This document shows, piece after piece, positions 1 to 64,000 of a DNA stretch of 64,000 nucleotides. The stretch's first letter is position 1. The number at the start of each line of letters is the position of its first letter. Under the pieces are notes generated by a model, which worked only from the letters and a program-made list of their open reading frames with translations, was not told the DNA's origin and did not search any database. Position numbers and translations under genes: made by a program. The stretch spans positions 474,964-538,963 of the forward strand of contig CAJFCJ010000026.1 of NCBI GenBank assembly GCA_904063045.1. The letters are read 5' to 3'. Origin of the DNA: Dimorphilus gyrociliatus. Taxonomy: Eukaryota > Animalia > Annelida.

Positions 1-291
1 AAAACTATCAAATCATCATCAAAAATATCGAGATTAAACGTCAAAAGAAACTAAAATTTGATTATGAAATAAACGTCAAATGAGCAAAACAGAGAGAAAT
101 AGAAAAAAGTATTCAATTATCGTTAATCAATTTCAATCGAACAGAAAAAAAGAACAAAAACGTTCTATTCATTCTTTTCTTAACGAAAATGTCAAAATTT
201 TATCGTTATTGTAAATAAAACAAATAAAACTTGATTATGAAATATTCGTCAAACGATACAAAATAAAGTTTATACTTGTAAGGCGGAAACG

Positions 292-307
292 CTTCTTCTT
301 CTTCTTC

Positions 308-339
<32 letters not shown>

Positions 340-351
340 ATCTTCTTCTTC
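292..351. repeat. Compound trinucleotide microsatellite (TTC)n-(GTC)n-(TTC)n
   Basis: Read directly: cttcttcttcttcttcttc tcgtcgtcgtc...gtca tcttcttcttc. Confidence 0.95.
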
Positions 352-475
352 TCGATTTTTCAACAATGTTCCAAGACAATTTCCTCTCGATTGCTCATCT
401 TTAACTATTCGTTTAAACCGTCTCAGGTAAATGTCTCACCTGTATTTAAAATCACCCTTTTATATTAATTAAGTA

Positions 476-1215
476 TCACGTGATGTTTTTTAACGAATTT
501 AACACGTGGCTGCTAATTATACTTCTCACCTGGATAAAAGATACCCGATTTTTACGTCTATTTCAACGGAAAAATGTATTAAAATAACGAAAATATTCTT
601 GTATAAAGCATAAAGAAGATGGAATGTTTGAAAAATACGATAAATATCCATGGAAAATACATTAAAAACGCACATGTTCCGAAAATTAATGGTCACGTGA
701 TGAGTAATTAGCGTCAGGTAAAACGTACTCAATTAGCGTTGAGTGAGTAGTTATTCTAAGCACACGAGTATCTTTAGATATGTAAATTAAACTTTCTTTC
801 GAATAAATTAAATAAATAAATAAACAAACAAAGAAAACAAAAACTTTTATCTGTAGTCACGTGACATTACTTTTTTTTTGTTGCTAATCAACGATAATTT
901 ATCTAAGACACACGTGACTCCACCTGAAAAAATTTTCAATCACGTGACATTCCATTTTTAGAACATTTGCGTTTTTAAAGTATTTTCCATGGATATTTAT
1001 CGTATTTTTCAAACATTCCATCTTCTTTATGCTTTATACAAGAATATTTTCGTTATTTTAATACATTTTTCCGTTGAAATAGACGTAAAAATCGGGTTTC
1101 CAAACGGCATTTGGGTAATTTTAAGGGTCACGTGATAATTGGTTAAAAAAATACCACGTGACATTAAATTTTGTATAAATAGGGCGGTTTTTCAGCAGTC
1201 AGGGCCATTAGTCGC
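476..1215 (+). promoter_or_regulatory. E-box (CACGTG/TCACGTGA) cluster ending in a TATA-Inr core promoter
   Basis: CACGTG at ~477, 504, 694, 858, 911, 941, 1129, 1155; TATAAATA at 1174-1181; Inr-like CCATT with A at 1207. Confidence 0.55.
543..1097. repeat. Near-perfect 137-bp inverted repeat (arms 543-679 and 961-1097, 281-bp spacer); foldback/MITE-like
   Basis: The reverse complement of 961-1097 matches 543-679 at 135/137 positions. No target-site duplication recognised. Confidence 0.92.
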
Positions 1216-1789
1216 TATCAGCGCAAAGGCCGAAGAAGAAGAAGCCTATTTTCTCTCTCCAACCCGCCCTTATAATATTATCCTCTTATCCTCACAACCT
1301 CCTCATTTTCAGAGGCTTATCACATTATCCAATAGTTTTGATGCCAATGGATTTTGAATAATTGTCTATTTACCCTTAGTTTGGCAAATAGCAATTATTA
1401 TTTTTGGAATTACCATTAAACCTAAATTAATCTCGAATAAGATAGAAATCTTTTCAAAAGAAAGAGATAAAGATTTATCATTAAGATAAAATCTTGATCA
1501 TTTTTTTTGTTTATATTAAATTCTCTTAATTCCATAGTTTTCGACCAGTTGTCATCTTTAATATATCCGTTTTGCGAATATTGTCATGATAATCCACTTG
1601 AAATATTGGATATGTTACTTTGAGATGTATTGAAACTCTTATCTTCATGATATTTGATGAATGGAAATTTAATTCCTTTTTTTTACAACATCACATCACT
1701 TTATCTCTTCCGTTGAGATGATGATTGCAAACTGATAGAATCCTTGTCGTACCTATGTATTATATATACATATACATCAAAGAGTGACC

Positions 1790-2130
1790 CCTCTTGACCT
1801 TTTTCGGCATCAAAATCTTGTCTAAAATGAGGATTGATATGATAAGTTAAATCTCTTCCCTCTACCTATGCGTTGACCTATACCCTTACAACAACAAAAA
1901 CAACGTCGACCTTGACCCATTCAATAATATCGACCGAGGTCAAGGTCGAGGTGAATGTCTAGGTCAATCACGAATTAAATGTGTGGAGATTAGTTAAAGG
2001 ATTTCAAACACGCAAAGATTTTTTTAGTGTTACAAATGAAAACAAACATCATTCGCTCGACCTTCACCTTCAAATTTATCTCTTCCTTCACCCACACACA
2101 TTTCTCGACCTTTATCTACATGATATAGTC
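1790..2130. promoter_or_regulatory. Cluster of nuclear-receptor-like half-sites (CCTTGACC / AGGTCAAGGTC / CCTTCACCTT)
   Basis: cttgaccttt, ttgacctata, cgaccttgaccc, gaggtcaaggtcgagg, taggtcaa, ctcgaccttcaccttc, ctcgaccttt in ~340 bp. Function is inferred from the motif only. Confidence 0.4.
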
Positions 2131-5100
2131 CACCACCTACACATTTACATTAATTCCCATTCACAAAATCAGATACATAGGCTTCTTGAATTTTTTAATA
2201 GTGTGGTTCCCGTTCCGAAAAGACGTATTTTCTTTAAAGAAAATTATATTTTTCAGTATGGTTTCTCTTGAAAAAAGTACAGAGATTTATTATTTTTCTA
2301 GTGTGGCGTCTGTTCCTTCCCGTCCAAAAATGAATTTCCACAATTTATTTTAATTTTAATTTTCTATATTTCGCTTGGTGCTTTCGTGAAAACAAAACTC
2401 ATTGTTTAGTTTTTCTTAAAAGTCTGTTAATGTGGTTCCCTTAAAAACAAAACAAATTAACAAACTAAGCTAAAAAGCATCTATTATTTAAGGAAGGAAA
2501 CCACTCTAATATAGATTTTTAAATGCACATTTCTAAAACTGTTTAAAGGTATCATCCTACAAAACATTTAAAAATTGCTCTAGTATGGTTCCCTTTTCTA
2601 CACGACGTGTTTAAATTTTTACTTTAAACCATTGACATGTAATGTGTATAGTTTGTTTTAGAAAATGGACGGGAACCACATGGGTTCACTGTGAAAATAT
2701 TTTTTCTATTAAAGAAGTAAAAATTTTTTATTGCACCAGGAACCACACTAAACCAGTATGGTTCCTGATCCAATAGAAAAGTATAAAAAATTTTTAATTC
2801 TTTAATAATTTTTACACATGTAGTATGGTGCTTGTTTTTTTAGAGTGGTTCCTTTTTAAAAGAGTACTCATTTAACAGTTTTTTTTTCTTATAAAAGATT
2901 TTTGTTGTTTGTTGATAACCTTCATATTCGAATAATTGTCATCTTGAGTTGGTTTTTTCGATAACGGCCTAAAATTTAAGATTCTTTAATTAGTATGGTT
3001 CCTTTTTTAACTATATCATATACAAAACAATAATAACAAATCATTTATAACAAAGCAAACTTTTTATCATAATGTCATAGTGTGCTGTTAAGGGAATAGA
3101 AACCACATTAAAGTAATATGTTTTATTTCTATCTAAAATTAAACATTTTAGAAAAATTTTTAAATGCATTGATCTGGGGACAGGACATGAACCATACTAG
3201 TAAATGTTTTTATTCCCTTGTGAAAAAATATTAACTTCAGTGTGTAGGGGGGGGGGACAGAAACCACATTAAAATACTTGTGAAAAATAAAAAGAAATTT
3301 AAAAAAGTTTTTTTATTTTGGACAGGAAGGGAACCATTTTAGAAAGAGATGTATAATTTAATAATTAAACAGACTGTTCATTATAAATTGAAATAAAAAA
3401 TCGAAAGATAAAAGGTTTTTAATGAAAAGAAAATTAAAATTTATTTTTGTATGGTTCCCTTTTTCACTATTCCCATAAGTAACAATCAAAACTTTGCTTT
3501 TTAGAATAACAGCGGGCATGGAGCCACACTATATATTTGATTTATATGCTTTTTTGACAGGGTAGTAACTACAGTTTTAAAAAAAAACGACGAGATTTTC
3601 AAGTAAAAATATTGAAACAATCGACGGGACAGAAACCACTTTAAAATAAAAAAATCTTCTGAAAAGGATTAAAATTTTTTGCAGCGGGAAAGGAACCACT
3701 CTACAATATAAAAACGGCTGTTTTTAAGGAACACATGTCCAAAAGCATTTTTAAAAGTTTTTTTAATAATTTCAAAAAGACATTTTTTTTTTGATGGATT
3801 GGAACCATACTTTCCAAAGTTTTTTGATCTTTGCGGAGAACCACACCAGAATCTTGAATCTTTGAGGAAAATCAAACTAGAATGTCTTCAAAGTGAATTT
3901 TTTAAGGAACGTGAACCACGCGTTTAAAAGTGCTTTCGATATTTAAGAACCACTCTATAGTTTATAATATATTTAAAGACGATGAGTTTCTTTAAGAGGC
4001 ATGAACCATACTTTTTAAACTGTTTTTTTAATTGATAACCACACTAAAATACTTTTTAATGACAAAGTTTTTTTTGAGAGACTGGAACCACACTTTTTAC
4101 TCAAACGTTTTGATACTTGAGGAGAATTCCAAGACCGCGTGACGGGAACCACACTTGACATTATTTGACCCTCAATTTTGTATTTTAATTAATTTTTTAT
4201 AAACTCTAGTCCGGTTTTAATTAATTTCTTTCTTTAGGAACAAGAACCACACTAAAAAGATTTGAATTTGAAAGGGTACCATCATTGTTTGAAAGAGCAA
4301 CCACACTAAAATATATTTTATTGCACATTGTAAAAAATTATTGTGTGGAACAAGAACCACATTTGATAAAAATTTTTCTCTTTCCGCTTATTAATTAATT
4401 GTTTTCCAAAAGAATGCTGTTTTTTTTAGTATGGCTCTATTTCCGGGAAAAATTTGAATTTTTTTAAAGAATGGAACCATACTAAATCGGATTTTGTAGG
4501 AATTGCTTATTTTCGACAAAAAATATTGCATGTTTGTCAAGCTCGTAAATCTTCTGAACAATAAACATCAACTGTTGAGCAACGTCATATTTCATTTTTC
4601 TTCCTTTTATCTATTTTTTATGATATTAAAAGAGAGAAAGTCTACAAGAAAATGTTTGATTCAGCTAATCTATAACGGTTTTTACATTTACGTTATACTA
4701 AAATCTTTCAAATTTTCAAATAATTAAAAAATGTGGTTCCTGTCCCTCGAAAAAAAATTATTGTATTTTTTATTTAGCAAATCATTTTTAATCTATTTTT
4801 TTTAGATTGGAACTAGCATGGAATCATTTTTCTCAGAAGATTACCGTTGGATTTAAAAAATTTGAACCGTTAAATTTAAAAATTTAAATTGTTTAGTCTG
4901 CTAGGAACCATACTACTATACATCCAAATTGTCAAAAATATTATTAAGGATAGGAACAGGACAGAAACCATATTAAAAACTACTTGTAACATTTTTGCTC
5001 TGTTTTTGAACAGGAACTATGCTTATTTTGGTCAATCAAGACTAATTCTAAAAATGTTTAAATAACAAATTAATATCTTTTCGTAAATCTCATTAGTGTG

Positions 5101-8100
5101 GTTCTTTTTTCGATCACCTAAAAGAAAAATTTTCAGGGTTAATAGTATGGTTCCTAGCCCTAACCTGAAAATATCCTAATCAAAAATTAGAAGTTGTTGG
5201 ATTAGTAGTTTTTTATAGGAACCACACTAAAAGGCAATTGAAGAAAAAGAGATTAGTTTTTTGAACCATTTTTTAAACAATTTTGTTGTTTGGAATAGGA
5301 ACCACCCTATAGTACATTTATAATTTATCAAAATTTTTAAAAAAGGAATCTAAGTAACCTGGTTCAAGTATTTTTTTATTTCAATTTTCTTTGCGTAACT
5401 AAAGTAGAGGAACCATATTAAATGTTGTCATAAATTTTCAAAATGGCTACTACCGTTTTAGAACACAGAATATTAAAATAATATTTTAACAAGATTTTTG
5501 AATGGAACACGAACCACACAAACTTTTTAAATTAACAAAAACTTGATTGAAATAACAAAAAAAGTAAACAATTACTTTAAAAATGTTAATAGTGTGGTTC
5601 TTGTTCCTAGAGATTTTTAAAAATTAAAAAAAAAAAAAAAATTTATCTCTTCAAATTTTGTCTAGTGTGGTTCCCCACTCCAAAAATATATAAACAAATC
5701 GATTTGAAGCGAAAATCACGATGTTCTAAAGTAATTCGTTTTCTACGAGTTATATCATTTACGAAATAATTGTTTATAGGGGAAAATGAAACAGGAACCA
5801 CTTTGAAAGAAGGAAATAATTTAGATAAGTGGTTAAGTATTTTAAATCCATAAAAAAAACTATTTCAGAGTAATGACAACAATGTTATAGAAATGTTGCA
5901 CAACATGTTTGTTATTTGTGGATGCCTGAAACCAGTCTAAATAATGTTAGAGAAACTCTTTTTATTTCCAATGTACAGCTTTTTAGAAAGAAGAGAACCA
6001 ACATTTTTTTCAGAGTAATAGTTTATAGTGTGCTGTTTTGAACAGGGAACCAGGCTACGAATATTTAATGAATATGATGATAAAATATATGGATGACAGA
6101 AACCATGTTGAACTTGACCTCTCTTTTTATATTATCGCTCAAGACACTTGGAAAAAGCTAGTATTTAAAAACACAAATTTTTATCGGAATAGAAACAACA
6201 TTATTTTTTATTTAGTATATTTTTATATTGCATGTAACCAGTCTAAAATATATATTTGTATTTCAGCATTACATGTAAATAATTTGTAACAAAAAAAACT
6301 GGTTTCTATTCCAGAATACTTTTTTTTTCGTTTTTTAAATAATTTTCACAGAAAATATAAACCATTTTTTGGAGGATTAGTTAAATAAGTATGGTGCCAT
6401 TCATTTATATATTTAGTTTAATTAAAGTATCATTATATGGTTTTTTTTGTGGAAGATGTATATTTTAAAAAAAAAATTTTTAGAACCAGTCTAAATTCTG
6501 TTTTTAAAAAAAATTTTATTAAATAAGTCCTAGTTTGCTCAGGATGCTTCTTCTTCAACCAGATTACAATAGAAGAATATATCAATGTTTCCAGGTCAAG
6601 GATACATTAAAAAGGAATTTTCTCTTAACCTGGTTAAACCTAATTTTAAAAACTTTTAAAATAACGGTTGAAATCTGGTTTCTAATCCAATTTTAAAAAA
6701 GGTCATTGTTATATAATGTTGTCATTTACAGTAGATAAAATTTTTTGGAATACTTTAGAAGGCTACAAAAACTATTTTGATCCTGGTCATTTTCCCTAAC
6801 CCTGTTAACAAAAACCAGTAAATTAGTTAGATTTAAAAATTAAAAAAAAAGTGGTTCGTATTCCATAATACAAATCAGAAGAAATAATGGAAAAAAAACC
6901 ATGTAATTAACCCTTCTTTATTATAAGGAATACGTAACCATACTACATAATTATTATAGGTGATTCATCATAGGAGTAAACTAATGCTTTTTCGAAATGT
7001 GGTTTTTTTTATAGTAGATATAAACCCAATTTTTTAATTTATTATTTTTTTTATTTATGATAATTTAAAGTTAAAAAGTGTCAAGGTCATTTAAAAAAGG
7101 ATCTATTATCAATAAATTGGAGGTAGCAAAAATTTATAAAACTATAAAATAATACATTCAGTGTGCTAATATGGACAGGTACCATGCTAAAATATTTCTG
7201 TTCAAAAAGAACCTTTATTTCATCCACTGACACATGGTTAGATAAAACTGACTAAAAAATATTCAAATAATTTTGTACAGAACTGGAACCAGTTTAACGG
7301 AAAATTTTTTTGAATTAGAAACAGAAACAGAATTAAATAAGGACTAGTCTTAAAATCTTTTTAAAAAGTTTACTATAACTTGGTATTTTCTACTTGTAGA
7401 TGAAAAATTTTTGTTTTCATCAGGAACCAGACGATAAACGTGAAAAACTGGTTCTGATTAGAAAGTTTACTTTTGAATTGAAAGACAGGAGCCATACCAA
7501 AAATATTTAAATTTGTTTTTTTTCAATATGGCCGTCAATACTTCTAATCCATTGTTATAATACTTTAATCTGGTTCTCCTTCCTTTCTGAAAATTCTCAC
7601 CAAATCAATCTGCTGTCAAGATAAAGGTCATGTTAAAGCTATGTTGTTTTAAGGAGAACATTTTGAGACGATCACTTGTTTTATTTAATGGGAACCAGTC
7701 TAATAAATTTTTTTAAATATTTTTTGTCTTTTAACATAAAAGAAATGACCTTTACATTGAGTTTTTAATTTTTTTAACAGATTCCAAGTTCCCTGTCTTT
7801 CATTTGAAGTTAATCAGGAAAATCCTTGACCTTTTTATTTCTCCATATGGGAAGCATTAGTGTGGTTCCCTTCTCTAAAGGTCAAGATTATCCAAGGTCA
7901 ATTATATTACTGTTGTTAGGTTTCTACACACAAAATTTACATTCCATTACCCAATTAGTATGGTTTCCTTTAAATATTTTATTAAAAACAACAATATTAT
8001 TCATTTTGAAATGTTACTTTTTTTTAACTTTACTTTTTAATGTGGTTTCTCCCTAAGTCACAATTCTCCCAAATTTCATTTAGTATGGTTAGTCTTCCAA

Positions 8101-8789
8101 GCAAACAAAATTGAAATTCATTTTAAAATATTTTTCTTAATAAAAATTATTCATCAAAATGATTAAAGATAGAGATGGGAACCAGACTAGAATAGTGATT
8201 ATTGTTTTGCTCATAGTGTAATGTAGATCCCTCGCCATTTCTCCAAATAGTCATTCTTTAAATAGTCTAGTATGGTTGCCAACCAAATTGAATTCATACA
8301 GAAATAAGAATATAAACATGGTTCCTCATAGTTAATAATTCTCAACCTAGTGTAAATCAATTGGAAATTATGAAAAATATTTCAGTTGGGTTTTAGACAG
8401 GAACCACACTATCATTATTTTTTTTTGTTTTTTAGAGATTGAAATAGTTATAATATTGTTTTTGTTTTAGTTTTCACATTTATGGATTGTTAAAATGGTT
8501 CCTTAGCCAATTTTAAAATGGGGAATGGATCCTGATTGGGACTGCCTTTGGCAAAAAAACTGCAATCACATATATTCATTAGTGACATTTTTTAGTTAAT
8601 AATTGTTTTTTTGTTGTTAGTGCAATAGTAGAATATTTTTCCCGTCATACTCTTAACAAGTAAGGGACAGAAACCACATTTTAAATTTGTTTACCTCCAT
8701 TAAAAATTTTAATAGGGAACCATACTACAAAAAATCACATATATTTGTTATCTAAAAAGATATCTCTGCCAGATTTTTAATATCTCACT

Positions 8790-9125
8790 TTTCATATTTT
8801 TGTAATGCTTTCACTCACATCTCAATGTCTTTTTCTCTGTTAAGCTGGAATAAGATTGCTCTCAGGATTCCATTTAATCAATTATAGAATCCTTCTACAT
8901 CATTATTAGTTCTAATTGCATTATGATACACTGACCATTACTTTGGTTCAAAACCAACAATTGCATTTGAAGTTAATAAGATGGTAAACAAAACCAGTGA
9001 AACTGGTATAATCTTTTCTGGTTTTATCACTCAAAAACTTCAATAAATCAACAAAACATTTTAAATATTTAAAACAACAAGAAAAAAGATATTTTCTCAC
9101 TTACTGCGGCGACTTGTATCCAATT
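8790..9125 (-). mobile_element. Internally deleted Mutator-like (MULE) remnant: 5' leader joined to transposase C-terminus
   Basis: Minus strand from 8937 reads WSVYHNAIRTNNDVEGFYN*LNG, the same RTNNDVEG motif as the 24886-25272 ORF. Segment 8985-9125 is homologous to 30370-30505. Confidence 0.75.
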
Positions 9126-11154
9126 CTTGGAATACATTGTATACAGTTAGCTTTTCAAGTGAAAGGAAAAAATAAATAAATGGAACAGGAACCATACTTT
9201 AATTTTTATCAAAAAACCTTGTTTTATTCATTAATGTCTGGTTAAGACAGAAAATATGTTATTAGTAAAGTTGTTGGAAAGAGGAGAACCACACTAAATC
9301 AAGTATTAAAAAATTTAAAGTTTTACTTTTCTAAAATTAATGGATTATATAATCCGGAAACCACACTAAAAAATTTTTAAATGTATTTCTGATTGGAAAG
9401 GGGAACCACGAGAGAATTTAACGTTTTTACACTTTTTCTACAGTTTAAAAATTTAATTTCAAAAAGTGTGGTTGCCTTTTTAAAATAAAACAGAGCTTTT
9501 TTTGAAAGTCTGTAGTGTGGTTCCAGTTCAAGAAAAGAAAATGTCTGTCTGAAAAAAGAAATTTTAGCATGGTTCCCTTTCAAAAAGCCTTCAAAAGTTT
9601 TAAAAAAAAAGAAAAACATACCAAAGAAATTTAGTGTGGCTCCTATCGCCTATGATATTATTTTTTAATAAAATATTTTCATTTGAAATTGTCATACAAT
9701 GTGGTTCCCCATTCAAACAAAACACAAAAAAGTATGCTGTTTTAAAAAAAACCATGCTATTGATATTCTGCTATTAAAAAAAGTTTGCTAAACGTTAAAT
9801 ATACATCTTAAAAAATATTGTTTTGAAGAAGAACCACCCTATTAAACACATGCTTAAAAAGCTATTGACAGGAAGAATAAGTTATTTTTTAGAAAAGTAG
9901 AAAAACATCTGTTAAAAAATAATGCATTCTAGAAGACAAAGAAATATTTTGTTTTGTGACAGGAACCATACTAATATACATTTGCTGCCCTTGCTCTGAA
10001 TGGGAAATATTGCTAATATATAAATTTGTTCTTTTAATTGAAACCAATCTAGAATGCTTTAATTAATAGTGTTTTGTGTAGAACTGGAACCATACTAGAA
10101 TTCACATATGAAAATTACCTAAAAATTCAGTCTCCTTTTTTTTACTTTAAATTTTATTTTAGACTGGTTCCTTCATGGAACAAAATCACATTTTTTTATA
10201 AATTATCAATTATATTTTGTTTTAAAAAGGAATAAATATTTTTCATTTAAAAAAGTATGGTTCCCTTTCCGGTAGATATTACTTTTTGAAATTGTTAGGA
10301 ATTTAATTTTTAGCATTATTTAAATGGTATGGTTCTTTTGTTGTTAAATCTTTTTCTTTTCTATATATTTAAGATTTATAGGACATTTTCAGAAAATACC
10401 TCTGGAATAGATATAAAACCATATTTTAAATAGAATAGGAACCATACTAGATTGTATTTTATATTGAGTTTCATTTTAAGAGGAACCACACTAAAAGTAA
10501 ATTTTAAATATTTGAAAAGTTTAAGTAGATGGTAAAGAAACCATACTACAACACAAATAAAAAACGGCAAAAAATCCACATTATTAATTATGTGTTTATT
10601 TAGAAAATCGACAGGAACCACTTTAATCAGTGACTGTAATCAAATTGGTATGCATATTGAAGGAACTGTTTTATAATTGCACACATTTAAAATTTGAATA
10701 TTTTCGCAGGGACAGTAACCATGCTACAACAAGATGGGACAGGAACCACATTAGAATGTTTGAAAAATGTATTCCTTTTTTTATCAAAAAAATAATGGAC
10801 ATTTTTTTGTTACGATAGTGACAAGAACCATATTATTGTCTTGGTTAGGATAGGAAAACCTTTCCCAATAAAAAAATTGTCCATCTTTTTTTAGTTTGGT
10901 TCCCGTTCAGATCTTTAATGCAGGAAAGTGTGCTTTTAGTATGGTTTCTCTTCAAACAATACAATAGATATGTAGTATGGTTACTGTGATGTTGTAAAAA
11001 AGCAGAAATCTTGTTAAATTTAGTGTGGTTCTTGTAAAAAAAGGAAGACATTTTAAAATATATTGTTTAAAGTATTCAAAATCTTTCACTTTGGAAAGAA
11101 GTTTACTTTGAAAGTCAAATTATTTTTAAATGCTGAATAGTTGCAAAAAAGTAT

Positions 11155-11580
11155 GCATGACAACTTTTACATAATTAAAGGTAGAAATCAACTGGGAAAA
11201 GAATTTTCCCATCAATGATGGATATTCATTCACTCTGAATGCTAAAACTTTAAAAAGTATCACTTGGGTGTGCAGTAAGAGGACCAAAAAACAAAGATGC
11301 CCTCCAAGAGTTTGCCAGTAAGCAAAAACATTTATCAAGGGGAAACTTGGAACATATTCATGGTAAAAATCATCATCTAACAACAGATTTGTAAAACTGA
11401 CATAGCTCAAAGATGAAAACAATGAGAGAATTTTTATATTTGGAAGCAACCATCAATTTAACTTTCTTATTCAGTCAAATCACTTGTTCTTTGATGGAAC
11501 ATTTAAAATTGTAAAAGATCCATTTTATCAGCTCTTATCTATACACAGCTTTATGACAAAAGATGGTGAAATGAAATATG
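11155..11580 (+). mobile_element. Degraded MULE transposase (FLYWCH + first catalytic Asp region)
   Basis: With frameshifts: IIKGRNQLGK..NDGYSFTLNAKTLKSITWVCSKRTKKQRCP (FLYWCH-like), then ERIFIFGSNHQFNFLIQSNHLFFDGTFKIVKDPFYQLLSIHSFMTKDGEMK. Confidence 0.85.
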
Positions 11581-12979
11581 AGAGCTGTATCAAAAATCTA
11601 TCCACAATCACAAATCCATGCATGTGTATTCTATTTCACAAAAGGTAATTTTATGTAAAATATTCAGTTTTTCTTTACAATGAATGTTCTTTCAAGTCTC
11701 TTGGCTACTCTGAATATGCAGAAAGGAGAGAACTGGACTATGATTTTGAACCCAAAATCAGACTTTCATCATTATCACTCACACTACCAGGACATTAATC
11801 ATGCTTGTTATTATTGCCACTAAATCTCAAAAATTTCTTTTTAGAATCCATTTTTGGAAATGATCTGTCACTGCTTACACTTGGTTTGTGTGAATAATCA
11901 TCTTTCAACACTTTTGTAATCACACTTTTTATTATTCAACAGTTTATCTATTTATTTAGAAAAAACTGGTAGAAGAAACATGATGAAATCTATTTCAAAT
12001 TCAGTACATTTGGTAACCTTTTTATTTTTTGCATTTTGATTGATACAAGAACCACACTAAAATATCTTATCACTAGGGCACAGTACTAAATGTATTTTGT
12101 GTGCTTTAGTGTGGTTCCCCTGCGAAACAAATTGTATATTAATTAAAATGTAGTATGGTTCTTTTCAGAACATTACCTATCAAAATTTATTTTTCACTTC
12201 AAAATTGTACAGTTATTAAAATATTTTCTAGTGTGGTTCTCTCTAGTATGGATCCACTACTTTAAATATTAATTAGTATGGTTGCTTTTCAGAGGGAGGA
12301 TGGGAATTTTAAAAGGTTTAACCATACTAGAGTTTATTTTATAGCATGGTTTTTTTTTTGGAAGAAAACTAAAAAAATTTTTAAAAAAGGTCAAGGTCAC
12401 TGAGAATATAGAGATCAATTTCAAAGGGGAAGGTAAAGTGAGAGTAATGCTATTATAAGATTAAACACATTTGAAGGATATTTTGAAAGGTTTCTAGGTT
12501 GTATTTCATAAATGATGATACAGATAAACTAGATTTGGAAAAGCACAAAAAACTTGTGTTTTAGTGTGGTTCCTGTCCAAACAAACTACTGAGTAATAAA
12601 GTAAATTAAAGTATTTTTATTGTTTGATTTTTAACCCTAGTGAATTATGTTTTATATAAAACAAATTAGTACAAAAATTTTGACCTTAACCTTTATTCTA
12701 ACCTTTCAACTTGCATTCTTAAAAGAAACTTTGCCTCTTTTTTTTTAAAACAGTTTTTGTTGAGTATCACCTTAAGGAATTTTTAATCAACTTCCGGTTT
12801 AATGAATTTTTAAAACAGCTTACAATATTCTAATGTTAATGGTACTGTAAACAAAAATTTGGAATATTTTACTAAAAACAATCTACCAGTTTACATTTAA
12901 AAGTCTTGTTTTGAAAAAATTTTTCTGTTGTGAAATTTTAAATTAAAATGAAAAAGTTTTTAGAAAAGTTTAAATCTAG

Positions 12980-13100
12980 TTTTTATTAAATTTTGTCTAC
13001 TTCTTGCATTTAACCTCTTCTTCCACCATTTATATTCACCTTGACCTCTACTTTCGCCTTGACATTCACTCTAACTTTTAAACATTGACCTTAACCTTGT
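12980..13100. promoter_or_regulatory. CCTTGACCT / TTGACCTTAACCTT motif cluster at the right edge of block A
   Basis: caccttgacctc, cgccttgacattc, ttgaccttaaccttg read directly. Confidence 0.4.
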
Positions 13101-13287
13101 TGCTTTACTTTTTGAAATATTGAAAAAAACATCATTCATAATAAAGAAATTGAAAATAATGTTTTATACATCTATTATCGCTCTTATTGGCCTTTACTTT
13201 TTTTTTAAAATGTGTGAGATTGGAAGTGTTTTCAAAAATTCAAAAGCAAAAAGTTTACAAAACAATAACAGACAAAACACAAAGATA

Positions 13288-13680
13288 ATCACGTGACTTT
13301 GAGAAATTTTTTTGAGTAACTACTCAAAAAGGGTTGAGTAAGTACTCAACTCGAATTGAGTAGGTCACGTGACGTGACACGTAGGAGTTCGACCACCTTT
13401 GGTCACGTGACCAAATCATTTTTTAATTCATCGATTTTAGCTTACTTTTACGTGAAATTTGTTTATTTTTTTAACGATTTAGCATTCTATATTGTAAAAT
13501 TGAGAATATTTTCTTTGAATTATCATTAAATACGTTGTAATTGGGGAGAAAATGGTATGTTTTAAATTGACACGTGGTACATTTTTTGGGTCACGTGGTA
13601 TAGGTGGCGTTGAAATTGTCAAGTGCTCAAAAATTTACATAAATAGACGGCAGTTTCGGCAGTACAGGTCATTCTCGTCT
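13288..13680 (+). promoter_or_regulatory. E-box cluster plus TATA-Inr core promoter, paralogous to 1128-1215
   Basis: tcacgtga/cacgtg at ~13289, 13364, 13402, 13570, 13591; CATAAATA at 13638-13645; TCATT with A at 13671; same TTTC and GCAGT offsets as the 1174 cassette. Confidence 0.6.
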
Positions 13681-14240
13681 TAGCTCTCCTTAGACTAAGA
13701 CTACTATTTACTTACCCATCCTAAACCTACTCTCTACCCACCTTTACATAAGGTGATGAAATATGCCCTAAACTCTTGTCCGACTGTCCTAATTGATGAC
13801 GTCGGATGATCAACCATCCATGTATGTGATGGGAAAATGGTTGAATAGATAAATTTTTACAGTATCTTTTCGTAATTGACAACGTAATTTTATTTGTCGA
13901 GAAAAAACGCTTTATTTTTCGGAGGAAGAAAGCTGACACTTTCTTTTTATCATTGAAAAAATAAGAAAAATCTTTAATGTTCTTTTTTTTCTGATAAAAA
14001 AACGCTTTTGTTTTTTTTTGATGAGATCTTTATGATCTCTGGACCAAACAATTTATTTTAACTCTTCTCCATCTTTGATGTTTGTTGTTTTTTTTTAACA
14101 ACAAACACTTTTTTCTTATTAAAATAATGATGGAAAAAATTTTCCATACTGCATCAACTTCAAAAATAAGATATAATCAATTTGATCTTGATCTTGATCA
14201 CTCATTTCTCTTTGTCTTATTCTTGAGAACACTTGTTTTC

Positions 14241-14560
14241 TATCTCTCTCTCTCTCTCTCTCTCTCTAATAAGCTGGAATTAACAAAAAAAAAAAAAACA
14301 AGTTAAACAATAAAGGAGGAATTAAAGAACAAAAATGTTCTTTTGTTCTTTTTAAGAATTTTTTTTTTTAAAAAAAAAAGTTTAAAAAATTTTAAAGAAA
14401 TGATTTTGAAGGGAAAAATGAAAATTCAAAGGGATAAAGATTTTGGGATCTCTCTCTCTTCCTTCCTATATCTCTCTTTAAAAGAATTACATTTTAGTAT
14501 TCTTCTAACAAACAAACATTTGATTTGCGTCTCATGATTGCTCTCTCTCTCTCTCTCTCT
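14241..14560. repeat. (CT)n microsatellites in GATA/A-tract-rich low-complexity DNA
   Basis: (ct)n runs at ~14243-14266, ~14450-14460 and ~14541-14558. Confidence 0.85.
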
Positions 14561-15079
14561 AATAGAGATGATGATAAGGAGAATCATTTTTTTTTAAGAT
14601 ACAATCCTTAAAGATAATCAGAGATGGGATAAAAGAAGAAAATCTTTTGAGAATATCATATTCTGCTTCTCGAATTTAAAAAAAGAAGAAATTCAAACAA
14701 ACATTAAAGAAACTCTCATTAACAAACTGTTTTGTTTGTCTAACAAATACACTTGCTGGCATGATAATGATTATACATTGTCTATTCCGGGGATATTTGT
14801 ATCTTTAGTGTCAAGGTCAATAATATTAATTTTAAACACTCACTTACCATCTTGGAAGATGGATAGTGATCTCTCTTCAGAGTCTGCCATTTTATCCATC
14901 CATCTCTTTCAGATGGTTAAAAATACAGAAATAAGAAAAGCCAGTTTTGATTGGTGTCCCCATCCCGACTCGAAACAATTTTAAAGTGATCATGTCTTGG
15001 AAAATGTATAAAACAGTCCAAGAGGACGATAATATATTGATTTGACAGTTAAACTCTGACAAAATATTTAAAAACGGAC

Positions 15080-17205
15080 CCGAACCACATTAAAATACTT
15101 GATTGCTTATTGAAAAAAGACGGGAAACCACATAACAATTTGTAAAAAGACTGGATACCAGTTAAAAACTTTTAAGAAAACACTGGTCATATATTTTACA
15201 TAAATTTGAATAAATTTGAATAATATAATAATTTTTTTTAGTGTTTAGGAACAAAATTTTGCAGAGAATTTTTTCAGGGTTACCTAACCTTTTCCATTAG
15301 CCCTAACCCTTAGAGCAGACCCTCCTAAGTACAAAATCAGTTGAAAATTATATATTGTAAAGAATGATGAAAAAAATCCAAAGAAAATCCAGGGAAACAT
15401 GCTGAAATGAGTATCCATCTGTCAAAGATGCTAACATTTGTTACTTTTTGTCCTCATTCTTTTTATTCAGCCAAAATCATTTATTTTCTTGTCAATACTA
15501 TTCTGTTTGATCATGTCTACAATTTTTTTTGGTTGTCATCATTCTTAGCTGGTTCCCCCCCCCCCTCTTCTCATAAAGAATGGAAGAGAAACTTTTTGTT
15601 TTTTTCCATCTCTATCTCTTGATAATTTGTTTAAAATTCTTTTTAATTTTAGAGATTGTTGAAATATGATATTTCAAATTTTCAACTGTCTATTCTATAT
15701 CCTTATGATGTTTTGGAGAAGAATAAATAATGATCATGAATATTCAAATTAGAAGTAATTAACAATGACTCGGCATTCTTTCAAGGTCAATCTTCTCACC
15801 TTGATATTGTGCTGAAAATTCGAATGAGAACCAGTCTAGAAACAGATCAGTTCTTCCAAATGATGATCGAATGAGAACCAGACTAGTTATATATGGACAC
15901 CGTAAATTTGTAATTAACGATTAAAATTGTTTGTCAGCTGCAAAATTAGTGTTTTTTGTATAAATTTTTATAGATAAAGAGTTAAATTGACATAATAATG
16001 AATTAAACTGGTTCTTGATCCGCGTAAATGTTTACTAAGGATAGAATTAAAAATATATTTTTTCAATAATTGACAGATAATCTGGTTCCTGTCTGAAATA
16101 TTATTCACTGCTAATAGGGTTAAAAACATAAAGTCTTCCTTGGTGGCTAAGCAAATATTGCAAATTAAATATATATTTAATATAAATCAGTATTTTGGAC
16201 GCCAAAATACTATTAATGTGGTTCTTATTTCAATATTCGAAAATTCAAAAACCTTCTAAATAAAATTGTTTTCTCTATTTCATATCTTTTTTCCTGAAGA
16301 TTTCTTTCATGTGTATCAGTTTTTTTAAAAAAAAACTGGTTCCTATTACGCTTTTTCTAAAAATTTTTAACTTGGAATTGGTGCGCCGCTTAAAAGACTG
16401 GTCTCTTATTCCTTTTTACTTTAATTAATTTGCCAAAAGTCAAACAAACAATGGATGTTTATTATGTAGAATGTAGTGGTAATGAATGACTTGTATGAAT
16501 ATGAAAAGGAAAAAAGATCGAGTGTAAAGTAACCAGTCTAATTAAAAAAAATTTTTTTTTAAAAATTCGATCCTTTTTTGGAACAGGAGCCATACTATAA
16601 AACCAAATTGAACATCAATTAACAAATACATGGACGATTGTTAATTTATGCATTTACTTTATTATTGACACAAAACGACCTTGACCCAAAAAAATATTTT
16701 TGACAACCTTCTCTCTGTCACCTGAATTTTGGTAGAATTACAGACTGGTTCCTGTTATGCATAAACATTATTAAATAATGTGTCATTTTTCAAAATTTAG
16801 ACTGGTAACCTTCACTCTGAACTAACTACATAATCAACTTTTGTTAAAACTTTCTATTAACCTAATTAAAACAAAAGATGCGGGGGAAGGGACCAGTCTA
16901 CGAGTTTTAATTTTGTAAAAAAACTTTTAGAACTTTTGCCTAAATTTAAAATCTATCTACAGTACTTTTCTTTTAAAACTAAAAATAGTTAGATGAGAAA
17001 GAAAGTTTTTTTTTAAAATTTATTTTATTATTATGCGGAATAGGAACCACACTATTTACAAGTTAAAATTTTTACTCTAAACAAATTATATATTTAATAT
17101 AGTTTCAAAATTAACAATTAATAAATAAAAATTAATTTGTGTAATTCAATAGTCTGGTTCCGGTTTTTCACAAAAAAAATTTTTTAAATTTTAGTGTGGT
17201 TCCTT
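15080..17205. repeat. GGAACCA-N2-CTA motif array, block B (AACCAGTCTA/AACCAGACTA variant enriched)
   Basis: About 20 copies, e.g. 15828, 15875, 16530, 16743, 16890, 17043, 17152, 17193. Confidence 0.85.
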
Positions 17206-18059
17206 TCCGAAAATTTTTGGGTTAGGATGTTTTTGTCATTTGTATTGGATTTCAGGGGATAATGGAGTTATTGGAACATTGTGGTATTTGGTTATATTGG
17301 AAGGAAACAATGTTGATATCTGAGCCTTTATGTTATTTATATTTAAAAGTAGGAATAGTTTTGCTTGGTTACCACATTTCACAAATTGTCAGGTGGTTTT
17401 CTTTCTCTATATTAATAGAATATTAAAAATAAAAAAGCACTTATACAGACTTTCCCAATATGAATATATGATATTTGCAACCTCTGTTTTTGAGTGAATT
17501 TATTCTATATAATGATTTTTCCATTAGGAGATATAGGCATAAAAATCCTAGAAACTATTTACAATCATTGATTATTGGTATCCTCACTGTGTTTGTCTTA
17601 TGTGAAACAATGGAAAAATTTCAACAGTTCTTTATTGAAAATCTATTATTTCTATTGTTGGTATGATGGACAAATCAACTGAATTAAATTGTGCATTTGG
17701 TGAATTAATCATTCTTGAAAATGCATTAGAACATTCCCAAATGATTTCAATACAAGAGAAATTTTTATCTTTCTTTCTTCCAGTATGGAAAATATTTTGA
17801 AAACAATTCTTAACTTTTCAAACTAGAGAACTAGTCATAATGTTATATTTTTAATTTTGTATTGTGAATGGCCAAATTTAACTGTAATCTTTTAAAAATG
17901 TGCTAAGAGGCAGAAAGTGTCACAAATATTGGTGTCCTTTCATACATACAAATATTTCTTATTGTGCTCTATATTTAAGATGCAATTATGCACATTTTTA
18001 CAATGTTTTACAGTAAAAGATGATGCTGCTCAAATCAAACTCTTTTTCCATATAAATAC

Positions 18060-18700
18060 AGTATATAGGGAAAAAGTCCCCAGCCACCTTGTAAAATTTT
18101 CAATAGTATTTAGGCCAGTCTTGCCTTATGTTCATTTCATTTAGATACCTTAAGGTACTCCTAGATGTATGGCATGGAACACCATCCTAATCCCTATCAT
18201 AATTCTCTGGAAAAGATTTATCAAGAAATTCTTGATATTTCTCCAAATTTAAATCACTTTTATATAAATGTTTTCCTATGCTGCCATCATATTTATGTCT
18301 AATAGCTGGATGCCTTCTCACAAACTACTGGTGTTTTTGATATAAATCTATCTTTCTTTCATCCAAAAACAGAATGGAATTAATTTAAGGAGAGGAGTCT
18401 TTTACAAAATTTTCTCCTCCTATTTAACAAGTTTTTTTTGGCTAAAACATAGCCTCTCAAATATTTGCTCCCCAGAAAGGACTTCTCCTTGATAAAAGGC
18501 ATGTAAAATTCTCTCATCTCATACATTTAATTTGACTGGTTTGCCACATCTGGGTAAACCTTTTTCCAGATATTTTGGGCACTGAACCTAGAAATTTTTA
18601 ACATTTTGGCAAATTTTGCTCAATGATAATCACTTCTTGGATTTTTTTCTTACTTAATAAATCATAAACAGCTGAATGGATTATACAACAAATTTTATCT
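18060..18700 (-). mobile_element. Degraded Tc1/mariner transposase
   Basis: Minus strand with frameshifts and stops: AKFAKMLKISRFSAQNIWKK (HTH), GLPRCGKPVKLNV*DER (GRPR-like), *DGVPCHTSRSTLRYL..DWPKY (second Asp region). Confidence 0.75.
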
Positions 18701-18992
18701 ATCTAATGAATATTCATAACATTAAAAATATTGCCCCGCCTATTCATGAATATTCATGAAGTGACTGTGCATAAATATGCATAACTTATTGTTGATGAAT
18801 ATGTATACACACATATATATATATATATATATATATGTGGTGGTTTTAAAATGCGTTTTACATTAGAAGTAGATTCTTCTATTAATTGTATTTAATTTTA
18901 TTAAGTATATTGTAAAAAATATTGCAATATTTCAACAACAAACTTGATAGTAAAGGTTAATGTCAAACATTTTCCTTGTCCTGCTAATTGCA

Positions 18993-19032
18993 ATTATAGG
19001 GGGCGCTATCAATCATAATCTAGATGGCGCTG
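18993..19032 (+). promoter_or_regulatory. Tandem pair of CTCF-like motifs
   Basis: ATTATAGGGGGCGCTA (18993-19008) and ATCTAGATGGCGCTG (~19018-19032) match the 3' core of the metazoan CTCF consensus (YAGRKGGCGC); the 5' CC/CA half is not matched. Confidence 0.5.
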
Positions 19033-19989
19033 AATCCCATAGTCGATATTACTATATAAATAGTCAAATTGGAATCATATTCACATTTGTACTGTCGCTT
19101 AGAAGCTTTAAAACAAAAATAATTTTTCCTATTTTAAAGAAAAAGCTTCCAAGTGCCAGAAAATTATTATATCAGACACAAGCTTCTCCTTCTAACGAAA
19201 AATGAAGATAAAATTCAATTTCATCAAGGAAAAAAAGAGAGGGAAATATTTATATATTATTTACTTTTATTCTTTTTTTAAAAGAATCATCCCAATAATC
19301 TCTCTTTATGCTTTTCGTGTTAGTTTTCGGAAGAAATACATGATAATGATCATTCTCTCTCTCTCTCTCTCTCTCCCTAAACAATCATTTATTATTTTTA
19401 ATTATTCATCTTTTCATCATCTTCTTTTATAAATTGATTGATTTGAATTTAAATCTGAAATATATATTTTTTAAATATGTCACGTGATTAAAGGACATGA
19501 CGAATAAAAAACAACAACACCCAAAAAAAAACCAGGCAACTTATTTAAGTTTTTTTTTTATTATTATTATTTGCAGGGAAGAAGAAGAAGAGATTGAGAT
19601 AAAAAAAAAAACGGTTATTTTTGTCCGCATAAATTGAATTAATATCCCAGGTCAAGATAAATTTATCAAAGTGTGAATATTATATTGGTTTCGGTACATT
19701 CGAAAAAGAAAAATTTAAAATGATAACATAATCATTCATGATTGTTTTCTCTGGCCAATTTCATCAATTATGAATAGTAATTTAATTATTGTTTTTTTTC
19801 AATTAATTTGGTTGTTTAGCACTTCCATTTGGCTAGCCACCAAATCAGTTCTAATGTCTTAATGCTTCTACTTTCGCCTTTATATAGAAAAATTTTTTGC
19901 TTTTTTTTTTTTTTCTTTTTTGAAAATCTTCAGTAAAGAAGGTATGAATATTATTCATATACTACTACCAGTTTTCTCTAAAATACAAT

Positions 19990-20790
19990 ACTACAAGCGA
20001 GCGATATTTTAAGATAAAGGCCACCCAAACAAGTTAAGCTTCTCCTTGACAATAGGCATAAGAAAATTTTCCCAATTTACTGATGGTATCAGAGAGTCCA
20101 AGAGTTTACCTATTTCCAAGTTTACAAGGTCTCTTTTTAGATACTCATTTCTATCATTTGTACACAGTTCATTCAAAAAACATGAAAAAATGAAAACTCC
20201 ATCAAACATTTGCTTTACCAAAAGCTTTGGTTCAAAAGTTAATAAAAATTGATTGGTAGCTCAACATTTACAATTCAATATAGTTTTGTATATTGATTTC
20301 AACAGTTTGTTGGCAAAGTGTTTAACTTTTTTCTTCCTCATTTATTACAAATGAATTTTCTGTAAAATTGTTACAATATTAGCATCAGTTTCCCTTCTTG
20401 TGGCATCTAAATTAATATCTTCATTCAATCTCTTTAGTGTAATTAAGCGTTTTTTCTTGGTAATTATATTAGCCTATTATCATCCCAGATTTCAAATATT
20501 TTCTTCTCTTCATCAATCTTTTCATCTATCATTCTCATCCATTGCAACTCTTTCATTCCTTGATCTTCTAGTCTTGTGATTTAAAGAAGACACTGTCTTT
20601 TTTCACAATCCAGACAAACTGACAGCCTGGAATCTGAAAGGAAATAATTGTATAAATACAATTGAACAACAGATGAATTACAAAATTCTTACTGATGATA
20701 CATTTTTCATGAAGAAGCTCATTACATAGCAAACAGAATTTTCTGTAAGTTTGCAATTTTTGCACTTGATTGCCATATTTCAACATGTTC
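19990..20790 (-). pseudogene. Decayed PHD-finger-containing gene or transposon ORF
   Basis: Minus strand: KCKNC..(frameshift)..CLLCNELLHEKC, a probable short intron, then VCLDCEKD. This gives PHD-type C4-H-C3 spacing, followed by coding-like but interrupted sequence. Confidence 0.5.
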
Positions 20791-21944
20791 ATATTTGAAA
20801 TGTTTAATTTATTATTTGAAAAACAGCAGAAAACTTTCAAACAAATATTTATAATACTATTTCAAGATTCTCTTATCAAGTAATCAACAAACAAATTCAA
20901 AATGGTTGACCTGAAAAATTTTTTTAAAAAATGATTAAAATGTGAGATTGAAACTTTTTTTTGAATATATTAAAGAGTATTATGCATATATTATTATATC
21001 TCATGAATATTAATTAGATAAAGCAAAAATGTAAATTACCAAAGTTATGAATATTAATGAGATAAAAAATAGAAAAATTCCATCTTATGAATAATAATGA
21101 GATATAACAAATGTATCTTAAACCTCATGAATATTAATGTGATAAAAAATTTTAAATAAATAACATTATGAAAAATTTTAATAATCTAATTTTTATGCAA
21201 ATCAGACTAATTTAAAGAATTTTATATATATCTAATCTTTCTACCTCTCTAAAGAGAGATAGAGAATTACATTTATGCTATCCAGAAAATACTAAGAGGT
21301 TAATAGGGTCCACAATTGCTATTATAGTATTGATATTGATGATAGTTATTCTCTTACTATCCATTGGACTATATGTAATCATGTTTTACAATTTAAGAAA
21401 GCAAGAGCTGGTTGTAGAAAATTATCATTTAAAAAATATGAAACAAGGAAATAATCATTCAAAATTTAATAAGAGTACAAAGAGAATGGTCAGTCAGATT
21501 CAAAATAGCATCAGTGTCAAGTCTTTGTTTATCAAAGAAAGAATTTTTTTTTTTAGGGAACTAAAGTCACAGTGTTAAATATAAAATAAGTATATAAAAT
21601 AATGTTCTATGATCATAAGGTACTTTTTCAAATTATCACAAAAAATGATTATCAATTCCATTACTATCCATGTCTTAGAAATACCCTTTTAAAAGTGACT
21701 TGAAATTTTTGATGATCTATTTGTATGTGGAATTTCCTTAGAATCCCAGTTAGAAAGTGATCACTGACTTTTACATTATTTATCAACATACTGTTTTTTA
21801 TTTATTAAAAATTCAAGTAATGCAAAAATCCTCAATTGCCTGACAGATTGTTCCAGATTAAAAACAATAAATAGATTATAGACTGACAAACTTTGGAAAT
21901 GTATCTCTTTTCATATACTTACCATTCCATTGTGGAATTCCATC

Positions 21945-22200
21945 TATTATGACCATAGATTTGGGATAATTTAGATTAGTCAAGAATGATATTCACAGAT
22001 GAGGCAAGGTTTTCACTGAGTGGTCCTGATGACTTCAGCACCTGGACAAATGACAGTGAAAATTAGTTCAGGTTGACAAAAAATATGGGTTAAGAGTAGA
22101 GTAATGGTTTGGGGACTAATAACCTCAGGTGCAGTGTTTTAAGTATAGAGGGTAAGCAAAGAAATTAAATGCACACAATTACTCTAGTTTGTTGTTGAAG
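21945..22200 (+). mobile_element. Tc1/Tc3-like transposase fragment (first catalytic Asp)
   Basis: SRMIFTDEARFSLSGPDDFSTW..., then VMVWGLITSG after a frameshift. Confidence 0.8.
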
Positions 22201-22744
22201 ATGTTATCCTAGTTTCAGAAGAATGCTCAGATAGAATGAGTGAGAGAATACATCTTAGTAGGATCAGTAGGGGCATTAAGAATGAAGGTTGTCAAATACA
22301 AGAATAAAAAAAATATTGGTCACCTAATCATTGTCAACAATACAACATTAGGTTAGGAAATTTCTGCTGTTTCAAAATTTCAGACTTCAGTCTGCCAAAT
22401 GTTGAAATGATATCAGTCAGCAGAAATGCTAAAGCCATGATTTTCACAAAATTTTCTCCATTCTTCTCTCTTCTTCATTTTTTGTTTGGAATTTCCAAGA
22501 GACTGATAAAAACAAATCAGTTGTGCATGTTAGTAATTTTGAAATAAGATATTCAATAAATATTTGATCAGAAATGAAAAACACATCATGAAATGAAGAT
22601 TCTCATGGTGTTTACCAGTATTCCTGGGGAATACCTTTAAAAAATTATCAGATTTATTATGTTATATAGAAAAGACATAAATTTATACCAGTTTTTTTTA
22701 AAAGACTAAATAGGTAGATAACAAATTCAAATGTTTTGTTTTCA

Positions 22745-24885
22745 AAGAAACCATACTACAATATTACTGAAATTTGTTTTACTTTTTGAGAAGGAACCAG
22801 ACTAAAAAACATTTTTAAATTGTTTTGCTTGAGAAGGAACAGAATACTAGACTTTTAATTTTTAAATGTATTGTTTGGTAAAAAATTAGGAAGGGAACCA
22901 TACTAAAATACAACACAATAGAAATATGTTTAATTTAAAAACCATAAATCAGACTAATTATATTTTACACTGTGTTGTTCAAAGTTGAATCATACAAAAG
23001 CAGATTTAGAAAATGAATTGTGAATGGAAAACGAACCACACTAAAATATTTAACAAAAAATAACTTTACTATGGTTGAAAGAGAACCACATTAGAAGAAT
23101 TTTTTAAAAGGCTTTAGAAAACAATAAAACCAGAAAACCACACTAACATACAAATTTACCAGTTTTGTTTTAAAGGATATTTTAAAATGTATTATTTTTA
23201 ATGGAACCATACTAATATATTTTTAAAAAATTTAAAGATCTAGAATGCAGAATTAGAAATAACATTTCTGAATTTTCTCTACAATTGGAATATTTTAAAT
23301 GTGTTATTTCTCAGTTGTTCCTCAGACAGTAAATTGTTGATTTGAAGGGAAAATACTATAGTCTGGTTCACTTCCTTTCTTTCATAACTGGTAGACATTT
23401 TTGTTATTTTATTATTCAAATTTAGTAGCTGCAACAATTTTCTTTGGTTTCAAATAAAGTAAATTTTTGGATATCTATTTAATAATATTGGTTTTATAGA
23501 GTAGACAAAGGGAAAAAGAATCTAATAGACCACCAACTCCAAGTTGCTAGCTGATAGATGATGGAACACTTTCAAAATAGTAACTTCTTTTCATTGTCAA
23601 ACAGCAGTTTACAATTCAAAATGGTGTAGTATACTTTAAAAAGTCTCTCTTCTTTTTGCAAAGACATCATTAGCCTAACAAGGCCAATAGAATGGTTAAT
23701 ATGAACAACTAACAGAGCTATCTGTTATATTGATGAATTTTTATTTTTAATGTGGTAACTTGTAAAGCTCCTTGACAAAGATGGGACTTGGTATTGAATT
23801 GGAACCAGTTTAACTTGGATACAAAGCAAAAAATCTTTCAATGGGCGCAAAAGTACTTGTTACAATCACAAAAATAAACCTAAGCATAACAGGGAACCAC
23901 ACTAAAAAGATTAATCTAAAAGAATATTAAAAGTTTTTTTTGTACTTATTTTGACTGTTATTTACAGGATATTGTATTTGTTAATACTGAATATTTTGTG
24001 TGCTTACCCTTAGCTTCTACAGCTGCCATAAGCCTTCTTTCTATTGTCTCATATAAGAATTGAATTTCCAATTGTAAAATTTTAAAAAATTCCTCTCTGA
24101 ACATCTGCCATCTGTTTGCTGGCCATGGATCAAATGTTTCCACTTCCTGTCTCTTGAGGTATGCTTTTGTTCTGGCTGCTGTATGACAGCTAGCCCCATC
24201 CTGTTGAACAATTTCCCCTCTCTTATAATTTGGGACAACATGACTGCTCTGAATCCCCCACTTTTCTCCCTCTATATAGAACTCTTTCCTACTTATTATC
24301 TGCCTTTTGGATAAAGCAGGTTGTGTCCACACTTGGGGTTTGATGGCATGGTATTTTGCCTTTCCATCTTTTGTGCCACTTTTCTGGTCTACCACTTCTT
24401 TTGTTTGTTCCTTATAAACCAGTTTATTATGGGTCAATACACACAACTATATAATTATCCTAAATTTTTTTAGGCTATTACAGTCTGAGTTGGAATTGAA
24501 ATTGACAAAATTTTTCAGCTGTGTTTGCTTTTTAAATGAACAGAAATGGGAAACTATAAAATAATTTTCCTTCCGGGAACAGGAACCATACTACAAATAT
24601 TGCTATTTATTTAACCTTATACAATACATAAAACCGTTATCAAGTTCAATTAATTTCATTTTAGGAATTGGGAACCACACTAGATTATATGAGCTTTTTT
24701 TGGAAATATGAACCACCTATTAAAACAAATTTATATATGCTTAATATATAATATTTATATATTATATGAACAGAAACCACACTAAAAAGCTTTTAATACA
24801 AAATTAATGTACTGATTAAAAAATACTTTAGATAATAAAGAACCACTCTAATAAAAAATGTTTAAATATTTTATTGAGAACCAGT
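22745..24885 (+). repeat. GGAACCA-N2-CTA motif array, block C (mostly + orientation, interrupted by Tc1 fragment)
   Basis: Copies at ~22748, 22794, 22893, 23033, 23082, 23135, 23203, 23893, 24582, 24671, 24773, 24840, 24878. Confidence 0.85.
23958..24446 (-). mobile_element. Tc1/mariner transposase C-terminal fragment
   Basis: The ORF contains QQDGASCHTAARTKAYL..DPWPAN and ends RRLMAAVEAKGKHTKY. The PDLNPIEN segment carrying the third catalytic residue is missing. Confidence 0.85.
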
Positions 24886-25069
24886 CTAAAAATAAAAGTT
24901 TTTGGCAAAATAGTTCAATTTGATCCCAATAAGGTTCCCCTGGTTGTATCCAACCTCTTTATCACAGTACATATTTAGTGCATAATAGTGTGGTTCATGT
25001 TCAAGTTTTAATATAGCGTACTGAAAACACAAATGAAAAAAATGGTCGGGATAGAAAATGTCTACATTT

Positions 25070-26560
25070 ATTCTTCTGTGCCATCCTTCAACATCATTGT
25101 TGGTCCTGATGGCAAGACCAAATACAGACCAACAATTTGATGTCCAAATTGAATGCTTAATCCAAGTACTTTTAATGGGGTGCAGGAGAAAACATCCACA
25201 ACTGAGGAGAAAATGTCCATAGTGAAAGAGAATATTGACCAGGTATGTGGTGGGTAATATCCATATAGCCACTGGTTCTTGATGTAATCAATAAATGGTC
25301 CTAAATGAGTTGAGGTTGTCTGTTCAATGTTTTTTGAATGCATTTTCAATGATGTTTGATGGCAAAAATGGTAATGCCATTATTTTTTTCATTGCATGGT
25401 AACACTCTCCTTTTGCCTTATATTCACAAGATGGGTCTCTGACACATTTAAATGTTCCATCCAAAAACCATATCTTTCCTTTAGACAGTAGTTCAATTTG
25501 TTTTGGAGTTGAAAAAATTATTATTCTGTCATCTTTCATTTTAATATCTTTTACCAGAAACTCATCTGGTATAAATGATACTTCAAAATTTGAGTGAATA
25601 TCTGCCAGCTCTTCTGGCTGAAATCTTCTTTTTGTCCAATTTGCCAACCTGGCACAGTTATCCATTGATGGAATAGCTTCTTCACAATCACAATGATGTT
25701 TTAATACTTCCTCAGCTAAGCATTTTCCAGAAGAGAAAGTTTCAATTTCACACAATTGTTTAATTTCATTTTTAATTAAAATTTTCTTTTCCAGTCCATC
25801 TTCTCTTTTATGGGAATGGGGTTTTTTTCCATGATAGAATTGATCTTCCAATTGATTGACACTTGCTGGGCATTTGTTGTTCTTATTCCTTACACTACAT
25901 GTCCAAAATGTTTTTGTTGACCTTTTCATCTTTATTGTAAACATATAACCATCATAGGCTAATAGGTCTTTACCTTTTTGACTCATTCCTTTCAGAATTT
26001 TGAAAGTTGGCTCCATATCTACTCTTTTTGATGTTGGAGAATTTATGAAAGAAGTTTCCATCAAATTATTTGAATCCTGTGAATGATTTTCTGTTGTGAT
26101 TTCAATGTTACACCCAATCATCAGATCTGTGCTGTTGTTTTCAACAATAACATCATTATCATCAACATCTGTTCTCATATTTCTATCACTTTCTTTTTCA
26201 TTTTCATAAATATCTGGACCATTACCAACAACATCATTCATAGTATTTTGAACTTCATATGTCATCTTTACTTCCTTTTCCACTTCAGAGTTCACTGTTT
26301 TGATTTGACTAGTAGACAGCTGTTGTAAGGTGACCAAACATGTTCTCTTAGAAATATCTTCACAAATATTGCAAAGAAAGAGATGATTTTCTGTTAATAC
26401 CATCATTTAAAAAAAGTGATATATGCTATAAAATTGAATTTAACCTACTTTTCATGCATTTCTTGTGAATTATTACCCAATGGTGACATAGTTGACACTT
26501 TGCTTTATGCTGTCTTCCAACCATTTTCTCCTTACAATTGTAGCAATATGCCATTATCTA
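25070..26560 (-). mobile_element. Mutator-like (Phantom-type) transposase pseudogene: PHD + FLYWCH + DDE
   Basis: PHD: CYNC..CQLCHHW..HKKC (26440-26550), then FLCNIC. FLYWCH: GKDLLAYDGYMF..FWTCSVR..CPA..HSH. DDE: IWFLDGTFK, an in-frame deletion removing the DFE/CxxH region, KKIMALPFLP, a frameshift, then WSVFGLAIRTNNDVEGWHRRIN. Confidence 0.9.
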
Positions 26561-26954
26561 TCAGTAAAAAGAGAGAGTTACCCCAAAATGGCTGCTCAAA
26601 TATTTTAAAAGAGATTTTATTAATTAAAGTTTTACCTTAAACTGATTCAATTTAAAAGACTTATCAAGAGATATTCTGGTGTATTGAATTTTTTTGATAT
26701 TGTGTTGTACTTGTGAAATATCCTTTTCAGATAATATTTGAATCAAACTCTCCTTTGTATGGAACAAAAACAGGAAATCATAAACAGGAAATAGTTCCTC
26801 AACAAAATGGAGAACCTGACATTGCATAATTTTTATTATCACTACAATGTACATACATTATTAATTTTAATTTCCATGGCCACTTTCCCCTATAGACTTT
26901 TTCCACTGTGGACATTTCTCCTGTGGATATTTTAATAGACTAGAAGAATGTCAG

Positions 26955-29290
26955 TTTTAACCATACTAAAAAGGAAAAATTCAAAAAATTTACTATAGTA
27001 TGGTTCCTCTTTTGAAACAAAACACTTTTCGTAATATACATTGTATTGCAGGCAAATACTGTAAAAACTGAATCAAAACCAGCCTATAGACAGTTCATCA
27101 AATATTTTTTTTTTCAGATTCAAACATGTTTCGGAAGAGGGAACCACACTACTTTGAGCTAATTTTTAAATGCCTTTGTCTGTTAAACTTGAGGGAAATC
27201 TTAAGAGATATTATTAAAAATTTTTAGAAACACATGTTTTTGTACGGGGACCACACTAAAATGTTGTTGATACAAAAATATTAATTAGATTGCTTTAAAA
27301 CACATTTTAAACTTTACAATCAATAGTTTCTAATACTTAAATCTAGGATAGCAGGGAACCACACTAAAAAATTATGAATTTTGTGATATGTTAGTTGCAT
27401 TTTCTGAACCTGTCTAATTAACCAAGTGAAAAGATAATCTTTTCTTCTATATTATAAAATGCATTGTGCACAGGACGGAAACCATACTATAAAAATATTC
27501 TTAATTATTTTTTATTGTTTCTTTTATCTTTGTGTCCAAAAAGAAATTGTAAAAAAAGTAAAACTTTTAACACAGAGAAAACTGGTATTTATCTCTCTTT
27601 ACTCTTTGACAAAATTTCTTAAATTAGGCCTAAGTGTCATTCCTCCTTTTTTAAATAAATCTTGTTTTGAGGAGAGAAACAAAACAAAATGTGGAATTTA
27701 TTTTGAAAAATGAAGCCCACTGGAAAAATTTTGAATATGGTGTTGAGAACCATACTAATAAAAAATTAGTGATGTTTTTAAAGAAATATTTCATTATGAA
27801 TTATAGATACACTAATTTAAAAATGTGTTTTGGTTTAGGAATAAGGACCACTCTAGACCGTCTTGAAATGAATTGAAAGTTAATTTTGTATTTTTTTTGG
27901 GAAGGGGAACCACACCAGGAAAACTTCACACACATTTTAAACTTTTGTTTTTAAGAAAAACAAAAAGCTAGATCTAACATTTAAAAAGAGTGGAAGGATA
28001 CTGTTTTCCTTTCAGGTGAAAAGATATAAGTATTTCTCATAAAGGAAGGGAAACCATACTAATACAATTTTCTAAATGCATTTCTTTGAAAGAGCAGCCA
28101 CAATAACATATATTTTAAAGGAAACCACACTATATTTTTTTAGTAAGAAACCATACTAATAAAAAAATTCAGAATGCATGTTCAAATGTTTTAAAAGAGA
28201 ACCACACTAAAATAATTTGGACAAAGTGTTTAGAAAATGAACAAAATTTTTCACACATTCAAATTAAGTCAGGAACCACACTTTCCTCTATATTAATAGG
28301 TTTGGTTTTAAGTTGAAAAATGAAACTAGAATTCCTTTTATATTCAATTGTTTTAAGAAAGGAAACCAGCAGTGAAATACATTTCAGTTTTCCTTGTTTT
28401 TGGAATGAAAACCAATCTAAGGAATTTTTTTATTAGGAAAGGAACCACTCTTTTTTTTAAATATTGTTTGAAATTTACAAGTAATAATTATACGGGGAAC
28501 CAGTCTAGAAACCATACTAAAAAATACATGACAGATTGTAATATTTTGAAGGGGGAACCACACTAAATATACTATATAAAAGAGGATGTGTTGCATTATT
28601 AGAGGGAGATGTGACAGACATGTCACATAGGCAAAACTTGAATGTTGTTGTCTGTTAAGAATTATAACTAAATATGAATAACTAATTATTTGATATCCAA
28701 TAAGGATAAAAAAATTACTGATTTTGGCATCCATAATCAAGAGGACAAACTTTAAATTTATCCTGAAGATGCTGCTTTCCAAAGGAAAGCATCTTTAAAA
28801 CTCTACAGCAGACGGATGCTTTCTTTTTTTTAGATGATGACTGAAAGAGTGTTTACCCCATTAAACCTTCTCAGCAAGAATACTGATTGACCTAGTTTTA
28901 AAAATCTTTTATTCTACATCAATGTAGATTTTTTTAGTGTGGTTCCTATCCCACCAAAGAAATATTTTTCTGATATGGTTTTCCCTTCTTTTTTCGTTAA
29001 AAGAAAACTGGTAATTATGTATTCTAGAGTGGTTCTTTTCTTTTACTAAAAAAGAAGCAATTTTGATGTTTTCACAATTATTACCATACCATCTTGAAAA
29101 TGTGTGGAATATGTGGTTCCCATTCATTTAAAAATTTTTTAAGACTGGTACAGTAATAATTTAAAAATGTGAACTAGTGTGGTTTGCCTACCCCTCAAAA
29201 AACACACATTTTTAATAATATACTCTAAATGAAAAATCAAAACCCTTTAAAATATATTTTACCTGCTTCAAAACAAAACTGGTATTTATG
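26955..29290. repeat. GGAACCA-N2-CTA motif array, block D
   Basis: About 25 copies: + run 27140-28565, then - run 28935-29185. Confidence 0.85.
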
Positions 29291-29715
29291 TTTACAAATG
29301 TGATTCTATTGTAGTTATTTTTTCTCTTTTTTTTCCTACCCATATTATGGTGAATTTTTGGAAAAGTCGAGCCAATTTTCCATATTTTGTACATTTTTTA
29401 TTTAAATGTTGTACATTTACAAAATTATAATATTTTAGCTTCAAACCATTTTTCTTGGATGCAGTCCAGTCCTCCTCTTCAGCAATGAGTTGTGAAGGGC
29501 AAACTAAGTCCTTTTTCCATCTCTTGTTCAGTATTTCAACTTTTCTTTGGGCACACTTCCACAAAGTTTCCATAATGCTAAACTGTGGCCCCTCTCATGC
29601 ACCGGGATCAACAGAGCTCACCCTGTACATTTATTACACTTCTAGTGAAAACAATAACAAAAAAATATTGACTACAGTTGAAAGTGCAACAACTATTTGC
29701 AACTATTCATTTAAT

Positions 29716-30505
29716 TTATGAATAAAGTATAGAACATTTTTCCAAAACTTCTGATGAAGTCAGCTGATGATAGTCAAATCTCTGCCAAATTTTAAAAGTT
29801 CCATCCACATACCAAACTTTGGATGATAAAAGCAGATCAAGTTGTTTTGATGTGGAAAAGATAATGATCCTTTCACCATTTTCAAGAATATCTTTTTTTT
29901 TTTCTCTTTGGCTTCCATTTTGGAAATATTTTGAATTTACCATCTCCCTCATAGTTTTCTTCTGCTATGCTTTCAAATGAATCTTCATTCATAGTTTCTG
30001 TTATGAGATCTAGATTTGAAGCTTGGTTGATTTCTGATATTTCATTATTCTTTGACTGCAACTCATCTCATTCAATATTGCCATCACTAGAATGTGAGTA
30101 ACAAACTTCCTCTTCATGATCAATATCCATGGAAGACATTTTGAAATTTTCTACTTCATTAGATTTGTTGGTGATATTATTTAGAGGCTCTTTGTTATTT
30201 TCTTCAACAGTTGGCTCTTCAACCATATCTTGAGTTTTAGAATGCTCATCACACCTTCTCAAACAAATTCTCAATGTTTGATTAGTAATAGATGAGCATA
30301 TAGAACAATAAAACAATCTTAGATGTTAATCAGTAAATATCTAACCTGATAAACACTTCCAATGGAGTTTATGTAAACAAAGAAACTGGTGTAATCATTT
30401 CTTGTTTTATCACTCAAAAATTTCAATAAATCAACAAAACATTTAAAATATTCAAAACAACAAGAAAAAAGATATTTTCTCACTCACTGGGGCGACTTCT
30501 ATTGT
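29716..30505 (-). mobile_element. Second PHD-MULE remnant (5' leader, split PHD, linker, DDE start)
   Basis: FLCLHKLHWKCLS, a GT-AG gap, FYCSIC (30068-30316 ORF), then ERIIIFSTSKQLDLLLSSKVWYVDGTFK (29716-29952 ORF). FLYWCH region absent. Confidence 0.8.
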
Positions 30506-30509
30506 ATTC

Positions 30510-31140
30510 TCATGCACCATACATTCTCTATGGGAGAGAGATCTGGGAAGTAAGCTAACCAAGGTAAGACTGTGCACTTTTCAGTCTTGATATATTTTTG
30601 CACAATACTGGCCTTGTAGCAGGGAGCATTGTACTGTTGAGAAATAAAACCCTTCCGATATCGTTTTTTTTTCTAGGAATGGCATGATCTCTTCTTTCAA
30701 AAGAGCCAGGTACCAGCCTTTTGTGCATTTTTTTCAATTCTAGAAAATTATCTGGCCTCATACATCAACAGATCATGACACCTCCACCAACTGCTGAATG
30801 TAGACATCTTAAGTTTTCCCTTTCTGGATTATACTGCAAGATTTGGAAGTTATCTGGCATCTACATTCATCAGAGATGATTACATTACGATTCTTCTTCT
30901 TGATACGGGGATGTTGAGAGATTTTTTAAATTTCCCTCCCATTTCTTTGAGGGTTTTTTGAATTGTCATTTTTTAAACTGTAAGGTTGCATTTAGATGCC
31001 AGCTTTGTGCTTGTAGCCCTCTGTTTCTCTTTCTCCAGTTTGTTTATTTCTCTCTTCATGAGGGTTCTATCTCTAATTGACAGAGATTTTGGTCTCCCAA
31101 CACCTCCACTTTTTGTATAATTTACTGAAAAAAACTAGAC
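30510..31140 (-). mobile_element. Degraded Tc1/mariner transposase
   Basis: GGVGRPKSLSIRDR (GRPR-like), VIISDECR (first Asp), GGGVMIC, W.AYFPDLSPIENVW (third catalytic Glu); several stops and frameshifts. Confidence 0.85.
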
Positions 31141-31170
31141 AAAATTTCCTACACAGCAGTCAAATTTTTT

Positions 31171-31527
31171 CTTAATGATTATTCAAGATATCTAATGAAT
31201 ATTCTTATAATCTAATAAATATTCATATGATCTAATAAGTATTCATATAATCTAATAAATATTCATATGATCTAATAAATATTCATATGATCTAATAAAT
31301 ATTCATATGATCTAATAAATATTCATATGATCTAATAAATATTCATATGATCTAATAAATATTCATATGATCTAATAAATATTCATATGATCTAATAAAT
31401 ATTCATATGATCTAATAAATATTCATATTATCTAATAAATATTCATATTATCTAATAAATATTCATATTATCTAATAAATATTCATATAATCCAATAAAT
31501 ATTCATATTATCTAATGAATATCCATA
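31171..31527. repeat. 20-bp minisatellite (TCTAATAAATATTCATATGA), ~17-18 copies
   Basis: The unit recurs exactly three times per 60-nt line from 31261 to 31500. Confidence 0.97.
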
Positions 31528-32149
31528 CAGTTCAGGTAACCTATTTTTGAACGCCCAGCTATTTTCAGCATATTCAACTAATTGAATTTTTAAAGTTCAC
31601 TGTTTAATTAACAAAAATAATTTTATTCTGAAAAAATCACAAAAAGTGCCTGTTATCCTATTTTTGAATTTTATGAATTCTGATAAAAATGTTGTTAGTA
31701 AAGGTAAGAAATATGTTTATTTTTACATTTTATTAACATGTAGATTATATTACTTGAAATAATCACTTGTTCTTTTTCTTTAATATCTTATATTATATCC
31801 TTTATTTTTCTGACAGAATCTGACTCTTTTATGGAAGCTTTTCTATAAATTAGTAATATACCAATTTGTTATGTTATTAAATTCCTCTTCTACTGCCCTT
31901 CACAAATCATCTTTTGTCTGCAAAACAAGGGTTTGCAACCTATTTTTTAAGTAAGCCCACAAATTTTCAATAATATTCAATTCTGGGCTTCTGGATGGCC
32001 AGTCTTGCAAAACTGCTATATTGTTTCTCTCAAGAAATGTTCTTGTAGATGCCTATGTATGACATTTGGCAGGGACCAGTTGAAAGGGTCAGTAGTTCAA
32101 AAGGTCCGCAAGCTGATTGAAAGGGTCCGCAACTCAAATTAAATTGTCT

Positions 32150-32592
32150 GCATACTGATTGGAAGACTTCCTAATAATTTTTTTTATAATTTTGGATTAA
32201 ATTAGAACCAACCAAAAGAACCAGAATCCTTGACATTTTTACTTAATCACTCCTTTATTGCTGATGGCTTCCTTCAATGTGATTTATTATATCAAAATGA
32301 ATGAGTGTTAATTTTTGCAACAGCAAAACAATTAAAACTGTTATCATCATCAAAGATTTGGTATATGGATGGCACCTTTAAAGTTGTCAATCAACCATTC
32401 AAACAAATGTTTTCAATCCATAGTTTTTTGAAAAAAGATGGAGAAATAAAGCAAGTTTCATTTCTTTTTGCTCTGCTTTCTTCCAAAAAGAGAGCAGCAT
32501 ACTCACTTTTCTTCAAAGTATGTTTTCAAATGTTATTGAATACATGGAAGATTAACCTTTTCCTTTTCCATCAGAATGTAAAAGAATTATGA
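32150..32592 (+). mobile_element. MULE transposase fragment (DDE N-part)
   Basis: NQPKEPESL..FIADGFLQCD..LIFATAKQLKLLSSSKIWYMDGTFKVVNQPFKQMFSIHSFLKKDGEIKQ. Confidence 0.88.
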
Positions 32593-32632
32593 TTTCATAA
32601 TTATCATAAAAAAAGAAAAGAAATGAAAAAGA

Positions 32633-32836
32633 TTATGAATGACAAATTTTTCTCTCTTCCCTCTCTGTTAGAATCTTTGGGGTGCATAATTTTGATAGAT
32701 TGTTAATAGTTCCATGTGTCTCAAACTTTTTTATAATGTAATGGACAGATCCCTTTGAAATTTTTAATTGTTTTGCAATTTCACTCATTGACATCTTTTC
32801 CTTCCTCTTTTCCATCAGTAATTTTCTCATACCCAA
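32633..32836 (-). mobile_element. Tc1/mariner transposase N-terminal paired-like HTH fragment
   Basis: SMSEIAKQLKISKGSVHYIIKKFETHGTINNL..TPKILTEREER. Confidence 0.85.
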
Positions 32837-33479
32837 GCTAATTTTTGTACTGTATTATATAAAGAATATTCTTAACAGGTAATAAATATTCATAACAGGC
32901 AATAAATTTTCATGATATATAATGAATATTCATAACATGTAATAAATATTCATAATGTCAAATAAGTGGTTCAGGGACAGTTCGCCCTATTTCACAAACA
33001 TTTAGTCCTGCAAGTAGGGCAAATGTTATGTTCTACTTATTTCTCACACTTTTTGCTGTTATTGATATATCTTTGATATTATGTATCTGGAACACATACC
33101 CCATTAATGTAACTGTTACAAGTTTTTTTTTTACATATCTATTTCCTGTTCCTTTGAAAGAAAAGTGTTTTAAATAGAAAGAATTTTGTTTTTTTTTTGA
33201 GTTGTTCTCTCAAGGAATTGGTTTAATACATTACCCAAAAAAGGTTCAAGACATATTGTGAGAAAAGATCATACTCATTTTAATAATGAAAAGACTTTAG
33301 AACAAGGAATAAGCATTAACACATTTAAAGAAATCCACTTTAGAAAGAGATGAATGATGTGGGAAAAGATTAGATAAAGATATTTCTTTGCCTCAAATTG
33401 AATAAATTAAAAGATCAGCCAATCAAAAACCAAAACCAAACACATAGATACCTTTTTTTTTGAACTGGAAATGAATGAG

Positions 33480-33545
33480 AATAGATTCCAAATTATTTCT
33501 TATTTTAGATTTTGAGAAGGTCTTTTGGGTTGCAGCAACAGAAGT
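33480..33545 (+). mobile_element. MULE fragment with second catalytic Asp
   Basis: FLILDFEKVFWVAATE matches the MULE DFE.A(I/F)W motif seen at 39000 and 41450. Confidence 0.55.
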
Positions 33546-33549
33546 GACT

Positions 33550-34065
33550 CTCTAATGAATATTAATTAATAATGATGTGTCTGTAAAAATATTCATGAGT
33601 TGTTGAAATGAATAATTTATAAGAGGAGGCAGTGGCTAATTAATTAATGAATAATGGAGATGGACAAACTCAAAATCAGAGTTCCTTTGAAGGAAGGCAT
33701 AACTGACCACATAGATATGCAACATTTGTTAATGAATATTCATAATGTGTATGATATGAATATGTATTTGATTTTGTATTGAGTATGCATGCATATGACC
33801 TATTAATATGAATATTCATGATGTGATGTACGTTTACAATAAGAATATTCATCAACTTGACATGTGACATAATTAAATGAATATTTCTATTATGTGGATT
33901 AAGACACATTTATTTTAATAACTTAAAAAATATTCAGAAAATGTTTAAATGAATATTCAAATTACGATCAATAAATAAATATTCATAACAAACACGAATG
34001 TGCTACATTTTAATGAATATTCATGAAGCGCCGAAATGAATATGCATAATTAATGAATATTCATG
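33550..34065. repeat. Degenerate array of the ATGAATATTCAT palindrome
   Basis: More than 10 copies of (a)tgaatattca(t) or one-off variants. Confidence 0.8.
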
Positions 34066-34574
34066 ACACTTGGTAAATTTTTCACACATTTGGCTTTCAT
34101 TAAAAACTACCAGTTTTCAAAATAATTTAGAAATTTGTTGATATGATCACGTGATTGTTTCTAAATAAATACCAAGTAAAATATCTAGGAATCTTCAGTA
34201 GAGAAGGTAGGATAAAATTGAGAGAGTTAAAGATGATAATTTATCAAAAAGAAAAAAAGACGATTTTGAATTATCGTCAAATTAAGGATTTTTCTTCCCA
34301 ATAAAAATAAAATAATTGTCTTGTGTTATGGAAATTCAACGAGGAAGATGTATTGCATTTGATAAAATATTAACTGCAGCCCTTTTGTCCCTAAACAAAA
34401 TGGCTACTGTGGACTCGAAATCTTTCCCATTTTATTTATATACAAATTTCAAAACCTAGTTACCAGTTTATTTATAATAAATATTTTTTGTATTTTAATC
34501 GACCTTGACACTTTTTCGCCATGATTTTTATTGTTTAACTTACGAAAAATCAATAATTATTAAAAAGAGCCAAT

Positions 34575-34670
34575 CAGCGTGTAAGAAGATCACGTGATGA
34601 GGTCACGTGACCTAATCACGTGACTAAACTATAACATAAATACGCGTAGCTTTCGACAGCAATTTCACTT
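34575..34670 (+). promoter_or_regulatory. CCAAT + triple E-box + TATA-Inr cassette (third paralogue)
   Basis: gccaatcag at ~34569; tcacgtga at ~34590, 34603, 34617; CATAAATA at 34635-34642; TTTC-GACAG at the conserved offset; Inr-like TCACTT with A at 34667. Confidence 0.6.
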
Positions 34671-36474
34671 GATCAATTTTTAGTCCAATAAACAGTTAAA
34701 AAAAACTGTTGAGATTGTGAGGCTTAGAAAATTGATAATTGCTTTAAGAGACGGACAAAAGCCTTTAATCTTCTTTACTGATTATAAAACTGTCAATTTT
34801 GTAGTAATTTTTAAAAAACATATGAATAGTTGATTCGTTTTCTAAAATTCTGATCCCGATGATGATGATGATGATGATTGTCTTCCGGGACAATCATCAC
34901 CCTCACTCTATCTCTGATAATCATATCATTCCTAGCAATTTTTAATATTGTTAGATGACTTTTATCTCTATTTCTTTTCATAAAAAAATAAAAAAAAGAT
35001 TTTTTTTTTTAAAAAAAAATTGATAAGAGAAATCTCGCTGAAAAAGCGAGATTTTACTTTTATATTTTCGAGATCAAGAAATGCAAACACTTCTTTATTT
35101 ATATTTTAATGATTAGCCAATCAACTATTTGGTTAGTTATTTAACCAATTGGAATAGGACATTCATTATTTTTTTTTGATACTCACACACTGACTGCTGA
35201 GCTATGTCAAAGCAAAACCACGTGATCACATAAAATGTACAATTTATCTTTTGGTTTTTTCCCCTTGGAGGTGAAAGGATATGGTTCCGTGTTCCTCTCT
35301 TAGACAAAATTTTAGATGAAGTGATGATGGAGATAGTAGTTTGTCCCTTATTAATAAAATGAGATATCTCTAATTTAAATGATAATAACATGACTACCTT
35401 AATTGATATTTTACAAATTGGGAGCTTTATCATGTTGGTCTCTTTTTCTAAAATCTTCCCTTCTCTCTTTCTCTCTTAGATAATATTGTATAGTTTTTTT
35501 CATTACTTCATATAAAGATAACATTTGTTCATCATCTTTTTGATGATTTGAGAAAAAAAGGAAATTTGCCTTAACCTTGACCTTTTAATTTTCAAAATAA
35601 TCTTTTACCAATGAGTTGTAGTAGCATCTTCTTCTACCTCTACTATTATTTTTGGCCATGTCCTTGACATTTTTTCTTAAATGGCCATATTTCTATATTG
35701 AACATTTCATACAATTCACATCATCATCTTTCTCACCTTGACCTTGTCGTACATTTTTTATTGTCCACTTAATCAATAATATAAACTGGTAAAGAATTGA
35801 TAATATACAATTTTTGGATTGTTTGCACTCAAAAATAGCAAGGATTATCAGAAGACAAACAAAAAGATCAATTGATCTTTATCATTTTTTTAAATAAAAA
35901 AAAATTCATAAAATCTTCAAAATCGGATTTTTCTCAACTTATAATAATAAAATATTTGTAATGGTGATTTTTTTTTAGAGAAAGATATCTTTATCTTTCT
36001 CTCCAAATCATCCTTTTCCCAATGACAAAATTCTTCACTAATTTATACTTAAACTACACATCCTTCTTGTTAAAAGAGCGACGTCTACCGGAAATTTTAA
36101 AAGTTGATAATAAAATTTTTTTTTCAAACGGAAGTGTGAGTCTATTAATTCTGACTTCCGGAAGTTAAAAAATTTAAAATGAAAAATCATGTCTTCTTCA
36201 AAATTATTTAACCACAACTGTTTAATATTCATAATATAGTTTAGAATTATAACTTTATAAATATTCATGAATTTCGATTATGCTGATAAACTCATAATTA
36301 TTCATGAACTGATTAATATTCATGATATGGTTAATTTTTTTTGTTATGAACTCTTAAAAAGAGTGTGTAAAAATCTAAAAAAGGAAAATTTTTGTTTGGA
36401 ACAATAATTTTTAAAACGCTGATATAAGTTAAAATATTTTTTCATGTCAAGCATTAAGAAGACAAGAACTGGCA

Positions 36475-36690
36475 CAATGAATATTCATAACGTGAATATA
36501 CAGCATTGCCTGATAAATAGTCATAAGATGAATATGCAGTAGTAACTCATTAATATTCATAGCAGGAAAATTCCCAATTAGGTCATTAGTATTCATAAGA
36601 TGAATATGCAGTATCCCCTCATTAATATTCAAAACATGAATATGCAATATCCACTCATTAATATTCATAATTTGAATATGCAGTATCCAG
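36475..36690. repeat. ~37-38-bp tandem repeat containing ATGAATATGCAGTA and ATTAATATTCAT
   Basis: 4-5 imperfect copies, e.g. gatgaatatgcagtatcccctcattaatattcaaaac atgaatatgcaatatccactcattaatattcataa. Confidence 0.85.
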
Positions 36691-37812
36691 AGATAAATAT
36701 TAACACATTAACTGATAAATACTCAAAAAATGTATATGTAAAATGAACTTTTGACTATTCATGATATGTTAAAAACAATGAAAACTGATTATAAAAAAAT
36801 ATTAGAAAAATATAAGGCTGTTAAAATTTTTTTAAATAGTCTATTCACACTTTATTACAGTAACCTCAAAAGTAGACTGGTTTAGTGTTCTAAAAATATT
36901 TTTGGATAAAAATTTTTGAATTTTTGCAGAGAGATTACATCTATCTATCTATCTATCTATCTGTATATAGATAAACAATATGGCTAGTGACATTAAAACC
37001 TGTAATATCATTCCTCTTTTTTCTAATCCCATGAATACTGGGTTGAATTGCTATAGTAATTAAAATAAAATATTTTTTATTTCTTTATTAGGCTGATATA
37101 ATATTAAGATTGAGAATGCTTCTATTTCTAGTAATTGATAGGAAAAGCAGGTTTATTAATGAGAGAACTTGTCATCAGAACTCCTAGATTTTTAAAACTC
37201 CAAATATTTTCCATGTTTCTTCACTCTCTAAAAAGTTATTGCATAATTTTATACCAACAATAGAATGTTCTATTAAAAAATTTCTCATTACTCGCATTAC
37301 AATATCTTGATATTCCTCTATTATTCATATCTCTAAACAATCTTTATCCAATTCAATTATCTGACTGTTTACAATTTCCTATGTTATACAATAAATAAGA
37401 TATTGGATACTTATCAGAAGTGACCATATTTTCTTCATTCTTGTATTTTTTGATTTTCTGACTTTGTTATCAAAATAATAAAAATAATAAAGACAGTGAT
37501 AGTAGTAGTTCATTTTAATTGATGAATTTTTCAGGAATTTTAATGTTTTCTTTTTTGGAAATTGTTCAAAAAAAAAACTTTATCAGACTGTTTTGCCATC
37601 TACCAGTTAAAATCAGTGAATTTTAGACTTCATTTTTGCTAGCTCTTTCTATTTTTTTAAAGTTTCATCTTTGACGGGAACCACATTAAAATACATTTGG
37701 AAAATTATTATAGAAGAAAGTTCGAAAAATCTGGGGGAACCACCCTATGATATAATGTGTGGCTTGTTAGAAAATAGTACTATATTTTTGCGAAAGGAAC
37801 GGGAACCGTACT

Positions 37813-38024
37813 ATAAATTTAAATAATTTATTCATAAATTTAAATAATTTATTCATAAATTTAAATAATTTATTCATAAATTTAAATAATTTATTCATAA
37901 ATTTAAATAATTTATTCATAAATTTAAATAATTTATTCATAAATTTAAATAATTTATTCATAAATTTAAGTAATTTATTCATAAATTTAAGTAATTTATT
38001 CATAAATTTAAATAATTTATTCAT
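37813..38024. repeat. 21-bp minisatellite (ATAAATTTAAATAATTTATTC), 10 copies
   Basis: The antisense ORF track shows MNKLFKF x10; two units carry one A>G change. Confidence 0.97.
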
Positions 38025-38869
38025 ATCTTGAAAATTAGTTTCACTTTCAAAAAGGAACATTTTTTATAACAAGTTTCACCAATTTCAATAGCCTTTTTCT
38101 ATTACATTCTTCTATAATAAAAAAATTATGATCGAAATTAATTTAAATAAGCTAAACTCTTTAATTTCAATTTTGACTTTTATAATGAAAATTGATATCT
38201 TCAATAATCATATATCCCTGAGAGAGAGGCAGTTGTTTAATTTTTTTTACATTTTAAGGATGACTTAATTTAAATTTGATATCAGTCAATAAAAAACAAA
38301 ATGGCTACTCCTCTTATATTTTAAATATACTGAATTGTTTGAAAAAAACATCAATTTGGAATCAACCATTTCCTGGTAAAAGTGTAGAATTTTCATCAGC
38401 ACTTTCAAAATATCTGGCTCTTAAAATGCTGAACTTTTGAAAATGATCACCATAATAATTAGGCGCCTGTAATTGTAATTATTTAATGAGGTACTAGTAA
38501 ATTCTTCATTTGTGCTGTTATTGCATATTGTAGTGTAGGTGTTTACATCTGTGAAAAATATTTAAAGATGGATTATTTTCTAAAGGCAAATATTTTTTTT
38601 TAACAAGGATCACTTGTTTTAAAGCATTTCAGATAAAGAAAACATAAAATGTTGCTGTCAAGCTGTTCTTGAACAATCTGTTGACACTTTATTGCAGTTA
38701 ACCTCCAAATTAGAAAGTAGACTGGTTAAGTGTTGTTTTTAAGAAATGGTTTGCATTCATTGTGATAATAGTTTTAGTTTCATAAAACATATTTAATTAA
38801 TATAAAAGAAAAAAGCAATCTAGTATAGACTGAGAATGTTCCATCTAGCAGTCTAGATGGTCTGTATTT

Positions 38870-39065
38870 ATCTCTCCATGAAATGCTTTACAATCATTGT
38901 TTGTTCTAATCATCAATACATGTACAGAAAACATTGCCTTGTACAGTAACATTAGTGTTAATGCTTAAATACCAGTATTCCAAATAGATTTCTCAAAATC
39001 CATTACTATTTTGTCTTTATTTAAAATATTTTTCCTCATTTTAAGTGCCTCTTGAAATGTTTTCA
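38870..39065 (-). mobile_element. Internally deleted MULE remnant
   Basis: DKIVMDFEKSIWN..NVTVQG.VF joined almost directly to IRTNNDCKAFHG. Confidence 0.75.
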
Positions 39066-39099
39066 AAGTTCCATTCAAATATGATCTTCTTCTACTTCA

Positions 39100-39730
39100 T
39101 AATCAAAATGGCCGCCATGGACAATTTATTTTTAACTGCCACAATACACATTATGAATTTGATTTGAGTATGCTCTCATTTCATATTCATTACATAAATC
39201 ATTAATATTCATAACCTATTTCTTGTCATGTGTCTAGACTATTTAATATTCAATTGGCAATAAAGAATTAAACCAACAACTTATGAATATTAATAAGCCT
39301 CCTTAGACAACAGCAAAATGGTGGATACATTTTCCCCCGCCATTTTGATTTTATTGTTTTGAAAAATGGAGTATTTATTCTTTTTTATGTTCAAAAACAT
39401 TTCTTTATTAAAAAAACTTCAAATTTTCTTTCAAGAAAAATAAAACAGATTCTATTTTGTGATTGAAATTTGATAATTGATAAAATCATCAAATAATGGC
39501 ATAAACTGGTATTTATAATAATCAAAATATAGCTCCATCTATTATTGAGAATTGGAACTAAATTTATCTTTTAATCATCTTTTCCTCCATCTGACAAAAG
39601 AACTTTATAAAATTATGAAATAGGAAAGTTTGTTTATTTATCTGTTTTTTTTTTCTTTAGTTCAGCAATAAAAGGAAAATGGCGTTTTGAAACAGAATCC
39701 ACTTCCGGATTAAAAAAATGGCGGATTGCT
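39100..39730. promoter_or_regulatory. YY1-like (AANATGG) cluster with an ETS-like site
   Basis: caaaatggccgcc ~39105, caaaatggtgg ~39313, ccgccattttg ~39337, aaaaatggag ~39362, aataatggca ~39492, gaaaatggcg ~39676, aaaaatggcgg ~39714; cacttccgga ~39700. Confidence 0.5.
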
Positions 39731-40309
39731 TAAAAACAAAAAAAATAAAAGGAAGAAAAGATTCTTGTCCGGATGAAAAAGATGAAAACGATGATGATGA
39801 TAATGACAATTCTGATTAATATTATCTAATTAAAATTTCGCCTTATCCAATAAGGAAAAGGAGAATGAACTGCAGCAAATTCATCCTTTCATCTGACCAA
39901 ATTGATGAGGCCCCTGTCTTACTTATCAAATGACTAAAATCTCAATTAGCTCCATCTTTTGTACAAAATGTGAACTAAAAAACATTTGCATTTTGTCTAA
40001 CTTGTACTTTTGAAAAAATATTTAATTTCAGTGTGTCACGTGATATGGCTAGTTAGGAATTTATTAATATTCATTTAAAACATAAATATTTAGAAATTCA
40101 GTGAGCAAATGAATATTCAAAATTAGTTTATGAATATTCAAAAAATTTAATATGAGTAAATTTATGCCAAATTAACTAATGAATATTCATTATGGATTGT
40201 TAAATTTCCAATGGAAATAAATCTTACTTGTTCTTTTCTATAAACTTTATCAAGTATTGCTTAATCTTCACCTGAGTTACACTTTTTTTGACTTTTTGGA
40301 TTAGGAAAC

Positions 40310-42205
40310 AGGAACCATACTAGAATAGTTTTTAGGCGAAAAGAAGAGAGAGAGAGATAGAAAGGGGATTGGCATCCACATTATTATACTTTTTGCTTAC
40401 TTTTGTCACTTATCTAACACTAATTTACACTTATTATAGTGAGAACTTGAACCACACTAAAATGGTTTTTTAATGTGAAATGACAAGAAAATGTTGTGTT
40501 ATTTTGAAGACCAGGGAACCTCTCTAAAGTAATTTTAAAATGTTTCTTTTTTTTGTTAACCTTCACAGTTATCCACTACATTTATTAATTTCTTTGATAG
40601 AATGGGGAACCAGACTTATATGGTTTTTTTTAATTATTTAAATTTCACAACCATTTTCCAGACTGCCATTTTAAAAAATTTGAACTTGGTTTTAATGGTT
40701 AAAAGAGCCAGTCTAAAGTATATTTCAAATGTTGTTAAGGGAGAAGTAGTAGCATTCACTTTCTAATTTTTTTTAAAAAAGAAACAGGAACCACACTACA
40801 ACATTTTCCTTTTTTTAAAACCTATGATCTTTAATCTTCTGTCACCTCAGAGGCAAAATATTCAAAAATGTGGTTCCCCTACTCAATTTAAAATGTGATT
40901 TTTCCTAAGCGACAGGAACCATGCAAAAACCAATTTTTAAATATATTTCTAATAGACGGGAACCACATTAGAATAAATTTCCAAAAAGTCTGTTTTTTAT
41001 TTGAGAAGGAGAAATTTAGTGGAATACTAACACATACATTTTTTGAAGTGTATATCTTTAGAAATAGGGACATAAACCACACTAAAATATTTTTAAATGT
41101 TATGTGATAGATGATTGTTTGTTGTTACAATTTATTGACAAACAGACCAAAAATTGAAGGAGACCATGTACAGATTTTAAGAAAAGTTTGTTCCATAGTC
41201 AACAAATCTGAAAACAGTTTCTGTTCACAAAGTTCTTCTTTTAGCTAAACAAACTTTGTTCAATAAAATTTGAAAGAAGATATGCCAAACACATCAATTT
41301 TGGTAACATTTTAACCTTGTGTTGATTTTCTTTATAATATCATTTAATCTACCAGAATGTTCCTTAACCCTGTTTGAAATGAAAAGAGCATCTTTTGGAA
41401 GTTATGACTTGGAAATTGATCTTTGAGTACCATCCATATAGCCTTTTCAAAGTCAAGCACACATTTTCTGGGTGTTTCAAATTAAAGGTGATTTTATCTG
41501 AAACTTGAAGCACACAACAATTTTTCTTTTTCCTACTCATGAGAGCAAACCTTCACTTTCAAAAAAATCATTTTTATGATGGAACGGGTACCACACTAGA
41601 ATAATTTTTAAAAGCTTGGAATTTTTATATCCTTGTCTATAACACATCTTTACAATTTTTAGAATCTGTCACACATCACACCAGGAACCATATTACAATG
41701 CTTTTTAAAAGGTTTTCTTAAAAAGTAAAAACACCAGGAGTTTTTATACTGTGGAAGAGAACCACTCTACAAAACACAATTGAAAAAGTGCATTAGTACT
41801 AGAACTTGATCTAGATAATTTTAAAAATCAGTTTAAATTTGGAAAAGGAACCAGACTATTACAAATTTTTAATTGAATATTAGTGTAGTTTTTTATTCGG
41901 ACAGGAACCATGCTTCACATGCTTTTTAAATGACTTGCTATGTTTTTTTTGGAATTAGAACCATACTGTAATACATTTTAAAAATTTGTTTTGATTGGAA
42001 AGGTAACCACACTAGAAAAATTTTAAGTATGGTTTTTTATTTGAAAAGAACAGTGTACTAAATTAGATTTAAAAATATGTTTTGTTTTGTGGAAAGGAAA
42101 GGCTAACCATACTATTTTTGAATCACTACACAGTTAATTAGTTTATTTTTATTTAATTGGATATGGTTCAAATTTATGGAAAAGATGACAGGAACCACAC
42201 TAAAA
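40310..42205 (+). repeat. GGAACCA-N2-CTA motif array, block E (mostly + orientation)
   Basis: About 20 copies flanking the 41150-41560 MULE remnant; a further short run at 37676-37812. Confidence 0.85.
41150..41560 (-). mobile_element. Degraded MULE transposase central region
   Basis: MSRKRK..CVLDFEKAIWMVLKDQFP..(frameshift)RCSFHFKQ..KLMCLAYL..FRFVDY. Confidence 0.8.
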
Positions 42206-42369
42206 CACTTTTTGTTAATGTTGTGTTGTCCAAAAATATTGACAAGAATATTAAGGGATATTAAAAATAAGTGAATATTTTGAATATTCATGTTATGAAT
42301 ATTCAGTTTCAACTCATTAAAATTCTATGAATATTAATGAGGTGGATGATTTAAATATTAATTAGCTGA

Positions 42370-42770
42370 TAAGAGGAAGTGACGTTGTACAATGACGTCA
42401 TACTAATTATCTTGGTATAAAAAGCGTCGTCTGTCTGATGTTTCACGGTACAAAAATGTTAGTAGAATAAAGTGACAAAAACCATTCGTACAATGAGATG
42501 AACAGTTTGCTTTGGCAATAACTTAATGAATTTGCCCAATGTCAAACTAGCACTTTTAATTATGTATATCTACCATAGATCACGTGACAAATAAATATTC
42601 ATGATTGGAATCATGTGACAAAAATGAATATTTATAAGCAGTGATTATTCCACCATTTTATTTACGTCACATCCGGTATAAAAGATTTTCTAGATGGCGC
42701 TAAAATAGCTTTTAAAGTATCACGTGATCAAAATATCCTGTTATAAATACGGGTGAATTGTCATTCATAA
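42370..42770 (+). promoter_or_regulatory. Regulatory island: ETS, CRE, E-boxes, CTCF-like site and three TATA boxes
   Basis: ggaagtg ~42375, tgacgtca ~42393, tataaaaag ~42416, tcacgtga ~42580 and ~42720, tataaaag ~42677, ctagatggcgcta 42690-42702, tataaata 42742. Confidence 0.5.
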
Positions 42771-43315
42771 TCTTATAACCATCAAAGATGGTCGTCATCA
42801 ATCAGACAGATTGATTATGGGGCGCAATAATAATATTGCGTAATTATTAACCCAGTTTGGACATTAATCTCATTACATTACTCATGTTTCCCGCCAAAAT
42901 AATAATAAAATCTGTAATATATTTGAATGAAATGGCCATGTTTTCTATCTCCAGTTGGAAATTGTGACATAATAATCCGTGTTGATTATTACACTCGATA
43001 TACAAACAGCGTCTTTTCATTGAAATAATTAATTATCTGATGCCATTTTGATATTATCTACTCTTTAAAGTAGTAATTATAGTAGTAATAGTTGTTGTTG
43101 TTATATAATTTATCAATGATTCATTAGCTAAATCATGAAGATTGTACAGAGATTCCTTATCTTCTTCCCTCATCCTCTATATCTTCTTTAACTGTCTTTT
43201 TCCCTAGGTCAAAGGTTAAGTTTGAACAAAGAGGTAGAAAGCTAATTGTGCTTTTTGACAAAAATGAGGAAGCACTAACTACAACTAGTAGTAGTAGTTA
43301 CTACTTAACCATACT

Positions 43316-43499
43316 ATTTTTTAAAAACTGACGGGAACCATACTACTGTTTTTAAAACTGTTTATACTCTTACCAAATTACCCGAACCTGACAATGACGT
43401 GCGGAAAAGAAACCAGTCTAAATCAAGTCAAATGTACTTAACTAGTATGGTTCCTGTTTTTAATAATAGTAGTATGGTTCCCGTCAGTTTTTAAAAAAT
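43316..43499. repeat. Perfect 32-bp inverted repeat (43316-43347 / 43468-43499), MITE-like
   Basis: attttttaaaaactgacgggaaccatactact is the exact reverse complement of agtagtatggttcccgtcagtttttaaaaaat; 120-bp loop. Confidence 0.93.
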
Positions 43500-43619
43500 G
43501 TTTATAAAAAACTTTGTTAAAGTTATTGTAGATTTAGTCTGGTTCCGTACCCGTTAAAGAATATTTTGCAGTAATTGAGCAGAAAAGTCTAGGATTGAAG
43601 AAATTACATGTTGACTTCA

Positions 43620-44000
43620 TGATATCTGTAAAGGTGATATTTACTATGCAAAAACATACATTCATTTAATTTTGCTTAATATTACAGAAATGATAGATAA
43701 TAAGTGTTCATCATGCAAAAGTTTGAGTGACAGATATTATCAGTTGTAATCAATGATGATTCCATTGTAAAAGCTGCTCTGACTTGAAGTATTTTCATAA
43801 AGAGTAAACATAAACAAAAATCATAACAAAAGGAAAAGCCTTATTGTCATGCAGACATCAAGTCATCTGGAAGAGCAATTGCTGAAGATTTTCTAATTGA
43901 TTAAAATGAAAGTGAAAATAGCTTATCAAAATTGGAAAATCTGAGGAGATTTGCTAAAATTAATCAATGAACCGCCAGTATTTGGCATCTGTTTTTGAAT
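43620..44000 (+). mobile_element. Possible highly decayed PHD-MULE remnant
   Basis: CSSCKS, SSGRAIAEDFL and LSKLENLRRFA weakly parallel FLCNIC, SSGKCLAEEVL and IPSMDNCARLA of the 25324-26406 ORF. Confidence 0.35.
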
Positions 44001-45900
44001 AAGATGTAACAAGTTTGACATGCATTTTTTCTATATTGTTTGTTCCATTGTTAATTCTATAATGCAACATCTGTTTTGGTCAAAGAATTATACTTTGTGC
44101 GAACTAAAAGCCTTTCTAGAATTCAAAACATCTAATTCCACTAAATAAGATCTTTCTTAGGTTTGGGTTATTAATTCCATCAAAAAGTGGTTTTTTCTAA
44201 TATTTCACTATTCTAATTCCTTTAAAATAAGATCCATTTTCTTTAGATGGGTTCGGGTTTCAGTTTTATTATTTCATTCATCTGGAAATTTCTGGAATTA
44301 GAACCATGCTATAGTAAGTCGACGGGGGTATATATTGTGGCTCCATCTGTTGTACAGAAAATTTAGAGTGTACATTATTTTTGAAGTTGTTCTTTTCTTT
44401 TGAAAAGATAATATTCCAGTTTTAGAATGAACTAACCTCTAAAATTAACCTCGACCTTTAATCTTAAAAAGCTATTAATATAACTAAATAGACTGGTTCC
44501 TAATCCATAAAGTATATGAAATTTATATATATTATAATCTTCTTAGAATGGTTGTTGTTCCATTAAAAAGTATTTTAAAAACAGTTTAACCTTTTGACCT
44601 TTCCAAATTAAAAATAGAAAATCAATTGGCAGACAGATTTATACAAAGTGGCAAAATATTGAAATGAAGGTTAAAGTAAAGGTTTATTAAAATTAATTAC
44701 AGCAAGGTGAAGGTTGAACACAACCATCAATAAACTTACATTTACATTATATTAATTTAAAGTGACCTTGTTTGACCTTTTGAAGACAACTTGAACCACT
44801 TTTAATATTTTTTACTGGACTGGTTTCTAATTTGGAAAAGATAATTCCTTTTATTAAAAATTTGTATCAATGTGAAGGCCATTAGAAAAAAAAACGAAAA
44901 TTATTTGAATTTCAAAAAAAGAAATCTGGTTCTTATTCCGCAGTAAGTCTATTCCATTTTTTACCGATGTATGAGTTTCTTTCATCAGACGGCGCTTTGT
45001 ATATAAGTTGAGCAAATGTTTCAAAAAAATTCAAAACTTTAAACATTAGAAAAGTGAACAAATGATTAAAGGACAGAAACCAGTTTAATTTACATAATGA
45101 AGTATGAAATGAATCCTTATCCTTTTTTCTAAAAAAGTGGTTAAAAAAAAACAATTTGAGAAGAACACGAACCATACTATAGTCATTTTTGTCTATTTTT
45201 TTCACCCTTTCTACTTGTCAATTAGAAAAGTAAAAATCAGACTGGTTCCTATTCATTAAAATATCTTTTAAAGAAAACCTACACTATGATCCTAAACAAA
45301 CAAATAATAAAAAATTTATATTTATACTGATATAAATAATTTTTTGTGTGGAATAGGGAACCAGTTTTTTCTTTATCGAGATTAACAAGTTTAAAAAATC
45401 TTATATTACATATTATAATTACTTTAAGAATTATCATTTAGTTGACCTTTACCCTTGATTTACTTTCTAGTTGAGTTTTGGATGTCTTCTATTACAACAA
45501 AATTTTAGAGTGCTTCATGAATATTCAAAACCAAACTATTTATTAAAGAGAACCCGTCGAATTAGGGTTCTTGAAGGTGAAGGTTGGAAATTGAAAGTAA
45601 AGTCACATTGTATAATTAATATTCTACAATTCCTTTTTAGCGGAAAAGGAACCAGACTATATAAAATTTGAATTAGTGTAAAACGAACGTCATTTTAAAA
45701 AAATCCATCATTTAATATAGTTAGACTGGTTTCTATTTTATTTTAAAAATTAGACTGGTTTGATCTTTTGGAAGGAATCTTCAAGACAAACTGAACACCT
45801 TAGATTCTGTTTGATTAAAATATGGCTGAATATACTTATGACAAACTTGAAATACGAAGCTTGAATAATTATAAATTCAACAACAAAAAGATATTGTATA

Positions 45901-45914
45901 GCTCCCTCTGGCGG
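45901..45914 (-). promoter_or_regulatory. CTCF-like motif at the repeat-domain/gene boundary
   Basis: Minus strand CCGCCAGAGGGAGC versus consensus CCASYAGRKGGCRS. Confidence 0.5.
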
Positions 45915-46152
45915 ACAATAGGTATTCCTGTATCTGTGACAAATAGTAATTAAATGATATTGTTTAAAATTTATTTTGTGTAGGAAGAATCATTTGTTAC
46001 TGATGGAACAGATGTAAGAGGGGAACAAAATACCCGTACGCCGTATCTGTTTTTAAGGGCATTTTTACATCCTAATAAAATTTTAGAACAAAAGAGATAG
46101 AAGAGTATTTAAGTAAGAACTGAATGATGATTGTTGTTGAATGAATGAATGA

Positions 46153-48258
46153 ATGATGAATCTCTTCCTATTGCTAATTGGCGTTGTTGGACTTGTTGTT
46201 GGCTTTTCTACAGGCGTTCCGGTTTTTACGGATCGTAGAATGGTGAAAATTCAAAATTTCAAAAGGGTTCAACGTTCTCCCAATGATCATTATGAAATTC
46301 ACGTTGACGTTCCCGTCGAAGATGAGATCGTCTCACTCGAATTGAAGAGAAACGCCGATATTAACCCGAATATGAAGATTGAATTCGAAAATCGAGAATT
46401 GGCTAAAGGCCATCTGAAAGGTGTTTTTCCCTATCAAGACATCAATTCGGGAGCCGCAGTTATGGTCTCCGAGAAGATAATCGACGGAAGAGTGAAAAGA
46501 TCTATTGAAGGAAAATTCGAACACCGCGGTATGGAAATTCTTATCTCTCCTACAATTAACAACGAAGATGGAGAGCATTTTATCGATACACCGTCTCCAT
46601 CGGAAAGAGACGCCAGTAGTCAACCTATATCATTCAAGGTTGAAGAAAGGATTAAAGATAATATGAAGAGATCAGTAGCTAAACCTCATTATCACGTTGA
46701 AGCTGTAAATATTATCGACTATACTATTTGGGATTTTTTCCTTCAAATCACATCCGGAAATGACGAAAATGAGGCTGTTTCAAAGATTAGATACCAGTTT
46801 TTTCATATCATGAACGGAGTTGATCTTGCGTATAGAAGAATCAACGATCCCAGATATATGATTTCCGTATTTGTTAAGAAAATGATGATTATTAGACAAA
46901 AAGAAAATTGTCCATTTACGGATGGACCCAGTCCGTTAAGGGTTAGGTCGAATAGCGGTAGAGAGGCAATCGATGCCAGGGAATCGTTGAAACGCTTGAC
47001 CACGTGGATGAGAGATCCTACCAATACGGGTGGAGAAGATTGGATGGATTGGGATCATACGTTTCTATGGACCAAGAAAGATTTATACAGCAGTTCCAGT
47101 TACACTACAGTCGGAGTGTCTTACGTTGCGAGAGTGTGTACGGAGACGGGAACGTCGGTTAACGAATATATTGGTATGAGCTCTTGGAAAATTGCCGCTC
47201 ACGAGTTGGCTCATAATCTTGGATCCTATCATGATGGAATGGAAACCAGCGCAGCGTGTTCACCGAACGATAAAAATATTATGTCACCCTCATTTGGTAG
47301 TCTCCATGTTGCCAGTATAAGAAATTCTTTCGCGTTTAGTCAATGCTCAATTGATGCCATTTACGAATCCATTAACGGAAATGACAAAGACGGATTCCCC
47401 AGAACTTGCATTATGAATAAAGTATGCGGAAACGACGCATTCAATCAGGATGAAATCACTCAGGACAATCAAGCTCCGGGCGCTATTTATTCGTTGGAAG
47501 AACAATGCGTATTGATATTCGGCAACGGAGCCGCTCCTGACGACAGATGCACAAACGAAAGAGATAATGTTTGTCAACGTCTTGTTTGTAAGGTAGGAAT
47601 GTATTGCCGTGCGCAAGATCCGGGAGCGGAGGACGGAAGTCCTTGCGGCGAGGATAAAGTATGTATTAAGGGTAATTGCGTCCATTCGTCCCAGTTAAGT
47701 TTCCGTAGAATGAAGAACCATAATTCCGATTGTACGTCGGGAGTGACTTTGCAAAGGACCGTTCCGCCTGGTTGTACTAATACGGCATTGAATATTCGAA
47801 CCTATATCGATAGATCGTATAGACTGGTTACGTCTTGCGAAGAGTATGTTACCCACTATCCGGAAGAGTGTTTTAGCGGCGTTGAAGACGACTGCTGCAA
47901 GAAGTGTAGCGAAATGGGTTTGACTCGGGCCAACACTCAGATAGCCAACTCGAATTCCGCTTGCGATCCGAATCCTTGCAAGAACAGCGGCGTATGCCGC
48001 CAATACGGTAGCTCCGCTTACGTATGCGAATGTCCAGCCGGAAGTGGAGGAAAGGATTGCGATAGAGGAGAGAGCGAAGGCGGACCGCCCATCGTTCAAA
48101 CTGTTCCAACGCCGCCCTGCATAGATGAAAATATCAGAGTTACCGTCTATGGCGATAATAGCAATGTAGTAGGTTGTAGTGACGGAGCATCGCAATACGG
48201 TGCTAATTTTTGCAGACAAGTTGGTCAATATTGCTGCCTCTCCTGCAAAGATGTTTAA
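46153..48258 (+). CDS. Secreted reprolysin (M12B, ADAMTS-like) zinc metalloprotease with Cys-rich, EGF and two ShK-like domains; single exon, 701 aa
   Basis: Hydrophobic signal peptide; prodomain ending MKRS; HELAHNLGSYHD zinc motif; Met-turn NIMSP; ADAMTS-type Cys-rich module (YSLEEQC..DGSPCG..VCIKGNC); EGF CDPNPCKNSGVC..CECPAGSGGKDC; two modules ending CCxxC; no transmembrane segment; markedly higher GC than the flanks. Confidence 0.95.
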   Translation: MMNLFLLLIGVVGLVVGFSTGVPVFTDRRMVKIQNFKRVQRSPNDHYEIHVDVPVEDEIVSLELKRNADINPNMKIEFENRELAKGHLKGVFPYQDINSGAAVMVSEKIIDGRVKRSIEGKFEHRGMEILISPTINNEDGEHFIDTPSPSERDASSQPISFKVEERIKDNMKRSVAKPHYHVEAVNIIDYTIWDFFLQITSGNDENEAVSKIRYQFFHIMNGVDLAYRRINDPRYMISVFVKKMMIIRQKENCPFTDGPSPLRVRSNSGREAIDARESLKRLTTWMRDPTNTGGEDWMDWDHTFLWTKKDLYSSSSYTTVGVSYVARVCTETGTSVNEYIGMSSWKIAAHELAHNLGSYHDGMETSAACSPNDKNIMSPSFGSLHVASIRNSFAFSQCSIDAIYESINGNDKDGFPRTCIMNKVCGNDAFNQDEITQDNQAPGAIYSLEEQCVLIFGNGAAPDDRCTNERDNVCQRLVCKVGMYCRAQDPGAEDGSPCGEDKVCIKGNCVHSSQLSFRRMKNHNSDCTSGVTLQRTVPPGCTNTALNIRTYIDRSYRLVTSCEEYVTHYPEECFSGVEDDCCKKCSEMGLTRANTQIANSNSACDPNPCKNSGVCRQYGSSAYVCECPAGSGGKDCDRGESEGGPPIVQTVPTPPCIDENIRVTVYGDNSNVVGCSDGASQYGANFCRQVGQYCCLSCKDV

Positions 48259-48736
48259 ACTCCAGCAAAATAAAATACGATTTACTCTAAAATACACTTA
48301 ATCAAGCACATTTAAAAAAAAAGACAAAAGTATTCATTTCCTCCCTGATTAGGCCGTATGCCTAATATTATTAATATACGAAAGGTCAAGGTTACTTTCG
48401 TTATATCGAAAAATCCTGAAACGATAATAGAGTTGGAAGATTCCTCTATACTATATATATAAATAATTAATTGTTGAAAAGTTTGCAAAACATGACATAC
48501 TTTTGACATAGGTTTGTTGAGAACTAATCCCTTCTAACATTAGTAACAATGGGTAAGTATCATTCATCCAATTCTTAACTGAATCCTTGTATATCCTTCT
48601 ATATCCATCTTGTCGGCAAGAAAGTACACTTACATTTCCGATTTCAGTAAAAACTCATCATTTATGCGTGTTAAAAAACAAATAAATTTAATTAAATAAA
48701 TAAAAGTTTGTATTTAATTATAAGATAGATAGAATA

Positions 48737-50214
48737 CTATTTTAATTGGAAATTGTATAGGCGACGATCGTGCTTTTGACGCTTTACAGCTTCGCATAAA
48801 AATCTTAATATATCATTGTCAATAAACGTGTCGCACACTTGTTTATGATAATTTAGTATATTGCTTCGAAGTTGCTGCTGGTCGTGTCCGTAGAATGGAT
48901 GCTTTTTATAACATAGTTCGTAGATCATTACGCCCAAGGCCCAGATGTCGGCTTTGTCGCTAAGTTCCTTGTTCAATATAACTTCCGGTGCATGGTAGGT
49001 AAAATTGGTTACGCCTTCCAATCTACAAGGGTTGGCCAATCTAAATGCATGCCTAAAGCCGGAAAACTTGATGGTTCCACTTTTAATAAGAATACTAAAA
49101 AGTAAAACACAAATATTTACAAAAAAAGAACAATAAAATAAATAATAAACCTACCAATCAGGTTTTAAATTACCGTGACCAAAGCCATTCTCGTGTAGGA
49201 ATAATAAACCGTTCTTCATTTGATAAACATATTGCTTTATCATTGCGATAGTTAACATGGCATTTTCGTGTATCTCTTGACGAAGCGTCGTATTACCTCT
49301 CTCGAATACAAAAACAAACTTCTTTTTAAACACAAAAGCTAGACAAACAAACGAAATTCTTATCTAATTATCTAATAAAAAACAAAATTCTTATCTATTT
49401 ACAGTCAATCAATAGAATTATATTTTCGTGCTTCAGCCGCAATATATCAGATTCAACTTTATTGAACACTTGAAAATGGGTAAGTTGTACCTCTTCATTT
49501 TTACGGTTTTTACCCAAATAGATAGCCAACGATCTATCTTTACTAATAGACGACAAAGCTTCAATTTTATAATTCTTAATCTTCTTGATAGTAAGATAAA
49601 CTTTTCCCAAAATTATCTTATTATCCTCATTATCTTCTAGGTGTATAACCAAGTGCTTTTTAAGATTTTGTCTATCAAAGAACCTGGCTCTACAACTTTC
49701 GCATTTAAACGGTCTTTTCTAAACGAAATTAATTAAATATAAAAATACCGATAATATTAAACCTAAAATATTAAAAATAACTTACAGTATTACTTTTTTG
49801 AACTTTTTTAACTGATATTAATTCCATGTTACTAGTTTCTTTCTATAGAACAAAGAAACGTTCCATTAAAAGAACGTTTTTCAAAAAAAGTCTTTAACTA
49901 ATTTTTTTTAGTTGAAATAGACAAACCTCTTTATTTAATGCACAATTTACAAGCTGATGTCCTCTAAAGAACCGCTTCTCACAATAAACCAATTGACAAT
50001 CTATACATTCGTACTATTTGGTAGACGCGAAAAAAAAGAAACCCACGTGGAATAGAGAAAATTACTAAATATTTTAAAAATTATTCGACAAAAACTTACA
50101 AAACCGTTGTCCAACATCTTTACTTTACCAAGATACAACTGTACGAAAATAAATAATTCATATATTACCTTTATTACGACTAATATTTCAAAAAATTACT
50201 TTATTAGCTGCCAT
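48737..50214 (-). CDS. Zinc-finger (C2HC + C2H2) pseudokinase fusion protein, 7 exons, 351 aa
   Basis: Exons 50214-50200, 50138-50100, 50013-49927, 49842-49786, 49718-49403, 49338-49155, 49094-48737. All six introns (60-86 bp) are GT-AG and phases join into one open frame. Motifs: CIDC..H..C, KRPFKCESC..F..NLKKHLVIH, LKHENII, LHENGFGHGNLKPDCILI, KFSGFRHA, YHAPE, DIWALG. Confidence 0.88.
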
Positions 50215-50514
50215 TTTCAACTTGTCTGCTCGGTAGCGTAATGGAAAAGGAAGTCTAATCGTTCAACATGGTTCGTAGTTCCATTCCGCGAAATCACACA
50301 AAAAAAACATGAAAAAAAACGTTTTTTACAAGAGTGTTTAACAAAATGGAATAAAATAATATAGTTTTTTTTTCATGAAAATAATAATTTATAATTTTTT
50401 AATGAATGTTATTTACAAAAAGGGCAAAAAATAGATAAAACTATTAAAAAACTATTTTATCTTAACCCTTAAAAAAAAATAGTTCCGTGCTATACCTCTA
50501 AAATACGCGCTTTT

Positions 50515-50835
50515 CTTTTTTTTTGGGAAATTCTTAAACGTCACTTCCGGTAACCCTATTCTATTACGTCATTTATATATTAATGATAAACGGGAAAAAC
50601 GAGAGATTGGACAATAATATCTTTTATATTAACTTTTATATATGTAAAAAAAAAAAGTATTTTTTAATATTCAATTAAATTGTTGTTTTTTTCAGATAGC
50701 GTAAGCTTACAAAATAAGATAGGAAATTCCAAAATTTTTTCAAAGGAAATCCATGACGTCAGTCGGAAGTGATCGTAAAAAAAATTACAACAAAATGGCC
50801 GAAATCACGAATGATGACGGCGGCCATCTTTAATT
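50515..50835. promoter_or_regulatory. Promoter region upstream of the pseudokinase gene (ETS, CRE, YY1-like sites)
   Basis: gtcacttccggt ~50541, atgacgtcagtcggaagtg ~50754, caaaatggccg ~50791, cggccatctt ~50821. Confidence 0.5.
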
Positions 50836-51414
50836 TATTGAGTTAATTTTTTCAGTCAAAAAAGATAATAGACCAAGGAAGGACCAATTGTTGAATCAAT
50901 CGAGATGGAGGATTTTCTTTTGATTTTCTCTCATTGTTGAAAATGATCACGTCTAGTAAAAAAAATATTAAAGTTAACGATGAGTATGAATTCATTATTC
51001 TAAGTTTCCTTATCATACTCATACTTGAATATTGTGCATAGTGACCGTTTTAATTTTGTACGAGACTATTTATACACCACTTACCCAGTCTAAAAAGTAT
51101 AACGATTGGGAGAAAAGAAGTCACGTGATTAATCGCGTTGTTCCCAATTTATGAAAAAGAATGAAAGACACGTCACATGACATGTTGAATTTAATTATTT
51201 GATCTATAAAATTGTATAAATATAATGATGTACTACTTACGTCATATTTATGAGGTGAATATAATAAATATTCATGAAGAAACTTTGTTTATATCTTAAT
51301 TATTCATATATGAATATTCATGAAGTAATTGATTTATGTAACTATCTAACTGTCTTTTAAACTAACCTATTTTTATCTTTAAAAATAATAAGTTAACGTA
51401 ATTTGGAATTATAT

Positions 51415-54400
51415 TTTCTAGACTGGTTTTCAGAAAAAAGATTCTTATATACAAAAAAAGAAAAATCATAGTTTAATATTAGTATGGTTCCCCTTCCTTT
51501 TTAATTTGAAATAGTTGTACACTTGAAATTTTTTAAACAAAGCGGAACTAGGTACCATATTTTAATATACATGATTCAAAATCATTGAAAACCAATAATT
51601 TATTCAATATTTTCCAGAAAAGATCTATTTTTAAAATATTTGATTTAAGTTTAGTATGGTTTCCCCTTCCGTCGCTAAATCATATTCTATAACGGATTTC
51701 AATTAGCCAAGTTTTAAAAGAGAACCACATTTAATATGGTTTCCGTCTATCCGACAAAAATTCATATTTTAAAATGTTTCCCGGAAATAGTTTCACCTCC
51801 CAAAAAATTGCTATCAAAAGGTATTTTAGTCTGGTTCCTCTCTTCCCTTTAAAAGTGCACAAAATGTGTACAAGTAATTTTTCTAGTGTGGTTCCCCTAC
51901 CAAATAAAAGAACTCTTTACTTTTAACATTTCAATCTGTATTTTTAAAAAATATTTTAGCATGGTTTCTTTATATTTTCTGTACTTTATAAACTGTAGTG
52001 TGGTTCCCCTCTGATACAAAATATACTATTATTAGTGTCTAATGTGGTTCAAATTTTAATTTGTAAATATAATAAAATGCTTTAAAGCCTAAAATGTTTC
52101 TTAATATGGTTTTCTCCAAGTAAATTCAATTACAATACCCGCAAAAGAGTCTGTTATACCATTAAAACCAGTTTATAAAACCATAAATCTGGGAGGAAAA
52201 CTCTAAAACAAAATGGAACAAGGTACCATACTTTCTAAATTCTCACATATAGTGTGGTTTTCCTTCCTGAAACAAAACACATTTTTAATAGAATGTATTA
52301 TACTTTTCATTTAAAACAAGATATTTCAAAAAATATTCTGTTAGTCTTGTAACAAGATAGTTATTAACCTTTTTGTGAATACACACCGGAAGTTAAAAAC
52401 TGGGTCAACTCATTCCTCTCTTTACCAGTTTGTTTTTAAAAAACATTCAACAAATGCTGAAAACTTTTTTATAATAATTTCCATCCATTAATTTTTGGAG
52501 TGTGGTTCTTGTTCCTTCCCTATAAAATATACATTAAAATACTCTGTCCTAGAATTTTTGCATCAAGATAAAAGTGTGGTTTATGATTCCTCTTTCCAAA
52601 AATTTAACGACAAAACAGCTGTGGACATTTTCCTGAAATATGTTTCCTGTCCCATTTAATCAATAGATAACAGATATGCTTAATCTTTTAAAAGACAAAA
52701 CATATTGAAAATATAGTGTGGTTCCTCTCCGTTGCACATAAACAGATTTTTAGTCAAATCTAATCCTCTCCGAATTTTTAACCCAGTAAAATATTTACAA
52801 GCTAATATAATGTGGTTCCTGTCTGCCCTTAAAATACACTTTAGAAATTAGGCTACTATTTTCGAAACAAAATGGATTCCAGAGTGGTTCTTGTCCAAAT
52901 AAAAAGTAAATACATTTGGAGTTGTATGCATAATTTTTGTAAAAATTTTATTTCGATTATTATAGTGTGGTTCCCATCCACCACAAAAAATCTGTTTCAA
53001 AATGTTTGGTAGTTTTTTTTTTCATGAGACAGAAAACCTTTAAAGGTATTTTAGTGTGTTTTAAACCACAATACATTTTTTACTAATAACAAAAATGTAA
53101 CCTGGGTTCCATCGCTCCCCCTCCTTTAGTAATTAATAATAAAAAGTTAAAAATTTGATATAGTGTGGTTCCTTTCCCTTAAAAAACGACAAATTTTGTA
53201 AAACGCCATCTACCGCCTTCCTTCAATACCAGTAGTATGGTTAACACATTTTTAAATGTAATTCTACGCAAATACCTTTTTGAAATATCTTTTCTATCCC
53301 AACAGCATTACATTAAAAGTAATATTTTAGTCTGGTTCTCAAGTTGTAATAAAATTTAAAAATGTATTCTAAGCTCATTAAAAATATGTTCAAGAGTGGT
53401 TCCTCTCAATGTCAAATTGTACCGCACCAAGATGTGGTTCCTGTCCCCTATAAAAAATGCATTATTCACATAATTTTCCAAGTGTGGTTTCGTATTTTAA
53501 AAAAATAAATATAGATAAATATTACATTAATTAGACAGTACCACACTACTATTTGAATTTTATTGTTCACAAGAAAAAATGCTTTCTAAAAATTAATCAT
53601 ATGTGCATGTTTAATTGCAATAGGAACCACATTAGTACAGTTTCTAAACAAAACTATTTACTGGTATAATTTGAAATTGTATTTCTTTTTGGAGAAAGGA
53701 ACCATGCTATTTTTGTTTTTTTTGATAAATTACTAAAATTTTTTTGTGAGGGACAGAAACCATACTAACACACTTTGTAGATATTTTTATTTATACTAAA
53801 ATATTGGTGTACAAGTGTGTTTTATTTGAAGTAGGGTAACCACACTAAAACAAATTTTTAGAAAGAAAATAATGTTTGAAACATGATTTATATAATTTTT
53901 AAAAAAGCTGAGAAGCCTATTTTTTATTAAAATTGGAAATCTTCATCTTTGAATATTCTGCCAGTATTTTTAGAAAATTTTTAATATTTAACTTTATTGA
54001 TAATATATCAGCATACATTTTAAAATGTATTGCTTTTTGTGGACAGGAACCATACTTAACCATTTTCTAAATATCATGTTTTTGGAAAGCAAAGAATACA
54101 AGATTATCTTTATTATGTATTGTTATTAAGAAGAATATACAAGTGGAAAGAAAACACATTAGAAGATATTTTTAAAAAGATCATGTTCCTTTTAAAGAAG
54201 AAAAATAATGTAAAAGTCTTCAATACCTCTTTCTGATTTTTTATGATAGAAACCAAAATGTATGAATATCTGGAATGTATTTTAAAATGTATTTTAAAGG
54301 TGTTGTTTTCAAGAAAAAATAATGGCATAAAATTTTAAAAGTTGTTAGTTTTTTTTGGAGGACAGGAACCATACTATAAAAATTTTTCAAATTAGTTGTC

Positions 54401-57400
54401 ACACCAGAATAAATTTTTTTTATATCCTGTTTTTAATTTTAAAATTTTTTAATTGTTTTGCGCTGAAAACACAGAAGAATACATTTTTAAATGTGTTTTC
54501 TTCAGAGAACAGAAACCAGATTAAAACCCATTTTGTACATTATAAAATCTGGACAGGCACCATACTAGAGTACATTTAAACAGTATTCTTTTTAAAAGGA
54601 AAAGGATAATAGATTTTGAGGAAGAAAGAAACCACACTATAATGCTTTTTATATAAGTAGCTTTGAAGGATAAAATACCTGGAAACATTTTTAGATGTGT
54701 TTAACACTTTTCCAAAAATATATTTAAATATATTATAGAATATCAGCTTACAACTTAAAATGTTTTTTTTTCTCCTATGGGACAGGTACCACACTAGAAA
54801 ACTTTCAACATTTTTGATTTTAAAGAAAAATTCTAGAGCGCGCTGGAAAATGTGGTTTATGTGGTTTTGAACAAGAACCACCCTAGATTACTTTTAAAAT
54901 GTGTCTCTACAAAAATATCTGGAAATATTCTACAATGTATGTTTTTTTGTAAAAAGAACAAGAACAACTCTAGAAAATAATTCAAAAAATATTTTAGTAT
55001 GGTTCATGTCACACCAGAAAAAATTATAAAAAAAGTATCCTGAAAACAGGTAATTAAATTAAGAAAGATTTTTTTTAAACGGGTATCTGTTCCTTCCGAA
55101 AAAACACTTATTGCACTTAAAAAGCTATATTTTTGTAAATTTAAAAAAATAAAATAATTCCAAATGGAACAAATGCCTTTTTTTTGTAGAAATAAAATGT
55201 AAATTAATATCTTAAATTTAATATAGACAAGGATTCTGTTTTGAAAGGGGAGCCACACAAGAATACATGTAATTAACACTTTCATATCTCAATAACTTAA
55301 CCTTTCAAATTCATATAATATTCTCATTTTTGACCTTGACCTTCAGAAAGACATTAGCATAAAAATCTAAGATGTGAAAAACTAATGACCTGTTAACATT
55401 TCAGATATGGTCCTTTTTTATATTGGAAAGGGGAATCACACTATAAAACTCTCTATGGTCTTTCATTTCATACATTATTCTTGAAAAAATGAGATGATAT
55501 TTTCTTGATGAGCAGAAAGGAACCATACTAACACTAAATTTTTAATGAAAAAACATAACCATACTATGAGAAACCATACTATTTTTAAAAAATTTGGAGG
55601 ATATAATTTTTTTTTGGTTCGATGAGAGATCAGTATCCACATTTGGCAGAAATTGTCAAACTTTTAAATATTTTAGTATGGTGCCATGCATGTGATCTGA
55701 TTCATTAAAAAATGTTGTAAAAATGACTGTAGTGTGGTTCTTGTCCTTTTAAAAAAACCTAATTTAATTTTTAATGATTTAAGTTTTTTTTGAGGGAATA
55801 CTTATAGTATGGTTCTTGTTCCAACAAAAAAAATTCAATGCTATTAGTTGTTAATTAATTTTAAAAGTGATTTCTTTTTAAAATTGTGTCAATAATATTG
55901 TCCAATCTGACCAGGAAACCACACTAGAAAATAATGAAGGTGTCTAATTTTTTCTACCTAAATGTACTTTTATATCAAACAAATTATATTCCTTTTCCCT
56001 TCAATAAGACAACTATAACAAGAGTCCTATGAAAAACGGGTAAGCCTTTAAAGGTGAAGGACGACAGATCATATAAGTTACAACCAAATTTTAAATTAGG
56101 ATTTAATGTGGTTCCCATTCAGTAAAATTCTTTAATTTTTAAAGTATTTTTGAAATTGATCACTTCAATGAATTTTTAAATATATATATATATATATATA
56201 TAACTAAATGGTTTAAAAATATATTCTAGTGTGGTCTATGTCTCACCAAAGAATATGTTTTATGCATACTTATACCTCTTTTCTTAACAAATATTTTTCT
56301 AGTGTGGTTCTTGTTGCTTTCCAAAAAATATTACATTTTAAAACAATATACTTGTATAATTAATACATGAGAAGAAAAAATTTGGAAAGTACTCAATTTC
56401 ATCAGGATAGAATACCAGAATATTTTTTAAAAAGAATTTTGAGGATTGGGAAACATTGAAATAAAAAGGATTTTAGCGTGGTTCGTGTCACATTTAAATC
56501 ACATTTTGAAATGTATCCTAGTAAAGAAGATAGTAGGGTTTCCAACAAAGGTGGTCTAATATACTTTTATTTCAGAATCAATAAATTAAAAATTTTTTGC
56601 TAGACTGGTTCCCTACGATTAATAAACCTCCTCCATTGAAATCTAGGGTGGTTTATGTCCTAAACAAAGAAAACCTAAGATATTTTCACTTCTTTTTCAT
56701 ACATTGTTTGTAAAAAAATACATTTTTCAGAAATGTTCTACAATGGTATTTTAAAAAAAAAACACATTCTAGTATGGTTTCTTTTTAAATAATTCACTAG
56801 AGAATAGAGGCAATACTGTTTTATTAGAGTGGTATCCTGTTTTTTTGAAAATATTTTGATAAAGTAGTTGTCTCCAAAAATTAGTATGGTTTTTATACAT
56901 CAAGTGTATCATAGTCTTCTTTCCAGAATGGAATACTTTATTAGAGTGGTACCTTGCTTTATTTGAAAATATATTTTTACAAACAGTAGCAGCCTGTTTT
57001 TTTTTAAGTGATATCTTCTTTTATATGAAAATATTTTTTGATGTTAAAACAATTGTTGCTATTATTTTTGAAAAGAATACAACTATGAACAAAAATTAGA
57101 ACATGTGGTTGTATTCTAGTATGGTTCTTGTTCCCACCCAAAAAACACAAATAAAAAAACTTTTCCCCAGCAGCCTTCAGTTTCAAAATAATCCATTTTT
57201 TAAATATGTTCTATTGTGTTTCTAGTCAAAACAAAAGATTATATATTTACTTTTGAAGAACCTAAAAATACTAAATATATTGAAATATATATTAGTGTGG
57301 TTCCCTTTATTTGTCTATAACCTCAAAATGTCTGTATTCCAGACCATTTATTAAAAGATTTTTTAAATGTAGAGTAGGTAAGAAATCTTTGGTGTAACAT

Positions 57401-58035
57401 TAGAAAGAAATGTTTGAAAAGAATACTAAAACATATATTAAAATACCTTTTGTTTGGGGACTTGGTAGCCACACTAGAATAAACAGATTTCAAAATGTTC
57501 TTTGTTCCAGAGAATACTAGAGTTCATTTTCAAATGAGTTTGCTTTAAAAAATTGTTTTTTAAATAAAAGATTTTTTAAGAATACATTCTAAGGGAACCA
57601 TACTAGAACATTTTTTAAATGTCTACTGCGTGGAATAGGAACCACATTAGAAGAATTTTAAGAGAGTTTTTTCATTTTACATCCAGCTAGCTCAGGCTTC
57701 AACATTATGAAATTTATTTGAATATTTTCATGTTTTTCAGTTAATGCTATACTACTCAAGATATGTTTTTGAAAAAAAAACTTTTAATTGGGTTTCCATC
57801 TGTCTGTTATCTATTTTTTCCCTTTTTTTCTTTGAAGAAATAAGCAAACAGCCAGAGACTTTTTATCAATATGATATTCTATTTTATTATCTTATTGAAG
57901 TTTTGTTGAATCTTCAACATAATTAAACAATCAAACAAAATTTTTGGCTATGTGAAACATTATAAACAATAATCTTGTATTATTTCACACCCAAACAAGA
58001 CACTGAACAAATTTATGTTCTAGAGTGGTTCCCGT
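51415..58035. repeat. GGAACCA-N2-CTA motif array, block G (alternating ~2-kb polarity domains)
   Basis: About 60 copies by manual listing. Confidence 0.9.
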
Positions 58036-58675
58036 CCCTTTTTGAAGAAGTTAAAATGTTTTTTTTATAATTTTCTTAAGAGGTGTGTCTATATATGTAA
58101 GTCATTGAATGTTTATAATTTTGATAAATACTGTATTGTTTGTTGCTGTTGGAAGAATGCAGGACATTAAAATATTTATTGAAAAGGTCACGTGACCTAA
58201 TTCAGTAAGCGTAAGACACTTAATACTGTTCTTCATTTGTTTTAAGCCCTGTTTTAATAGGGAGAGACTTGAACAGTTGGTCATTTTTTTGTGAAATGTA
58301 TACAGATTATATGTTTGATTGCTCAACAACTGGTATGCAATGAAAAGAGAGAGAGAGTTAGCTATATAGGTCAATAATGCTTCAATCATATAGTGTTCTC
58401 TATCAAAAAATGCATATGAAGATAAAGAAACTAGAATAGTATCTTTTTAAACAAGATCATTATTATTTCAATGTTTGTCAATAAATAAAAAGAAAGTGGA
58501 TTTTTTCATGTTTTTTTTTCTTAATTTTTTAAGACTTTTTTTTAACAATAAGAGCAACTCAAAAGCATCTAGAAGTGAAATATTTACAAACATTTCAGGT
58601 CAGAGGTCATTACTGTTGAACATCCTCTGTGATAAATGATTATTTTCAAAGTCCAACAGCTTATTTATATGAGAA

Positions 58676-58900
58676 TAGCGCCCTCTTTCCCGACATTGTT
58701 TTTTATCTAAATAAATATGGCTGTCGGTTAATTAATATTCATGATGTTGTTTTTAAACAAACAAACAAGAGAATACTCAAAAAAATCGTTGATAAATCTA
58801 ATATATGAATATTCACGTACTCAATTGACTTGAGTACTAATCAGCATATAAAAAAAAATGAATATTAATGAGCAGATCACATGACGTCATAAACCAATAA
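58676..58900. promoter_or_regulatory. CTCF-like half-site, ATGAATATTCA palindromes, E-box-like and CRE sites
   Basis: tagcgccctct 58676, attaatattcat ~58731, tgaatattca ~58806, tcacatgacgtca ~58878. Confidence 0.4.
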
Positions 58901-59740
58901 ATTTAGTGCGCAAGGCATTCCATCAATTAGTTATCCTCCAACTACGGAATGGTGATGATAATGTTTACGGTTGTAATATAATATTCGCACGTCACTAATT
59001 TTTCAATTATCAAAAAAGATGGAAGACTTTATGCTTAAAGAAAAATTATCTTTTCCAAAGATAAACAAACAAATAAACAAACTCTTTATTAAAATTATTA
59101 TTTCAATGGAGAAAATTCTCAATTCTATATTCGTAATATAATCCAATCAATCTTGGAAATATTGTTTAATATCCTCCATTTTAAGATCTTAATAAATATC
59201 TTCTTTTTTTGTTAAAAGATAAAAAGAAACCTCTCTTTTTTTTTTTCTTCAAAATTTGAAGGAAAAAAAAAAAAGAAAATTTTTTTTTTCCTTTTAACTT
59301 ACATGATAAATCTCTTTGATCCCTCATCTTCCCAAATCTCTATCATCCATCCTCCATTGTTAAAAGGGGATCATTTTTTTTTATATAGTTTTTTTTCGAA
59401 TAATTCGAATTTAAGAAGATTAGTCTTTTTTTCTCAATAATCTTTTTCCATAATTTTTCTTCCATCAGGATAAGTGTTATCTTCCATGAAGATAATCTTT
59501 TTTTCGTTATGAAAATGACAATCATGTTAATTTAATAATTGTTTTTCAGTCAAAAAAATATAAACATTGTTTTAAACAAGTTTGGTCCAAACACTTAAAT
59601 GATAGAAAGTGTCAAATGTGGTCACATCTAGTAGATAAATATCCATAGATATTTATTATAAAATGGGCTCCTGGTTGTAATATCAAACCAGAAAAGAGAA
59701 TGATTATTTCTCTTCTCCCCAGGCGGTTCATACTGATTAA

Positions 59741-59773
59741 TGACAATTGGCTCCTGACGCTCTGGTATTTATA
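59741..59773 (-). promoter_or_regulatory. TATA-Inr core promoter on the minus strand
   Basis: TATAAATA (59773-59766) with Inr-like TCATTA whose A (59741) lies 32 nt downstream, the same spacing as the 34635 cassette. Confidence 0.45.
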
Positions 59774-59933
59774 GCAGATGACAATCAGCGACCTCTGTCG
59801 ACAAAATCAAGAATCAAAATTAAAGTTTGGTTTCCCGTTACCCACCTCCACCCTAAAAAAAAGTCCAAAAATTTCATATTATAACATTAAAAAATTTATT
59901 TTTATATTTGTCCTTTCATTATCACTTCATTCA

Positions 59934-60085
59934 CTTTTTATTCGGCCTTCACCTTTAACATCACCCCATTAGTTTTTTTTTTATTCGGCCTTCACCTTCA
60001 ACATCACCCCACTTTTTTTTTTATTCAGCCTTGACCTTTAACATCACCCCATCATTTTTTTCTTATTCGGCCTTCACCTTCACAC
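59934..60085. repeat. ~42-bp tandem repeat (TTATTCGGCCTTCACCTTTAACATCACCCCA), 3.5 copies
   Basis: Copies start at ~59938, 59982, 60022, 60064; one carries CCTTGACCTT. Confidence 0.92.
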
Positions 60086-60119
60086 TTAAAAAAATATTTA
60101 AAATGTAATTTGCTTGAAA

Positions 60120-63100
60120 AAGGAACCACACTAGGATTGTTTGCACTTGGTTTTCTTTTTAATAAAATAGTACATTTTCACTTTTGTATAAAATGTACAT
60201 CTTTTTCAAATTTTTTGTTTAGAAAAATGAAGCAAACTAAAACAAGATTATTAATATGTTGCTTTAAAATTTAAGAATAATTCATTTTGTGTGTGAAAAG
60301 GGAACCACACTAGCACAGATTTTTAAAAAAATGACTTTTGTTTGAATGGTAAGTAATACATGGATTCAATTTAGAAAATGTTTTGATTGATTGGGGAAAA
60401 GGAACCATACCAGAAATTATTTTTTGATGTTTTAAAAAACGAAATTTTTAAGTAAATGAATTGTCAGGGAAGGGAACCATACTAGAAGATAATTTTTATG
60501 TATTTTTTTTGAAAAAATGCTTTGTTTTGAAAGAAACCACTCTACCTTCTAAAGAAATATGGGAATAAGTATTTCAATGAAAATGTCAGAAATTGTCAAT
60601 TACACTAGTTAAACTGTTTTAAAAAAAATTCTATACACAATTGTGTAATTTATTTTTTGAAACAAAATTTTCTCAATAGTCCAGCCATTTATTGTGAAAA
60701 AACAATGTTTTTAATGGAATAGAAACCATGCTAAATAATTTAAGGTGATTGTAGACTAAGCTGAAATAATTGCAGCATAGAGTAATAGAATACATTTGAA
60801 TTAATTTTTGTAATGATGGTAAATTATGCAAGAAAACTACACTAGCATTCAGGTTTAATACATTTCATATATGGAAAGAAAGAAGAACCATACTATGATA
60901 TGGTTTGAGAAAAAGTCATATTGAAAGACATTTTAAATTCATAATAAATCTTTTTTGTTTTGTTTTGATGATTTCAAATGTTGTGCTTTTAAAGTAAAAC
61001 ATTCAAAAATGTTTGAGAGGGATAGGAACCACACTAGAACACACAACTATAAAATACTAACTTTTTTTAAGAAAAAAAAAATACTAGAATACATTTTCAA
61101 GTGTTTTTCTTATGGAAGGGAACCAGATTAGTCAGGAAAATCCTATTAGAATATCAAAAAAGGAAGCCATACCATTATTTAATGAAAATATTATTTTTTA
61201 GGGGGGAGGGGGACAGGAACCAGCATAAAACATTTTTGTATGTATTTCATATTTAAAATACGTTTGCTTAGCCCGTGAGTGGAATAACTTTATTATATAT
61301 TTTTAATAGTCAAAGTTTGGGAAAAGAAAACCACATTAAAATACATGTGAAAATGTAATTTTTAGTGGGAAAAATTTCTTGAATACAATTCAAATACTGG
61401 AATATATTACAGGAACCATACTAAAATACAATTTATATATGTTTTGTTTGGTTTGTAGTAGAATGTTAGAGAAATATTATTAATATTAGTTTTTTAAAGT
61501 ATTTCTTTTTGGGACAAGGAACCACACTATAACATATTTTTAAATGTTTTGGTAAGGAGATAAAGGTATACTTAAAGACATTTCAAAATGTGTTTTTTGT
61601 GTGGTTTAAGACGGGACGGGAACCGTATTACAATATATTTTTCTCAAATTTAATCAAAGAAAATGAATAAACCTGCTTTGTTTTGAAGACGAACCATACT
61701 ACAATTGATTTTTATGCATTTACTGTAGAATTTTTTCAAACCACACTAGAATACATTGTATTATGTTCTCTGTTTGGTAGGGGAACCATACTACGAAACA
61801 TTTTAAAATATGTTTTGTTTGAGAGGGAAGTTTTGGTTTAAAAGACACCATACAAATGTGTATCAAAAATGTGCTCTGTTTTTTGGAAGGGAACCACACT
61901 ATAACATATTTTTTAATATGTTTTGCATTCAAGTAGTTTTGATTGCATGTATAAAAAAAATGCAGGAAAATGTATTTAAATGTTTTTTTTTTGAAAGATA
62001 AGAATACTGCAATACATTGCTTTGTTAGGAAAGGGAACCACACTATGTTATATATCATTCTGTTTAAACTATAGTGTATTCCACTAATAGTACTGTTTTC
62101 TTTCATAGCCTTGTCATAAATTGACAAGCTATATATGGTGGTGTACTGCTAGGGGGACCATACTAAAGTATATTCAAAATACCCTTTTGTCTTCAAAGGA
62201 GAGTTATATTAAAACACATTATTTTCTTAGGCTGAGGGTTTGCAAAAAGAGATAACTAAATTTCAAGGAATTTTAAAATAAATTTGAGAGTGGAACAGGA
62301 ACCATATTAAAAAGGCTTGGGTATGGGAGAACATTTTGGACTGAAAAATATAAAAAACATGAAGGATTTATTCTTATGAGAGCGACCATACTTGAAGACA
62401 ATTAAAATCTATTGTTTAGTTTTTAAAGGAAACCATACTATTATACCATTAAGGATGAACCACTCTAAAAATACAATTGTAAAAATTTTTATTTTAATAG
62501 AAACAAAAACATACAAGAACATTTTTGAAAATGTACTTTTGATTTTCAAGGAAACCATACTAAACCTTTTAAGAACATATTCAATGGATTTGAAATGTGT
62601 ATTTGGGGGAACGGAAACCACGCTAAAACAAATAAGGATGTTTTTTTAAAAGAAACTTTACTAATGAATGTTTTGTCTTGATAAAAAAAGTATAGCAATA
62701 GATACTTTTAAAATGTGTTTTGTATTTGAAGGGAACCACACTAAACTTTATTTGGCAGAGGAACAACAATAGAATACATTTAATTTATTACTTTTAAGGA
62801 AACCATACTAGAATATAAAAAAAATTCTTTTGGAGAACCACACTAGAGCAAATTGTTATAATAGGCTGCTTTGAAAAGAGTGTTTTTAAGAAAAAAGGAA
62901 ACCACTCTAAAGTACATTTTTAAATGTGTTCTTTTTCCGGTGTTAATGACGGATTAGGTAGTGAATCAGCAATGGAAGCGGGGTCACTTTCTCTGCAAAA
63001 TTATCACATTATTATCATTTCCTACAACAGATTTTCTAGTATGGTTCCTGTCATAATAAAAACACATTGTACATGCATTTTAGTATGATTTCTTTAAGAT

Positions 63101-63362
63101 AAAAAGAAGAATTCTCAAAATGATTTAATTTATGATAGATATGTATTTTTTCGTGGGAAGGGAACCTTACTAGAATACAATTTAAATGTATTTTTTTGTG
63201 CGGAAAGGAAACCATACTAGACAGACACTTTCAATGTTTGTTTTTTTTTGTTTTTTCGGAACCACACTAAAACAGTTTTTGAATCTATTTTTTGCGCGGA
63301 ACGGAAACCATATTAGAAAATAGTTAAAGTCTACTTTTTAATGGATAGGGAACCATACTAGA
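60120..63362 (+). repeat. GGAACCA-N2-CTA motif array, block H (almost fully unidirectional)
   Basis: About 38 copies; only one clear reverse copy (~63040). Confidence 0.9.
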
Positions 63363-63845
63363 ACTAAGCTGAAGATGAATCAAAATGGCGCTTATAGAGC
63401 GCTGTTGATGAAGATTTTTGCGGTTGTTTTCTAAAGAAAAGAGAAGAACAAGGATAAAGCGTTTGAACGTGAGGAAGAAGATAAAAGAAACAGAAGAGAG
63501 ATTCAAGTGCATCTAGGAGATATTGTTTATAGATATTTCATCTTAATTTTACAATTGATTGAATAGTGAATGAATGAACGAATAAAAGAATGGAAAAGAT
63601 TCTATTTTGTGATTGGAGGTTGATAATGAATATTCAAATATAATTTGTCAAATTAGAGCAATGTTCTCCATCTTCCGGATAAATATTCACTGTTGCCATG
63701 GTAAAAGAAAAAAATGGAGATTATTACTCGACAGTTGCTGTGACCTTTTAAATGCTCATTTGAACGTTGTGAGTTGTTTACTGGTGTCACTGTTGATTCA
63801 TTTTGTACGTTGGAAGCGTTTTGTTAAAGGAGAAACGATAGAAAA

Positions 63846-64000
63846 ATGTCGGATAGCGATATATCGCTCAGCGATTTGTTTGAAACAAGAATTGAAGCCG
63901 ATGAATTAAATGTCGGAAATGCGGTGGACGACGACGAAATGTCGAAATGTCAGCTAAAACTTGAAGAATTACTTGCTCAGGAACAACGAGATATGGAAAC
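63846..64000 (+). CDS. 5' part of an unknown protein-coding gene (truncated by window edge)
   Basis: ATG at 63846 opens MSDSDISLSDLFETRIEADELNVGNAVDDDEMSKCQLKLEELLAQEQRDME with no stop before the edge; higher GC; YY1-like aaaatggcg at ~63383 upstream. Confidence 0.55.
   Translation, partial: MSDSDISLSDLFETRIEADELNVGNAVDDDEMSKCQLKLEELLAQEQRDME

Follow-up and report, generated by a model that had tools for sequence, protein, structure and literature searches.

What kind of locus carries one short motif hundreds of times in DNA that is otherwise unique? The question is raised by a stretch of 64,000 nt from the small marine annelid Dimorphilus gyrociliatus (GCA_904063045.1, CAJFCJ010000026.1, 474,964-538,963, forward strand), which is referred to here as the window. 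On its scaffold the window occupies a middle position, at about 475-539 kb of 866 kb. No published description of the motif was found in the literature.

The motif is extremely enriched. Exact matches to GRAACCANNYTA number 139 on both strands of the window, against 0.91 expected and a maximum of 3 across 100 shuffles; the possibility that shuffled DNA would hold it equally often, raised in an earlier note on this DNA, was thereby tested and is contradicted. An iterated PWM spanning -6 to +15, used at a threshold of about 3 false positives per window, yields 284 oriented sites, and the core information of the motif is about 17 bits. When the sites are split wherever a gap exceeds 1.5 kb, exactly eight blocks result (Table 1), which total 32.3 kb and contain all 284, close to the earlier estimate of 250-300 copies in eight blocks of about 31 kb. 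The remaining ~29 kb of the window contain zero PWM sites. Neighbouring sites lie at a median spacing of 84.5 bp (IQR 57-130) without a sharp period, and spacings below about 40 bp are scarce, leaving a floor of about 40-45 bp. Orientation is strongly organized, with 70 runs observed among the 284 sites against 133 +/- 8 expected. As had been noticed before, the arrays end at both intact genes and at E-boxes, which is seen at the ADAM-like gene, at the kinase gene and at the RTCACGTGAY sites. The distance from the end of block 6 to the RNA-supported start of the ADAM-like gene is about 250 bp, and a 1.1-kb gap without the motif surrounds the E-boxes at 42580 and 42720. The inverted duplication listed in Table 1 is a young rearrangement, of which the field has few.

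Table 1. Motif blocks and neighbouring features, in positions of the window
Feature	Position	Strand	Description
Motif block 1	2199..12573	.	102 PWM sites (58 +, 44 -), about 1/102 bp; short runs of alternating orientation
Motif block 2	15081..17203	.	17 PWM sites (8 +, 9 -)
Motif block 3	22747..24997	+	16 PWM sites (14 +); encloses mariner remnant
Mariner transposase remnant	23958-24446		within block 3
Decayed FLYWCH-MULE transposase copy	24886..26406	-	FLYWCH domain, then MULE-type N-terminal part; broken frame; between blocks 3 and 4
Motif block 4	26996..29186	+	20 PWM sites (16 +); oriented like block 3, across the decayed FLYWCH-MULE copy
Motif block 5	37677..37813	+	3 sites; adjoins 21-bp tandem array
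Motif block 6	40311..45733	.	33 PWM sites (24 +)
Gap without motif in block 6	42191 to 43334		two E-boxes inside
Local inverted duplication	43316..43499	.	42-bp arms, 95% identical, one motif copy per arm
High-copy repeat in block 6	about 43.6-44.2 kb		from DNA word depth
ADAM/reprolysin-like gene, intact	45981..48258	+	ORF 46153-48258; RNA contig coverage; arrays end before gene
Motif block 7	51480..58032	.	58 PWM sites, in orientation domains
Block 7 orientation domains	51732-53430; 53623-54961; 56104-57293	-; +; -	17, 13 and 12 sites, respectively
Motif block 8	60122..63360	+	35 PWM sites (34 +); densest, 1/93 bp; stops just upstream of gene-like region
47-bp mini-array in block 8	63141-63246		sole TRF-detectable 47-bp array in the blocks

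Outside the core, the copies share little. A weak flank consensus consists of a T-run at -17 to -11, GGRACA at -6 to -1 and RAAtAcaTTTTTAAA at +12 to +24, so that the weak flanks described earlier (GGGACA upstream, RAATACATTT downstream) are real, although near background; per-position information drops below 0.1 bit beyond about +25 and before about -17. GC falls to very low values between about -30 and +40 around the motif. The spacers are all but unalignable, with a best pairwise local score of 27 compared with 24-25 in shuffled controls, and clear similarity is seen in just 8-10 of the 284. Self-blastn of the window gave no long homology between blocks, and TRF reports a single 47-bp array in the blocks, with 2.3 copies of the unit. 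The earlier claim of unalignable spacers, for which spacers aligning as an ordinary aged satellite would have been the contrary result, was upheld by local alignment, TRF and self-blastn. In the arrays, DNA words have a depth of about 180-340, the single-copy baseline, compared with up to about 12000 in the true repeat of block 6, and short-read contigs agree with the array sequence with zero differences. Because of this single-copy depth and the difference-free contigs, the field is not a satellite, a set of recent transposon copies or an assembly artefact. An ordinary tandem satellite or minisatellite was tried as a candidate and rejected: the units do not align along their full length, decay is not uniform, and the unit is not high-copy.

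Within the motif, variation is distributed very unevenly. It had been claimed that AACCA and the final TA are almost invariant while the central two and first two positions vary, together with the worry that this pattern might be a detection bias, for which seeds from half of the motif (positions 0-6 or 5-11) provide a control. The seed on positions 0-6 gives T10 at 96%, A11 at 86% and Y9 at about 100%, with only 44% C at position 7; the seed on positions 5-11 gives A2, A3 and C4 at about 100% after chance correction, and G0 and G1 at about 75%. Raw, chance-diluted retention is about 0.8 for A2, A3, C4, C5 and A6 (about 100% consensus once chance-corrected) and 0.86 for T10, falling to about 0-0.3 at positions -2, -1, 7 and 12. 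A likelihood-ratio test with these bias-free seeds rejects uniform retention (p about 1e-74 to 1e-103). The claim holds, and the worry is answered by seeds that keep the unequal conservation. GA occupies positions 0-1 in 48 of the 284 sites, and the core G/C positions are retained in DNA of 27% GC. A check for subfamilies detected no clustering of motif variants among neighbours and no covariation with the flanks, which fits independent sites under one constraint. The conservation pattern of the motif is non-neutral.

Could the field be a neutral relic nonetheless, an aged minisatellite whose core only seems conserved through detection bias, mutational heterogeneity (A/T tracts versus complex core) or duplication that is still active? 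We hold this to be very improbable. A weak unit consensus of about 45-47 bp and a few young duplicates speak for it, the orientation runs point to an origin by tandem duplication, and ungapped alignment anchored on the motif overstates the fall-off of conservation with distance. However, the half-motif seeds still yield near-invariant positions adjoining near-random ones, which indel-driven loss of register cannot produce. A comparison with simulated neutral decay, of the kind the earlier note had envisaged, used a 47-bp satellite over equal length, whose retention was set to match the flanks (majority frequency there 0.525 as observed); it predicts about 5-17 detectable sites versus the 284 observed, and reaching about 284 would require a flank identity of about 0.77. 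Additionally, the G/C positions are held against strong AT pressure, and ordinary satellites sharing the 12-mer by chance, at 37 metagenome loci, all have alignable units. The neutral reading is strongly disfavoured.

The remnants of mobile elements raise a different origin, in which a MULE or some other family of DNA transposons would have left the field behind as old subterminal or foldback arrays of sites bound by its transposase; the motif would owe its persistence to present or past use by a transposase, possibly a domesticated one. Among known DNA transposons, En/Spm, Ac and foldback elements have several subterminal binding motifs, which occur in both orientations. Remnants of MULE and mariner elements are seen within and between the blocks, the first two orientation domains of block 7 (- then +) resemble foldback arms, and the motif is present on one 42-bp inverted repeat. 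This derivation is quite unlikely all the same. The comparison covered four other loci of this assembly at which the FLYWCH-MULE gene is more intact, each taken with 10-kb flanks and together amounting to 102 kb of similar GC; these contain 0 exact and 9 weak sites and no arrays, which disfavours the earlier candidate of expanded subterminal sites of the PHD-FLYWCH-MULE family. MULE remnants were formerly placed within most blocks, but only three of the eight have a detectable one inside or next to them. A search around the MULE copy between blocks 3 and 4 gave no terminal inverted repeat, and the arrays on the two sides of that copy share one orientation where inverted ones would be expected. 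The putative foldback arms have no mutual similarity by self-blastn, and the array DNA, being single-copy by depth, has no recent copies. A dead old element should also lose the motif as fast as the spacers, which is not observed. The MULE remnant between blocks 3 and 4 and the mariner remnant are surrounded by + sites of one run, which looks as though they had landed in an array already present.

The reading that we prefer, to which we assign a probability of about 0.42, is that the eight blocks together make up a single field restricted to this locus, with about 280 copies of a selected bipartite recognition element; the field would derive from an old duplicated unit of about 45 bp and act as a multivalent platform for a factor. 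In the proposed element, RG-AACCA-(B)(A)-YTA, the core would be accompanied by a weaker footprint of about 28 bp comprising GGRACA upstream and an A-rich and then T-rich stretch downstream; each copy lies in its own unique, extremely AT-rich spacer. Ancient local tandem duplication of the unit would explain the single-orientation runs, the spacing floor and the few young duplicates; later, the spacers would have drifted to randomness and transposons inserted. The sub-sites AACCA and YTA would be held by purifying selection, as judged from a single genome, acting through a sequence-specific DNA-binding factor that recognizes them. The field may thus serve as a multivalent landing platform that concentrates this factor over a gene-free intergenic domain rich in transposon remnants and ending at promoters and genes. 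We infer protein binding by the motif field and a chromatin or chromosome role from the DNA sequence, the most likely role being to mark or organize chromatin or chromosome behaviour (silencing, boundary, pairing- or centromere-type recruitment). The earlier proposal of a dense platform for one sequence-specific factor stands in its recognition-site-like variation, and it is the best-supported reading on the strength of the bias-free conservation, the neutral simulation, spacers that are unique and single-copy, and confinement to this locus, within a sample of the window plus 102 kb of loci all picked via MULE genes; the factor is putative. Of the other candidates named earlier, a specifier of heterochromatin or of a piRNA cluster, a centromere box and a recruitment motif may each apply.

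A platform alone leaves the spacing floor, the strongly oriented flanks and the extreme AT-richness around the motif unexplained, and these features fit small promoter units too. By analogy with nematodes, each motif could be an upstream promoter element that serves one tiny transcription unit, the field a cluster of autonomous short-RNA mini-genes, and the unalignable spacers the diverse small-RNA sequences themselves. In nematode type-I piRNA loci, Pol II is brought in by the Ruby motif and produces a precursor of about 28 nt, and the clusters hold thousands of independent loci with a conserved motif upstream of each, a layout like that seen here (PMC6436959). The motif is oriented and its flanks are asymmetric, with the T-run upstream and, downstream, the A-rich stretch followed by a TATA-like ATTTTTAAA at +16 to +24. 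The hard spacing floor suggests that each unit needs a body of its own, and the field avoids genes and occupies a transposon-remnant region in a species reported to be without 5mC, so that another control of transposons would be needed (PMC11292947). Yet no YR initiator or 5' U signal was found at a fixed distance from the sites, isolated ones included. RNA contigs (one run, X4) have zero depth over 42.0-43.4 and 44.4-45.8 kb while covering the adjacent gene, although RNAs of about 30 nt would escape such contigs. Per-locus piRNA promoters are known only from nematodes, and a weak consensus flanking the core on both sides equally suits a decayed repeat unit. We see transcription from such mini-genes as possible but doubtful. 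The more specific proposal, that the field is the annelid counterpart of nematode piRNA clusters, each GGAACCAYACTA being an autonomous mini-promoter for one short RNA from the unique spacer downstream, would imply that per-locus small-RNA mini-genes arose independently beyond the nematodes, in an animal whose DNA methylation has been lost, and we think it unlikely.

Dense fields of a single short motif in otherwise unique DNA are rare, and the understood cases (nematode piRNA promoters, C. elegans pairing centres, insulator site clusters) revealed a dedicated DNA-binding factor and a chromosome-scale function. To our knowledge, Spiralia have almost no functional chromatin genetics. The present signal is unusually clean in its core information, site number and single-copy spacers, and with a compact 74 Mb genome and existing ATAC-seq, CAGE and RNA-seq data, the reader of the motif and the role of the domain are directly testable. 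Should the sites turn out to drive small RNAs, nematodes would no longer be the only group with a per-locus piRNA-type promoter system; should their role be to recruit a factor that organizes chromatin or chromosomes, Spiralia would gain a new sequence-defined domain specifier.

Compared with known systems, the field is like the type I piRNA clusters in its many independent oriented units, set in a gene-poor AT-rich domain with only a short motif in common (PMC6436959). Unlike Ruby-motif loci, it lacks the GTTTC core, which occurs only by chance as the reverse complement of the GAAACCA variant, and shows no base signal above 0.1 bit at a fixed offset, where those loci have a 5' U and a YRNT initiator at about 40 nt; its units are more tightly spaced, its orientation runs are strong, and its host is an annelid. 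Like the CENP-B box, the motif is a conserved box, predicted here to bind protein, embedded in repeated DNA, and the many MULE and mariner remnants of the region make a transposase-derived binder plausible; unlike the homogeneous, high-copy and alignable monomers of CENP-B boxes, the spacers here are unique and single-copy. In the gypsy insulator, which lies within a retrotransposon, 12 Su(Hw) sites are packed into about 350 bp. The worm field is similar in its repeated degenerate motif of about 12 bp and its AT-rich spacers, with a joint platform proposed here, and differs in that its roughly 280 copies stretch across 32 kb of intergenic DNA of the host, separated by spacers of 45-130 bp.

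We know of no use of pairing centres in annelids. The C. elegans pairing centres, bound by the zinc fingers of ZIM-1/2/3 and HIM-8, nevertheless offer a parallel in their 11/12-bp motif, present in many copies in one chromosomal region, and in their two sub-sites with a variable gap; the sub-sites are TTGG and TG (PMC11605055), unlike AACCA..YTA here. A bipartite motif with a variable centre resembles, by analogy, the sites read by tandem zinc fingers. In pairing centres, motif copies are concentrated in one region of a chromosome and rare elsewhere; here the motif is dense in the window and has 0 exact matches in the 102 kb on four other scaffolds. Pairing-centre clusters are a multivalent recruitment platform, not gene-by-gene regulators (PMC11605055), and this is the likeness that we propose for the worm field.

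The motif field described in the earlier note, in which copies of the 12-bp motif G(G/A)AACCA-N2-(C/T)TA (positions 0 to 11) recur in arrays, is genuine, unusual and statistically well supported. The window as a whole is AT-rich, with a GC content of 26-33% outside one gene, and lies mid-scaffold, at ~475-539 kb of CAJFCJ010000026.1 (865,716 bp). The word GRAACCANNYTA has 139 exact matches on both strands of the window, against 0.91 expected from dinucleotide-preserving shuffles. A position weight matrix (PWM) spanning -6 to +15, iterated until convergence and set at a threshold of ~3 false positives per window, yields 284 sites, which are taken in by exactly eight blocks with a summed length of 32.3 kb, and the remaining ~29 kb of the window contains none. 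The spacing between sites is broad (median 84.5 bp, IQR 57-130), with few distances below ~40 bp and no sharp period, and 10-bp phasing of A/T tracts was not found within the arrays. Motif orientation is strongly clustered, with 70 runs against 133 +/- 8 expected. Rfam, at its gathering threshold, and ARAGORN detect no known RNA genes in the window or in four control loci.

For the distribution of variation within the motif, the earlier note had reported a near-invariant AACCA and final TA, with changes mostly at positions 7-8 and 0-1, and had allowed that detection bias could produce part of this pattern. In the corresponding test, sites are picked by a seed covering half of the motif, and conservation is read from the half left free. 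The left seed (positions 0-6; 187 matches, 16 expected by chance) is followed by T10 in 96%, A11 in 86% and a pyrimidine at position 9 in about 100%, with C at position 7 in only 44% and A there never, and with position 12 no different from background. The right seed (positions 5-11) yields A2, A3 and C4 at about 100% after chance correction and G0 and G1 at about 75%, and an outer seed gives C4, C5 and A6 just as high. Unequal retention thus persists under half-motif seeds, which argues against detection bias as its source. The comparison with uniform decay points the same way, since a likelihood-ratio test at the free positions prefers position-specific over a single shared retention (p about 1e-74 to 1e-103). 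The flank consensus is weak, consisting upstream of a T-run at -17 to -11 and GGRACA at -6 to -1, and downstream of RAA at +12 to +14 and ATTTTTAAA at about +16 to +24; the core carries 17 bits of information and the flanks ~4 bits more. Taken together, the half-seed results, the likelihood-ratio test and the flank readings show that the motif variation had been described correctly.

Two further structures were considered and rejected. A hairpin or palindrome 3' of the motif (ACATTT..AAATGT) is no longer than in upstream and random windows, as the longest stem at +12 to +46 averages 4.5 against 4.3-4.6, and stems of at least 6 occur in 14% against 14-19%. Motif subfamilies are likewise dismissed, because the variants of neighbouring sites are unclustered and show no long-range covariation with the flanks.

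A decaying satellite is strongly disfavoured by the unalignable spacers, the lack of long self-homology and neutral simulation, all in agreement with the original reading. Tandem Repeats Finder (TRF) reports a single mini-array inside the blocks, of 47 bp and 2.3 copies. By self-blastn the blocks lack long homology, both with one another and internally; the matches amount to a few unit pairs of 40-56 bp and a single 42-bp inverted duplication (43316-43499). The best pairwise local alignment scores of the 40 nt down- or upstream of each site are 27-28, against 24-25 in Markov- or column-shuffled controls, and clear similarity to another unit is seen in only 8-10 of the 284. When a 47-bp satellite occupying an equal length is simulated neutrally and its retention is matched to that of the flanks (majority frequency 0.525), about 5-17 sites remain above the same PWM threshold, against the 284 observed; reaching ~284 requires a retention of ~0.65, at which flanks are ~77% identical to the consensus. 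Scanning metagenomes for paired motifs gave 37 loci; every one is an unrelated tandem repeat of the ordinary kind whose units can be aligned, and they serve solely as a contrast to the motif field. At 42001-48000, DNA word depth over the arrays in a public run is ~180-340, the single-copy baseline, and short-read DNA contigs up to 2 kb long agree with the arrays at every base. Assembly error therefore does not account for the field, and its spacers occur nowhere else in the genome.

Additional features are found in and around the blocks. Low-depth DNA contigs (6-11 vs about 180) join 43327 to 45232, 44476 to 44914 and 44946 to 45571 through matching sides of only 21-33 nt, and may reflect misassembly across shared words instead of real deletions. 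A non-coding repeat at 43600-44200 peaks at a DNA word depth of about 12000, has no ORF above 43 aa and appears in RNA contigs too; insertion of a high-copy element, MITE- or SINE-like, into block 6 (40311-45733) is its probable origin. The palindromic E-box RTCACGTGAY is present at 18 sites in the window, against about 0.4 expected, forming small islands at block edges or in gaps inside blocks; these probably serve as promoter elements, and for some no gene is obvious. Another dispersed word, AAAACTGGTA(W)TTAT (n=15 vs about 1 expected, both strands), lies inside and outside blocks and may derive from a short element now decayed. Tandem arrays whose periods are 20, 21 and 36 bp have AATATTCAT in common, which has 69 copies in the window, and fall in the motif-free 29-40 kb stretch, as do MULE remnants.

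Positions of remnants and repeated features in the window
Feature	Positions	Basis
MULE remnants	8872-8937, 11145-11585, 24886-26406, 29719-29952, 32209-32592, 38860-38931	tblastn
mariner remnant	23958-24446	
E-box RTCACGTGAY at array boundaries	476-1128, 13289-13403, 40036, 51121, 58188	
E-boxes within 1.1-kb motif-free gap	42580, 42720	
Further E-box RTCACGTGAY sites	19480, 34147-34616	
AAAACTGGTA(W)TTAT, examples	9000, 22686, 23157, 27579, 29005, 29276, 34108, 39503	
Tandem arrays, periods 20, 21, 36 bp	31190-31527, 32865-32955, 36480-36686, 37813-38025	

Expanded transposase sites of the FLYWCH-MULE family had been proposed as one source of the motif. The MULE remnants are old and mutually diverged (about 40-60% aa identity by tblastn with the window's own fragments), and MULE or mariner remnants lie in or beside only 3 of the 8 blocks. 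The arrays flanking the 24.9-26.4 kb copy share one orientation, as if it had inserted into a pre-existing array, and a search around it gave no terminal inverted repeat. A word-indexed protein search with the 359-aa MULE fragment gave no relatives; an exhaustive HMMER search recovered its closest relatives, four of them on other scaffolds of GCA_904063045.1. These loci (L038, L039, L040 and L042), taken with 10-kb flanks (101.9 kb in total, GC 27-32%), have zero exact motif matches, and the PWM gives nine weak hits there against ~5 expected by chance at the threshold, a modest excess. These four loci show that AT-rich DNA in the D. gyrociliatus genome does not generally carry the motif and that the arrays do not belong to FLYWCH-MULE elements, and the transposase-site candidate is therefore disfavoured. 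One of these loci, L042:10001-19028 (CAJFCJ010000059.1), carries a 2396-aa gene model with NACHT, LRR-type, FLYWCH and MULE transposase domain hits, reflecting a genuine fusion or domestication, or else a model merged across a transposon insertion. In the genome paper, the DNA transposons reported for D. gyrociliatus are Mariner and MULE only, with transposable elements at 4.87% (PMC7854359), and the methylome paper reports 5mC as absent (PMC11292947).

NCBI gene calls at 36-58 kb of the window comprise ADAM-like and kinase genes only. The ADAM/reprolysin-like gene (45981-48258) has no introns across its 700-aa ORF, and DNA contigs that are 90-95% identical to it point to a close paralogue or a divergent allele. 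RNA contigs of run X4 (library kind not on record), the sole RNA run examined, over 42001-48000, begin at ~45981, cover this gene from 45981 onward and cover the high-copy repeat. They have zero depth at 42.0-43.4 and 44.4-45.8 kb, which argues against long transcripts through the arrays and is silent on RNAs of ~30 nt, outside their scope. This bears on the main rival reading, a less likely one, in which each motif would be the promoter of its own tiny RNA unit. Nematode type-I piRNA loci each have their own upstream motif, through which Pol II is brought in and a ~28-nt precursor made, and the architecture of the field fits such clusters (PMC6436959). The asymmetric flanks, the TATA-like element at +16 to +24, the very low GC at about -30 to +40 and the 40-45-bp spacing floor all suit promoter units better than a mere platform, while no positional initiator or 5'-U signal occurs at any fixed distance from the motif, the X4 contigs, which miss RNAs of ~30 nt, give such units no support, and per-locus piRNA promoters have no known precedent outside nematodes.

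Several known binding sites offer possible likenesses to the motif. The RUNX site AACCACA fits only sites with C at position 7 (roughly 40-50%); the tRNA B-box may be compared with the reverse-strand GGTTCC-TGTCC, and Drosophila Motif 1 (..CACACTR) and the Grainyhead site AACCGGTT are possible likenesses as well. All four leave the conserved YTA unexplained, and none is known from arrays of this kind. In the literature, motif strings turn up only as primers and similar, and no description of the motif was found; a term search of the genome and methylome papers (PMC7854359, PMC11292947) gave no mention of such an element.

The orientation runs, the spacing floor, a weak ~45-47-bp unit consensus and the few young duplicates indicate that the field probably arose when a short unit was duplicated locally in tandem. 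After duplication, the spacers would have been randomised, and transposons would have inserted and then decayed. The two core sub-sites would have stayed almost invariant despite strong AT mutation pressure, and such invariance would need selection on each of ~280 sites, most simply through a sequence-specific factor reading them. The preferred reading is thus a multivalent landing platform, which would mark or organise a gene-free domain rich in transposon remnants and would end at promoters and genes. The central proposal of the earlier note, a platform for one factor, finds support to the extent that sequence analysis allows, and the function of the field is directly testable with data already existing for D. 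gyrociliatus. Two comparisons also lead us to this platform. The layout of two fixed sub-sites with a variable dinucleotide between them is as expected from tandem zinc fingers or two-domain binders. The C. elegans pairing-centre motifs, 11/12 bp long, combine a TTGG and a TG sub-site across a gap that varies, and their clusters recruit ZIM/HIM-8 proteins (PMC11605055).
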